From Eukaryota sp. TZLM1-RC (lineage: Eukaryota; Protista; Metamonada: BaSk clade), in contig JAUPSS010000008.1 in NCBI GenBank assembly GCA_040285825.1, positions 620,001 through 684,000 of the forward strand: a DNA stretch of 64,000 bases, given 5' to 3'. Positions 1 to 64,000 of this stretch are shown piece after piece. The position numbers and the translations under genes are program-made. How positions within the stretch are numbered: the stretch's first letter is position 1; the number at the start of each line of letters is the position of its first letter. Below the pieces are notes generated by a model, which was given only the letters and a program-made list of their open reading frames with translations, did not search any database and was not told the origin of the DNA.

Positions 1-309
1 ATAAATTTGGTCCCTGACGTTATTATGCACTTTGCTTCTAAACGTAATGAAATGTTTACAGTTCAAAAGATGAGTAACTTATTAATTGAGATATAAACAC
101 AAGATTTGGATTGGTGGGGACTGTTTTCATAGAAAATTGCTCAAAAAACTAGCGAAAGCAAAATTATCATTTTTGGCCGAGGCAAGACGGTCATTAAAAT
201 CCTAGCCTTCAACAATACCTCAAATTTACTAGTGTTCTAGGTGGTATCTCCTGCACATTTTCTGGAAACATTTACACCAAATGTGAAGGACCAAACAGTC
301 AAGAGCATT

Positions 310-2258
310 TTAACGGATGCTTTTCGTTTCCTAGGATGCTGGCTTGGAAATGTTCCAAAAATTACTGAAGAATTGAATAATTTTTAATGAAATTGGGTTC
401 TAAACTTGACACAATTTCGTCAATTGAAGTTGGGAAACATATTAAGTTTTTTATCTTAAAAATTCGCTACTCCCGTAAAATTACTCACATTTTAAGAACA
501 ACATCTCCTGATATTTCACGTGAGTTTTGCCGCTCATTTAACTTTTTGAAAACAAAATTTTTTGCATCTTTACTTGATGTCAATTCTGAACTAATTCGAA
601 GGAAGTCATGTATTTTCATCATCTAATTTTGGTGGAATTAATTTCACTTAATCGTCTTTTCTCTGTCAGGCTGCTTTTCTTGGTGGGGGCAAAAATTTTG
701 TTTTTGAATTTTGCAACCGTTTTCCCAATGATGTTAATTTATTGAATTTTTCAAGCAATAAATTTCTTAGAGACCTACAAAATGCTCTTGATTGTTTGCC
801 CTCTAAAATTTGGAGAAAATGTTTTCCCGACAACGTACAGGAAATACCATCTAGAACAGTAGTTGATTTGAGGTATTGTGTTAAAAAATTGCAACAAAAG
901 TTAACAATAATATTTGAAGGCACTTTGCTTTGCTGAAAAGAGCAAAATCAAAAAATACAATGAACCCTTATCTCAGCGAGGACGTGTTTAGCATGTCAAG
1001 TATCAGTTGGTTCCATTTGCTGTTTCTCTTTTTGGTAACATTGGATTATCTGGCATTAAATTTCTTGAAGGTTTCAGAAGTTTAATAAAAGAAAGAGCAG
1101 GAAAAGAATTGAACTTCAATTTCTGGCACAATAGAATTGTTTTTAGTATTCTTAAAGCAATTCCAGAAATGTTGACCAAAGCACTGTGACAATTAGGATT
1201 AGAGTATGAAAATCGCGCGCTTAAAAGATTTGATGATGTTGATCCATATATTGAGGATATTGAGTTCTAGTTTTTTTTGTTTAATGTTATGTTAGCGTTC
1301 AAAATAAATTTCAAATTAAATAAAAATATTTGAAGGCTTAAATTTTAATGTTCGTCTTGGCTCGGTCAAAAAAGATAATCCCGCTTTCTCAAATTTTTTG
1401 TTTGAATCCCAAAACAGTTCCTCTTCGTGTTTAGTTACTCAGAGTCCTCAAATTTATGGTCTTCTTTTAAATGATACCGAATTTTCTTGTACAATGCGCC
1501 TTCGTTGTTTATTTGGCCTGATAACGTGTCTCATAATTTGATTTGTAAATGTGGATCAAAAGTTTCTCCAAATCATTTATTCAATTGTAAACATTTTATT
1601 ACTTTCCGATCAAAAGTTCATGATGCAATAAGAGATCAACTCTGTTGTATGTCAAAATCACATAGAATTGTTTCCTATTTAGAACCATTACTTTCCCGTT
1701 TGGTTGATGAAGATACTTTGAATTCGTTTGGTCGAATCAGAGGTGATTTAATGCTTGAAGGTCTTGAAGGTACAACCATTATTACAGATGTGAGATCCAC
1801 TGATGTATGTAATGATTCTTTTATTCCAATTGTTCAATCAAAATAAAGGGACCCCTTAAATGTTTCCGAAAAAACCAAAATTGACAAATATAAAGCAAAA
1901 TTATTATCCTTGAATGCAGAATCGTATACTCATTATGTCCTCTGTCCATTTGCAGTTTCCCTTCATGGCACGCTTGGACCTCTTGCTTTATCTTTTCTGG
2001 ATGATTTTGTTGAAATTGTGAAACTACGTACTGGAAGAGTTTTTGACAAGGGTTTTGGCAAAACAGACTTGTATTTTCAATTTTCAAAGGTGTTGTTCCC
2101 GTATTATCTTCAGCTTTGTTATCTCTTGAACGTGTTTATGAAAGAAAAACCTTCAGTCAATTCTTCTTGGCTGATTTGGGTTATGAAGACATAGAATTTA
2201 ACCTTGTCGTATAGTTTGTTTTTTATTGGAATAAATAAAAATGTATTAAAAAAAATTT
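310..2258 (+). mobile_element. Degenerate CRE-clade-like non-LTR retrotransposon (3' half), interrupted by a nested insertion at 922-1324
   Basis: Frameshifted pieces: FRFLGCWLGN (RT thumb), CKCGSKVSPNHLFNC zinc finger, HDAIRDQL, RGDL...TDV RLE endonuclease, PFAVSLHG; A-rich tail near 2230-2258. Homologous to 48718-49985. Boundaries approximate. Confidence 0.85.
922..1324 (+). mobile_element. 5'-truncated non-LTR retrotransposon (family R1, 3' end) with 13-bp TSD
   Basis: Near-identical to the reverse complement of ~34555-34950; flanked by AATATTTGAAGGC at 909-921 and 1325-1337. Confidence 0.9.
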
Positions 2259-2347
2259 TAAAGGTCACTTAAATAATTATATCATCAGATTCTTATTCTT
2301 ATTGGTCCTATTTACACTTATTGCACGACCTCTCATCTTCAACAGTT

Positions 2348-2627
2348 ATGGTGGACAATGTCGCCACTCTGTTGCAGATGAAACGTACTTTTCGCCTTGG
2401 ATTCATCTTTCCCTTCATGTTTCTGCTCAACATCTTTGCTATCCCTATTACCCAATCTGACTCACACTGTCTCTCTCGTATGTTACTCCTTAAAAGCTCA
2501 TCCTCCAGTGAAGCGCAAATCTGTTATAGCTCTTTCATTATATCTGGTATTACTCATTGCTTGGGTAATAGTCCACCAAGCTTTTAGACTTAGAGGAGCT
2601 ACCTGGGCTATGTATTTAACAGTTTAA
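2348..2627 (+). CDS. PSENEN: Presenilin enhancer 2 (gamma-secretase subunit), one 31-nt intron at 2478-2508
   Basis: Splicing GTATGT...CCAG joins MVDNVATLLQMKRTFRLGFIFPFMFLLNIF... to LKRKSVIALSLYLVLLIAWVIVHQAFRLRGATWAMYLTV. This gives a small two-hydrophobic-segment protein matching the PEN-2 pattern (GFAFLPFLWLVN / RSAVGFLFWVIVLTSWITIFQ). Confidence 0.7.
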
Positions 2628-2670
2628 GTGCCAAAAGACTAGTTTATTTACATTTAAAAATCAGTACTTG

Positions 2671-5019
2671 TTATATTGTTGGACTTCGAAGCATCTGATT
2701 CCATCGATGTATAGTTTCTGCAAGCTTGGGAGCCAAAGCCCTTCTTGCTATATCAATCTCGTCTAGAATCACTCCCTGAGCTTCTTCTTCTGAAAGATCG
2801 AGCCTGAACTTCTCAGCTACTTTGCTGATGACGTTACGTCCACTATTTATAATTGAAGTCATTTGACTATCTGTAATCAATGCAAATAAAGCTAAAAATA
2901 AATGCGAATGTCTTCTGATCACACTAAACACAAGACAGCAGTATTCTCGGAACTTTCCGAAATACTCTTCTCCCATGGCATAAACCCATCTTTCATCCAT
3001 TCTAATTGGGGTTTGAAAGGGTTTGGGGTCGACGTCCAGCATGTAACCAAAGTCAATGTGAAACAGACAACCAGAGGGAGATAACAAAAGATTATCCAAG
3101 TGACGATCTCTAATACCAAAGCAAAAAGTAATGATCGTATAAGCGGCACAACTAATGGTAAAGTGGTTTATTTTAGAAGTTTGATCCCTAGGAGTCCTCA
3201 AGAAGTGGAACAATTCTTCTCTCGTAAACTCAGAAAGAGCTCTACAATTGGGAACATACTCAATAAGTCCATAATGAAAACCCAGAGGAATGGCCTTGTA
3301 AGGGGTGAGTTTGGCATCAATGCCGGCACTTTTTAGTAATTTATCAGATAGTTGAATTAGTTTAAGAATAAAGTAGTCTTGTCGAAGGTCGTCTCCCTTC
3401 TTGAAAATGACCGAAAATTCTTCAGAATTCTGATCTGTAAACGTGAACCTTACTGGGTAAAAGTTACTCGTGTAGACCTTTACGTTGTTGACTACATCGA
3501 CAATTTCTTGACCCTGATGAGTTGGAAGATGAACAGCAACTGATTTTTTGACAATTGTTGACTGCTTGTCCACGATTGACGGTCTAGAAGAGCGCAAAAG
3601 ACAAGAAAGTCTGGCGTAGGCGGTTGTTGCAAAGGTAGAAAGTGAAGAATTGGTCTTTTCAAACTTTGGATTTGCAATAATTTCTCCCAAATTGACCACT
3701 TCTTCTATAAATAATTTCTGCTTATTCAATAAATTTTTTTGGGTTTTTGATAAATTATCCTTTAATAATTCAAACAATTTGACCAGTAAGGAATGATAGT
3801 GTCCTTCTGCATGATTCATCTCACAAACTAAGATCCAATGAAGTTCATAAGTATCAAAAATATTCAAGACCGCCCGAGAAACCAAAAAATTCATTAATGA
3901 AAGCTCAGTAGAATTTCCCTTTAAGAATCTAAAACTTTGTACCAAAGGAAAAATGAACAAGTTAAAATCAGTACAAGTACACTGATTAAGAATTCTATCC
4001 ACCAAGCCATATTGCTCAAGCAAGGAAGGAATTGGCAGACTGGAAGGAAGCAGCAAAAGTAAATCATTAATTCGAGAAGGTAATTTCCAATTCAACTCAG
4101 ATAAGCAATAAATAGCCTCACTCTCTAAAGCGGGGTTGCTCCAATCAACACTTACTAAAAATAGTAACAGACCTCCATCCAAAGCCCTGAGATAATCCGA
4201 ATTCCTACATCTCCAAATAACTTGCTTTTCAGAGACTGTCAGAGGTTTTATTAGGGAATATTTTGAGTGAATGGAATCAATCAAAGTGATTGGTGGTGAT
4301 ACAGAAGAGTCAGATATATCAGAATTTAGAGCAGAAAGCAAAGAATGTAGTGGTTGAGGTTCTTGACAAGTCTTGACTGGATCGAAAACAGGCTCAGACT
4401 TCAGCCCATTTTTGACCTCCTTGTCCCCCAGTAACTCATGGTGAAACACCGGGAGATCCAAAGATGCCAGATGTACCGTAATCAAAGGAAGAGGGTGCTC
4501 CTGTGAATTTAGAAAAAGGTTGTACATAGATCTTGAACTCAAGTGATCCAACCAACTTTGAGAGTTTTGATTATTGAGGAATTTAATAGCCAACTCACGA
4601 AGATTGAACTGATCGTTGAGTGGTGAAGGACAAAATTTGAGTGTGTGCCATCCAGAGGAATAACGACCGATGTTGTCAAAGAGAGGAAGTGAGCAAAGAC
4701 CTAGGTCTGTGGTAGAAGCAAGTGAAGAGCAAACAAGGGAAAATGACAGGGTAGAAGAAGGGGAGAGGTCAGCAATGGAGACTGGTAGACGAAAACACTC
4801 AGAAACAGAAATACGAACTGTTTGGGAGGGGATAAGAATGGGAGCAAATGTATGTGTCAATGGAGAGGATGCCACGCTGTCAGAGGAGATAGATAGTGTA
4901 ATAGATATTAAGATATTCTGAGATTGTAGTGCTTGTGGTCTGGACCATTCGAAATCAGAAAGTTTAACTAGAATAGGGTACTGCCAGCATTGATCAGATG
5001 AAACGTATTGGAAAGCCAT
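2671..5019 (-). CDS. VPS34: Class III phosphatidylinositol 3-kinase Vps34
   Basis: 782 aa; N-terminal C2-like region, helical domain, kinase motifs IFKKGDDLRQD, DRHLDN, FHIDFG, DPKPF, and C-terminal ETIHRW typical of Vps34. Confidence 0.92.
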   Translation of the reverse strand: MAFQYVSSDQCWQYPILVKLSDFEWSRPQALQSQNILISITLSISSDSVASSPLTHTFAPILIPSQTVRISVSECFRLPVSIADLSPSSTLSFSLVCSSLASTTDLGLCSLPLFDNIGRYSSGWHTLKFCPSPLNDQFNLRELAIKFLNNQNSQSWLDHLSSRSMYNLFLNSQEHPLPLITVHLASLDLPVFHHELLGDKEVKNGLKSEPVFDPVKTCQEPQPLHSLLSALNSDISDSSVSPPITLIDSIHSKYSLIKPLTVSEKQVIWRCRNSDYLRALDGGLLLFLVSVDWSNPALESEAIYCLSELNWKLPSRINDLLLLLPSSLPIPSLLEQYGLVDRILNQCTCTDFNLFIFPLVQSFRFLKGNSTELSLMNFLVSRAVLNIFDTYELHWILVCEMNHAEGHYHSLLVKLFELLKDNLSKTQKNLLNKQKLFIEEVVNLGEIIANPKFEKTNSSLSTFATTAYARLSCLLRSSRPSIVDKQSTIVKKSVAVHLPTHQGQEIVDVVNNVKVYTSNFYPVRFTFTDQNSEEFSVIFKKGDDLRQDYFILKLIQLSDKLLKSAGIDAKLTPYKAIPLGFHYGLIEYVPNCRALSEFTREELFHFLRTPRDQTSKINHFTISCAAYTIITFCFGIRDRHLDNLLLSPSGCLFHIDFGYMLDVDPKPFQTPIRMDERWVYAMGEEYFGKFREYCCLVFSVIRRHSHLFLALFALITDSQMTSIINSGRNVISKVAEKFRLDLSEEEAQGVILDEIDIARRALAPKLAETIHRWNQMLRSPTI

Positions 5020-5043
5020 TCATGAATTGGAGGTGTTCACTGT

Positions 5044-5371
5044 TGTGAATTTCACTTATCATACATTTTCCTATAAAATTCACTCCTGTTTTCAACTTTC
5101 TCAATGTCTACTCACAGGCTGTAAGAGACATGTAGCGTCATTTGACAAAGGCAATCATTTATCAAATGGTTACGTCACTTGAATACACCTACTGTTTTCA
5201 CAGAACAAAGCCTCGCGATTTGATGTATCTAAGTGGATCTGCTAAATGCTACTAAGGTATTTGTAGATCGGTCTCAAAAGTTTTTCAAAAATAAATAAAA
5301 AAAACTAAAAAACTCAAAATGAAATACCTGTGTTTCCAAAGTTTTTGTTTCTGTATTCTCAGGTTCCCCAT
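5044..5371 (-). ncRNA. Putative Fanzor omegaRNA scaffold, family A copy 1
   Basis: About 330 nt of non-coding sequence downstream of the ORF, conserved in three copies, ending in an 11-bp terminal stem followed by unrelated flank. RNA identity is inferred from Fanzor/TnpB architecture. Confidence 0.55.
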
Positions 5372-7300
5372 TCATCTCCTCAACACAACTTCTGGGCAAA
5401 TATATCTTTCCGGCCACAATTCCGCTTTCTTCTTAATTTGAATATTTTTTGCAGCGGGAATATTTCTGTCATATACTATTTCACCCTCAGTTTAAATATG
5501 CATCTGCCATGAGCCTATTCACGGCCATGCAACTACTGGATAGTTTGCTCGTATTAAATTCACTTGTTGACAAGTGCTTCCCGTCTTTATGATAACCAAC
5601 CATTTTTTAAAAGCCCTTTCTGATCCATATCGATTGACTTTTCGGCAATGAGAAGGGAAATTAGCAGAGCCCACAGCAAGGTAGAGTTTTTCAGGATGTC
5701 CAGCCAGCCTTTGAAATTTGTTGAAGCTCTTTTGGAACCGTCTCTCTTTTCGTCTGCAGTTAGCAAATTTAATTATTTTCCATTTGTGGTGATTACTTTC
5801 GAAATACACTTTCCTCCTGATCAAATGCTAATGGTTCAAATATTGGTTGAGATTTTGAACGGAATACTGGTTGGGAGAGTGTTTACTGAGTGAAGGATTT
5901 GTCATGTATCTTCTGCCAGTTGGACAAGGGATAATTCCACATTGATTATCAGTTAAGAAGTAATCACATAATCTAGATTGTCCCAGATCAACGCCAATAA
6001 GCGACCTTTCAGGTAAAATTTCGACTGGATGTCTACATCTTCAACGGGGCATATTTTTAGTGCACTTCAACTGTGTTTCTCTGGTTTTGTTGGCATCAGG
6101 GTCATTTTTCACTTCTTTTTTCGATCTTCGTTTCTTTTTCAGTGGTTCATCCAGCTCATCTGTGTTTTCTAAGTCGCTATTTTATTTTCAAATGTTGAAA
6201 GCAGTGCATTACCATTGATTTTCAATAGAATCTCTTTAAATCTATTTCCCAAACTTTTTCTGTTGATATTAAATTTTTGGTAAGGGCATTGTTTGAATAT
6301 TCAGACAAGTATTTTTGATGAACTTTGTTTAGGAAGATGATCCTTCAATAGTGGGAATTTTTTCACAGAATGGAAAATATGTGAAGGAACCTCATAAAAT
6401 TTAGAACCTTTATGAGAAGCTCAAGGTATTATTCTTTTATTTTCCAGCAATGCATATGAGAAAAGAAAGTGAGTGAGTATTGTGAAATTTTAAGATTAAA
6501 GAGAAAAAGCTCACCAATTTCCTTTGATGAAAAAATGATTTTATCATGTGAAGACACTAGAAAAGCAGTGGCAGGAAATCTTTGAAGAAGATTCAAGATA
6601 CACTTACATGCATTTAATAAAATGAATCATTTTCTTGAATTATTCAGATTGAAATTGATGTAGTGTTCGAGAACAGAATCAACAACTACTTCTTCTGGTT
6701 GGGCTAAGGGTTCATTTGGAAAAAGAGAAAGAAGATACTTGGCACAGACATTTGTTTTGTCTAGAGCTCTACACTGAGCACGAATGAAGTTTTTTGTGCA
6801 GGATTGATAAATTTTAGGTAAATTTGGCTTGACGCCAATTGACGAGTTCGACAAGCAAGGAAAGGCTGAAAGCCCTTTTCTATTGATATAATTACATTTC
6901 TGAGATTGCAACCAATCATTGAGGAAAAGATTGAATGAATTTCTGTAAGGCACTAGAGAATTTTCCCATGAAGAAACAAGACACCTGTCTTGTGGGCACT
7001 CAGGAAGAAATCCACTGTAAAAGATATGCAGTAATTGACGTTGGCCTTTAGATGTGGAAGGCTTTGGAAAAGAACCAGTGGTGATGACGGTCATAAATAC
7101 CATACATCCCGTTCCACTAAAGCTCTAGATGCCAACAAAAAATTTAGAAGAAAAAATTCAAGCAATAAAGAAGCTTCATGACAAATCTTGGTGACCACAG
7201 GAAGGTCAGTCCGAATTTGTTGCAACGCTGCAGAAGTCAGCAGCGAGTTAAGTGCACAAGAGTGAGTGAAGACATGTGACACAAAGGGGATGTTTGACAT
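5044..7300 (-). mobile_element. Fanzor family A copy 1 (near full-length, frameshifted Fanzor/TnpB-like ORF plus conserved 3' tail)
   Basis: ORF pieces 7091-7300, 6627-7103, 5519-5824; RuvC-I LIGVDLG (~6000), LAVGSANF, RuvC-III-position YDRNIPAAKNI. Highly similar to 22654-23640 and 39693-41677; homology stops at ...AATTCACA (5044). Confidence 0.85.
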
Positions 7301-8579
7301 GTAGTGAGGATAAAGAGCTCATCAAATTTTACACTTGTCACCCCATTTTCGACTTCTAGTTACCATTTCTGGGAGATTTTTAACCCGCATCTTGGTTTTG
7401 GCACTATTCAAACACTTTCCTCTCATTTCATAAACTAGGTTCTTATTTCCCTCACTTACCTTCTTTTCCGAGCTTTAGGACTCCCGGTGTACTCTTTCTG
7501 CCGGTTTTTTCTACTCGTCTTTGATAACTATTGTTTACTAATAGTGTACTGATTAAATCAACACCTTCTACTTGTACAAAACTTTTTATATTACACTTTG
7601 ATAAGAGAACGGCATTTCTCTAATCCACAGTACATTCCACAGCTTGCCGTGGTTGTTAAAGTCACAGCGAAAGTCGCTTTACATTATTGATTACAGTTGT
7701 AAGCAGCTTTCTTTCACAAACATGATGGACTTAATCTATTCACACATCAATTTTTCAGTCTCGGGAAACTGTCTAAAAGGGCTGATTTGACACCAAGACT
7801 ACTAGTTGCTGTCGATACTCTTTTTTTCGGATTGAACAACACTGTAAACACCATTCTGTTGAATAGTGAATCACTGCAATTTTGGAATGTTCCTTGCATA
7901 TAGCCTTGAACTAACAAAACTACCACCTTTCTTTAAACACTTCTATGTGGAACTCCTTGGGGTTTTAACTGATCTGAATTGGTCTTGGTCAGCAACAATA
8001 ACAGACCCCAACTATAAGAATATTTTATTATATTGTTGAAGCTTAATATTTCGGTTGAAATGATTTATTTATTGTATTTATTTAACAAAGAAACACTGTA
8101 TCCAATTTCAGTCAATGATAATCAACCACCAAAGTACAAGCAGAGATCAAGAAGTACGGTTGACTGAGTCCAGAAGGCATATATCTAAGCTACACATGCT
8201 AAAACAATGGTGAAGAAACAATTGGAAATTCAATAAACTCAATTTATAATGTTAAATAAAAAACGGGGGGAAGTTATATTTAATAAAATGTATATTCAGT
8301 ATTGATTTTAAAAGTATAAAACTATTGTACAGAATTATCCCTCTGCAACATCAATGGTCGATGATCATTGATGTCCTCCTCCTCGCCAGAATAGAGTACC
8401 ATCTTCATATAGTCTACCATTAGAAGAGGTCTACTTCATCTTAGGGCCATTGACCAATGTTATGTCATTAAATCCTCAAAATTTTCCGTAAGTTCCATTT
8501 GGTTGATTCACTAATTGAAAGGAGGTAATTACTTTCGCTTAACAAAAGGGGTGATTGATGATTCATTTCTGCAAATCAA

Positions 8580-9172
8580 TGATCGGACACCACCACATTC
8601 CATCACGTGGTGGTTGGTACCACCATGGTGGTTTTCTTGGTGGTCAATTTCATTTCATCATTCCTTTCTCCTTTCTTTGTTCCAAATACCATGGCCTGGT
8701 AGCAAACACCTTGTATTTGAATACATTTCCCCTAATAATGCTTATGATGAAGTGGAATATTCGAGAGGACGCCTACATGCCATATGTGACTTTTATTCAT
8801 ATGGATGAATGCTGAAATAGTAAAAATGATGGAAGAGATGGAGAAAATTGCAGAGGCAGAAGTTGCAGAGGCAGTCAACGAGCAGGACCAAGCAGCAGAT
8901 TATTCACTGGATGAAGAAGTCATACCGATCCTTGTTATCTCAGAAATCTTTATGTTTCGGAGGACATTGATGAGGAATGATATGATCTCAAATGCGTTTT
9001 TCTTTCGATAGTCGAGTTATGGGTTTAGTATTAGTTTGTAAAAATCAACATGTTTTATTCATAATTATTTGACAATAACAGCATTTTATAGGCTAATAAA
9101 TACACCACCATGTGGACCACGCGGTGGCACATGGTGGTTGGTGCCACCGCGTGATCAAAATTCCGAACACTG
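8580..9172 (+). mobile_element. Possible hAT-like DNA transposon remnant / MITE
   Basis: Right end reads CAGTGTTCGGAA on the minus strand (hAT-type terminus); CCACC/GGTGG clusters at 8588-8645 and 9102-9153; perfect 13-bp hairpin 9118-9130/9141-9153; peptide LIMLMMKWN resembles a hAT C-terminus. No left TIR or TSD found. Confidence 0.35.
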
Positions 9173-9257
9173 CGGCAAATAGTGAAATCTGTAATCATCA
9201 ATTTCACTTGTATCCTCCATTCATTTCTAGGTCTTTGCTAGAGTCACCTTGTTCAAC

Positions 9258-9791
9258 ATGAATGCTTCATTGATGCAGCTGTTGATATCTGCATCGCGAG
9301 CACTCAAGTTGCAGTGTTTGGAATCACCAGATGAAACTGGGGAAATGAGTGGGTTGTTGTCTACTCTGACTGACATCTATCAAACTAAGGATGATCTACC
9401 TCTTCATGTACAGTGTACCACCTATAAAAAATCATTTACTGAGAAGTTGACAGCTTTTACACTGCAACTTAGACACCTTTCAGAACAGTTGGCAGTCAGA
9501 AACACAGAAAATGAGAACCTTTATGAGGAAAATGCCTCTTTACAGAAGGCTTTGGATCGCCGTAATCAGGAATTGGAGAACCTAAGAGACTTACTCTGTG
9601 ACTATGAGAAGGAGACTAATAAACTTAGATACGAACTGTCTTTACAAAGACAAATGCAAGAAGAAAACCTTATGGAAATTCAGAACTTGAAGTTTAAAGT
9701 TCAATCTTTGGATGTAGCTTGTGTCAAGTATGAAGATCAACTATCAAAAACAAAATGCCAAGGAAAGCGAAAAGTGAAACCTAATTTATAA
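9258..9791 (+). CDS. Hypothetical coiled-coil protein
   Basis: ORF with E/K/L/Q-rich heptads; first ATG at 9258. Confidence 0.6.
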   Translation: MNASLMQLLISASRALKLQCLESPDETGEMSGLLSTLTDIYQTKDDLPLHVQCTTYKKSFTEKLTAFTLQLRHLSEQLAVRNTENENLYEENASLQKALDRRNQELENLRDLLCDYEKETNKLRYELSLQRQMQEENLMEIQNLKFKVQSLDVACVKYEDQLSKTKCQGKRKVKPNL

Positions 9792-9836
9792 AAAATTTGA
9801 AAAATTTGAATTACTCTACATTATATCAAATTTAAT

Positions 9837-12800
9837 TTAATTTATATTCAAATTTAAGGTTATGTTACGAACTAAATTCTGTACAACATCTTCTAAAAGT
9901 TTGAATTCCCATTTGTTCACTGTTGGTTTGTTGTAAGAAACCATAGTTGTAGATGTTATGGTATTATGATGTTGCTTGCACATTGTTTGGAACTCTCCCA
10001 GTAAATTCTTATATTTATCAAAGTTGTCGTTGTTGGGAAAGTGACTCCTCAATAAAGAATGTCGATCAAAGTTACCAGAATCAAACCCAATCAGAGGATT
10101 TTCAATAAATGGAAGTTCAAGTAATCGTGGTTCAACTGTACTCGAAATTGATTGAACCAGATCATTCACTACTAAATGTAACAATTTAGTTTGACGATCA
10201 TCAATTTTGGGAAAATAAACTTCAGAGTTGGAGAAGTTTGGCAATACTATCGGACTATTTAGACTCACATCACAAGGAGAAATACTAATACAACCAAAAA
10301 CATCCCAAGAACAAAAAGCTTGTATTGAGTTCAAAGCATCTTCAGAAGAAAAAGAACCGAAATTTTCTGGTAAAAATTTGGCAATGGAAACATCACCTGA
10401 TGTTGATTGATCCCTTCTTGGACCAATTTCGTGTTTGCGTCGCGACAAACTTCTGAAAGTTTGACTAGATGCTATTTCTTTGAGTCTACAAAGTTCTGAT
10501 TCCGGGTAAGAGTGGGGATCACCCTTTGTTTTTGATGAAAATTTCCTAGTGTCAGCCTTGTATCCTGGGGGAGCCTTGACACTACCGATCTGCGCCCTAG
10601 ATCTGGCAACCGAAGCAACAGTGGCAGTAAGGTGGACAGATCGTCTAGTTAATGGTTCATGATTGGGATCATTGAACAATTCATCGTCCCCTTCACTGTC
10701 AGAATCGCCTGAATCATCACTTTGGTCCCTTTCAAGATATTCTTTTCTCATTGAATCATATATACCACCCAACTTTTGTTTCAAGGTTTCATTAGTCAGG
10801 ACTAGGCGAAGGTCCAGTACCTCATTGATACAACCAGCCAAGACACAAAGAGTAAATGTTACAGTGGTAGCAGGTAGAATCTCTCCACTTGCAGGGAAAA
10901 TGGAAGTGACAAGTGAATGATTAGCTGAAATATTTGAGTTGAGATCAATAGGGACTGAATCTAATCTCCATTTAAACAGATAGTGATCAGTGGAGGATGA
11001 ATTGGTAACTTGAATCATTTTTCTGATAATGGTGCCAGGCAAAGGGCTACAGAACAAAGAAATAGGAGAAAACGAAAGATTTCCCCAAGAATTATTATCA
11101 GACACTGGTAGAAATGACGTCATCGATGATGGTTTGATTGGGAAACTGTACAGTTTGAGATCAACAACATTAAACTTAATTTCAAGCAGAAATTCAACAC
11201 AAAAACCTTGGAATTCAGCCCAAAGCTTTATTTTTTCTGAAAAAAGGCCAAAATTGTCTGAATTGAGAGTCAGACAGACCGATCCAGAAGAATTGCGTTG
11301 AAGAAGAACGTCCTTGAATGAATTAAATTTAAAATTAATCGGCCTTTCGTCCTGTCGCGAGGATTTGGTACCCTTATCCAGTCGAATTCTGATTGGAATC
11401 GTTGAAATGTTGCGAAACGTCATGGCAAAAAAGTGCTTTGAACCAATTGAAACATCACCAAGATCTACAGTCGAAGGTTTGATTCCAGAATCGACGGCAA
11501 CAGGTAGTTGATTAGCACCAGTGACGAATAAAGGAAGGTAAATAATCTGTGACACGTCAATGATTGAGGAATGTTTGGGAAGTGTGGCCGAAAAGAGCTC
11601 AAGGTTGAAAATTTTCCCATTGGCAATCTTAAATACAATATTTGACTTGAAAACTCCAGAGAATGAGTGATTAGCCGACAGTTTTAATATAAAACTATTA
11701 CCTGCTTCAATAGTAAAACAATCAGAACTACAATCAAAAACGTCATCAACACTACAATCACCTTCCTTTTCCCCTACATCATTTACTAACGGAGCATCAC
11801 CTCCACCTCTATGGACTGTTTCCATGGCCCAGGGTTCAAGATCTACTTTGAAGGAACTACTAGAAAGAAGAGAGATTCTAGCATCTACACAACCAACATT
11901 TTGGATTAAAACTTCAAAAATAGAGGAAGGCTCGCCTTCTTGACTCAAAGGAAACGTGATTTCGACAGTTTTCAGCAAAGAAAGAAGCTCAGAGGAGTCC
12001 TTGTCAACAAACCCGCTGGATTCGGCAAATAAAAGTTCATTTTTAGTTGGAATTCCAAGCAATAAATTATTAATTTTGTTGATATTGAATAATGCAGAAC
12101 TACAAGACTTTGGTAAAACATGGTTGATTCCAAATTGACCATTCACGACTTTCAAAGGATTTCTACTGAATGCTACATCATCAATAAACAAAGAAGGGTA
12201 CACTCCAGTCAAAGAAAACCCAATACTACTAGAAACTGATGGTAGAATTACCTTGACTTCACCAGAAATGTGACCCACTGCGTGAGGCGTTACATTGAGA
12301 TCAACAGTCATGAATCCCTTAGCAGGAATGGTAATCGACTGAGGGTTGATAGAAACAGTGGCTAAATGAGCACTATCTTCATTATTGATTTGACCATCTA
12401 ATATCGAGTTATTACCAGCAAAACTTCCAGAGAATTCATAACCCTTTTCTTTGATTATTGACATTAAAGAACACTTCACTGGTGCTGAACTATTATTGTG
12501 CAGAGTTAATGGAAAAATACTAGGTGATCCGATCAAACAATTGCCTAAAAGAAACTGCTCAAAATCAAAGGAAACTGATGAAGGAACTGATGACCCCGAC
12601 AGTTTAATAACATATTTCTCCGTGTAATTGAATGATTTTACGAATAAAACAGCTTCACTAGTGAAGTACCCTTCATCTTCAGGAGCAAATACCAATGACA
12701 TTTCTTCTTTACTGTTACCATCCACAATCCCGTTTCTATGTTGAGCAGAAAAAGGAGAATTTCTGTCAAATTCCCAACAATAATCAACCTTGAGATCGTA

Positions 12801-14828
12801 ATTAACATTAACTACTTCCAAAACTTGAACACTCCGAGTCCCTATTCCTGTATCTCTAAATACTACCGAATCTTTTGAGAACTCAATACAAGGTTTACAC
12901 ACAGTTCCAGACAGCTCTATTGAAGGACAGAAGTGATGTGGCAAGGTAAGGGGATTTTCATTGGACCTACACAGTAGTATCCTCAATAAGCAAGCATGGA
13001 AAAGGTGGTGGAGGTCAATTAATCTATCAACTGGGTGGAATTGAACAGTAATAATAGAGTAAGTTCTAGGAGGGATGATACCCCTTTGTGGTGTAACTGA
13101 AAAAGACTTTGACGTGTTACAGACAAGAATATCAAAAAACTGATCACAATCACCATCATTTTTGATTGAAAAAGTTCTGCAAACTGGCCTATTGGGAACT
13201 GTTGAGCCAAATACTAGTCGTTGAACCGAAACCTTGACATTAGGTATTGGTAAATTATTACTAGAGATGTTTTCAGGAAAAGAATCTCCGAAACAAGGAA
13301 TATTTAAAAAATTCGACGGCCTCGGTTCTGAGACCAACTCTCTCGACCTTTGAAATTTTGGAGTACTGAATATTTCAATATTTTCAGAGTAGAGCTCATC
13401 TTTAAACTTTGGATAAAAGGTTACTTTGATTTCCTTTTCTTCACGAGGACCCACATCTAACCTAGTTGGGGTAACAAAAAAAGGAGCCTTGATAGGTGAA
13501 ATGTTGAGAGTGTAAGTAATATTTGAATAATTAAACAATTTTAGTTTTTTTACTGATTTAGTGTTTGGAAATAACGAGTAAAATTCCAAAAAAGAGTGAA
13601 TACTTTTAATTTCTTGATTGAAATTCTCCTTTCCAAAAGGCAAAATTAATTCGTTCAAAGAAACCATTTTTTGGGGGTCACTCAATTCCTCTAAACCATG
13701 GTTAATGGATTTATCAAACGAAAACTGATTCTTTAACCAAAACAATTCCTCACTTGGAGAACCAATAAAACCATGGAGTTCTTGATAGGATTTGAGGTGT
13801 GAAGGAAGAAGTAAGGGTGGGGTTGTTAATGATCTATGGGGGTCAAGGCAGTTTCCTAATAAATCAAGGGAATAAACAAAAGCAGAATAATCGGGAACCA
13901 AGTATACTCGTTGGTAGTAGTTGCCTTGATTTGATGGATTGAAAGTAACTGCAACTGAACCTGATTGATGACGAGATAGTTGCCATCTAGTAACAGGAAA
14001 CTTAAAGACAGAGCGGCTACTGACTACTGGCGAGGTAAATACTTGAAAACTGATGGGGAAATCAGATTCGTTTTTGACTGTGACAGGATAAGACAACACT
14101 TTCCCCTTCTGAACACTGCCAAAGTCAATCAAACTGCTGGACAATGATAGTTGAGGACTCGCCACCTCCACCTTGACAGAAAAAGTAACAGGAGATGCTA
14201 AACCAGGAACAGATAAAGAAAACAAGTCAGAAATAACAAGACTTGATAAAGAAACGCAATTAACACAAACTTGAATAGCCAGAGTCTCATTAGGGGGAAC
14301 TGTTGCTGACTGAGGGGATAGGGAGAAGACTTTGCTATGGGAAATCAAGGTTTCTGAAGGAGTGGAGGGGGTTGGGGATTGGGTAGGGGAGATGGAGTCA
14401 ATGGTGAAGTAGAGAGGGACGAGAGATTTGTTGCAAATGAACAGGCGTTTGACATGGGAAGAGTTAGGGGGAACAGTACCAACATCAAGAAGTGTGGTTG
14501 AGAGGAAAGGGAACGGCTGTTTGGATATTCCAGTGATTTCTATGGAGTGCTTGCGGGATTCCTGGGGGTAATCTGTAGTGCTAAGAGTGAGAACAAGGTT
14601 ATTGATAAGAGCAGTGCATTCTGGGGGATAAAATGATATAGTACAGGTGAGTTTCGAGTAGGGGGAGATGGTAGTCTCAGATGGTTGTATAGAGAAAGGA
14701 TAAGCAAGTTCTGCATCAACTGTGATAGCAGAAGAAGAAGTGTTGACAATAGAAAAGGGGCGTTCAGATGAGACACCAACAGGCACAAAACCAAAATCTA
14801 CACGATCGTCACATTCAAAAGACAGCAT
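9837..14828 (-). CDS. CFAP65: Cilia- and flagella-associated protein 65-like (repeated ASH/PapD-like domains)
   Basis: 1663 aa with repeated DFG...L/I.N.S Ig-like modules; YYQRVYLV...LDLLGNC and LEPWA segments resemble CFAP65. Confidence 0.75.
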   Translation of the reverse strand: MLSFECDDRVDFGFVPVGVSSERPFSIVNTSSSAITVDAELAYPFSIQPSETTISPYSKLTCTISFYPPECTALINNLVLTLSTTDYPQESRKHSIEITGISKQPFPFLSTTLLDVGTVPPNSSHVKRLFICNKSLVPLYFTIDSISPTQSPTPSTPSETLISHSKVFSLSPQSATVPPNETLAIQVCVNCVSLSSLVISDLFSLSVPGLASPVTFSVKVEVASPQLSLSSSLIDFGSVQKGKVLSYPVTVKNESDFPISFQVFTSPVVSSRSVFKFPVTRWQLSRHQSGSVAVTFNPSNQGNYYQRVYLVPDYSAFVYSLDLLGNCLDPHRSLTTPPLLLPSHLKSYQELHGFIGSPSEELFWLKNQFSFDKSINHGLEELSDPQKMVSLNELILPFGKENFNQEIKSIHSFLEFYSLFPNTKSVKKLKLFNYSNITYTLNISPIKAPFFVTPTRLDVGPREEKEIKVTFYPKFKDELYSENIEIFSTPKFQRSRELVSEPRPSNFLNIPCFGDSFPENISSNNLPIPNVKVSVQRLVFGSTVPNRPVCRTFSIKNDGDCDQFFDILVCNTSKSFSVTPQRGIIPPRTYSIITVQFHPVDRLIDLHHLFHACLLRILLCRSNENPLTLPHHFCPSIELSGTVCKPCIEFSKDSVVFRDTGIGTRSVQVLEVVNVNYDLKVDYCWEFDRNSPFSAQHRNGIVDGNSKEEMSLVFAPEDEGYFTSEAVLFVKSFNYTEKYVIKLSGSSVPSSVSFDFEQFLLGNCLIGSPSIFPLTLHNNSSAPVKCSLMSIIKEKGYEFSGSFAGNNSILDGQINNEDSAHLATVSINPQSITIPAKGFMTVDLNVTPHAVGHISGEVKVILPSVSSSIGFSLTGVYPSLFIDDVAFSRNPLKVVNGQFGINHVLPKSCSSALFNINKINNLLLGIPTKNELLFAESSGFVDKDSSELLSLLKTVEITFPLSQEGEPSSIFEVLIQNVGCVDARISLLSSSSFKVDLEPWAMETVHRGGGDAPLVNDVGEKEGDCSVDDVFDCSSDCFTIEAGNSFILKLSANHSFSGVFKSNIVFKIANGKIFNLELFSATLPKHSSIIDVSQIIYLPLFVTGANQLPVAVDSGIKPSTVDLGDVSIGSKHFFAMTFRNISTIPIRIRLDKGTKSSRQDERPINFKFNSFKDVLLQRNSSGSVCLTLNSDNFGLFSEKIKLWAEFQGFCVEFLLEIKFNVVDLKLYSFPIKPSSMTSFLPVSDNNSWGNLSFSPISLFCSPLPGTIIRKMIQVTNSSSTDHYLFKWRLDSVPIDLNSNISANHSLVTSIFPASGEILPATTVTFTLCVLAGCINEVLDLRLVLTNETLKQKLGGIYDSMRKEYLERDQSDDSGDSDSEGDDELFNDPNHEPLTRRSVHLTATVASVARSRAQIGSVKAPPGYKADTRKFSSKTKGDPHSYPESELCRLKEIASSQTFRSLSRRKHEIGPRRDQSTSGDVSIAKFLPENFGSFSSEDALNSIQAFCSWDVFGCISISPCDVSLNSPIVLPNFSNSEVYFPKIDDRQTKLLHLVVNDLVQSISSTVEPRLLELPFIENPLIGFDSGNFDRHSLLRSHFPNNDNFDKYKNLLGEFQTMCKQHHNTITSTTMVSYNKPTVNKWEFKLLEDVVQNLVRNITLNLNIN

Positions 14829-14862
14829 AGGCGCTAGGAAGAAACTATTATTGAAAGATTTA

Positions 14863-14952
14863 TTTTCAAGATTTTGGAGAGGAAATCTTGGTTCAATGAA
14901 TTTCGTCCCATTAGTTATGAGTTTATTTTGTTAAGTGTGCAATTTCAATAAA
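14863..14952 (+). mobile_element. Short 3' fragment of non-LTR retrotransposon family R3
   Basis: CAAGATTTTGGAGAGGAAATCTTGGTTCAATG...CCCATTAGTTATGAG...AATAAA matches the 3' ends at 32500-32590, 60290-60376 and (reverse) 41742-41830. Confidence 0.8.
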
Positions 14953-15325
14953 TTTAATGCATGCTTAAACAATGATGATGAAAACACCAGATTGTTGTTT
15001 AGTAATATGAAAAATTGACCAAATAATGAAATGAGATGTACAGAAGTGAGTCCTGATCTAATTCTTGCTCACTTGTTCTCATCTTGACAATTTGGTAGTA
15101 CTGGGTCAACAAAGCCTTCAATTGGGTGGTGGAACAAATTTTGTTTTTGAATTTCTGAATCGTTAATGAAAATTGTTTTTTGCTTGATCAATAATCTAGT
15201 TAAAGTTGCCCTGAAACAGTTAACGAGATTCCTGCAGTGAATATGGTAAAATTTAGGGAATGGCGTAAAGAAGCTTCAACAACAACTTACAGTAACTGTA
15301 AAAGTATTGGATTGCAAAGCATGTT

Positions 15326-16613
15326 TTACCATGGCCAAACAAAAGAATCTTGCTTTTGCAAATTGTTTGCTGGATGTTCACGTAACATTGTCATTAAAAA
15401 CCATTGATTTAATTGTAATCTGGAAAAGCTGGCGACGGACACAACCTCATTGATGTATAAATTATCTGATATTTCCTCCTCCAGAGTATCCTTCAGTTTA
15501 TCACTTTCAAACGGTTTTATTGACGGTTTTTCTGTTGAAGAAAACACGGAAAATTGCGGACTAATACAACTGAAGGAAGTGTCAATCATTCGGACACCAG
15601 AGGTATCTTTTTTATAAATAAAATAAAGTGGTGATAAGTAGTTGACATTTTCCTTGTGTGTTGATGGCATAGAGACATCTATGGATTCAATATTGTTTAT
15701 TTGAAATTGCCAGAATGTACTGCAACAAAGCTAATATAGACAGAGCCTAATACAAGAGCAGCATGATATATGTTTGAATTTGGGTGAAAATTGTACTGAA
15801 GAATTTCAAAATTGGTTTAGGAGTGAAACAGAAATTAGTTTTACCGTTCCCTTAAAAACAATACAATTGAAAAATTTGGCAGCAGCTAGTAAAGGTAATA
15901 AAATTAAATCATCAAAACCAATAATCCTGTCCCAAAGTAGAAAAAACTGATCAATGGTTATGTAGTTAACATTTGTACCTAGTTAACGCTAGGAACACCT
16001 TGCCGGCAAAAATGACGACACTGGGGAGGGTAGTGCTTCCCTGCGACGTCAGCAGCTAATTTAATACGTGAATTAACAGAATTATTATTTGAATTATTAA
16101 ATGTTAAATCGTCAACTCCTATCTGAACATACTTGTTTGGCGAAAGCTCTGTGAATTCATTAGCTAGATTGGTTAAGCTAAGAACGTGCATGGAGAGCTT
16201 GATAAGGCCCCATGGTGATAGGGAAGGTTCATTGTTACGGTTAGGAGAAGAGAGAGACTGAAGAACGGAGAACAGTTCCTCCGGCTCCCACACGTAACGA
16301 AGGGACATAAAGTCAACGGACGAGGATGTGACAGAATCTACAAGCGGGAGTTTGCTTTCACGGCGAAGATCTTCCAGGGCTGCGACGACATGGCGTTCCC
16401 AACGACGACGTGCGGAAAGAATGACTGGATGGGTTTCGATTGGAGTGGAGATTTTAGATTTTGTTGATTGAGAGATAGCCCCTCTGGTGTCTTGTTGATA
16501 CACTTGGTGTAAGCACTTGCTACAGATTCAGGACTATAGCGTTGTTTAAGCAATTCTAGTTTCAAACGTCGACGAAAAAACCAATATTCTGTAGTATCTT
16601 TATAGGTACTCAT
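15326..16613 (-). pseudogene. TBC1D19-like Rab-GAP gene, fragmented
   Basis: ARRRWERHVVAAL...KLPL, GLIKLSMHV...ELSP...QIGVDD and, after a stop, DQFFLLWDRIIGFDDL match TBC1D19 N- and C-terminal motifs; the middle is missing or displaced and the frames are broken. Confidence 0.6.
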
Positions 16614-16991
16614 TGAAAGGTGTGGAGATGTGTAGTTTGTGCTACTACTGAAAGCCTATTAGGAAGGTTGGAGAGGTCAAGATATTGCTGAAGTACGGAC
16701 CTTTGAATGTTGAGATGAAAAACAAAGAAAAAGTTTGATAAAGATGAATTTTGGATGATGAAACTGATGGCAAACCATTTGAAACCCAATTACCAACATC
16801 AGTGACACAACATACTGCTTTCAAGAGAGAAACACAACAGAAACCTGATATCTCGATAGATGTACCTTTAATAAACTGTTTAAACAATCTTTATTTCAAT
16901 ATAGCAAATAGAAGAAAAGTTGTCGACATCGAAACCAAATTTTGAAAATAACCCAAACTCAACAATCAATCATTTCTGATTGTCTGACACT

Positions 16992-18225
16992 ATGCCGTGT
17001 TCCGTCTGCCGGGCGGCCACCCACAACCGACGTACTTGTCCTCAGAGACAAGTGTCATCACCAGATGATAATGGTTGGATTCCAGAAGCAGCGCACCACC
17101 CAAGTACTGGCTTAAATGAGGGCGAAAGGCCACTCCCAGTTCCAGTTCGCCCGCCACCAGACCCTCTCCCGTCTGCCACAACCACGACTGTGCCTGTAAG
17201 CCTCCCAAGATTCTTTGCCTCTCGTGCTGCTCAAGCTATTGAGGCACAGCTTATTCACTTACGAGATGTTGCTTTCTATGCCACCTTATTGGCACGAAAG
17301 CTTCTATTAGAATATCCGCATCTGTCCTGCTGGCTCGCTCACCGTCAATTCTGGTCGCAGTGCTTCGACTGCGTCACCCACAGTCGACCTAAAATTACCT
17401 TTTTTTCGTGGCGGTTGATCCAAACCATTCAAATTTATGTGGTTGGACAACTGGACATTGTTCACAAGAGAATAGGGTAATTGTTGAACAATCTGGAATT
17501 CTACTGAATCCGAAAGCAAAAGTAATTGATTTTCCCCAGCCACTCACTCAATCCTCTGTGAACACTTATTCCGTTGAGAGCTTCAACAGGTATCTCATTG
17601 AAATAGCTTCACTGATAAGGAATGATGAGCAGGAAACAATTTCTTTGGTTTCCCAAACTTTGTCCAATAGTACAGCGAGAGTTTTGAGACGAAATAAGTT
17701 TGATTTTGTGATAAGAAGACAAAAAAGGTTCATTCATTTTATTAACAAAATTAAGAGACTAGCTAATAACAGGGAAACTATTATTTGGTTTGGTAATGGT
17801 GGTAATGGACCTTCTCGACAATCCACCAAAGCCCCAACTAAGAAGTTTCTGACAGAAGTAAAGAAATACTTTGCCAATGTGAAGGTTGGAGATGAATACA
17901 TGACATCTGCCAAAACCAATTGTTGCAAGGTACATCACAGGAAGGTGTATCATGAAGGCACTCGAAGAATCAATAATGCTTACTTTGAATGTCCTAGATG
18001 TGATGAACGCTGGTCTAGAGACATTTCCGCTTCAAGAAATCAGCTAGAGATTGCGATTTCTGAACATTTTACTGGGATCAGACCAGAGACATTTAGAAGG
18101 GAGGTGAGAGAGTGATAGTTGTTTGTATCCATGTATTGCCTTCGGGCGCTGTGATCCTGAAAAGGAAACCGTATAAGGGAATGGAGGAATGCTACTTGAT
18201 GTATGCATTTCCGATGAAATTCACA
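16992..18225 (+). mobile_element. Fanzor family B copy 1 (N-terminal CCHC knuckle, internal deletion near 17400, intact RuvC half)
   Basis: MPCSVCRAATHNRRTCP at the start; ORF 17408-18115 has VAVDPN (RuvC-I), IWFGNG, GDEYMTS..CC (RuvC-II), CPRC..WSRDISASRN (RuvC-III) and RPETFRR. Confidence 0.88.
18116..18225 (+). ncRNA. Putative Fanzor omegaRNA scaffold, family B copy 1
   Basis: GCC-TTCG-GGC (18138-47) and TCCT-GAAA-AGGA (18155-66) tetraloop hairpins, GGAATGC...GCATTTCC stem, TGTGA (18150-54) complementary to terminal TCACA (18221-25). Confidence 0.65.
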
Positions 18226-18260
18226 GAAAGATTGGATTGATGATTTGGCTCTCAACTTTA

Positions 18261-20075
18261 ATGAACAGTTGTCAATGGAGAGATCTTCAATTAGCAGATG
18301 CAACCATTAGAACCATTGAGGCCAATCTAAACTTCCCCTGTCCCGTTCCAATTCAATCCTTGGTTATACCAAACGCTCTCAGTAAAAAGGATGTTGTTGT
18401 CATATCACCCACTGGATCAGGCAAAACTTTATGCTACTTGCTTCCACTTCACACACTTTTGCTCGAGTCCCAGTCCCCCACTGCTTTGATCATTCTCCCT
18501 ACACAGGAACTTGCCCTTCAAGTGTACTCTGTTGCCCAAACCCTGTTTCGTCAGCAAGATCTGTTCTTTGTTTCCCGCCGAAAGACTTTGGGAAATCTAT
18601 CATCCACCACACTTATCATAGGCACACCTGGTGCTCTTCTCAATGAATCCATCCTTCCCCACTTTCCTAGGATCTCCTACCTTGTTTTGGATGAAGTAGA
18701 TCGTCTTTTGGACTTGGGGGGAGGTCAAATGATGGAAACTTGCAAGAAAATCATCAATCTGCTACCAAAAGATAAACGAACAATGTTCTTTTCCGCAACT
18801 ATGGACCCTGAACACAGAAATCTCTGGATCAAGACTTGTCGGTTGCGTAATCCGCTTGTACTGACTCACGATGACGTGGCATTGCAAACATCATCACGTG
18901 ACCAAGGAAGTTTTAATATTCCAGAAAGTTTGGTCAACACAGTCTGGCTAGTGAGTGAATGTGATAAAATGAGCTTGTTTGTTTCTTATTTGGAAAATCA
19001 AAGTGATCCAATCAAAATGATTGTTTTTGTTTCGACAACTGCCATGGTTGATTATCTCTTTCTAGTTTTACCAAGTTTGGTTTCTCATATAGAATTCACT
19101 TTCATACATGGTAAAATGTCCAACACAAGAAGAAGCAGAACATTGGAAGAATTTAAATCAAAAAGTTCCAATCAGAAGTCCCCAGAAGTCTTGATTGCCA
19201 CTGATTTAGTTTCCCGAGGCCTAGACATTTCTAACATTGATACTGTCCTCCAGTTAGACCCACCCCTGGACCCCTCTTCCTTTGTTCACAGAGCAGGAAG
19301 AACTGCTCGAATGGGAAAAAGGGGAAAGAATATTTTAATGTTGGTTGAGCACGAACTTGCTTTTGTGGAGTATTTGTCGCAGAAAGGAATTACTGTTATT
19401 ATTGAAAAAAAGCAAGATTTATTTAATGAATTGCTATTCAATAAATTAAGAGAAATGGCTCTTGAATCATTGAATTTACACCAGGTAGGTAAAAAAGCTC
19501 TTGTTTCCAGTATGAGGGCCTACTCCCAGCATCGATTAAGTTTTATATTCAGATTTAAACGGTTTCAAATTGCTGAAAAAGCAAGGTCAATGGGTTTGTT
19601 AAACCTTCCTAAATGTCCAGAGCTTAACCCAAAAGGAAAACCCAAAGTGAGTTATCCATCTGATTGGAAGTGGGAAAATGAAATGAAAAAGGAAATCAAT
19701 GTTGAGCATGCAAAGCAGAGGAAATGTATTGCTGGAGAGCATAATGATAATGTCAGACATGGACGGTCAAAAATGGAAGAAACAGTCGATAGGAATTTGA
19801 CTTCAATTGACTCACAACTTTTTGCCAATGTTGGTATTGATGTCAATGATCTTAAACAAATGTTTTCTGAACTCAATAGTGATGAATTTGAAAGTCGAAT
19901 TATTGATATTGAGGATTCCTTATTGAGGAAACTGAAAAGGAAAAAAATAACAAATGAAGTTTATTCTTCAATATCCAGTGCTCTTGAGGATTTTACCAGT
20001 AATATGCGAATAGAAGCAAGTAGAAAAAGAAAAATTAATAATAAATCAACCAATAAAAGGAAAAGAAAAGGGTAA
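18261..20075 (+). CDS. DDX55: DEAD-box RNA helicase DDX55/Spb4 (60S biogenesis)
   Basis: SPTGSGKT, PTQEL, DEVD, SAT, DPPLDPSSFVHRAGRTAR, YSQH..FIF, MGLLNLPKCPEL. Start placed at ATG 18261 because the upstream ATG (18189) lies inside the Fanzor tail. Confidence 0.85.
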   Translation: MNSCQWRDLQLADATIRTIEANLNFPCPVPIQSLVIPNALSKKDVVVISPTGSGKTLCYLLPLHTLLLESQSPTALIILPTQELALQVYSVAQTLFRQQDLFFVSRRKTLGNLSSTTLIIGTPGALLNESILPHFPRISYLVLDEVDRLLDLGGGQMMETCKKIINLLPKDKRTMFFSATMDPEHRNLWIKTCRLRNPLVLTHDDVALQTSSRDQGSFNIPESLVNTVWLVSECDKMSLFVSYLENQSDPIKMIVFVSTTAMVDYLFLVLPSLVSHIEFTFIHGKMSNTRRSRTLEEFKSKSSNQKSPEVLIATDLVSRGLDISNIDTVLQLDPPLDPSSFVHRAGRTARMGKRGKNILMLVEHELAFVEYLSQKGITVIIEKKQDLFNELLFNKLREMALESLNLHQVGKKALVSSMRAYSQHRLSFIFRFKRFQIAEKARSMGLLNLPKCPELNPKGKPKVSYPSDWKWENEMKKEINVEHAKQRKCIAGEHNDNVRHGRSKMEETVDRNLTSIDSQLFANVGIDVNDLKQMFSELNSDEFESRIIDIEDSLLRKLKRKKITNEVYSSISSALEDFTSNMRIEASRKRKINNKSTNKRKRKG

Positions 20076-21396
20076 TCACCAGATAAATCTTCCTATGGTG
20101 TCATTTGGAGCTTTGAATGGTTTATTTATAAATATATAAACTGTTAAAAGATTAATTAAAATTGAAATAAATACTCTTGAAATCGAAAGGAAATAATACA
20201 GTCTATTTGGAATAAAAATTTTAGTATTAAGAACTATTAAAAATATCCACATCACTGGTATAAAATACCTCAGTTCAAAGAGACTTGACATTATTAAAGG
20301 AACCAGAGTTAAAAAGAGCAATAAAAGACCTCTTAATTTAAAAATTAGAAAATAGAAGAATAACAAGAATAGAGAACAACAAAGAAGGAGCAATAAGTAA
20401 TAAAAATGGGTTTGAGGTATTGATAATTCTATACAAGTAAAATAAATAGTGACGATTATCTGAAATCAAATACAAGTGACTTATTCTTTTTCCAAAAAAA
20501 TAAACAAAAAGGAAATAAATAACACTCCAAATAACGAAACAGAATAGTAAATTAAGAAAAGTTTTCTTGGATAAATTGATAGCTTTGTTGGTTAAAATAA
20601 TGAGTTCTGGTAATAAATAAATTAATAAAAAACCAAAATAATTAATCATAGATAGATGAAGGACTGGTTTATGAGCAGATTTATCACCTAAAACGATAGA
20701 AAAATCATTGAGAATGAAAAATGTGGAAAATAAAATCAAGATTAATAAAATGCTGGGGAAAAAAGAATAACAAAAACTGAAAATAGAGTTAATTTTTGAT
20801 TTGAAATTGAGTGGACTCCTCATTATTGCTGAAACATAAGGATAATACTGAAAAACGACAATAGAAATAATAAAAATAATGTTAGTCTGCCTGAATAAAA
20901 CAGCCAAAAAACCAAAAATAAACGATTTAAATGAAGGTTTGGAAAAAGATGAGCATGATTTGAAAAATAATAAAAGGAATAATAGAGAACCAGGATCAGT
21001 GTAGAAAAGTAAGGAAAAAAACCACGAGAAGGGTAAAAGAAAGAGAGAAAGAGCTGTGAGTAAAGAGAAGTTGTCCTTGTTGGTGAGTGAACAAGCTACA
21101 GGCAAACACAGACAATAGAGAGCAAGATTGACAAGTCTAGCGGTCAGTAAAAGCCATTCAGGAGAAATAGTAAGGGTTTTGGCAATGAAAAGAAAAGGAG
21201 AAGTGATGAGGAAGAGACCAGGAAAGGTGGTTAATTTGGGATCCCACTTGTAATCAAAAGAGGAAAAAATAAGAGATTGGTTGAAATGAAAGGGTTCATC
21301 CATGTAAGGTGGTATACTTCTACAATAGAAAATAATGGGAAGCTGTAAGCAGAAGAAAAGGAGGGGTAAGAGCTGGATGGAAGGTTGTTTCACCAT
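20076..21396 (-). CDS. ALG10: Dol-P-Glc alpha-1,2-glucosyltransferase ALG10/DIE2 (one apparent 1-nt frameshift near 20340)
   Basis: PYMDEPFH, WDPKLTTFPGL, YTD, FRQTNI, LGDKSAH, SDNRHY, ELRYF, KPF...RFIW; removing one base from the homopolymer near 20340 restores a single frame. Confidence 0.9.
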
Positions 21397-22013
21397 TGTT
21401 TAGTGCCATCAAGAATTTAGAATTTGATGCAAAAGAATAATGCTGATAACAAAAAGCATTATACTTTCGAAACTCGTCAAAAACGAGATCAAGCTGCAAG
21501 AAAGCAACAATTTCGCTATCCAGTCCCAGTCTATGTGGTCCACTTCACCCTCAATTTCACCCACCTGTTCAGCTAAAGCTTCAAGATCTTATTCGCTTAA
21601 TAAAATCCACTCAACGAAGGGAGTAAGGTCATGAAAGTGACAAGAGATTGAATGTGTTCAGGAGAAAAATTCTGAAATTAAATGTAATTTTAAAAGTCAA
21701 TTAATGTTGATATTAATAATTAATTATTTGAATTCATTGATTTAAATTAAGTTTTTAGGTTCCACTTTATTGTGTTTGAAATACTTTTTTATAAAATTGA
21801 AGGAAAATTTATTACGTTACCTTAAGGTAAAACTTTTCAATGGATGTCTCTTCCATTTTTATAGATCCTTTTTACACTGGAAACTTTGTGTCACTATTGA
21901 ATTGCAGATAAAAACATGAACAAAAATGAAGGAAATAACTAACGATATACACAAAAAATATCAATAAATTACATAAATATATTTCAAAACAATCTAAAAC
22001 CTAAACTTGACAG

Positions 22014-22622
22014 CTATGCCGTCGATTCCTCAGATCTTGACCGTTTAGTTGAACCATCAGAAGATCTTCTCTTCTTTTTCTTTTTCTCAGCCCCATCTGA
22101 ATCTCTATGCTTCCTCCTCTTCCTTCTACGTTCTGTCGTGGATGATTGGGGTGATTCTGGTACAACATTTAGAGTCTGGGACTTTGAAAGTTCATCCATT
22201 TTGAAGTAAACATCATTTTGTCCCAACGATGAAGTTGTTTTGGACTTGATATAGTTGGCGATAGCCCTTGGAGCAGAGAAATTTTTAACTGCAACGGCAT
22301 GACGTAACCAATAAAGTTCTTCACTGCTCCAATCATTACTTCGACTTCCATCCAATACTAGTGGGTGAGTGGGAACATTTGCCGTTTTTTCAGTTTTTCG
22401 TGCTGATTCTGATGGTGTGGGATCAGATGCTTTTTTCGATACTACTTTGCTTGACTTAGGGTTTGGTGGAGGGGTTTCAGTTGTTTTGCTCACAGATGGT
22501 GCATCTACTTCGGGCAAAACAGTATGGTGGTCTGATTTGTGAGAAGCTAAGTTGTGTCGAATAGAGTTAGCAGCAGCTTCAAGACCATCTGCTATGACAG
22601 AGAGCAGAAACTTGGTGTCCAT
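22014..22622 (-). CDS. Hypothetical nuclear protein with SANT/Myb-like segment and basic tail
   Basis: WSSEELYWLRHAV...IANYIKSKT resembles a SANT helix-turn-helix; K/R-rich C-terminus. Confidence 0.6.
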   Translation of the reverse strand: MDTKFLLSVIADGLEAAANSIRHNLASHKSDHHTVLPEVDAPSVSKTTETPPPNPKSSKVVSKKASDPTPSESARKTEKTANVPTHPLVLDGSRSNDWSSEELYWLRHAVAVKNFSAPRAIANYIKSKTTSSLGQNDVYFKMDELSKSQTLNVVPESPQSSTTERRRKRRKHRDSDGAEKKKKKRRSSDGSTKRSRSEESTA

Positions 22623-22653
22623 TCTTGGAGATATTGTTTATAACAGTGAATAC

Positions 22654-23640
22654 TGTGAATTTTACTTATAAAGCATTCCCATGCGAAATTCACTCCTGTT
22701 TTCAACTTTCTCAATGTCTTATCACAGGCTGTAAGAGACATGTAGCGTCATTTGACAAAGACAATCATGATCTTCATCAATGGGTTACCTCACTTAAATA
22801 CACCTACTGCTTTCACAGAACAAAGCCTCGCGACTTGATGTATCTAAGTGGATCTACCAAATGCTACTAAGGTATTTGTAGATCGGTCTCCAAAGTTTTT
22901 CAAAATAACTAAAAAATACTAAAAAACTCAAAAACAATATCAGTTTTTCCAAAGTTTTTGTTTCTGTATGCTCAGGTTCCCATTCATCTCCTCAACAGAG
23001 CTTCTATGCAAATGTATCTTTCCGACCATAATCCCGCTTTCTTCTTAATTTGAATATTCTTTGCAGCGGAAATATTTCTGTCATATACTATTTGACACTC
23101 AGTACAAATACGCATCTGCCATGAGCCTGCTTGAATATTCTCGGCCATGCAACAACTGGACAGTTTGCTTGTATTAAATTCACTAGTTGACAAGTGCTTC
23201 ACATCCATTTGATAACACAATATATTTTCTGAAAGCGCTTTCTAATCCATATCGATCGACTTTTCGGCAATGAGGAAGGAAATTAGCAGAACCCACAGCA
23301 AGGTAGAGTTTTTCAGGATGTCCAGCCAGCCTTTGAAATTTTTTGAGACTCTCTCGGAACCGTCTCTCTTTTCGTCTGTGGTTATCAAACTTAATTATTT
23401 TCCATTTCTGGCGATTACTTTCCAAATACACTTTCCTCCTAACGAAATGCCAATGCTTCAAATATTGGTTGAAATTTTGAACGGAATACTGGGAAGAGTG
23501 TTTACTGAGTGAAGGTTTTGTCATGTATCTTCTGCCAGTTAGACAAGGGATAACTCCACATTGATTATCGTTTCAGAAGTGACCACATAATCTAGATTGT
23601 CCCAAATCAACGCTAATATGGGGCCTTTCAAATAAAATTT
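22654..23640 (-). mobile_element. Fanzor family A copy 2 (5'-truncated: RuvC half plus 3' tail)
   Basis: ISVDLGQSRL, LAVGSANF, STSEFNTSKLSSCC, CTECQIVYDRNISAAKNI; tail 22654-22983 matches copies 1 and 3. Confidence 0.88.
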
Positions 23641-24479
23641 CTATTTGTTCTTGATAATTGATACTTCTACTTCTAGGTTATTCGTACTTTGTTTTGTAAC
23701 CTTCATCAATCGTGACTCTTTGTAGTTATACCTGTAAATCTTCACTATTTACATGTGTTTCGTTCACTACCGCTTTATTCAGCGAAGCATTTCGGTCTCT
23801 AATCCAAAGAGATTAATATGATGTCCACTGATAAGCGTGTGATGGAATGACATTGGTTACATCTTCCATAGTTGTGACATTCTGCGCTATCTGTATACTT
23901 CATCTGAGTTTTTCTGGTTTTTTACTGTTGAATGTTCACCAACTAATCTCATGTCTCGCCGTTGAACAGATCAAATAACCAAATTACTTTTTGAACCAAA
24001 TTCTCAAAGCGTTTTTCTCTAGTTCCTGAAATTTCATCTATTTTTGATTAAAACAAACTCCAATTTTGACGACAACATGGTTAGCATTATGAATCATCAA
24101 TTTGAACTGTTGAATCATTTGACCTCAGATCTTTTGTTATTGATTTCACCCCGCAATCTCGGCTCGGTGCCACTTTGCTTTTACTCATTTTGTATCTACT
24201 GATTTAAATTTTCTGGAAAGTGTGGATTAAGACACAGCTAACCGACCAATACATCTAATAATAAACGTTCCAATAGATCTCTGTGGTTTTGATGGAGCAG
24301 AATTGCTATCGTGATTTTCAAAGGAACATTGATGAAGGGTATGTCTTGTGTTTGGAAAATGTTAGTTGAAGAAGTTTCAATGATGTTGCATAAAGAAAAA
24401 TTCTTCATGAAAAAATAACTTTACACATGTTAAAAATAAGCAACTACAACAAAAATCCAAATTTAAAATCTAAAAAAAA

Positions 24480-25238
24480 CTAAATAGAATAAGCTATAAG
24501 CAGCTGTGCTGACCAATAAGTAATCAAAACAACACACTGCATCAAGAAATAATACTGCTGACTCAATGGGTAAAAGTAAATGGTACCGAGTACACCATCA
24601 CTGACAAAAAATAGGCAAGATCCAGCCAAGGTGAAAAAGCTACTGATGCGAACTTTAGTATTTTTCTTGGTAGTGGTGGTGAAACGCGAAAGAGAACTGA
24701 AAATCATTGCAGAAATTATTGCCAAATAAACAACTGCTGCGACTCGGAGAGACAATGGTGCATGACGAACTACAAAGCCAAGATATGTGAGGTCCATTAG
24801 AATAATTACAGCAGCAAACTTCTTCTTTGCGACAGAATTTCTCATGAACGCAGCCACGAAATAGAGATGACCAATCAAGAATGATAAAACCCCCATGAAA
24901 AAGTAAATTCTATGTTCATCATAACTGAGGAAAATATCACCGATTAGGCCACAGCAGAGCCCAATGGTAATAGGGTATTGATAGGTGGGGGTTGAGAATT
25001 GGGAATGGTGTGTTCTGATGACAGCTATTCCAACAATCAATGTGGTGGTAATTGCTTTGAAACCACGCCAAGCACTGATACCTTGTTCTCGCAAGACAAG
25101 ACAAAGTGTTGCACTAATAATGACCAAGATCGTCACTATTATTTGCAAGGCTATCCTACGTTTTGGGAACTTTTTGCTAACAATGGGTGTGGATTCTTCA
25201 TTTAAAAGAGTATCAGAGCAATTGTTAATGGATGTCAT
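24480..25238 (-). CDS. YhhN/TMEM86 lysoplasmalogenase-like membrane protein
   Basis: Multi-TM protein with GDIFL, F.MG..SFLIGHL, YLAIISAM, G..LFFVSD, TYWSAQ motifs. Confidence 0.85.
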   Translation of the reverse strand: MTSINNCSDTLLNEESTPIVSKKFPKRRIALQIIVTILVIISATLCLVLREQGISAWRGFKAITTTLIVGIAVIRTHHSQFSTPTYQYPITIGLCCGLIGDIFLSYDEHRIYFFMGVLSFLIGHLYFVAAFMRNSVAKKKFAAVIILMDLTYLGFVVRHAPLSLRVAAVVYLAIISAMIFSSLSRFTTTTKKNTKVRISSFFTLAGSCLFFVSDGVLGTIYFYPLSQQYYFLMQCVVLITYWSAQLLIAYSI

Positions 25239-25286
25239 TGATTGAGTACCAACAGGGATAGAAGTGGAGTTGGGTTGAAATCAAAC

Positions 25287-26415
25287 TGAGAATTCCACAT
25301 CAAATGGTGTAAACGCCACAACAATGATGTAAACTGCTCAGTACCAAGGGTTAGAATACACTAAACACCTTGGAAATACGTTGATGAAAACAGCTACTAC
25401 TGTCTCTTTAGACATCTTACACGCCTTGGTCTTCGGAATGGTTCTTGCCTAGTGCCAGTGAAATACTCACTGATTGAAATCTCCAGCTGATTGAAATCTC
25501 CAGCTGATTTCTGGAGGCTGAAATGTCCCTATACCAGTTGGTCTGACATCGAGGGCAATCGAACTTAGCGTTATTTACCCTTCCGTCAACATTATATATC
25601 ATTCTATGGAAGACCTTACAGCAATTCACTTTTGCTGAGGCCATAATCTCGTCCCCCATTTGACGTTTACAAAGTTGAGAAATCTCTTTCTGGGGGATTT
25701 CACAGATTGACGAGATGTACCACCGCCGCCATTACGGAACCAAACTATAGTGTTTTTCCTTCAGACAAGCGTTTAATTTTGTTAATGAAACTAGTTAGTC
25801 TCTTTTGTCTTCGCATGAAAAAATCAAACTTATTTCTTTTAAGTTTTGTTCTTGCACCACACTGCAGGTTTCCACACATAATTGAAGAATATTCAGGCTG
25901 TTCCTCAGATTCAGAAACATAAGGTAAACTTATTTCAATCAGATACTCTTGAATGCTCTGAACGGAATAAGTATTAGGAGTTGCTTGAGTGAGAAGAGGA
26001 GGGTGATTTGATTTTCGTACTTATGGGTTTAGCAGCAGGCCAGAACCCTCAAACACAGGTGCAGAATTTCGGAAAGAACCAGCAGTCCAACCACAAAGAT
26101 TGGTGTGGTTGGGATCAATGGCTACAAAAAACAAATTTTCATCAGGATCTCTGTAATTGGGCTGTTCATCCGCTGGTAACCGTGGCCTTCGCTGTGTATT
26201 TGCTTTTTTATGGACATTACATATTCTTTTCCTTTCAGAGTTATGGAAATCATAATTTCCAAAGACACGCCTTGACTCAAATTCGCTGACTGTATATTTT
26301 TTTGCTGTCCGGGTGAACATGAACAGCGAAGAATCACCATTTGAAAACATTTTATGGTTAATAAATTTAAATTATTAAAAAACTGATAAGGGTTGTTCAA
26401 ACTTTTTGGTTTCAT
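25287..26415 (-). mobile_element. Fanzor family B copy 2 (frameshifted, 5'-truncated) with structured 3' tail
   Basis: FFVAIDPNHTNLCGWT, GDEIMASAKVNCC, CPRCQTNWYRDISASRNQ; a 17-bp tandem duplication near 25473-25508 disrupts the end; tail ends ...GGAATTCTCA at 25287. Confidence 0.85.
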
Positions 26416-26454
26416 TTAGCTTTGTGAAATATTTTTTTTAAAATTAATTTTTTT

Positions 26455-29169
26455 TATATAAATTGAAATTGATTTTCAACGCTAACAAAACATTAAACAA
26501 AAAACTAGAACTCAATATCCTCAATACACGCATCAACATCATCAAATCTCTTAAGCGCGCGATTTTCATACTCTATTCCTAATTGTAACAGTGCTTTGGT
26601 CAACATTTCTGGAATTGCTTTAAGAATACTGAAAACAATTCTATTGTGCCAGAAACTGAAGTTCAATTCTTTTCCTGCTCTTTCTTTTATTCAACTTCTG
26701 AAACCTTCAAGAAATTTAATGCCAGATATTCCAATGTTACCAAAAAGAGAAACAGCAAATGGAACCAACTGATACTTGACATGCTCAACACGTCCTAGCT
26801 GAGATAAGGGTTCATTGTACTTTTGGATTTTGCTCTTTTCAGCAAAGCAAAGTGGAGTTTCATCTCTTTTAGCAAAATCAATTGCTGAGTCTATAAAAAC
26901 GTCAACAGTAACAACGTCAACAACTTTAGTAACACCATCAGAAGCAGGGGTAATTAAATCAGCACGGCGTTTCCCAAAAGTATTTTCATCTTCATTTTCA
27001 GATGACAACCTTCGCACAAGTGTTTCAACAAAAGCTTCAATGTGATGACTTTTGCACATAGCGTATAGTTGGTCTCTAACAGCATCGTGAACAACTGAGC
27101 GATATGTAATATTAAATTTGCAATTAAATAAATGATTCAGATTAATGAGCTGACCACAACGACAAATCAAATCATTTGGCACACTACATGGCCACAGAAA
27201 ACATCTCATCCTGAATGCAGTTGTCCATTGATGATCATTTAATAATAGACCATATACATTTGGAATCTGGGAAATAAGACAACTTGAGCTACTATCCTTG
27301 AGGTCAATTAAAAAGTTTGCAAAAACGGGATTCTTTTCTTTAGCCAAGCTAAGACGAACAGTGAAATCCAAGTTTTCAAAAACTTTTAATATCTTTTTCT
27401 GCAATTTAGCATATGTGTTGTTGTTGAACTCAAATTGAATTAGTAGGTTTCTTTGTATTTCGACTGATGACGTGATACTCATTTATGAATCAGTTTTATT
27501 AATAAACAACAGATTTCTCTCTCTCCCCTTCGTGTGTTCATCTGCCTAACGGCATCATATGCAAATTTCAAGGAAATCAAACTCCTGGGTGGAATTTCTT
27601 GAATATCAGCAGGAAAGCATTTGGACCATATGTGAGGAGAGATGCATTCAATTTCACTCTGCAAGGACACTAAATAGTCACTAACACAACATTCTATTAA
27701 ATGCTGGTTTTCAGGGAAACGTTTCAAAAATTCAAAAACGAAATTTTTTCCTCCACCGATGAATGCGGGTTTACACAAATATTTTGATTTGTGAAAATCT
27801 AGGCCTCCCAATTCTGTGCTACAAAAAATATGACTACGTAAAAAAGAAGAATCAATATCGAGCAAATTAGCCAAAAAAATTTGTTCTTAATTCATTAAAA
27901 ATTCTGCAAAATTCGAGAGAAAAAGATGGTGATGTTGATCGTAAAATATGAGTAAATTTCCCTGAATAACAAATTCTGAGGAAGAAAAATTTAAGATGTT
28001 TTTCAATATTTAAATCTGAAAGAACCATCAATTCTTCTTCAAAATTATCCAAAAGAGACGAAAGTTGATTTCAAATTTCATCAAAGTTGCCTAAATAACA
28101 ACCTAAAAAACGAAATCCTGATTCAAAATAATTGATAAAAGGAACACTTTGATCATCAATAATGAGATCAGCAGGCTCTCTACCAATCAATAAACATTTA
28201 AAAATATTTAGAGAAAGACCAATTTGATAATAGCGCTGTTGAACAATTTCAGCAATTGTTCTCAATGAATCAATTGGACCAATTATTGATATGTCATCCA
28301 TATAAGCAGTTATATGAACATCTGGAAATTCTTGTTTTAATTCACACATTGAAGGATGGATAGCAAGGCAGAAAAAGAAAGGACCTAATGGATCACCTTG
28401 TTTGACACCAGATGATGATATTAGATTGAATTCCTCATAAACAAGAGTCGACTGTGAGCCATAAAAATTGTAGAAGAACGACTCAGCTTCTGGAAAATGA
28501 GTTTGAAGCAAGGGCAAGATGGACGACCTCTTCACTGCATTGAAAGCGTTTTTAAAATCTAAATTAAAAATATAATTCGAAGTATTGGAATTAAAAAAGA
28601 CATCAGAAGAGAGTGCTGCAGAAGATGCACCATCAACTGATTTAATTCCAAATTGGAAAGGACTAAAAAAATCTTTAGCTTTTTTACCAATTCTGCCAAA
28701 CACAGCTGAAGCAAGAATACGAGACAAAGATTCACCAATTGCAATAGGCCTTATTTTTGATTCATTGTGAAATAAGCTTCGGCTTTTTTATCCAAACTGC
28801 AGAAGCAGAGAGAGAGTGTCTTTTCATAACCTCACAACAGTTATTTTCTAAAAAGTCAAAGTATTCAAACCTGATTGAAAAAATTGTGACCGCAGTTCCC
28901 ACTTTGATGGTTAATCGTTGATTTCTGATTGAGGTTTGCAAAAGATTGTGACCCCAACCAAAATAGGCATTTGCTGTCATACTAAGGCAGTGGGTCAAGA
29001 TATGCTGGTGCATTTTTCATAAAACGCGCAAAGTTTGTGGACTTTGTGGATGCCCAGGCCCCAATCGAAGACATTGTCCAAGAAACACATAAGAACAATA
29101 CAATGGGGTAGAATTTAGAGGACAACATCAATAAAGACTCTTACTATAGTACAACTTTTAAAGACACTA
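26455..29169 (-). mobile_element. CRE-clade-like non-LTR retrotransposon family R1, defective copy carrying a solo LTR
   Basis: RT motifs RPIAIGE, QFG, LDFKNAFN, GVKQGDPLGP, YMDD, FLG; CRCG...H..NC zinc finger; RLE RRADL...VDV; nearly identical to 34555-37119. Confidence 0.92.
27416..27557 (+). repeat. Solo LTR (142 bp, TG...CA) with 4-bp TSD TATG
   Basis: Matches the LTRs at 42072-42211 and 43035-43174; the empty site TTTAGCATATGCAAAT is visible in the sister retro copy at ~35501. Confidence 0.92.
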
Positions 29170-29336
29170 ACACTATCAAGCAACCAGTGATAGCATTTTT
29201 TAGGTCATAAATGCAGAATTTGATTGATGCACAATCATTTTTTTGGTAAACAATCATCTATTTTCAATCAAATGGTGGATTTAGATGACCCCATAATAAT
29301 TTTCAGAATATTTTTCCAAATTGATCCCGTTCAGAA

Positions 29337-31043
29337 ATGCACGTTTTGGATCTCTTAGATGGCAGTGAACCTCCATCCGAGGTTTCCAGTGTAGTCCTTG
29401 ATTCTTTTGGTTTAACCTCATTAACAGGCCTCTCTCAACTTCCAATGCTTAAACGATGTGACTTATCTTTCAACAAACTCTCTACTGTGGACTTTTGCCA
29501 CGAAACTTCATGTCTCCTTATTGAACTTTATTTGACATACAATGACCTAACCTCCATGGACTCCTTTTCATCTTTAAACCTCTCAAAGCTTGTCATCCTT
29601 GATCTCTCTTACAACAAACTTACCAGCATTTCAAACCTTGGCCGTGCTTTCTCTCTTCACACTCTCAATTTGTCCAACAACTTTTTGTCTGAAGTACATC
29701 AACCATTCATTCAATGCTCACCTCTGCGACTGCTTGACCTTTCCTACAATGACATTACGTCTATCTCCACTGAGGTCATTTCATCTTTTCCTTCTTCACT
29801 TCAAGAACTCTGCCTCAACAACAACCATTTAACCTCTCTCCCCTCCATTTCCCACCTGTCTTCTCTTACTTATTTAGATGTATCTTCGAACATGCTATCT
29901 TGTACGTCGTTTCTGTCTTCCTCCCTTCCTTTTCTTGACCAGCTGTATATCGATAATCAAGCAACTGATCTCACCTCGATTGATCTGCCCTACTTGCCTG
30001 CACTATCTCTTTTATCTTTAACTAATAATTCTATTTTGGCATTACCAAATTTGGTAACCATTTGTCCCCACTTGGAAGTTTTGTTGCTATCCAAAAATTC
30101 TTTTGTTGACTTTAAATCCATTGCTCCTGTTGTGTGTAATTTGACTTCTTTATTCAGATTAGATATTGATTTAAAAAACACGTCAATTGATTTGGTGTCG
30201 AATTTTCTTCCTGGATTAGAGATACTAAATGGAGATTATATCACTGAAATCGACGAATTAGATGCAAATAAGGAGATTGAGAGCCAACTATCTCAAGAAA
30301 TTTCTTCCCAGCTTACCATGATCCAATCTTTTAAATCAATATGTGATTCATTGGAGGATTTTTGCGAGGATGTTTCTCACAGAAAGTCATTGTTAAAAAG
30401 TTCATCTCCATCTAACCTATGTAATCCTTCTCCGATTAGACCTATTTCAGCCAAGCCTGTCTGCGATATTAATATTCCTTTAAGCTCCTCCCCCATCAAC
30501 AAGAGATCTCCTCTACACAGACGACACTCGTACACTGAAGGAATGGAGGAAGAACTTGGTGAGTTGACTATTGATTTTGATGATGATGATATGGACATCG
30601 GGGAAGAAGACATCATTGATGATGTTTATCATGTTGAAGGTCAGCTGAAAAGACTGTTGGGAGAGGTAGCTGTCGATCTTTCAGTATTGGCATCCCCTAA
30701 CGTTGGCAATAGAAAAAGATTACTGTCTGCTCCTGCTGTTCTTGATCAAAGTACCAATCAAAAAATGATTGATGGAGAAGTTGCCATGTATAGCAATCAC
30801 CACACTCCAATGCCACTCACATCACGTTCTCCTCAACCATCCTCCACCTCCCCAGTTTCAATGATGGCAGCCAGTAGAGGGAAGACTTCACCTCTTGAAG
30901 CAGCAGAAGATGGATTACGAAAGATGAGAAGAACGGCAAGTAAAAAAGCAAGGAGAGTGCCAGGAATGCATCCAAAGGTAAGAAGTAGATCTAAAAATCA
31001 ACAAAAGGGTGAAGACCACTCTTATTTATTTAGTTGGGGCTAG
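29337..31043 (+). CDS. Leucine-rich repeat protein
   Basis: About ten LxxLxLSxNxL repeats followed by a low-complexity acidic/basic tail. Confidence 0.85.
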   Translation: MHVLDLLDGSEPPSEVSSVVLDSFGLTSLTGLSQLPMLKRCDLSFNKLSTVDFCHETSCLLIELYLTYNDLTSMDSFSSLNLSKLVILDLSYNKLTSISNLGRAFSLHTLNLSNNFLSEVHQPFIQCSPLRLLDLSYNDITSISTEVISSFPSSLQELCLNNNHLTSLPSISHLSSLTYLDVSSNMLSCTSFLSSSLPFLDQLYIDNQATDLTSIDLPYLPALSLLSLTNNSILALPNLVTICPHLEVLLLSKNSFVDFKSIAPVVCNLTSLFRLDIDLKNTSIDLVSNFLPGLEILNGDYITEIDELDANKEIESQLSQEISSQLTMIQSFKSICDSLEDFCEDVSHRKSLLKSSSPSNLCNPSPIRPISAKPVCDINIPLSSSPINKRSPLHRRHSYTEGMEEELGELTIDFDDDDMDIGEEDIIDDVYHVEGQLKRLLGEVAVDLSVLASPNVGNRKRLLSAPAVLDQSTNQKMIDGEVAMYSNHHTPMPLTSRSPQPSSTSPVSMMAASRGKTSPLEAAEDGLRKMRRTASKKARRVPGMHPKVRSRSKNQQKGEDHSYLFSWG

Positions 31044-31934
31044 TTTCGATGGTATTAAGTTACTTCATTGAGACAGTGTGAATTTTATAAAACAGCATAA
31101 CTTTTGGTATAATTAATTGTACAAAGCAGATATTCAATTGGTAAAGTTAAAACCAATAGGGGATTGAGATAACCATGTTTTTATTAAAATTTTTCCCCGT
31201 TTAACTCAAGATCTGGATCAGCTACAGTTTTCGAAAACGCCATTTTCCTATATTGATGATTTCATAATAGACTTTGTTATCATATTCATGTTAAACTTCG
31301 TATTAAAATTCACCACTTTGTGTACAAGAACCATGTAAAGTTCGCATTGTATATAAAACCGATTTTTAGTTTTTAATATCGTTTATTCTCTCACCATTCT
31401 TAAACATATATGTCACCTAAACGTTAATCAACTACTTTAGCAACTAGGAAACGTAAAACTAGATGTAGAGCTTCTGCATTTACTCCAAAGACCAAAAAAC
31501 CCTCGTGTGACTTCAGAGCGATCTGAGACTATTCCACAATCGTCCATTAATGACTCTTTTCCACAAGATGATCTGCATTGGGATGAAACTGCAGAACAAA
31601 ATATTGATCTTAAATCATTAGAAAAGTTTCGTTCCGATAATGTCAATTTATGGTGTCGTGACTTTGAAACAAATCCTGAAATTGAGTACAAACAAATAGT
31701 GCAATATTTCACAATTTTTGGCCACTTGTGAGTACCAAAAAGACAACGCAAAACAAAGATTAGTCAAAATAGACAAACAAACATATCGCCAATTCTATTC
31801 TAAGATCTAAAAGATCAGAAAGTGATATTGATAAAACTGTACGACGGACATATTTATTATTCAAATTATTTTTCTTGGATTGCTTTTCCAAACATGAGAA
31901 ACCAGTGATGTTTTCCAAAAACCACAGCTCACTT

Positions 31935-32590
31935 AGCGCCACTCTGAATTGTTCGAAATTGGTAACTTATCGTTCTTTATTACATGCTGCTATTATAGTC
32001 ATTCTTTTTAATATAGCACGAAGTGTAATAATTTCTTGTGTCAAAAAGCCTCTGGTAAAAGAAACACTGTCATTGAATAATTTTGGTTCTGATGATAGAG
32101 GTGATATACACTGTCATTGGATTGAGAACTCTGAAGCTGTTGTTGAATTTGTTTCCTGTAATGTTGCAAATGACACTTTGGTTCAAAGAAAAAACTCAAG
32201 CCTGTAGATGCTCTCGAACTTAAAGCTAAAAAAAAACATAGAAAATAGGACAAAGACATCGAAGAAGCTAATGTTGATAGAAATAGACCACTTGTTTTAT
32301 TGCTTTTGCATTTTCGATAAACGGAAGACTATCAGTAGAAGCAGGAACTTTTTTGAATGATTTCCAAAAAATGGTCCAAGAAAAAACAAAGAACACACTT
32401 GATATCTGTTTATGGCGCTCTTGAATTCAATTTGCAATAACTAATAATTTGCTTTGGTTTTTCAATCGAATTAGAGAAGCTTCTGCGAGACAGCAAGTAG
32501 ATCAAGATTCTGCAGAGGAAATCATGGTTCAATGAATTTCGTTCCATTAGTTATAAGTTTAATTTGCTAAGTGTGGAAGCTTAATAAATA
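31935..32590 (+). mobile_element. Non-LTR retrotransposon family R3, 3' fragment
   Basis: LNCSKLVTYRSLLH, SDDRGD, EFVSCNV RLE segment; 3' UTR shared with the other R3 copies. Confidence 0.85.
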
Positions 32591-34285
32591 TTAATTGAGT
32601 CAAAATATCAGACAAACTTTCATTATACTCACCATCATCTAAATTAATCTCACACCGAAATTTATCTAGTTGCTGAGCAAAATCTTTTTCACTACAGGAA
32701 GTTCATTCTACAATGCCAATGAGGTGGTTCAATTCTGTTATTAACTATGGCTTCAGCATTTAGTAAAGTTCGGTGCTATTCGTCAAATAAAATAACTAAA
32801 CGGTCAGGTGCCAATAGCCCAAGTTGTTGTAACGTGCCTACCCCAATTACAAATTTGTTCGAGCTGTGCATAATTGGGAAAACATGTTTTATTGAAACTT
32901 GGTTCGCGATGCTCCCGACATTGAACGTTAGAATGCTTTGTGCACTTTCAAACGACACATTACTAGCAGGGATGAAGTGTGTTATGTCGTTTTCATTTAT
33001 GGACATTGAGCACATATTTGCTAGAAATAAGAAAATGACAGAACAACATGCAGCTATGTACATCATACCTTTTATGACAGTACTGTTAATTCTAACGTGA
33101 AGTTTTGAAAATTGAGGCTGCTGGGATCTGTTGTGATTAACACAAGCTGCAAATTCTCCTCCTCGATTGCATAATTCTTTTTTTAAACCCTATATACTCG
33201 AATATTTATTATTTTTATTGGTTTAAAAAAAAGAGAGTGGATTTAATTGCTTCAGCAGTATGTTGTGACCGATCAGTTGTATATATTTGATTCGGTTGAA
33301 GAGCTGCAGAATGTGAAGATTCGTTGATTAGAAATATATATTTACGTGATGTATTACTTCTATTACCACAGCCGCCTCGGGTCCTTAAAACTACATCGAC
33401 CTCTACTACGGCCTTTCTGACTCTACAGTCTTCTATAGTCCTCTTCGTGCCAGCTGAGGAGTGATATTCACCCGTCTCCGGTTTGGGTTTGGATGCAGCT
33501 TGCCTCAATAGCTGATCATTTCTCTAATTTGCGCCACTTCCATTCAATAAGTCAAAAAATGTGTAAGGTTGAGAAGCGGGTCTCATCTCAACGAGTTCTG
33601 GATTTGATGATGATGGGTAGTATTCGTGAGTTTCTCTAACTACCGTATAGATTTCTCTGGCAGCACATGTTTCCTCATGTGAATTGTCCAAACCTGGTCT
33701 AAACCAGTCTAGGAGCAGATGGACATTCTCGGGTCGGTAAAGTTGACCGGAGAAGTCTCGCTCGTATTCGATAATTTCTAATCGCAGTTTTCAATGTCAT
33801 GGTACTTGGACGAATCTGATAATAAGGACTTTACGTAGTCCGCTGGCTTTTTTTGCTGTCTTACTTAGCCATTGTTGCGAGAAGCGCTTCTATCTCTTGA
33901 CTTTTGACAGGAAGGTTATCCTGTGTCAATTTGGCCGTCGTCAGAGCTGTATTAGCCGATGAGTGGCGTTTTGATTGGGAGGGAATACCTCCGAATGAGT
34001 TAGGCTTGGGATGATGTTTTGACCCGAACTTGGGTAATGTGAAGGGTGATGGGGATTCCCGCTCGTTCTCAAAAGCAGTGGGGTTTTGACCCGAACTTAA
34101 TTGGCTTTGAGTGAGGTGACAAACACATACACTCGTTTCGTTATCTGAAATACACATGGTACCTGAAAAAATGTTGAAAACAGGGTGAGAACGATCTCTT
34201 CTGGAAGATGTCTGAAGTGTTCTGACTGTTTACAGCGCTGTTGTTGTATTCTGTTTGTCGTGCATGAAACTCACTATAATTATTG

Positions 34286-34402
34286 TTGGCTGAAGGCATA
34301 TCTGCTAGCGGTATGTGTTAGTGTAAAGGTTACGCAAGGCGGGTTAGGATAAAGATAATTTTATTTAAACCTATACAATATATAATAAGGTACTCACTAG
34401 TG
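34286..34402 (-). repeat. Dispersed ~120-bp repeat (inverted copy at ~46522-46640)
   Basis: CTAGTGAGTACC...ATTATCTTTATCCTAACC...GCTAGCA.ATATGCCTTC is shared by the two sites. Confidence 0.7.
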
Positions 34403-34554
34403 AAATAACAAAAATAACATGCTATTTGAACAGAAAACTAATGAAGATGTGAAAAGAACAATGTTGTTGAGAAAGTTTGAAGTAGGATTTGTCCCCATGT
34501 ATATAAGAATGAGTCGAGTTGAGTAAATACTCGAATAAGTTTCATTTCTTTTTA

Positions 34555-37500
34555 TAAATTGAAATTTATTTTCAACGCTAACAAAACATTAAACAAAAAA
34601 CTAGAACTCAATATCCTCAATACACGCATCAACATCATCAAATCTTTTCAGCGCGCGATTTTCATACTCTATTCCTAATTGTAACAGTGCTTTGGTCAAC
34701 ATTTCTGGAATTGCTTTAAGAATACTAAAAACAATTCTATTGTGCCAGAAATTGAAGTTCAATTCTTTTCCTGCTCTTGCTTTTATTAAACTTCTGAAAT
34801 CTTCAAGAAATTTAATGCCAGATATTCCAATGTTACCAAAAAGAGAAACAGCAAATGGAACCAACTGATACTTGACATGCTCAACACGTCCTAGCTGAGA
34901 TAAGGGTTCATTGTACTTTTTGATTTTGCTCTTTTCAGCAAAGCAAAGTGGAGTTTCATCTCTTTTAGCAAAATCAATTGCTGAGTCTTTACAAACGTCA
35001 ACAGTAACAACGTCAACAACTTTAATAACACCATCAGAAGCAGGGGTAATTAAATCAGCACGGCGTTTCCCAAAAGTATTTTCATCTTCATTTTCAGATG
35101 ACAACCTTCGCACAAGTGGTTCAACAAAAGCTTCAATGTGATGACTTTTGCACATAGCGTATAGTTGGTCTCTAACAGCATCGTGAACAACTGAGCGATA
35201 TGTAATATTAAATTTGCAATTAAACAAATGATTCAGATTAATGAGCTGACCACAACGACAAATCAAATCATTTGGCACACTACATGGCCACAGAAAACAT
35301 CTCATCCTGAATGCAGTTGTCCATTGATGATCATTTAATAATAGACCATATACATTTGGAATCTGGGAAATAAGACAACTTGAGCTACTATCCTTGAGGT
35401 CAATTAAAAAGTTTGCAAAAACGGGATTCTTTTCTTTAGCCAAGCTAAGACGAATAGTGAAATCCAAGTTTTCAAAAACTTTTAATATCTTTTTCTGCAA
35501 TTTAGCATATGCAAATTTCAAGGAAATCAAACTCCTGGGTGGAATTTCTTGAATATCAGCAGGAAAGCATTTGGACCCTATGTGAGGAGAGATGCATTCA
35601 ATTTCACTCTGCAAGGACACTAAATAGTCACTAACACAACATTCTATTAAATGCTGGTTTTCAGGAAAACGTTTCAAAAATTCAAAAACGAAATTTTTTC
35701 CTTCACCGATGAATGCGGGTTTACACAAATATTTTGATTTGTGAAAATCTAGGCCTCCCAATTCTGTGCTACAAAAAATATGACTACGTAAAAAAGAAGA
35801 ATCAATATCGAGCAAATTAGCCAAAAAAATTTGTTCTTAATTCATTAAAAATTCTGCAAAATTCGAGAAAAATAGATGGTGATGTTGATCGTAAAATATG
35901 AGTAAATTTCCCTGAATAACAAATTCTGAGGAAGAAAAATTTAAGATGTTTTTCAATATTTAAATCTGAAAGAAGCATCAATTCTTCTTCAAAATTATCC
36001 AAAAGAGAGGAAAGTTGATTTCAAATTTCATCAAAGTTGCCTAAATAACAACCTAAAAAACGAAATCCTGATTCAAAATAATTGATAAAAGGAACACTTT
36101 GATCATCAATAATGAGATCAGCAGGCTCTCTACCAATCAATAAACATTTAAAAATATTTACAGAAAGACCAATTTGATAATAGCGCTGTTGAACAATTTC
36201 AGCAATTGTTCTCAATGAATCAATTGGACCAACTATTGATATGTCATCCATATAAGCAGTTATATGAACATCTGGAAATTCTTGTTTTAATTCACACATT
36301 GAAGGATGGACAGCAAGGCAGAAAAAGAAAGGACCTAATGAATCACCTTGTTTGACACCAGATGATGATATTAGAGTGAATTCCTCATAAACAAGAGTCG
36401 ACTGTGAGCCATAAAAATTGTAAAAGAACGACTCAGCTTCTGGAAAATGAGTTTGAAGCAAGGGCAAGATGGACGACCTCTTCGCTGCATTGAAAGCGTT
36501 TTTAAAATCTAAATTAAAAATATAATTCGAAGTAGGGGAATTAAAAAAGACATCAGAAGAGAGTGCTGCAGAAGATGCACCATCAACAGTTTTAATTCCA
36601 AATTGGAAAAGACTAAAAAAATCTTTAGCTTTTTTACCAATCCTGCCAAACACAGCTGAAGCAAGAATACGAGACAAAGATTCACCAATTGCAATAGGCC
36701 TTATTTTTGATTCATTGTGAAATAAGCTTCGGCTTTTTTATCCAAACTGCAGAAGCAGAGAGAGAGTGTCTTTTCTTAACCTCACAACAGTTATTTTCTA
36801 AAAAGACAAAGTATTCAAACCTGATTGAAAAAATTGTGACCGCAGTTCCCACTTTGATGGTTAATCGTTGATTTCTGATTGAGGTTTGCAAAAGATTGTG
36901 ACCCCAACCAAAATAGGCATTTGCTGTCATACTAAGGCAGTGGGTCAAGATATGCTGGTGCATTTTTCATAAAACGCGCAAAGTTTGTGGACTTTGTGGA
37001 TGCCTAGGCCACAATCGAAGACATTGTCCAAGAAACACACAAGAACAATACAGTGGGGTAGAATTTAGAGGACAACATCAATAAAGACCCTTACTATAGT
37101 ACAACTTTTAAAGACACTATGGGTGTTATATCCCATATGCCTTTTTTTAAATTGGTAGTAAATTTTCGAAAACTAATTGAAAAGGGGATGCAAGAAAGAG
37201 GACTTACCTGTGATGGAACACGTATTGGAGGCCTCAAGGAATCAACAGCTTTACATGATTCGCAAAAACGTAATGGTCGGCCAGAAGAATTAATGCCCAA
37301 ATTTTTGGTACAAAATATACACTTATTATACGGAGAATCAATGGATAAATTTACAGGTACTATTGCTGGTATTTGTTGATCAACATTATCATCATTTATG
37401 GGTAACGAAGAGAGGGATTGTTTCAAATCAGCAGATGCAGCACGAGCCTTTAATTGTTCTTGTTTTATTTGGGGACATGTTTTAACGTTATGTCCCGGTT

Positions 37501-38030
37501 GACGACATTTACCACAACTCTGAGAATGAACTTTTCCAGTTTTTAATGGTAATGGTTTTATTTTTTCAGTTATTTCTATTTTGTCAATTGGTGAGTTAAA
37601 AGTAGAAATAGATTTTTGACTTTTTCCAATTTCAGCTGGAGCAAACAAATTTTGAGAAACGGAGTTGTTGATGGAACGCGCAACAGAACGTAAGGAACGC
37701 AATTGTGGTTTTTGTGTGTTTTTTCTGGTAGAATGATCAGTTTTTGAATTGAAATTTTTTTGAGATGAATTTCGAGCATAGCTTGTATTGTGGGGAGAGT
37801 GGAGAAGTGAAGAAGATGAGCTTATCCTGACTGGTAGAATCTTTACTCGGGCGTTCCAATCAGTATCAGAGTCACTATCAGCCAATGGCATCGTTTTGAC
37901 AGAGAAACAGTACGACTTTGACGCCGTGACAGAAAGTGAAATATGAGAGGGTTGACTAAGGGAGGGAGGAAAAAAAGAGTCATTTGAGTTAGCTTGACTC
38001 AACTTAAATCCTATTTGAGCAGGAAATACT
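34555..38030 (-). mobile_element. CRE-clade-like non-LTR retrotransposon family R1, longest copy
   Basis: 5' ORF with CGKCRQPGHNVKTCP knuckle (37094-38041), RT (36021-36710), thumb/zinc finger/RLE (34601-35824), AATAAA-type tail; foreign ~400-bp segment at 36716-37119. Confidence 0.92.
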
Positions 38031-38031
38031 G

Positions 38032-38160
38032 ACCAAAGCACTGTTACAATTCTAATAGAGTATGAAAATTGCGCGCTTAAGAGATTTGATGATGTTGATG
38101 CGTGTATTGAGGATATTGAGTTCTAGTTTTTTTATGTTTTGTGAGCGTTGAAAATAAAAA
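38032..38160 (+). mobile_element. Short 3' fragment of retrotransposon family R1
   Basis: TGACCAAAGCACTGTTACAATT...GAGGATATTGAGTTCTAG plus A-rich tail matches the R1 3' end. Confidence 0.85.
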
Positions 38161-38252
38161 GAAATTTATAAATTTGAGAAGGCCAACTTTGATTTATTTC
38201 ATCCAGTAATCTCATCGTGTTTCTATATTTGACACTGTTGTGCTATTAGCCG

Positions 38253-39191
38253 ATGTCCAATCCACTTCTCTTTGGCTCTCTTTTAGCGTTTTTGTCACGC
38301 CAGCGCGATGAGCATCAGTCATTGCATCCACAATCTGCACATGCTTACAACAATTCTGCTCTATGGCTGCAGCATGCTTTAAGCCAACTTAACATTCATT
38401 CAATTGATCCATCTTCAGCTCCACCACTGGAAGATTTGGTGTCATTGGGATATAAAGAATTTGAATATTCTCGATACAGATCTGAACTCCTACGTTCCGG
38501 TTTTTTTGACACATCTGAAGACCCTGTACTTCTTGAAGGTCGTGCTAGGACTCGTTTTGAAGATTTTTTCAAGTCCCGCCGACCAGACCTCTCTACTGCA
38601 TCCCACTCATCATCCTCAACTTCTCAAGCGGTTGCCCGTAAGCAAGAAGGAAATGAACTCTTCCAACAGAAAGATTTTGAATCCGCACTTACTTGTTACC
38701 TTGAAGCCGCTACTCTGGATCCAACCAATCCTATTTATCCCACAAACGCTTCTGCTTGCTTCTACAACCTCGGAAAGTTTGAGGAAGCTCTTTCAGAAGC
38801 CAACAAAGCAATCAGCATTGATAACACTTATTTTAAAGGTTATTATCGTAAGGGCAGTGCTCTGGTTAAGTTAGAACGTCCAGCAGAGGCCAGGGAGGCT
38901 CTGAACAAAGCTTTGGAACTTTCTCCTGATTATGAACCAGCATCGTCGCTTTTAAACTCCCTTCCACTGTCTACTGAGGAGTCCTCTCAGCCTCCTTCCC
39001 AAGTCTCTGCACAGTTTGAAATGCCTGGTGACATTGGTCAAATGATGGGCCAGGTTATGGGTGATCCACAGTTTATGCAAATGGCTGGTCAGATGGCCTC
39101 TAGCTTATTTGGTGGAAGGACTAGTTCGTCACAGGGAGGAGAGGAAGAAGGAGGAGAAGGAAATCCACAGCCTCAATGTCCACAACAATGA
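38253..39191 (+). CDS. SGTA/Sgt2-like TPR co-chaperone
   Basis: Three TPRs (KQEGNELF...Y..A..LDPTN.IY..N.SA) and C-terminal M/Q-rich MMGDPQFMQMA STI1-like motif. Confidence 0.75.
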   Translation: MSNPLLFGSLLAFLSRQRDEHQSLHPQSAHAYNNSALWLQHALSQLNIHSIDPSSAPPLEDLVSLGYKEFEYSRYRSELLRSGFFDTSEDPVLLEGRARTRFEDFFKSRRPDLSTASHSSSSTSQAVARKQEGNELFQQKDFESALTCYLEAATLDPTNPIYPTNASACFYNLGKFEEALSEANKAISIDNTYFKGYYRKGSALVKLERPAEAREALNKALELSPDYEPASSLLNSLPLSTEESSQPPSQVSAQFEMPGDIGQMMGQVMGDPQFMQMAGQMASSLFGGRTSSSQGGEEEGGEGNPQPQCPQQ

Positions 39192-40735
39192 TTGTTGTGT
39201 TAAAGATTTAATAAATGTGATTTGGCTATTAGCACTTACAAAAGAGCAAAGTAATTCTCACACAAATAAATCAATATCTAAATGTGAAAGAATAGTTTTA
39301 CAAAATAACAAAAGAGAGTGTAGTTGTAACTCGTTGCAAGATAATAGAGGCTCTATTATAGATAAACACAACTGCGAGTGTGCTGAGTACTCACAAGGAC
39401 TAGGAAAAGTATAAATACTTGGAAATCCCATTAAGTTTTCAGCAAGTAGTGAATTACACAAATTTGATATGAAAAAACAGAAATTTATCGTGCTCTTTCA
39501 AATCTCATTACTGGAAGAGCCGTCTTTTCATAAAAAAAGATTTGTCCTACTAAAAATTTAAAATAAAAATTAGAACATTCTATTAATAGTAGTATTAATA
39601 GTTTAGAACTTAACAATTTATTGGATATAAATATTACACAGCACACTTGACAAATTAAAATCATAACTATTGGGACGAAATGATTGGCTGAGATGATTGG
39701 CTGCAGTCTCAGAAATGTAATTTTATTAATTGAACTTTCTTCTTACCTTGCTTGTCGAACTCGTCAATTGGCGTCTTCCGTCAAGCCAAATTTACCTAAA
39801 ATTTATCAATCTTGCACAAAAAACTTCATTTGTGCTCAGTGTAGAGCTCTAGACAAAACGAATGTCTGTGCCAAGTATCTTCTTTCTCTTTGAACAGATG
39901 AACCCTTAGCCCAGCCCGAAGAAATAGTTGTTTATTCTGTTCTCGATCACTACATCAATTTTAATCTGAATAATTCAAGATAAACATTCCTTTTATTAAA
40001 TGCATGAAAATTTATCTTGAATCTCCTTCAAAGATTTCCTGCCACTGCTTCTCTAGTCTTCACATGATAAAATCATTTTTTCATCAAAGGAAATTGGTGA
40101 GCTTTTTCTCTTTAATCTTAAAATTTCACAATACTTACTCACTTTCATTTCTCATATGCATTGCTGGAAGAAATTTAGAATAATACCTTTAGCTTCTCAT
40201 AAAGGTTCTAAATATCATGAGGTACCTTCACATATTTTCCTCTCTGTGAAAAAATTCCCACTATTGAAGGATGATCTTCCAAAGCAAAGTTCATCAAAAA
40301 TACATGTCTGAATATTCAAACAATATCCTTACCAAAAATTAAACACCAACAAAAAAAGCTTGAGGAATAGATTTACAGAGATTTTATCGAAAACTAATGG
40401 TAATGAACTGCGTTTAACATATGAAAGTAAAATAGCGACTCAGAAAACACAGATGAGCTGGATGAACCACCGAAAAAAGCGAAGATCGAAAAAAGAAATG
40501 AAAAATGACCCTGATGCCAACAAAACCAAAGAAACACAGTTGAAGTGTACTAAAAAAATGCCCCGTTGAAGATGTAGACATCCAGTCGAAATTTTACCTG
40601 AAATTTCCCTTATTGGCGTTGATATGGGACAATCTAGATTATGTGGTTACTTCTTAACTGATAATCAATGTGGAATTATCCCTTGTTCAACTGGCAGAAG
40701 ATACATGACAAAACCTTCACCCAGTAAACACTCTC

Positions 40736-40822
40736 TTTTCTACTTACTTTCTACTTACTTTCGTCAATGTTGGTAGGTAGTTTTTTTAGTATTCAAGTAG
40801 TTTCTTCTTAATTTTCAATAAA
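40736..40822 (+). mobile_element. 87-bp retro-type insertion inside Fanzor A3 with 13-bp TSD
   Basis: AGTAAACACTCTC at 40723-40735 and 40823-40835; insert ends in AATAAA; absent from copies A1 and A2. Confidence 0.8.
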
Positions 40823-41348
40823 AGTAAACACTCTCCCAACCAATATTCCGTTCAAAATCTCAACCAATATTTGAACCATTAGCATTTGATCAGGAGGAAA
40901 GTGTATTTGGAAAGTAATCGCCAGAAATGGAAAATAATTAAATTTGATAACTGCAGACGAAAAGAAAGACGGTTCCGAGAGAGTCTCAATAAATTTCAAA
41001 GGCTGGCTGGACATCCTGAAAAACTCTACCTTGCTGTGGGTTCTGCTAATTTCTTTCCTCATTGCCGAAAAGTCTATTGATATGGATTAGAAAGCGCTTT
41101 GAGAAGATATATTGTGTTATCAAAAGGATGTGAACCACTTGTCAACCAGTGAATTTAATACAGGCAAACTGTCCAGTTAATGCATGGCCGAGAATATTCA
41201 AGCAGGATCATGGCAGATGCGTACTTGTACTGAGTGTCAAATAGTATATGACAGAAATATTTCCGCTGCAAAGAATATTCAAATTAAGAAGAAAGCGGGA
41301 TTATGGTCGGAAAGATACATTTGCATAGAAGCTCTGTTGAGGAGATGA

Positions 41349-41677
41349 GTGGGGACCTGAGAATACAGAAACAAAAACTTTGGAAAAACTGATATTGTTT
41401 TTGAGTTTTTTAGTATTTTTTAGTTTTTTGAAAAACTTTGGAGACCGATCTACAAATACCTTAGTAGCATTTGGTAGATCCACTTAGATACATTGAGTCG
41501 CGAGGCTTTGTTCTGTGAAAGCAGTAGGTGTATTTAAGTGAGGTAACCCATTGATGAAGATCATGATTGTCTTTGTCAAATGATGCTACATGTCTCTTAC
41601 AGCCTGTGAGTAGACATTGAGAAAGTTGAAAACAGGAGTGAATTTTACAGGGGAATGCATTATAAGTAAAATTCACA
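41349..41677 (+). ncRNA. Putative Fanzor omegaRNA scaffold, family A copy 3
   Basis: Conserved non-coding tail; hairpin GATCTACAAAT...ATTTGGTAGATC and perfect terminal stem GTGAATTTTAC/GTAAAATTCAC. Confidence 0.55.
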
Positions 41678-41741
41678 ATAGCACTTGGTGAATATCAAAT
41701 TTATAAAGTAAACTTTGCAATATTTTCCATAGAGCGTTGTA

Positions 41742-44100
41742 TTTATTGAATTTGCACACTTAATTAAATTAACTCATAACTAATGGGACGACTATCATTG
41801 AACCAAGATTTCCTCTACAAAATCTTGATCTGCTTGCTGTCTAGCTAAAGCTTCTCTGATTCGATTGAAAAACCGTGGTAATCTATTAATAATGGAAAAA
41901 TGAATCCGTGAACGCCATAAAAAAATCAAATCTTTTCATTGTTGTTTCTTGCACCATATTTTGGAAGTCATTCAAAAAAGTTTCTGCTTCAACTGATAAC
42001 CTTCCATTTATCGAAAATGGGAAAGCAATAAAAACCAGCGGTGTATTTCTATCGACATTAGCCTCTTCAATTGATGCCGTTAGGCAGATGAACACACGAA
42101 GGAGAGAGAGAAATCTGTTGTTTATTAATAAAACTGATTCATAAATGAGTATCACGTCATCAGTCGAAATACAAAGAAACCTACTAATTCAATTTGAGTT
42201 CAACAACAACACTACTTTTTCCCACTTTTCTGAGGACAAATACAGTACTGGCTCAATAGAGGGAAGATATGGGGTTTGTTAAACTCTTTGGTGCATCGTT
42301 TGTGTGACACAAATAATTTACCTCATGTTTGATTTTTGATGGACAATCACGGGAGATGTGTCCAGGCTTGTGGCACTTGAAGCACGATTGATTTTTTAAA
42401 TCCTGAGAGCGCCAAGAGGACCTCGTTTTAGTGCCAGCCGTACGTTCCACATCATTCACTGAGGTTTTGAAACCACGAGTCCATGAAGCAACCCTAGAGC
42501 AGTCCAACAGCTCATCAGTAGTGGTTTCGACAAGAGAGTGAAGATCTGGGAATACATCATCTCGAATTCTCGCTAGTAGAGAACGTTGAAGACCTACGGG
42601 AAGAATTCCTCTGGCAAATCGATTCAGAAAAGCTGTGTCTGGTAACTTCAGTCCGGAAGCCCTACTCTTTACCTAGAGGAAACGTCGCAGGTAACAGGAC
42701 ATACGTTCTCGGACGTCACCAATACGGACATCACGCTTCAGTTCTGACATAGCCAGACTAAAATCTTCGTACGTGGCGAACGATACGACAGATTGAAGAT
42801 GTCTAAGAAGAACATCGTCACTGGAAGAGACGTCGGATTTCTGGAGAGATAGGGACTCTAACAGAAAAGAATCGACCAAGAGTCTTGCTGGAACAAGCTC
42901 TTTCTTAGAAGTCACAGAAGAATAGATCTTCCACTCTTGTAGGAACAAGAGAACACTTTCAACTTTCATGGAAGAAAGAGACGGGAGGTTGACAGAAGGA
43001 ACAGTCATCTGAAATAAGAAGGGCCAATAATTATTGATGCCGTTAGGCAGATGAACACACGAAGGAGAGAGAGAAATCTGTTGTTTATTAATAAAACTGA
43101 TTCATAAATGAGTATCACGTCATCAGTCGAAATACAAAGAAACCTACTAATTCAATTTGAGTTCAACAACAACACAATATCTTTATCATATTTTCTATGT
43201 TTCTCTTTTGCTTTAAAATCCAGAGCAGCCACAGGATTAAGTTTTCTTCTGTGAACCAAAGTATCATACATGAGACAAAGTCAACAATAGCTTCAGAATT
43301 ATCAATCCAATCACAGTATACATCACCTCTATCATCAGAACCAAAATTATTCAGAGAAAGGGTTTCCTTCAGCAGGGGCTCTTTGATACACGATATTCTT
43401 GCAGTTTGTGCCATATTGAAAACAGTGTCTCTAACAGAATCATGTAATGAAGAACGATAAGTTATCAATTTAGAGCAATTCAGAGCATGGCGCAAAGTGA
43501 GTTGAGGTGAATTCGAACAAATACATTTTTCTTTTGATAATAATTGATTAATGGGGATATTCAAATATAATCTCATTTTTGTTACAAATGCTTCATTAGT
43601 GGCACACAATCCAAATCTTCATGGTACAATAGTTACAAAAAGTGAAGAATCTGATGACTTGTTTTCACAAACACCCTTTTCCAATAACAATGAGTGAAGA
43701 TCTTGATTTAAAACAGCCGAGCTGCATATATTAAAGATCTTTTTCATACATTCCAGTCAATCGTTTCTGTAATGTTCGAAGAGTGTACTTCAAATTTAAA
43801 ACATTTTTTTCTGGAATATTGCCATTGAATGATTGGGGATTTTCTACATCAATTTTTGAAATTTCTTCATTTAATGCAAAAACAGTGGAACTTTGCGTTG
43901 TCATCAATAAATATTCCCAATCTGCAAATCTTTCGGAAAACTCAAAGATTGGATTTCTGCATCCACCAACAAAAGCACACGAGGTAAGAATAGAAGCCTT
44001 CATCCACCCTAAACCACCATAATGTGGACTAAGGTAAGCATGATCTGGAATTTGGAACATTTTACATCCCAGTAATATTTTCCTCATTACATTTCAAACA
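41742..44100 (-). mobile_element. Non-LTR retrotransposon family R3 (3' half), interrupted by an LTR element
   Basis: YGGLGW, CICS...HALNC, HDSVRD, SDDRGD, PFSINGRL; reading continues across the 42072-43174 insertion. 5' boundary approximate. Confidence 0.87.
42072..43174 (-). mobile_element. Gag-only non-autonomous LTR retroelement (1103 bp)
   Basis: Two 140-bp LTRs (42072-42211, 43035-43174) with TG...CA ends, TSD CAAT, polypurine tract AAAAGTGGGAAAAAGTAG before the 3' LTR, and gag-like ORF 43008-42253 with one in-frame TAG and a CFKCHKPGHISRDC knuckle; no pol. Confidence 0.92.
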
Positions 44101-44223
44101 TTTCAACAATCATATATTCTTTTGGAACAGTTTGTGTGATAGAAATTGATTCATTTTATCCCTAGTTAATCTTTTAAACTATATTAAAAACCACGCATAC
44201 TGCTACTTAATAAAACCTCTCCT

Positions 44224-44808
44224 ATGGCATCACGGAGCCGTGAAAAGTACTCAGCAACAGAGGATTTCCATATTCTTCGATATGTATATGCACAATTGGA
44301 CACTGCAGGTGGTGATGAGTCTAGTCTACATTTGTCAGGAAATTCTTTCTGGAAGGATGCTTCAGTATACATGAAAGAACATCACAACATGGAACGTTCT
44401 CCTCAATCTCTTCGATCAAGGTTTCTACACCGAGAACTTGAACACTACTTTCTCGATAGAAAACTTCCCTTGACAGCACAATCCAGTCCTCCCTGTCCTC
44501 TTACTTCATCTGAGCTCCAAGAGAAAGAAGAGCTTGTGGCTCTAGCGAGTACTTCTTTAGGTTGGGATCAAGAAACTACTCAAAATCCACCTTCTACAGA
44601 CTTTGATGTCTCCAGCAATGACTTTCTTGCATCACCCTCCCCTGATATTTGTGAAAAACCAGGAGAAGAAGACGAAATGAATCTCATCCAAACCATACAT
44701 GACATAGTCAATCATGCTTCAGAACTTGCCTATTCTTTTCAATCCTTGACAGAATTTCATGAATTTATGAAGAAAATTGATAATTTTTTCGACTCGCCAT
44801 TTAGGTGA
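44224..44808 (+). CDS. Rap1-type Myb domain protein
   Basis: REKYSATEDFHILRYV...SGNSFWK...SPQSLRSRFL matches the Rap1/TERF2IP Myb pattern (FT..DD..IL...GN..WK...S.QS.K.RY). Confidence 0.65.
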   Translation: MASRSREKYSATEDFHILRYVYAQLDTAGGDESSLHLSGNSFWKDASVYMKEHHNMERSPQSLRSRFLHRELEHYFLDRKLPLTAQSSPPCPLTSSELQEKEELVALASTSLGWDQETTQNPPSTDFDVSSNDFLASPSPDICEKPGEEDEMNLIQTIHDIVNHASELAYSFQSLTEFHEFMKKIDNFFDSPFR

Positions 44809-44879
44809 CAATGGTACTCAAAAAATGCATGTTTTTATCCATGCTAATAAATCTTAATACTAATAATCTAAACATTCTT

Positions 44880-45800
44880 TCCCATACTGACTGATCGTTG
44901 TCGTACCATTGGTCTACAATTATCATGAATATGAGAGTACGTAATCCTGTACATGTTTAGAGCACTGTTAACATCCCTATCCCACTAGACGCCACATTCA
45001 CTGTTTTGACAATGTAACAGTCCAGGCCATGGGACTAGTTTGACATTGTTTTCTGATTCCAATTTCGCTGAAGATCTTGAATTTTGGTTTCAAGATTTTG
45101 AATAGAATCAACTTCATGATACTGTTTTTTAGCCACTCGCAAGTCATTTTTTTAATCTATTCTTCTTACGTTTGAATCTCTTATAGGCATTTGGATCTTT
45201 GACCTTTACATCGCATTTGGTATCTCCTTCGCGATGATCCTCAACACAAGCAGCGCTTATCTTACTGGTACGATACTCGTCTACCAAGTTTAAGTTTATA
45301 CCATCTTTTCTCAGAATTCTTCTTAGCCTGATTTAGTCTGATTGTGCTGGCTTTACCTTTTCGGTTTGTTTTGCCGTCCCCACACCAAAGCCAATTACAA
45401 TGTTATGAGCATCATCATTTAAGTTGGCTTTTAATCGGTTAACCCAGGCTTCCTCACTCTTTTATTTATTTATATATTTGTATAGCGCCTAAAGAGAGGG
45501 TCTTGGTAAATCGGACAGAGCAATTCATCGTGGAGTAATGTCATTTTAAAATACTCCTTGAATTGCTGCAGATTCAAAGTTTTTTCTGGAATATTCTGCT
45601 AATTTATCAGGTATTTCTTGTACTGACACCTCGGATTGCGTATATGGTAACTTAAATTCTTGGTGAAATCGGGAAGAGATTTAATAGTTTCCTCTTCACC
45701 GTTGATTCTGTTTATAACTGCAGTTTTGGAAGAGTTTTCACTGCTCTCAATCCTAAAAATGATCGAGTTCAAATAGTTTGTTTCTGTTTCTCTGAACTTC
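44880..45800 (-). pseudogene. Fanzor family C remnant (not in the ORF track)
   Basis: Minus-strand translation gives NIVIGFG (~45400), LVDEYRTSKISAAC (~45290) and LLHCQNSECGV*WDRDVNSALNMYRI (~45020-44945); many stops. Confidence 0.8.
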
Positions 45801-45939
45801 CCTGTTTGAAGTTCAAAGTTTCCTCTACCAGCAGTGTAAGAATCAATAATTAGTTTGTCTCTTCTTTCTTTAAATTTTTGTCTTATTTCATTAAATGATT
45901 TTTTTTGGATTTTTTCGACTTTATTTTTTTCGAAATATA

Positions 45940-46368
45940 TTTATTTTTAAAAAAGTTATATATCAACATCTAAATAATTCATCTCTCCCAACTCCCGAAA
46001 CAAAAACACTAGATGCAACTTTCTCATAGTGAGATCCAAGAGAAAGCAAAGCATCAGAAACCATTTTCAACATCCCCTTAAAAATAGAAAACACAATTCT
46101 ATTTTGCAAAACAATCTGTTGAATTTTCTAATAGTTTTTTTCTTTTCAATCATTTCAAAATCTGCCAAAAATCGAATAGCCGTGGGAGCAAGTGAACCAA
46201 ATGGAGAAAATACAAATGGATACAAATTGTATTTTGCTTGCTAATTTGCATGAAGGTTCATTGTATATTTTTGATTTTGAAATTTTCGCATTTGAAAGAG
46301 GATTATGAATTTCAGAATTAGCAAGACTTTCATTTGAGGCATTACAAGGATCAACAGACATTACATCT
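45940..46368 (-). mobile_element. Non-LTR retrotransposon family R2, 3' fragment
   Basis: MSVDPCNASNE...HNPLSNA matches 49550-49968. Confidence 0.85.
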
Positions 46369-46694
46369 TTTTGTAATTTGTCTATTTTTCTTATTTTTGT
46401 TTACATGCATCTTATTTTTCTTTGAATTTTTCACACTTTCTCTTTCTGTTTCAGTCATATTGATTCCTTTCGAATTGTAAGTTATTTTAATTAAGAAAAC
46501 GGGAAAAGTTAGTGTAGGTATCTCACTAGTGAGTACCCTGGTATGTATTGAATAGGTTTAAATATAATTATCTTTATCCTAACCGCTTTACTTAACTTTT
46601 GTACTAAAACATACAGCTAGCAAATATGCCTTCCGGTAACGTTTTGTCAAATAAAAATTATTTTGATTTCAAAATAATTCAACAAAAAAGCTAA

Positions 46695-48715
46695 CTCTGC
46701 TGCTCTTTCGTCGGATGTGTTTTTTAATTCTAGTGATTCTAATTACATCTTCAATTTAGATTTTAAGAATGCTTTCAATTCTGTCTCTCGTTCTTCCATT
46801 TTACCTTTGCTGCGAAAGTATTTTCCTGAAGTTGAGCCTATTTTCTATTCATTTTATGGAAAATCATCCACATTGGTCTATGAAAACTTTGACCTGCTTT
46901 CGTCTTCAGGTGTAAAACAAGGTGATCCACTTGGTCCTTTTTTCTTTTGTCTGTTCATCCATTAATGTGCGAATTGAAAGAAAAATTCCCAGAAATAGAT
47001 ATTGTAGCATATATGGATGACATTTCTGTAATTGCTCCTATTACAATTCTGAAACAAATAGCAACTTTTATTCAACAGCGTTATGAAGATATTGGTCTCT
47101 CATTGAATATCTCCAAATGTTTGATTATTGGCCATGAACCAATTGATTTTTTCATTAATGATGTCAATGTCCCCTTCATCAATTGTGATCAGTCTGGTTT
47201 TCGTTTTTTGGGTTGTTAACTCGGAAATATTGATGAAGGCAAAGGCCAACTTTCGACTCTGTTGACTCAATTTGGAAATGAATTAGAATCAATAGAAAAT
47301 GTAAATATTGAGAAACATTTGAAATTCTTTTTCCTAAAAATCTGTTATTCTGGAAAATTTACTCATATTTTGAGATCAACATCACCATCAATTTCTTTGG
47401 AATTTTGTCGAATTTTTAATGAACAAGGAACCAATTTTGTAGCAAAATTATTGGAAATTGATGCATCTCAGTTACGAAGCCACATTTTTTGTGGTACAAA
47501 TTTTGGTGGTGTTGATTTTCATAAATCAAGCTACCTTTGTAAAGCTGCCTTTATTGGAGGTGGGAAGAATTTTATTTATGAATTTGTGAATCGTTTTCCT
47601 GAAAAAATTCATCTCATTGACAATTGTGGCAGCTCTTATCTTATTTCTTTGCAACAGGAAATTGAAACTCTTTCACCCAATATTTGGTCTAAATGTTTCC
47701 CCTCTGATATTGTGGAACTTCCATTCTTCAAGAAATCAAGAAGCTTGCTCTCCTTACCACTGACTTTTGCAAAATTGCAGAAAAAAATCTTGAAAGTTTT
47801 AGAAAACTTGGATTATATTGTACGTCTTAGCTTGGCTAAAGAAAAAAATCCCGTTTTTGCAGACTTTTTGATTGATCTTGAAGACAGTTGCTCAAGTTGC
47901 CTAATCTCCCAAATTCCCAACATTTATGGCCTTCTGCTCAATGATCACCAATGGACCACTGCAATGAGAATGAGATGTTTTCTATGGCCTTGTTCTTTAC
48001 CAAATGATTTAATTTTTCGCTGCAAGAGTGTGGTTACGCTTTCCCATATTTTAAACTGTAAGTATTTCATATCTTATCGCTCAATTGTTCATGACTCAGT
48101 TCGTGATCAATTATATGCCATGTGCAAAAGTTTCAATATAGAGGCATTTATTGAGCCATTAGTACGTAAGCTGTCTTCACATCAAACTGATGATTCCTTT
48201 GGCGAAAGAAGGGCAGATTTAGTAGCTCCAGGGATCGATGATGTTCTCAATGTTGTAGATGTTGTCTCAGTTTATTTTTGCAAAAATTCTGCTGCTCGTT
48301 TAGTGTATTCCGCTGATTCGCTGTAATCTAACCCCGAAAAAAAGAAGATAAAAAAATATGAAGAACCTTTGGCACAGTTAGGTAGAGTGGAACATGTGAA
48401 ATATCAGTTTGTGCCGTTTGCAATTTCTCTTTTTGGCAATATTGGACCTTCAGGGTTGCACTTTTTTGAAAATTTGAAAAAAGTGTTACTAAATAGGTCT
48501 AGTAAAACAATGAATTCCACTTCTTGGTAAAACAGAATTGTTTTTTGCATTTTCAAGTCTATTCCAACAATGATTTCAAAGGCACTTTTAGCTATTGGTG
48601 TAGAATATGAACGTAATGCTGTGAGTAGGTTCAGTAATAGTGACGCTTGTTTGGAGGATATTGAATTCTAGATGGGTTTTTTTGTATCTCAATAAATATT
48701 CCAGTTTTAAAAAAA
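46695..48715 (+). mobile_element. CRE-clade-like non-LTR retrotransposon, R1-related subfamily, degenerate
   Basis: LDFKNAFN, GVKQGDPLGP, YMDD, FLG, HDSVRDQL, RRADL...VDV; ends LEDIEF* then AATAAA. Confidence 0.9.
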
Positions 48716-48717
48716 AT

Positions 48718-49985
48718 TTTGTGTCAATCAGCATTCTTGGGTGGTGGCAAAAATTTTATTTATGAATTTTCTCGTAGGTTTCCTGATGATTCTCATCTGT
48801 TAGTTCCCAGTTGCAGTCCTTATTTGTATGAGTTATCTTGTGAACTTGAAAAATTGCCGCCACCAATTTGGACCAAATGTTTTCCTCAATCAATTCAAGA
48901 AATTCCAAACCGATCTCTTTTTAATTTACAGTTTCGCTGTAAAAAGCTTCAACAAAAATTGTCAAAGATTTTTGAAAGCTTGGATTTTGATGTTAGACTT
49001 GGCTTGGCCAAGAAAAAGAATCCCGCTTTTGCAAATCTTTTACAAGATATGTGTGACCGTACTTCTTATGCCTTAGTAACAACAATTCCCCAAGTTTATG
49101 GTACTCTCTTAACCGATTCTGCTTGGACTCTAAATATGAGATTTCGTTCCTTTATCTGGCCTGATAATTTACCTCATAATTTAATTTGTAAATGTTCTCG
49201 AGAAATTACAACTACTCATTTGTTAAATTGTAAACATTTTATTACTTTTAGAAGCAAAGTTCATGATGCTGTAAGAGACCAGTTATATTGTATGTGTAAT
49301 AACCAAAGCTTCCTTAAACTCACTAACAGCTTCCTGAATGGTACGTTCTCCATGAACCACGTTATCCCTGGTTCTAATATTGACTGTCTCCTTCTCTTGT
49401 TCTTCTGCTCCGACCACAAGAATACTCTCATAGAATTGAATCCTTCTTGGAACCTCTGTTGTCAAATCTGTTTGAAGCTGAAGATGATTTTCATAAGAAT
49501 AATAGAGGTGATGTTATGTTACCTGAATTAGATGGAAGTTTCATTTTATTGGATGTAATGTCTGTTGATCCTTGTAATGCCTCAAATGAAAGGCTAGTTA
49601 ATTCTGAAATTCATAATCCCCTTTCAAATGCTGAAAATTTTAAATTCAAAAAATACAATGAGCCTTTGTCCAAATTGGCCAGTCTACAGCATGCAAAATA
49701 CAATTTGTATCCATTTGTATTTTCCCTTTTTGGTTCACTTGCACCAACTGCTTTACGTTTTTTGGATGATTTTGAAATGATTGTAAAGAGAAGAACTGGG
49801 AGAAATTTCAACAGATTGTTTTGGCAAAATAGAATTGTGTTTTCTATTTTTAAGGGGATGTTGAAGATGGTTTCTGATGCTTTGCTTTCTCTTGGATCTC
49901 ACTATGAGAGAGTTGCATCTAGTGTTTTTGTTCTGGGAGAGATGGATTTTTTAGATGTTGATTTATAGGTTTTGAATAAAATTAA
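48718..49985 (+). mobile_element. Non-LTR retrotransposon family R2, 3' half, containing a captured ThrRS fragment
   Basis: CKCS...HLLNC, HDAVRDQL, RGDV...LDV, KKYNE, PFVFSLFG; AATAAA at the end. Confidence 0.9.
49300..49425 (-). pseudogene. 126-bp fragment of threonyl-tRNA synthetase (anticodon-binding domain)
   Basis: ILVVGAEEQEKETVNIRTRDNVVHGERTIQE matches the eukaryotic ThrRS C-terminus (ILVVG.KE...TVNIRTRDN.VHGE). Confidence 0.85.
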
Positions 49986-50109
49986 AATTTTGGTCAAAAA
50001 CAAAGTTTTAAAAAAAGCTAACAATTGCTCAATTAACCACAATCTAACAAGCCACTACCAACCATTATGTGTCGTCTATTATGCCATGACCTTAAACAGA
50101 ACAAACAAC

Positions 50110-50191
50110 TTGCAGTATCTTCGTTTAAAATTTAAACGAAGATACTGCAAAAGGAGAGTCCATTTAAACTTTAAATGGACTCTCCTTTTGC
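50110..50191. repeat. Two overlapping perfect inverted repeats (20-bp and 22-bp arms, 1-nt spacers)
   Basis: 50110-50129/50131-50150 and 50147-50168/50170-50191, both centred on TTTAAA-N-TTTAAA. Confidence 0.95.
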
Positions 50192-50569
50192 TGCTTATTT
50201 AACTAGCGGCTGAAATGTTCACGGAAATTGATCGTGTACTTATGGGGAATTTTCCCATTCATGACAACAGCAGTTAGGCTTCAACTTAGAGCCTAAAAAT
50301 ACCAGTACTTAGGACACAAATTTACACATTATCTGACAGTCTGACCAACAAAATCTTTTATTCTACAGTGAAAAAACAAGACATAATGGAAATGGAGGTT
50401 AGAAAACAATTGATACTAAAGTTTGAACTAAACAATACAGAAACATGGTCGAGGAATACACAAAAACCATCGCAGCTCAAGCATAAACAAACACGTCAGA
50501 TCAACGTTATTTAAGATAATGATAGTAAATACTTAAATAGACACTCTCACCCCAGAAACCACAAAACTT

Positions 50570-52339
50570 TCATCCTTCCCCTTGAATTTCCTTCCACTTC
50601 ACTACATTATTCTCAACATTGGTTAATTGTTCATTGGCCAATTGTGGAAACAAAAACCAAATAGAGTTCAAAAGAGGACTAACAATGTGTTCAATGAAAC
50701 TGATTTGTAATGATGCCAAGTTCACTGCTGATTCCGATGTTTGTGGAAAGATTAAACTTTGCAGGCCATGAACCCTCTCTGTTTCACTTTGTCCTTTAAA
50801 CTCTGCTAAAAGAGAATCTGCCCAAAACTTGGCAATATGAAATTTTCTTGTGGGATTCCCGATATCACAACACTTCAGTATACTTTGGCAAACCAAAAGC
50901 CTATTGTCCAAAGAGGACGCAATACAATCTCTCAGATGTTCTCGTTGTTCAGCACCGGAAAGAGGCTCCCCAGAGCAAGATGCGCTTAAACCTTTGATCC
51001 TTTGACAAAAAGATACGTGATTCGCCATATCAGTGGCTAAAATGCATTGAACCAGCACTTGACGGAAGGAAGACCAGTCCTGAGAGGAAAGATGTGCGAC
51101 AAAGTTATTCTCTTCTTTCAATAGTAGTACAGAAGCTCTACTTGCATGATGATTCTCCAGTACAGAAAGATCATTGTAGAGGAAAGCAAGAGGGCTTTTG
51201 GACTGAATTAAAAACGCATTGTTGAGTCCAGGATGTTCAATGTCATGACATAAGCCAGCAGTCATTAAGGCCAATGCCATCAGAGGAGTAACAAACTGCT
51301 CAGGCAACGCATGCTTCAAGAACACAAAAACACCTTGTGAAACATCAACTGCATGATGGAAGTTGTGCTGAGATCAGAAAAAGAAAACTACAAACATAAG
51401 GATTTGCCTTATAATGACGAGAAACATCAAGTGTAAATGACCTCAACTTAGTCTCCTCAAGTTTGAATTCATATTTGAGACCAAGATTTTCCAGCATTGC
51501 TATCCAAAGACCACAAAGTTGAGAAGTTTTCATATCAGAAATGTCAAAGTCAGACCAGGACAAAAATAACTCAAGTGGGGGCGTGGGTGGTCTAGTAGCT
51601 CCCGATGAGCGACGACGTCTATAGATATCAACACTCTCAGGTTGCTGTATATCAAGACCCTCAAGCTCAAAAAGAAGATGAAAGAGGTCAAAATCACGAC
51701 TTTCAGACAATCCAGGTGATGTAATCTGCAACAGTTCAGAGACCCTTTGCTGAGCCTGCTTTGATTGTTGACTAAAAGAAGGCATATAAATCTAGAATTA
51801 GTTGATGTAAGAATACGCACGATATCTGACATGAGTGCCTTTAAAGATTCAGCCACTAGATCAAGCTTCTTCTTTAAGTTATCAACTTCTTTCATTGACT
51901 GATCATACTTTCTTTTATAGGTTCTTGCTTTAGCCTCTGCTTCTTTCAGTCGATCGGCAGGAACAACCGCAGCAGCTTTTTGTATGGCTTCTATTCGCCT
52001 TCGCACTGTTGCAAAAATTAACGGTTTTAGTAGATAATCAGTTGCCCCTTGCTCTATACAACGAATTACCATTTGAGGATCATCAAATGTACTCATAAGG
52101 ACAACTGGAATGTCCTTCATTCGCTGATCACCTTTGATTTGTTTAAGCATTTCATAACCATCCAGGATAGGCATCATGTAATCAGTAATTATAAGATCAA
52201 CAGAAGAGTGGCTACTCTCCAGTATATCAAGACCTTGTTGGCCATTTTCAGCTGTCAGAACTTCAGCCTTTGTTTGACGGCACATTGAAGCCACAGTAGA
52301 ACGAGTCACTGGGTCATCATCAACAACAAGAATACGCAT
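50570..52339 (-). CDS. Response-regulator receiver plus class I cyclic nucleotide phosphodiesterase (RegA-like); introns 51792-51820 and 51368-51395
   Basis: ILVVDDD...DLIITDYMMPILDG...DYLLKP receiver; splicing 29- and 28-nt GT-AG introns gives NPYHNFHHAVDV, CHDIEHPGLNN, LATDMA.H, CCDIGNP. Confidence 0.9.
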
Positions 52340-52781
52340 AACGAGGAGAATGCAGAAGAGATATCTGAAAAGTAGTAAGGCATATAGTTAGGGTATCAAA
52401 GATCAAAAAATCTAAAATAATTTTCGGAGGCAAGACTTTTTCTATCAATATTAGCTTCTTCAGTATTATTATTGCATCTTCTAGGCTTCTAAAGTTCCTT
52501 ACTTTCAAAAACATTTACATCACTGGTTGCATTTCAAACTATATTCATATAGTACATATAGTGTTGTATATCGGCTTGTAGAATTTGGGTTCTAACTATT
52601 TACAATTATGGTCATTGATTCATCACCATTGAGATATTATCATAAATCTGTGGTATTGAAATAGCATCAGAACAACTAATTGAAACCAAATTAAAAGAGG
52701 CGGGAGCACTTAAAGCAAATTAAAGAAAAGAATCATTTACATCAAAAATATCACATGTACAATTCAAAATAGAATTTGTTT

Positions 52782-53375
52782 TTACAATTCACTAAAAGGA
52801 TGATTAGTATCAATTCCATCATCATCATCATCCATGACTTGTGAATCTGCGATCCCTGTTAAGCATGAGAGAAAGTTGGGCTTCTTTTTAACATTCCCGT
52901 GTACAAAAAGAGACGACAGGGACCGTGAACGATTAAGGGGAGAGTCGTGACCTGGGATTTTAGACTCATCACCGGGTACTTTCGGAGGAACATCTGGAGG
53001 AGACACCTTAGGATACAGATTATGGTTATAATCAGGCGGATTATTTGGTTGAAGGGTCCTCAAGCTTTGTGAACGTTGAAGAGCCTTTTCAGATGTTAGA
53101 AGAGCATGTGGCTCTAGAGCTGTACTTGAAGGACTTTTCTTCAGAGAATCTCGGTTTAGATAGCTGGCGTTCATCAGTCGCATGCTATTTGGAAGGTTTT
53201 TATCTTCTGAGACACTATGGGTTCGATGTTGATAATAATAGGGTTCAGCAGAAAGTGTTTGAATGAGATTCCGACTCGATGTGTTACGATATCGCGGAGG
53301 GATCCATTGATGTCGACTAGTTGTATTAGATGTGGATGTGGAAAAACCGATGGCTGAGGCAGACCTTGAAAGCAT
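52782..53375 (-). CDS. Hypothetical low-complexity protein
   Basis: Open frame from ATG 53375; S/P-rich, no recognisable domain. Confidence 0.5.
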   Translation of the reverse strand: MLSRSASAIGFSTSTSNTTSRHQWIPPRYRNTSSRNLIQTLSAEPYYYQHRTHSVSEDKNLPNSMRLMNASYLNRDSLKKSPSSTALEPHALLTSEKALQRSQSLRTLQPNNPPDYNHNLYPKVSPPDVPPKVPGDESKIPGHDSPLNRSRSLSSLFVHGNVKKKPNFLSCLTGIADSQVMDDDDDGIDTNHPFSEL

Positions 53376-54030
53376 CGTATATTTCTGTTTTGGGAAACAT
53401 TTCACCTGTCTGTGCACTCTTTATCTGAAATGACAATTTCCAATACTTCAACCACATTCACATGTCTAAACTTAACCATCCAGAGATGATCGGCTTAGAT
53501 CAAAATACGTTAGATTTGAAGACTCTTATTGAGGTCTTCTGAAAGTTAGGGGTCATGTGTTCAGAAAGTACTCGCTGACTGCAATCTTCCACTGGTTTCT
53601 TGATGCAGAGATTTCTCTTGACCAAGCCATTCCACATTCTGGACATGTAAAATAGGCTTCAGACTTTTTCTCGATTGTCTATGAAGTAAAGGTCTTCATG
53701 GAAAACTTTGCAACAGTTCACTTTGGCAGTTCTTGAAACATTTCACATGTGAGTCCAAATCCAAATGCATTTACCAAACCTACTCCAGATATGGTCGTTG
53801 ATTGTTTTATTTATTCCTTTTTTTACAACTGTTATTGAAGGTTTTTCGACAATTAATTGGAAATGATGATGAAAAAAGCGCAGTTTCATTTCATCAAGAA
53901 TACGGATTACTTGATGTAGATGTTCAGCCAGATATTCTGTATTATCATTTTGCCACAAATCAGTAGTTTTGATTTGTTCTGACAGTTGAGCATTTTCTTT
54001 CTTTCAATAGAAACTTTAGACGACCCACCT

Positions 54031-54636
54031 TTATTTACAATTTTCTATAAAAATTTCAAGTTCTACTCTTGAAACGAAATTGTGAATTTCAGTTTGAAAC
54101 AGTTTAGAAAATACATTTTCAATGCTATTGATTCCTCCTTTAACAATATACAAAGACTGAATTACCTTTCTTAAATCTATAGTTAAGAATGGCCCTAATC
54201 CAGTCTCGCTAAACCATCTATGAAACCACAAAGGGCTGTGAGGAATATAGTTGGTTAGTTGGAATTCTGGTTCAATTTGCAACACTTTACAGCGTTGAAT
54301 AAAAAAAGGAAAAAAGAATTCATCTGTGTTGTAGCCAATAAGTAACCCAGGCTTAACGTTAATCAATAAGTCAAAAACTGAACTAATTATATCATTCTCT
54401 GATGAACATAAGTGGATAGAACAGTCCTCTAATTCAGGAATCGCTTTTGTGGAGAAGAAGTGTGACTCTTTATTAAATTGAAATGCATAGGAATGATTCA
54501 AACAAAAAAGAAGAGACTCAAGACAAATAGACATTGATTGAACCTTTGGCTCATAGGAAGAAAACTTTGCCATTTTACCTATGTTATTATTGTTTAGGTT
54601 AGGAGCAACATCAAGGGTTTTAAGTTTTGTAGACAA
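54031..54636 (-). pseudogene. Degenerate family-B DNA polymerase exonuclease-like fragment
   Basis: SEND...KPGLLIGYNTDEFFFPFFIQR resembles the ExoII region (DPD.I.GYN...FD.P...R) with the catalytic Asp lost; no ATG start, and downstream frames are broken. Confidence 0.5.
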
Positions 54637-54943
54637 GTATTGATGGTAGAGGTAAAGTTCATAATTTAAAGAAGCGACGTAGATGATATTCGTCTCACCT
54701 CAGACATGGAAGATCATTTCCACTTGTTAATGGTCTTCATCAACTGTAAAGTACTATAAATACTTCGTGTAATTGATAAAGTCGTTTATACAGACTCTAG
54801 AGAATATAACAATGTCAGGAGGGCGACAGAGACCCAGTTGGATGTCCGATGGAAAGAATAGGGAAAGGAGAAAACGTGACTTGCAATATTTGCAATTCAC
54901 TTGATTCCATTTTTTGCTTCACCTGTTCATCCACTACTAGTCG

Positions 54944-56237
54944 ATGTCATGCATCACACTTCAGCTTGGTCAATATGGTAATCAGCTGGGCTCCTCTTTT
55001 CTACAATCTATGCTTCAACAATGCAGTAAAGAGTTGTTGGATTATAACAATACGTTTTTCCGTACATCCAAATCCAATCCTTCAGTATGACTTGTGTGTT
55101 CGACTCACCCTTGCTTCTTATTCCACGTACTATTTTGGCTGACTTGGAACCTAAAGTAGTTGAAACAGTAGCAGCTACACAAAGTAATTACTGTAAATAC
55201 GATCCTACCAATATGTTTTGCTCAGCTGGTGGCGCCTCTAACAACTGGGCACTGGGCTACTTTTCTTCCATGGCTCTACATTCAATCATGGACCTTGTCA
55301 GAAGGGAAGCAGAAAGGGCTGACAATCTCAGTACCATTATGCTTCTCCAATCTCTCAGTGGGGGAACTGGATCAGGCTTAGGATCTGCACTCATGGAAGC
55401 ACTTGCAGATGAGTTTCATGACTCGTTTCTCCTATCCCAAGTGATCTTTCCTTACTCTTCTGGTGAGGTAATTGTCCATTCCTTCAACTCTGCCTTGACA
55501 CTGGCCAAACTTCTAGATTGTTGCGATGGAGTTATTACAGCATCCAATGATACCCTTAGTTCCATAGTGTCTCGGTCATTACACATCAAGAATCCTTCAT
55601 TTGCTGACCTCAATTCACTTTTGTCCCACAATCTAGGCACAGTGTTTTTCCCAGGATCCAATAATCTTTCCCTTAATCAATTGGTCGGTAATGTATTCAC
55701 TAATCCTGGGTTGAAGATGGCTTCTGTGTTTGTCAACCCTATTGTCTGTCTTTGTTTTCCTTCTCATCTTAGATTGCTTCTAAAGTTTTAGAGTTTACAA
55801 AGAACAAGTGGGAAACTTTGATTTCGAATCAAGTTCAAATGGTTGCTTCAGGGAACATGATTGGGGAATCAGTAGATTACAATCGAAAAGATTTGATTTT
55901 CTCTTCAGCTGGTAATTTATGGGGCAACCATTCCAACCACTATGTTCCACTGGTCCAGAACTGTTTCTCCAGCAAGTTGTCGTCATCTTCTCCTTCACAC
56001 TCTTGTTTTGGAAGTTGTGATCAACAGTTTCTTGGTGTAGAGAAGCTTGTAGGTTCGTTGGCAGTCTCTAGTTGTCAAGCTGACTTTCTAGAACCAGTTT
56101 GTCGAAGAGCTTCTCTTCTTTTGAGTTCTAATTCTTATGTTCATCATTATGAACGATATGGGATAGGGGGTTGTGAATTGAGAAATGCTATTGCAGTTTT
56201 GGAGTCTGTGAAGGGTAATTATGGCGATTTGAGGTAA
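54944..56237 (+). CDS. TUBD1: Delta-tubulin; predicted introns 55054-55085 and 55744-55772
   Basis: MSCITLQLGQYGNQLG, PRTILADLEPKVV, NNWALGY, GGTGSGLG, GEVIVHSFN, YVHHYERYG. The first intron boundary is less certain. Confidence 0.85.
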
Positions 56238-56878
56238 TTTCCTGATTAACTGTTGAATCCAAACAAGTTGTAGATCCCTGAAACCTTTGCCCAGCTTCTT
56301 GGTATGAATTTGGGGTAATCCTGGCTTCGAAGCCACATTCATCCAAATGACTCGATGTTTATGCATTTAAGTAAGGGTTGAGAGGTGACTCTAAGAGGAC
56401 AGTTTGTCTTTGAGAAAAAGGGGACTAACTAATGGAAAGATACGTGCCGGCTTTTATCAGTTAATATTATAGGCATCAAAAGCAAACTAATTCAGCTTTC
56501 ACCTGTAATTAAATATTTCTTAAGTGGTGATAAGGACAAATTAATTTATTAAGATTGTTTTCATATTCATTTGTTAGTGTAATATAGAGTTTCATCATTC
56601 TAATTTAACTGACTACAAAATTATGTTTTGATCTTTCTCCAGATATAAACAAGTTGACTTGGATTGTTATTTTTATATAGTTTGATATTTTGTGTTAGCA
56701 ATCTTCATAGACTACCATTTTGGATAAATTCCAAGTAAAGTACTTAAATTGATTCACAATTGCACAATTTCTTTTAGAGAAATAATTTCATTCTGTTATA
56801 GAAATGAATTGATGAAAATTGTATAAAAAACATGAAATTGCAAGACTAAACAAAAAACTAAACACTCAAAATAAAACA

Positions 56879-57723
56879 TCATCTTTTTGACCTTCTCTTT
56901 CTATTAGTCTGTTCATTCATTAAATTAGCAGCTCTGTCCTTATCAATCGGATCTTTCTTGGACAAAATATGACCAAGCACTTTCTTTTGCTTTTCACGTT
57001 CTTCAAAAGATACCTCATCTTGACTACCAACTTTGTTTGTATTTTTTCTCTTGTGATCTGGTTCACCTTTTCGTCTGTTATCAAACTTACCCATAGAAGC
57101 AGTAGCTACAGAAGTGACTTTAATAGCAGATTCCAAAGCAATACGACGCTTATCTCCAGCAGTCATATTCCGTTTTTCATTCTTCAGTTGGTTTTGCTTG
57201 TTACGTTTGACACGATCTTTCTTTTCCTGTTCTGCTTCGGTGAATGGATCAGATCCAGGAAGATCGGTCGGTTTAGCTTCAATAAAAGCAACATCAGCAA
57301 GTGTTCCTGCACGCTTGTAACCGTGACGTGGCATGAGCTCACCAGTGACATCATCAAGAACCATGCGGTCTTCTGGGGTGAGATGAATGATGATGACATG
57401 CTTTTGGTCTTTTGGATTCCTTTACGTTTGGCAAATTCTTCCCATTTGGTGGGTGGCTTGGGTTTAGGAATTGGTTTAGCTCGAGGGAGCTTTGTTGTTC
57501 TTTTTGGTAAATCAACTACCCTTCCCACATCTTCCTGTTCCTGACTTAGGGGAAGAGAGAACAGTTTGTTGACAAGCATCTGTGTGATATCCCGAGACCT
57601 AGATAAGACATCTTTAAAAGGAACAGGATGATGATCAAAAGCACAACGAGCACCTATATCGAATTCAACACCAACATGTTCAACGTTGACAAGAGCTGCA
57701 GCTTCTTCGAAAGTAGAAGTCAT
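56879..57723 (-). CDS. RRS1: Ribosome biogenesis regulatory protein RRS1; GC-AG intron 57373-57401
   Basis: LPRAKPIPKPKPPTKWEEFAKRKGI, then after a 29-nt intron KDRMVLDDVTGELMPRHGYKR; STASMGKFD-like motif. Confidence 0.9.
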
Positions 57724-57831
57724 TTTTACAAAAATGGGCTATAATGATATGATGAGGGACTGAGTTTTTGGAAATAACAACAACTCCTCTGAACCACAAT
57801 TCTCTGTCAAGACCTGCTCAGCTTTAAGCTT

Positions 57832-58908
57832 ATGTCATCATCTGAGGTTATTCTTGCATCTGCCGGGCTTGACAATACTATATGCACCTGGAGTCTTCCC
57901 TCAATTACTCGACATCGGTCCTTTGCATGTACAAAAGGACCAATAGGTTGTCTTGATCTTTCACTTGACGCAAAATACCTGTCAGTGGGTGCATGTCTTC
58001 AACTTCACATATTTGATAGAAATGCATCACCAGGGAATGTAACCCCGGCTTTTGTCCTCCATGAAGGTGGACATGTTTCAGCTGTCAGCTGTATCGGCCA
58101 TTTTAACACACCTAGATTAATGTTATACACAGCAGGTGATGATTGTGGTGTTCGCATCTGGGATGCAGGGGCCAGACAAGCTTCCATGCAAACAACACTT
58201 CCTACTTCTATACATCATGGAATCCCTCTCTCTCCACAAAGGTCTCTTTCATCCATGCTGTTTGCTGGTGATGACGGTGCTCTCTACCATTGGAGTATTG
58301 AAACTAACTCAGTCTCAAAAGCTTTTGCTTTCCCCTCCACCACAGCTATCCCGTCTGATCTCCCTCCTCGCAATCCCCCCTCTTGCACTAAGCTTGCCAT
58401 CTGCCACGAAACCAACATCATTGCAGTGGGTCTCGCCGATGGTAATGTTGCGCTCTTCAAACTCCCCTATTCTGGTTCTCTCCCTGACGAATGGCTTGGT
58501 CCCCATATCCTCACCACCTCCTCTTCCTTTGTTACTTCTCTCAACATTTCCTCATTCCCAACTGAACAGGGAAGTATATTGTTGACTGTTGCTGGTATTA
58601 ACGGTCAGGTTTCCTTCTACAAGGTTGTTCCTACCAGTTTAGATAGTGAGTCTTGCGATTTGTTTTCCTTTTCCCAGCTGAGAATGTTCAACTCCCAGAC
58701 GCTTGATCCCGTTCTTGATTCAACACTGACCAATGATGGGGAGCATCTGTTCGCTGCTTCTCTTGATGGAAGAGTTTACTGGTATAGAGTTTTGAATGAA
58801 GAAGGTGATGTCAAGCCTTATTTGTTTTACGATAGGATACGGCATTCTGATTCTGATTCAAAGGGCATCTGCTCTCTATCAATGAGAGATGTTGTTCGAA
58901 AATGGTGA
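57832..58908 (+). CDS. LST8: WD40 protein, TOR complex subunit LST8-like
   Basis: VILASAGLDNTICTW and LYTAGDDCGVRIWD match LST8 (VILATAGYDHTVRFW; MYTGGED.T.RIWD). Confidence 0.65.
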   Translation: MSSSEVILASAGLDNTICTWSLPSITRHRSFACTKGPIGCLDLSLDAKYLSVGACLQLHIFDRNASPGNVTPAFVLHEGGHVSAVSCIGHFNTPRLMLYTAGDDCGVRIWDAGARQASMQTTLPTSIHHGIPLSPQRSLSSMLFAGDDGALYHWSIETNSVSKAFAFPSTTAIPSDLPPRNPPSCTKLAICHETNIIAVGLADGNVALFKLPYSGSLPDEWLGPHILTTSSSFVTSLNISSFPTEQGSILLTVAGINGQVSFYKVVPTSLDSESCDLFSFSQLRMFNSQTLDPVLDSTLTNDGEHLFAASLDGRVYWYRVLNEEGDVKPYLFYDRIRHSDSDSKGICSLSMRDVVRKW

Positions 58909-58951
58909 ATTATAGAAGTATTTATATTATTTATATTTATTAATTTACACA

Positions 58952-59788
58952 CTATTTTGAGTTTATCCAATGTTTTAAAATAGTTTCATTAGACTCATTT
59001 ACAAATTGTTTGATTTCATCCCAAACAAGCCTCCCTAGTCCAAATAACAAAATATTCCAAGTTGTTTTAAAATCTGGGGAACTTTTAAAATCAACAATGA
59101 TTGATGAATTTGGTGACAACTTGGCAGGTCGCTTCCAGTTAAAAGCGATATCCAAATAATAAAGTCTATTTGATTCATCTAAATTGTTTACTTTTTCTAC
59201 AAACAATTCATACAATGACCAAACTTCATAGTGTTCAGTAACTCTGCGTTTAGGAAGGGGCCATTCATCTACTGATGATAAAACGATAATCAACAATTCA
59301 AGGCTTGGATTCGAGAATTGCTTCAACGTTTTGACAGAGATAAGATTAAATGGATATCTGGAGAAAAGAACTTGGTAGAAAATTTCTCTGTGTTCTAGAG
59401 AAGCTACCATTGGAATAAGTTCATCATAACTTTTGTTACCTCGATGACATTGCACAACTGTCTTGTAGAAATTATCCCAGCTAGACATTGATAGTGGACA
59501 ATCAAGCCCGAATGGTATTAGTGTTCCCATAAACTCATTGGGTGAGAAAGATGTACGATCAAGCAGAAGAAGATGAGATGCAATTAAGGAAATGACAAAA
59601 TCTTGATCATGATCTGACTCAATCAAGTATTGAATTGTTCTGATAGCCTTGCAGAAAACACGGATAGGATCACCGACGTTTGACCAATGTTGAAGTAAAG
59701 CGTCAACAGGGTTGTTGACGAAATCATGTATTAGAGTATTGATCTTGGGGTCATGCGGACTCAAAACGTTATGTTTTTTTGTCACCAT
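58952..59788 (-). CDS. Hypothetical protein
   Basis: Long open frame; start moved to ATG 59788 because the listed N-terminus reads through an antisense retrotransposon. Confidence 0.55.
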   Translation of the reverse strand: MVTKKHNVLSPHDPKINTLIHDFVNNPVDALLQHWSNVGDPIRVFCKAIRTIQYLIESDHDQDFVISLIASHLLLLDRTSFSPNEFMGTLIPFGLDCPLSMSSWDNFYKTVVQCHRGNKSYDELIPMVASLEHREIFYQVLFSRYPFNLISVKTLKQFSNPSLELLIIVLSSVDEWPLPKRRVTEHYEVWSLYELFVEKVNNLDESNRLYYLDIAFNWKRPAKLSPNSSIIVDFKSSPDFKTTWNILLFGLGRLVWDEIKQFVNESNETILKHWINSK

Positions 59789-59856
59789 GTGGAGTTTGGT
59801 GAAATGGATTTCTATTGTGTCTTCTAATTTTGAATTTGAAAACTCAAATCTACGCT

Positions 59857-60379
59857 TTGTCTCTGAATAATTTTGGTTCTGATGATAGAGGTGATGTATA
59901 CTGTGATTGGATTGATAATTCTGAAGCAATTGTTGACTTTGTCTCATGTAATGTTGCAAATGATACTTTGGTTCACAGAAAACTTAATCCTGTGACTGCT
60001 CTTGATTTTAAAGCAAATGAAAAACATAGAAAATATGACAAAGATATCGAAGAGGCTAATTCTGGTAGAAACACACCACTAGTTTTTATTGCTTTCCCAT
60101 TTTCGATAAACGGTAGACTATCAGTAGAAGCAGAAAATTTGATGAATGACTTCCAAAAAATGGTTCAAGAAGAAACAATGAAAAGATTTGACATTTTTTA
60201 TGGCGTTCTCGGATTCAATTTGCCATTATTAATAGATTACCTCGGTTTTTCTATCGAATAAGAGAAGCTTTAGCTAGACAGCAAGCAGATCAAGATTTTG
60301 TAGAGGAAATCTTGGTTCAATGACAGTCGTCCCATTAGTTATGAATTAATTTATTAAGTGTGCGGGTTCAATAAATATC
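59857..60379 (+). mobile_element. Non-LTR retrotransposon family R3, 3' fragment with probable 10-bp TSD
   Basis: SDDRGDVYCDW, KHRKY, PFSINGRL; flanks AATCTACGCT (59847-56) and AATCTACACT (60380-89). Confidence 0.88.
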
Positions 60380-60389
60380 AATCTACACT

Positions 60390-61060
60390 GTTTTCATTGG
60401 AAATGCATAATTATAATTATTACTTTCAATCATCATTCAAACTTATTCCAAGAACTTACATTCCTGTTGAGATCGTCCATAGACGTTCTAGAATCCTCGA
60501 ATAATTGGCCACCAATCTCAGTGAGCCCATTTCTCCTCTAGAACAATACGTAGCTTTGAAGCTAGTTTTTCTTTTCTTTGTGGTCTCTGGAACGCTTCTG
60601 GTCTTGTTCCATAGTAGTGCTCACTAATTGCAATTTCTAGCTGATTTAGTGATGTAGAAATGTCTCTAGACCATACTTGATTACATTCCGGACAACTGAA
60701 ATGGGCGTTTTGAACTTTAACTTCACCATCAACTTCTCGATAGATTTTTCGGTGTAGTAGCTTGCAGCAGTTCACCTTTGCAGATGTCATATATTCATCT
60801 CCGATTTTGACATTAGCAATTGAACAATGTAACAACTTGAGAAACGCCTTGAGTGGTCTTTTCACTTTTTGACGTGATGTACCACCACCTCCATTGCCAA
60901 ACCACACCTTTACTTCTCGACCATCTGCAAATTTTTTCACTTTGTTGATAATTGAGCTGAGTCTTTTCTGTTTTCTTATAAAGAAGTCAAATGTGTTGAG
61001 GAAATTGTTGTTAGTCAAAGCAGTTGTTTGTTTAATCAAGGGTGTTTGTAGATTCAATCA
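60390..61060 (-). mobile_element. Fanzor family B copy 3 (C-terminal half plus degenerate tail)
   Basis: VWFGNGGGG, GDEYMTSAKVNCC, CPECNQVWSRDISTSLNQ, RPEAFQR; tail end TATGCATTTCCAATGAAA matches copy B1 TATGCATTTCCGATGAAA. Confidence 0.85.
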
Positions 61061-62112
61061 ATTCGTAAAGTTTCACAATTCAATTTATTGATTCAGTACA
61101 AACTTGTTACCAAGGGAAGTGTCAGCACCCGTTTTTTCCTTCCCATTTCTTTCCCTCTTTGACGAAGAACCTTTTGCTCTTCGTTCAACTATATCTGAGT
61201 TCGCCATGGATCTTTGTGGAACTGTTGGCTTTTCTATTATAGCGATTATAGGTTTCGTTCAGTGTGCTCACACATTCACTATAAAAGATTGGATCCCATA
61301 AAATACACTAACATAAACAGTCTGCAGAAGCACTACTGTCTATTCTTGAGTCTAAACTCGAGTCTATTGCAGATCGTCCATCCCAAGCTGCGCCACCCCC
61401 TTCAGCTGCACTTCTTGTCTTGAAACTAGACATCTGAATACTTATTATAACCTTATCTCTCTACTTCGCCCTCTTCACACTTTTCACACTCTTTCTACTC
61501 ATCTATCCTCCATAGAAGATGTTCCTCCTGTCTTCACTTGTATTACCATCAGTTATCAATATACACCCTTACACCCTTAGTATCGTTTGTTCACTCTCTA
61601 CGAATCACTGCAATCTTAATCTACTCCAGTCTAACCTACTCCTGATATACATGAACTTCTAAAGTCTAATGAGCAGAAGACTTTTGAACTTACTGAACTC
61701 TAATTGAAACTGCATTGATGACACTTGTAATGTTAGTCAACATCTATTCCTTGCAGAGATTGATTTTGACCAATTTCATATTAATGCAGTGTGATACGAT
61801 GATAAGTCTGAAGTCATTCACGCTGCTATGAGTGAAACCTATCATCTTGAATTCAGGTTTTGACTCTTGAGAAAGAAGATTTTCTGGTTAATAACCTATT
61901 TCTGAACCTTCACTGTTTTGAATGTGCGTGTAGTATTTGTGTAAATACTAGTGAATAATATTTATATAATATTAGTGACGGTAGTATTATAGGTGATTTA
62001 AATTGTAACTAAAAGTGCTAATACTCACCACATAACTAATAGTTCCAAAATAAAATATTATCGATTCATCTTTTATTATAGTGTTCGTTCAAGTGTTTGT
62101 AAAAAGTATAGT

Positions 62113-62174
62113 GTTGGTGAAAGAAGTGGTGTGGTGAAAGAAGTGGTGTGGTGAAAGAAGTGGTGTGGTGAAAG
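62113..62174 (+). repeat. Tandem repeat, 17-bp unit GTGGTGAAAGAAGTGGT, about 3.5 copies
   Basis: Directly visible; no spacers. Confidence 0.9.
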
Positions 62175-62744
62175 AGGATTTTATAATTATGTGGACAAAA
62201 CGAAAGCCACTAATGAATTTCTATCAAAACGCACTTCTGGCTTTTGACCAATTCATGCAATTTTGATAGACGTTAAGCATACTTTAGTTCCATCACTATA
62301 TGATATCTACTGAATTTTTCCAAAGATACAACTCTAAAAAGGTCTGTTTTCGAATGCAGAATTGAAGGTGATAAAAAAACAAAAAAAACATCATCCAACC
62401 ACCTCCCAGTAGCAAAAAGGTCCAAGACTGTGTGACGAATTATCTCGTTCAAGGCAGTTGCCATTTGTCGTTTTTTCCTGGACAATATCGATCTCTATTA
62501 CAGCAACATTGCTGATTTTACATACTGCACTTTCAAGAATGTTTTCTTAGAACATTGTTAACCTTACATTAATCGATGAATAATCCTTACATATATTTTG
62601 AAGTATTTGATATCCAGTGCGAGAATTTGTTCTAAGTTCAAACATCTACAAATCCCGTTTGGGTTTTATGCTGTTGTGAATGTGTTATTTGAAGTAATTA
62701 AATGCCAGATTAATATAAAACTTACTTGCATTGTATCTTTATCA

Positions 62745-63611
62745 ATGCACAATGAAGAGAACTTCTCTTCATTCGCATGTGCATTAGAGTTCATAATTAG
62801 TCATACTTACTTCTTTCCAGAGCCCAATTACCTCAACTGTATTCAAAATGATGTCAATTTTACTGAATCAGTTCGAAGAACAATAATACATGCACTTCTA
62901 GAACTTGGTAATGCTTATGAATTTCCTCCTTCTACTTGTGTGCTTGCTATCACTTACCTGGAACGATTTTTGTCTTGTGAACCAGTTCAGCTCGCCAATT
63001 TACAGCTATTTGCTTCAGCTTGCTTCCTTATCGCCGCTAAAGTCGACGAGGCAACATGTGGATATAAATGTCGCCTAGAAGACCTGGCTCAATTAGCCGG
63101 TAATTCTTTTGAACCTTTACAACTAATAGAGGCTGAAAGAATCATTCTCAATGCACTGGACCATCGTCTGCTCAATGTGTCTCTCATTACTTTGGTTGAT
63201 GTCTTATTAGGGTCAATTGCTTCGACAAGCACTATTCTAGAATTTAAGTTATCTATCACAGACCATCAAGAATTACTTTTATCAAACCTATGCTATTTTC
63301 TTATTGAGTTGAGTATTTCTGAGTACAACATCCTTGCCTGGCATCCCTGTTCTGTTTGCATTTCTTGTATTTACGTATCTTGTAGAATATTAGAAATGGA
63401 AGAAGTTGAGTTTATAATTAAAGATTGTTTTGACTATTTAATGGCATTTATTGATGTTGACTTTAATCCTGATGTTTTGCTATTGAATGGGCATGTTTAT
63501 AATCTGTTCTTGCGAAGTAAAAGCAAAGGAATGGTTCCAAATTTTTTAAAAGATCCAGTGCCGGGAACGGTCCACGAAAAAGATACACAAAAGGGATGCA
63601 GACTCATGTAG
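62745..63611 (+). CDS. Cyclin (A/B-like cyclin box)
   Basis: RRTII..L.E, LAITYLERFLS, LQLFASACFLIAAKVDE, E..IL.AL; first ATG at 62745. Confidence 0.85.
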   Translation: MHNEENFSSFACALEFIISHTYFFPEPNYLNCIQNDVNFTESVRRTIIHALLELGNAYEFPPSTCVLAITYLERFLSCEPVQLANLQLFASACFLIAAKVDEATCGYKCRLEDLAQLAGNSFEPLQLIEAERIILNALDHRLLNVSLITLVDVLLGSIASTSTILEFKLSITDHQELLLSNLCYFLIELSISEYNILAWHPCSVCISCIYVSCRILEMEEVEFIIKDCFDYLMAFIDVDFNPDVLLLNGHVYNLFLRSKSKGMVPNFLKDPVPGTVHEKDTQKGCRLM

Positions 63612-63834
63612 TTGCAATGTATATTATTATTTTTAGTTTACCTAATTTATTTATTATTAATAATGTTTGGACTGTACTCTTCTTAATTGCTGTTGAGACG
63701 TTTATTTTGCATTAAAACTTTATCAAACTTTTTTTTCTTGTTATCGCTTTTTCCAATAGTGATGTTCAAACGACGGTTGTCACTCACATATCTTATCTTA
63801 TCATATGAGTTACCAATATGTGTTTTGAATTGAA

Positions 63835-63975
63835 GAGGATCAACAGGATTAAGTTTTGTTCTATGAGCCAAAGTGTCATTTGCAACATGTCAGTAGACAA
63901 AGTCAACAACAACTTTAGAGTTCTTAATTTAATATGATAATTTTTGATAATAATTGAGCATCACCTCTGTCCTCA
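63835..63975 (-). mobile_element. Degenerate R3 retrotransposon fragment
   Basis: Reverse strand shows GACAGAGGTGATG, GTTGCAAATGACACTTTGG, AACTTAATCCTGT as in other R3 copies. Confidence 0.65.
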
Positions 63976-64000
63976 AAACCACAAAAATTGAATGACGGTG

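Follow-up and report, generated by a model that had tools for sequence, protein, structure and literature searches.

Fanzor1 elements inserted, forward-facing, just 5' of host start codons in Skoliomonas

Fanzor copies and host genes in the window

The window, i.e. the whole stretch of DNA analysed (64 kb), comes from Skoliomonas litria TZLM1-RC, a free-living anaerobic protist, and contains Fanzor1 copies of several families, all of them broken, which are compiled here together with the neighbouring host genes.

2671 to 5019, minus strand: host Vps34 (PI3K) gene, ORF intact
5020 to 5042, minus strand: flank of 23 nt that separates the A1 end from the Vps34 ATG (5019) and is the predicted guide region
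5043 to 7525, minus strand: Fanzor family A copy A1, frameshifted, with RuvC-I motif IGVDLG; right end at 5043/5044; other copies are homologous as far as 7525 at least
15700 to 16500, minus strand: remnant of a TBC-domain gene, middle lost, head-to-head with B1; presumably TBC1D19-like by its motifs
16992 to 18226, plus strand: Fanzor B1, with an internal deletion of ~870 nt relative to the copy at locus L001; its C-terminal piece has RuvC D/E/D, and its right end reads …GAAATTCACAG at 18226
18261 to 20075, plus strand: host DDX55/Spb4 helicase gene, ATG 34 nt past the B1 end
22014 to 22622, minus strand: host ORF of 202 aa, downstream of A2
22653 to 23641, minus strand: Fanzor A2, truncated on its 5' side at 23641; 30 nt separate the right end from the ATG at 22622
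23678 to 23841, minus strand: Fanzor family F fragment, stacked upstream of A2
24480 to 25238, minus strand: host YhhN-family gene, ATG at 25238
25286 to 26430, minus strand: Fanzor B2, 5' part gone at a retrotransposon tail; terminal hairpin with a fold z of -3.7 that closes on …CTCAG, the ATG at 25238 following after 47 nt
39693 to 41678, plus strand: Fanzor A3; its right end is followed by 61 nt and then by retrotransposon inserts to ~44150
44870 to 45480, minus strand: Fanzor family E remnant, 3' side toward the stop codon of the gene at 44224-44808; no terminal motif found here
53410 to 54800, minus strand: remnant of a PolB 3'-5' exonuclease-Fanzor that ends in …GTGCACAG at 53410; the in-frame ATG of a gene ending at 52782 follows 34 nt on, at 53375
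59847 to 60386, plus strand: later retrotransposon insert that parts the B3 end from the host ATG (59788) and is flanked by a 7-bp target-site duplication (TSD), AATCTAC
60388 to 61797, minus strand: Fanzor B3; left arm (61250-61797) common to locus L007, its antisense reading a host-like coding piece that we take to be VPS28-like
62214 to 62307, minus strand: Fanzor family C, represented by a solo right end stacked upstream of B3

An earlier note on this DNA had reported Fanzor 3' ends lying just 5' of co-oriented host ATGs, and its coordinates hold, except that the ends usually extend one base further (…AATTC(A/T)CAG), which leaves gaps of 23, 30, 34 and 47 nt for A1, A2, B1 and B2, respectively. 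For B3 the gap is 66 nt once the retrotransposon insert is removed, close to the ~68 nt given before, and the actual end sequence is GAAAACAG and not AATTCACA or AATTCTCA. The list of copies was incomplete, in that it lacked the exonuclease-fusion end at 53410, which fits the pattern, the family C end at ~62214, and the family E remnant, which is a counter-example; A3, which had been described as pointing at a co-oriented gene at 44224, counts as a miss in a test with a 75-nt limit. DDX55 has an alternative in-frame ATG at 18240, only 13 nt from the B1 end. Relatives of A2 in metagenome contigs share its end point, carry different flanks and extend beyond 23641; these DNA contigs cover the host genes scarcely at all and include no empty allele. 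Candidate left TSDs of 8 bp were noted for B1 (GAAAGATT at 14852, maybe by chance) and, with uncertainty, for A3 (TAGCACTT at 39229), and flank matches of 11 bp, one upstream of A1 within CFAP65 and one upstream of B2 within a retrotransposon, were taken as chance.

Identity of the encoded proteins

The assignment to Fanzor1 is supported by a PF07282 match, and in the B clade the RuvC I/II/III motifs read AIDPN, GDE(F/Y)xTS and SRDIS, with the acidic residues and a C4 zinc finger present. The RuvC-III residue is N in the family A copies of the window and D in the copy at locus L003. Many apparently intact Fanzor copies occur in a cultured organism, Skoliomonas sp. RCL, where two intact copies (2613 bp, 97.8% identical) carry the Fanzor as their sole annotated gene. 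One RCL protein, P0036, matches B1 with 47% identity along 233 aa, and its AlphaFold model (pLDDT 87.6) predicts a Fanzor1 fold of ~600 aa with an enlarged REC domain; the best Foldseek matches of this model were SpuFz, PpFz and GtFz (E 3e-14 to 7e-11), the top seven PDB matches being Fanzor1 structures throughout, while Fanzor2 scored E 7e-3. The Fanzor identity claimed earlier, and the lack of a transposase within the element, were upheld.

Placement relative to host start codons

Within the window, a co-oriented host ATG follows 23-66 nt past six of the eight Fanzor ends (p 0.002). Four of the copies (A1, B1, B2, B3) sit between divergent genes, where an ATG is faced either way, so the window alone barely informs on polarity. 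A validation set was drawn from 12 loci selected by protein homology only, two sister species included, and the chance of a co-oriented ATG within 75 nt was estimated from TE-free gaps as 0.09 (length-weighted) or 0.22 (gap-weighted). At these independent loci 15 of 21 Fanzor ends lay at most 75 nt from a co-oriented host ATG (p 1.6e-6), far above chance; retrotransposon 3' ends, used as a control, were near ATGs in 0 of 27 cases (Fisher p 5e-8). Copies in tandem gaps are likewise oriented forward. Polarized docking before ATGs is thus borne out by an out-of-sample test, by the retrotransposon control, and by junctions defined through TSDs. The host ATGs are gene predictions, of which we take the conserved ones to be correct from general knowledge of their families.

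The distance to the ATG can become extremely short. Young copies in Skoliomonas sp. RCL sit 1-5 nt before the ATG within gaps of ~850 nt, family F ends lie 0-4 nt from an ATG in four of four cases, and in genes of essential type (RtcB, DDX55, Vps34 class) the gap shrinks to 1 nt of native leader with the ORFs intact. Six of the 21 validation ends do not fit: four of them face stop-codon sides (family F at L001 and L006, the exonuclease fusion at L011, and GEM-RC L012), and the other two end in TE junk, which makes the targeting of gene starts strong, not absolute. Insertions nested in older Fanzor ends occur at L011 and at 62214 of the window. It is confirmed, then, that Fanzor elements have repeatedly inserted, forward-facing, just 5' of host start codons in Skoliomonas; our literature search found no report of start-codon targeting for the Fanzor enzyme family, and nothing that treats Fanzor together with Metamonada.

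Element ends and upstream motifs

The right ends share a 23-nt motif, TGCAT-N7-GAAAWTCWCAG, which closes an omegaRNA-like hairpin and reaches mostly 14-29 bits in leave-one-out scoring. Several Fanzor families that are not related to one another, from two sister species, have this end motif and the polarized target zone in common. The 3' non-coding end is conserved and structured and switches abruptly to variable flank, with thin covariation: terminal hairpins score z -3.1 to -4.8 in B2, L005, L009, L010 and L011a, those of family A and B1 are weak on their own (z about -1 or worse), and compensatory pairs number only one or two. Rfam returned 0 matches. True insertion junctions are marked by TSDs of 10-13 bp, namely 10 bp at L010, preceded by TTTG and with the RtcB ATG inside the duplicated stretch, 13 bp at L011, preceded by TCTC rather than a T run, and 10 bp at the 5'-truncated family A copy of L002, preceded by TTT (ATTT/TTTT); L009 has none.

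Left ends are variable, being often truncated (e.g. A2, L002A) or extended by captured host genes whose starts are arranged head-to-head in the left arm. Two unlinked B2-family copies each contain a copy of CBP20 (E 6e-32) in their left arm, and the TBC-domain remnant is probably such a captured passenger of B1. L009 and L010 begin at one common left end, far ahead of where the Fanzor probably starts, antisense host DNA included, and this captured DNA fits a DNA route of movement. Self-comparisons of L009 and L010 gave no terminal inverted repeats (TIRs), no HUH/Helitron gene was found in any locus examined, and a metagenome scan with the Fanzor alignment confirmed no locus. A TIR DNA transposon (MULE, Mariner, hAT) was rejected, as there is no inverted repeat and TSD length is not fixed, and so was a MULE as partner transposase, the MULE piece in L008 sitting inside the Fanzor ORF.

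The earlier note had also seen the end motif before uninvaded genes. The full 23-nt motif occurs in 0 of 38 uninvaded upstream regions; its short core is about 2-fold enriched upstream of 66 uninvaded genes, AATTC(A/T)C with 6 against 2.2 expected (p 0.016) and C(A/T)CAG with 13 against 5.8 (p 0.004), both p-values uncorrected and post hoc. CACA ends are compatible with the Trichomonas initiator HCAHW (PMC7370421), but upstream of Skoliomonas genes HCAHW shows no enrichment (164 against 171 under dinucleotide shuffles), and neither do TCAYW and CCTTT. The end motif was accordingly rejected as a general host initiator, the full motif being missing and the C(A/T)CAG excess no more than slight. 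That the host core promoter comes from the element end, as suggested in the earlier note, is at most a possibility: native promoters lack the full motif, the short core is weakly enriched, and the end itself contains a strong hairpin and several upstream ATGs. As to flanks, family A copies resemble one another over the first 6 nt (2.7 against 1.7 matches, p 0.017, uncorrected), the B1, B2, C and RCL families show no such likeness, and family F flanks do not exceed ATG-anchored controls; the idea that an RNA guide picks the sites consequently found no backing beyond the weak family A signal.

Comparison with known elements

Tf1, Mutator and P are promoter-targeting elements that prefer the 5' ends of Pol II genes and use a DDE transposase or integrase, with no RNA-guided nuclease, and we know of no fixed right-end-to-ATG polarity at 0-75 nt among them. 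IS200/IS605 elements make no TSD. Their TnpB uses a flank-derived guide, cuts empty sites and biases inheritance, TnpA acting in cis or trans, and start-codon docking is not described for them (Meers 2023, 10.1101/2023.03.14.532601). Spu-1/SpuFz1 and other Fanzor1 share with the Skoliomonas copies the fold, RuvC D/E/D with zinc finger, a structured 3' non-coding end beside variable flank, and ghost-like solo ends, whereas TIRs of 33 bp and TA TSDs characterise Spu-1, and the Skoliomonas copies have no TIRs, TSDs of 10-13 bp and ends docked at ATGs (Saito 2023, PMC10432273). Replitrons, HUH-type eukaryotic elements, are alike in orientation-specific insertion and variable TSDs, but differ by a Rep gene of their own, direct repeats at the termini and a right end that is fuzzy, features that were not seen here (Craig 2023, PMC10288648).

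The closest precedent is CRe-1/2/3 of Chlamydomonas, non-autonomous Helitron2-type elements carrying Fanzor1, with intact 3' ends, 5' truncation, TSDs of 7-19 bp and T-rich targets (Bao and Jurka 2013, PMC3627910). Like them, the Skoliomonas copies lack a transposase, keep the 3' end intact, are often truncated on the 5' side or have captured sequence there, and make TSDs of variable length; a T-rich tetranucleotide, after which CRe-type elements insert, precedes two of the three Skoliomonas TSDs (TTTG and ATTT/TTTT, not TCTC). The section of the description considered here mentions no gene-start preference, whereas Skoliomonas ends dock at ATGs, and CRe ends match verified Helitrons, a partner without counterpart among the Skoliomonas loci fetched (PMC3627910).

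Interpretation

On balance we favour, with modest confidence, non-autonomous Fanzor1 elements that are moved in trans and one-ended, with a fixed right end and variable 10-13 bp TSDs, in the manner of CRe-1/2/3. The mover would most likely be an HUH/rolling-circle Rep encoded elsewhere, and the polarity is proposed to arise because it chooses DNA opened by transcription near the start site. Captured bidirectional host promoters could drive the Fanzor ORF. The Fanzor guide is the 3' flank of the element (PMC10432273); by this rule omegaRNA reading past the right end would have as its guide 14-21 nt of the host leader or of the opening codons, in agreement with the guide position given in the earlier note, and an intact Fanzor would cut only the empty allele, so that the filled allele is favoured (homing/retention). 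Host transcription may start at or just beyond the element end, and with a native leader of 0-5 nt the start would have to come from the element, if the allele is expressed.

The same targeting might be achieved by SINE-style retrotransposition, with an RNA ending at the right end mobilized by CRE-like retrotransposons (RT plus restriction-like endonuclease). Truncation at the 5' side and variable TSDs of 10-13 bp are typical of target-primed reverse transcription, and CRE-like retrotransposons are abundant and dense here. The elements, however, carry neither poly(A) nor a repeat tail and have no end in common with the resident retrotransposon families, whose own 3' ends were never near ATGs, as noted; the common left end of L009 and L010, with its antisense host DNA, lies far upstream of the likely Fanzor start, and an omegaRNA running past the end ought to bring donor flank, of which none was seen, so that we consider this route unlikely. 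Random insertion followed by selection needs no targeting, if the 3' part is an outward promoter and only sense insertions before genes survive. The intact RtcB, DDX55 and Vps34 ORFs behind such short leaders, the C(A/T)CAG excess and the HCAHW-like CACA ends speak for it; rescue, though, accounts for tolerance and not for enrichment, young RCL copies hug the ATG in long gaps, retrotransposon copies persist throughout gaps, and HCAHW is not enriched, which leaves selection alone distinctly unlikely.

Site choice by the Fanzor RNP itself through partial guide matches, with docking self-perpetuating and host repair copying the element in, would agree with the family A flanks, the family F ends and the nesting in older Fanzor ends; in view of the unlike B1, B2, C and RCL flanks and the control-level F flanks it appears improbable. 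Short intergenic spacing, raised earlier as a possible cause, would place any insert near an ATG in a compact genome, and divergent gaps do have a median of only 110 nt and hold four of the six copies listed earlier. Such an artefact is very improbable, as gap-built chance falls far short of 15/21, the retrotransposons give 0/27, and tandem-gap copies face forward too. Hardly any weight goes to spliceosomal introns (IStron/Introner-like) in the host leader with the terminal CAG as acceptor: most ends do finish in CAG and RCL left ends have GT or GC after an A run, but host introns are ~30 nt, start GT(A/T)TGT and end on a fixed branch CT(C/G)AY-NN-YAG, while the element ends lack the branch motif and truncated copies lack a donor, and the model was rejected on this consensus.

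Beyond the CRe-like reading, we suggest tentatively, as something rather doubtful, a promoter-swapping gene drive: the element would land between promoter and ATG, captured promoters would drive the Fanzor, the right end would become the new host start, and the leader guide would destroy element-free alleles, after which expression of essential host genes would depend on the element. The natural role of Fanzor and the movement of transposase-less Fanzors are open questions (PMC10432273, PMC10530073). With apparently intact copies in the cultured Skoliomonas sp. RCL, direct tests of what moves the elements, of the TAM and of homing come within reach, and the elements suggest a eukaryotic route by which cargo of 2-3 kb may be inserted directionally at start codons, leaving the ORF unbroken.

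Fanzor copies and their right ends

The right (3') ends named in the earlier note were re-examined in the window, and all of their positions proved correct. Identity among aligned copies drops sharply past AATTC(A/T)CA, and copies defined by a target-site duplication (TSD) place the following G inside the element. Matches to A2 in metagenome contigs of relatives cease at 22650-22654, where the flanks differ, and extend beyond 23641, which confirms its right end as well as its 5' truncation. The terminal sequence of B3 is GAAAACAG. Additional Fanzor pieces were detected by a profile scan; no copy in the window is intact.

Fanzor ends in the window
A1, facing Vps34: end 23 nt from ATG
A2, facing the ATG at 22622: end 30 nt from ATG
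B1, facing DDX55: end 34 nt from ATG
B2, facing YhhN: end 47 nt from ATG
B3, facing the ATG at 59788: end 66 nt from ATG once the retro insert, flanked by a 7-bp TSD, is subtracted
53410-54800 (-), exonuclease-Fanzor remnant: end at 53410, 34 nt before ATG (profile scan)
62214, family C solo end (profile scan)
44870, family E copy: faces a stop codon (profile scan)

Fanzor ends are stacked in places, with newer elements a short way downstream of older ends (L011:9364-9397; window 62214; L001:8918; L numbers denote the validation loci), and some were struck by retro inserts with 7-bp TSDs. One retro family, D4, lies antisense, and twice the distance from its truncated 5' end to an ATG is 37-58 nt. 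These retro observations come from window 14866 and 59847 and from L003:11100-13115.

The protein is assigned to Fanzor1 on the basis of a predicted structure, since the model of P0036, an intact protein of the sister species Skoliomonas sp. RCL (pLDDT 87.6), has SpuFz, PpFz and GtFz as its best matches. A protein search with the C-terminal piece of B1 gave 11 matches, all from Eukaryota sp. TZLM1-RC (GCA_040285825.1). RCL and GEM-RC both have full-length relatives, which in RCL form families of 14 and 10 members, many of them 592-605 aa long. The three acidic residues of RuvC and the zinc finger are retained in the B clade. In RuvC-III, A1, A2 and A3 have Asn (DRNIS) as the third catalytic residue, and the L003 copy has Asp (L003:341). 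A PolB-type 3'-5' exonuclease coding sequence abuts the Fanzor upstream or is fused to it at window 53410-54800 (-), L006:12600-15800 and L011:14935-15966 (beside 12494-14665). The claim that the elements lack a transposase held, as none was found in cis at the Fanzor loci inspected; the MULE piece of L008 breaks into the Fanzor ORF and was rejected as an element component.

As to the host, strain TZLM1-RC is, we assume, Skoliomonas litria, a free-living metamonad. Its ORF at 44224-44808 may have a Myb/Rap1-like N-terminus; a Pfam search with this ORF returned no match. Genes are densely packed in the window, their introns are tiny, and TE remnants are numerous (for the Skoliomonas genome, see PMC11316075). 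Introns of ~30 nt have the branch point fixed beside the acceptor, CT(C/G)AY-NN-YAG (L003, L004, L006, L010, window 57370), with one GC donor, in RRS1, among those inspected. An LTR-like 1.1-kb insert (42070-43175) carries identical 143-bp direct repeats, matched by a repeat at 27414-27557.

Docking at start codons

The window by itself is a weak test of chance, because four of the six copies first noted lie between divergent genes; 12 independent loci were therefore fetched, chosen by Fanzor protein identity only. In these, 15 of 21 scorable 3' ends, tallied manually against predicted ATGs, lie ≤75 nt from an annotated host ATG that is co-oriented with the element. Estimated from 47 TE-free gaps, such a placement has a chance of 0.09 (length-weighted) or 0.22 (gap-weighted), and against the larger value p = 1.6e-6; in the window 6 of 8 ends comply (p 0.002). 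The proposed position of the ends, 5' of a host ATG on the same strand, thus withstood the comparison of distance and orientation with intergenic chance. As a control, retrotransposons of the same TZLM1 DNA were scored: none of their 27 3' ends was so placed, the copies being frequently inserted in pre-existing junk. Distances are 15-71 nt for families A, B and C in the validation loci, and 1, 5, 45 and 57 nt in RCL. Family F, the end of which is unlike the others (…TGTTATAGAC..TCTG(C/T)A), stops 0-4 nt before an ATG in all four copies (L004:5521, L005:17906, L006:15797, L007:1414), three of these ATGs being annotated host starts; its ends among the 15 hits have distances of 0-3 nt. The six misses are real: four ends face a gene from its stop-codon side, the sole GEM-RC copy among them, and two continue into debris of other TEs. 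The GEM-RC Fanzor (L012:10001-11648) has neither a recognisable end motif nor a co-oriented downstream gene, and is possibly a relic or a domesticated copy.

Junctions and the terminal hairpin

TSDs identify the junctions as insertion sites. At L010, a 10-bp TSD (AATGCCTAAA) flanks the element on both sides and includes the RtcB start codon, the element sitting at the ATG end of a ~850-nt gap; at L011, a 13-bp TSD marks an insertion 9 nt behind an older element's end; and a 5'-truncated family A copy (L002) has a 10-bp TSD exactly at the truncation point. No TSD was found at L009. Two intact RCL copies, with one annotated gene each, have 2613 bp in common (97.8% identical), and inverted ends were not found in them. 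A fixed 3' end, truncation at the 5' side and TSDs of variable length are features that the Skoliomonas elements share with CRe-1/2/3, non-autonomous Helitron2-type Fanzor1 elements of Chlamydomonas (PMC3627910).

The terminal ~23 nt, TGCAT-N7-GAAAWTCWCAG, are common to very divergent families and two species (leave-one-out mostly 14-29 bits). The element end closes a hairpin, frequently by pairing of CTG(T/A)G with C(A/T)CAG; 5 of 13 ends fold significantly, and covariation is sparse, at one or two pairs per family. In the omegaRNA scaffold the last stem adjoins the guide (10.1101/2023.08.09.552727; PMC10432273), an arrangement that the terminal hairpin would fit; just as well, the end may be what a shared mover recognises. 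If the elements follow the known Fanzor rule, their guide would correspond to the host leader or first codons.

Left arms and route of movement

Two unlinked B2-family copies (L003:8411-8800 and L006:9254-9700) contain a decayed antisense CBP20, the nuclear cap-binding protein, head-to-head with the Fanzor (E 6e-32), probably a captured neighbour; a cap-binding passenger inside a 5'-end-targeting element deserves mention. B3-family copies have another antisense coding piece in common, and B1 a TBC-domain remnant with a deletion. Two RCL families of 37% protein identity share ~360 nt of 90% identical upstream DNA (L010:9581-9935 vs L011:9511-9864), suggestive of swapped 5' modules. The host pieces are read as captured divergent host promoters, which suggests that ancestral elements likewise inserted at gene starts.

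Such putative promoter capture favours a DNA-based, one-ended route, and movement by retrotransposition is accordingly unlikely. Choice of the site by the guide is more doubtful still: family A flanks are weakly similar, but within the other families flank similarity is at chance. We tentatively propose that a trans-acting HUH/Rep mover, which has a little less than an even chance of being correct, works on transcription-opened DNA; Fanzor would then cleave empty alleles, so that the insert is retained.

Possible promoter supply

The earlier note's observation of AATTC(A/T)C-like motifs before uninvaded genes stood in part: within 60 nt of the ATG of 66 genes, C(A/T)CAG occurs 13 times (5.8 expected) and AATTC(A/T)C 6 times (2.2 expected), a mild, post hoc enrichment, whereas the full 23-nt motif was not found before 38 such genes, where the best scores averaged -2.0, against -2.1 for shuffled sequence. 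No enrichment before the 66 genes was seen for HCAHW, the Trichomonas initiator. A reading as spliceosomal intron fails against host splice signals. A strong stem and more than one upstream ATG are present in most element ends, so a host mRNA that can be translated probably begins at the end or immediately past it. Where no more than 0-5 nt of the native leader are left, the element must supply the transcription start if the allele is used, and promoter supply is plausible in some cases.

The elements otherwise resemble known non-autonomous Fanzor1; what is unusual is the targeting pattern, which is real and replicated out of sample and in the sister species.
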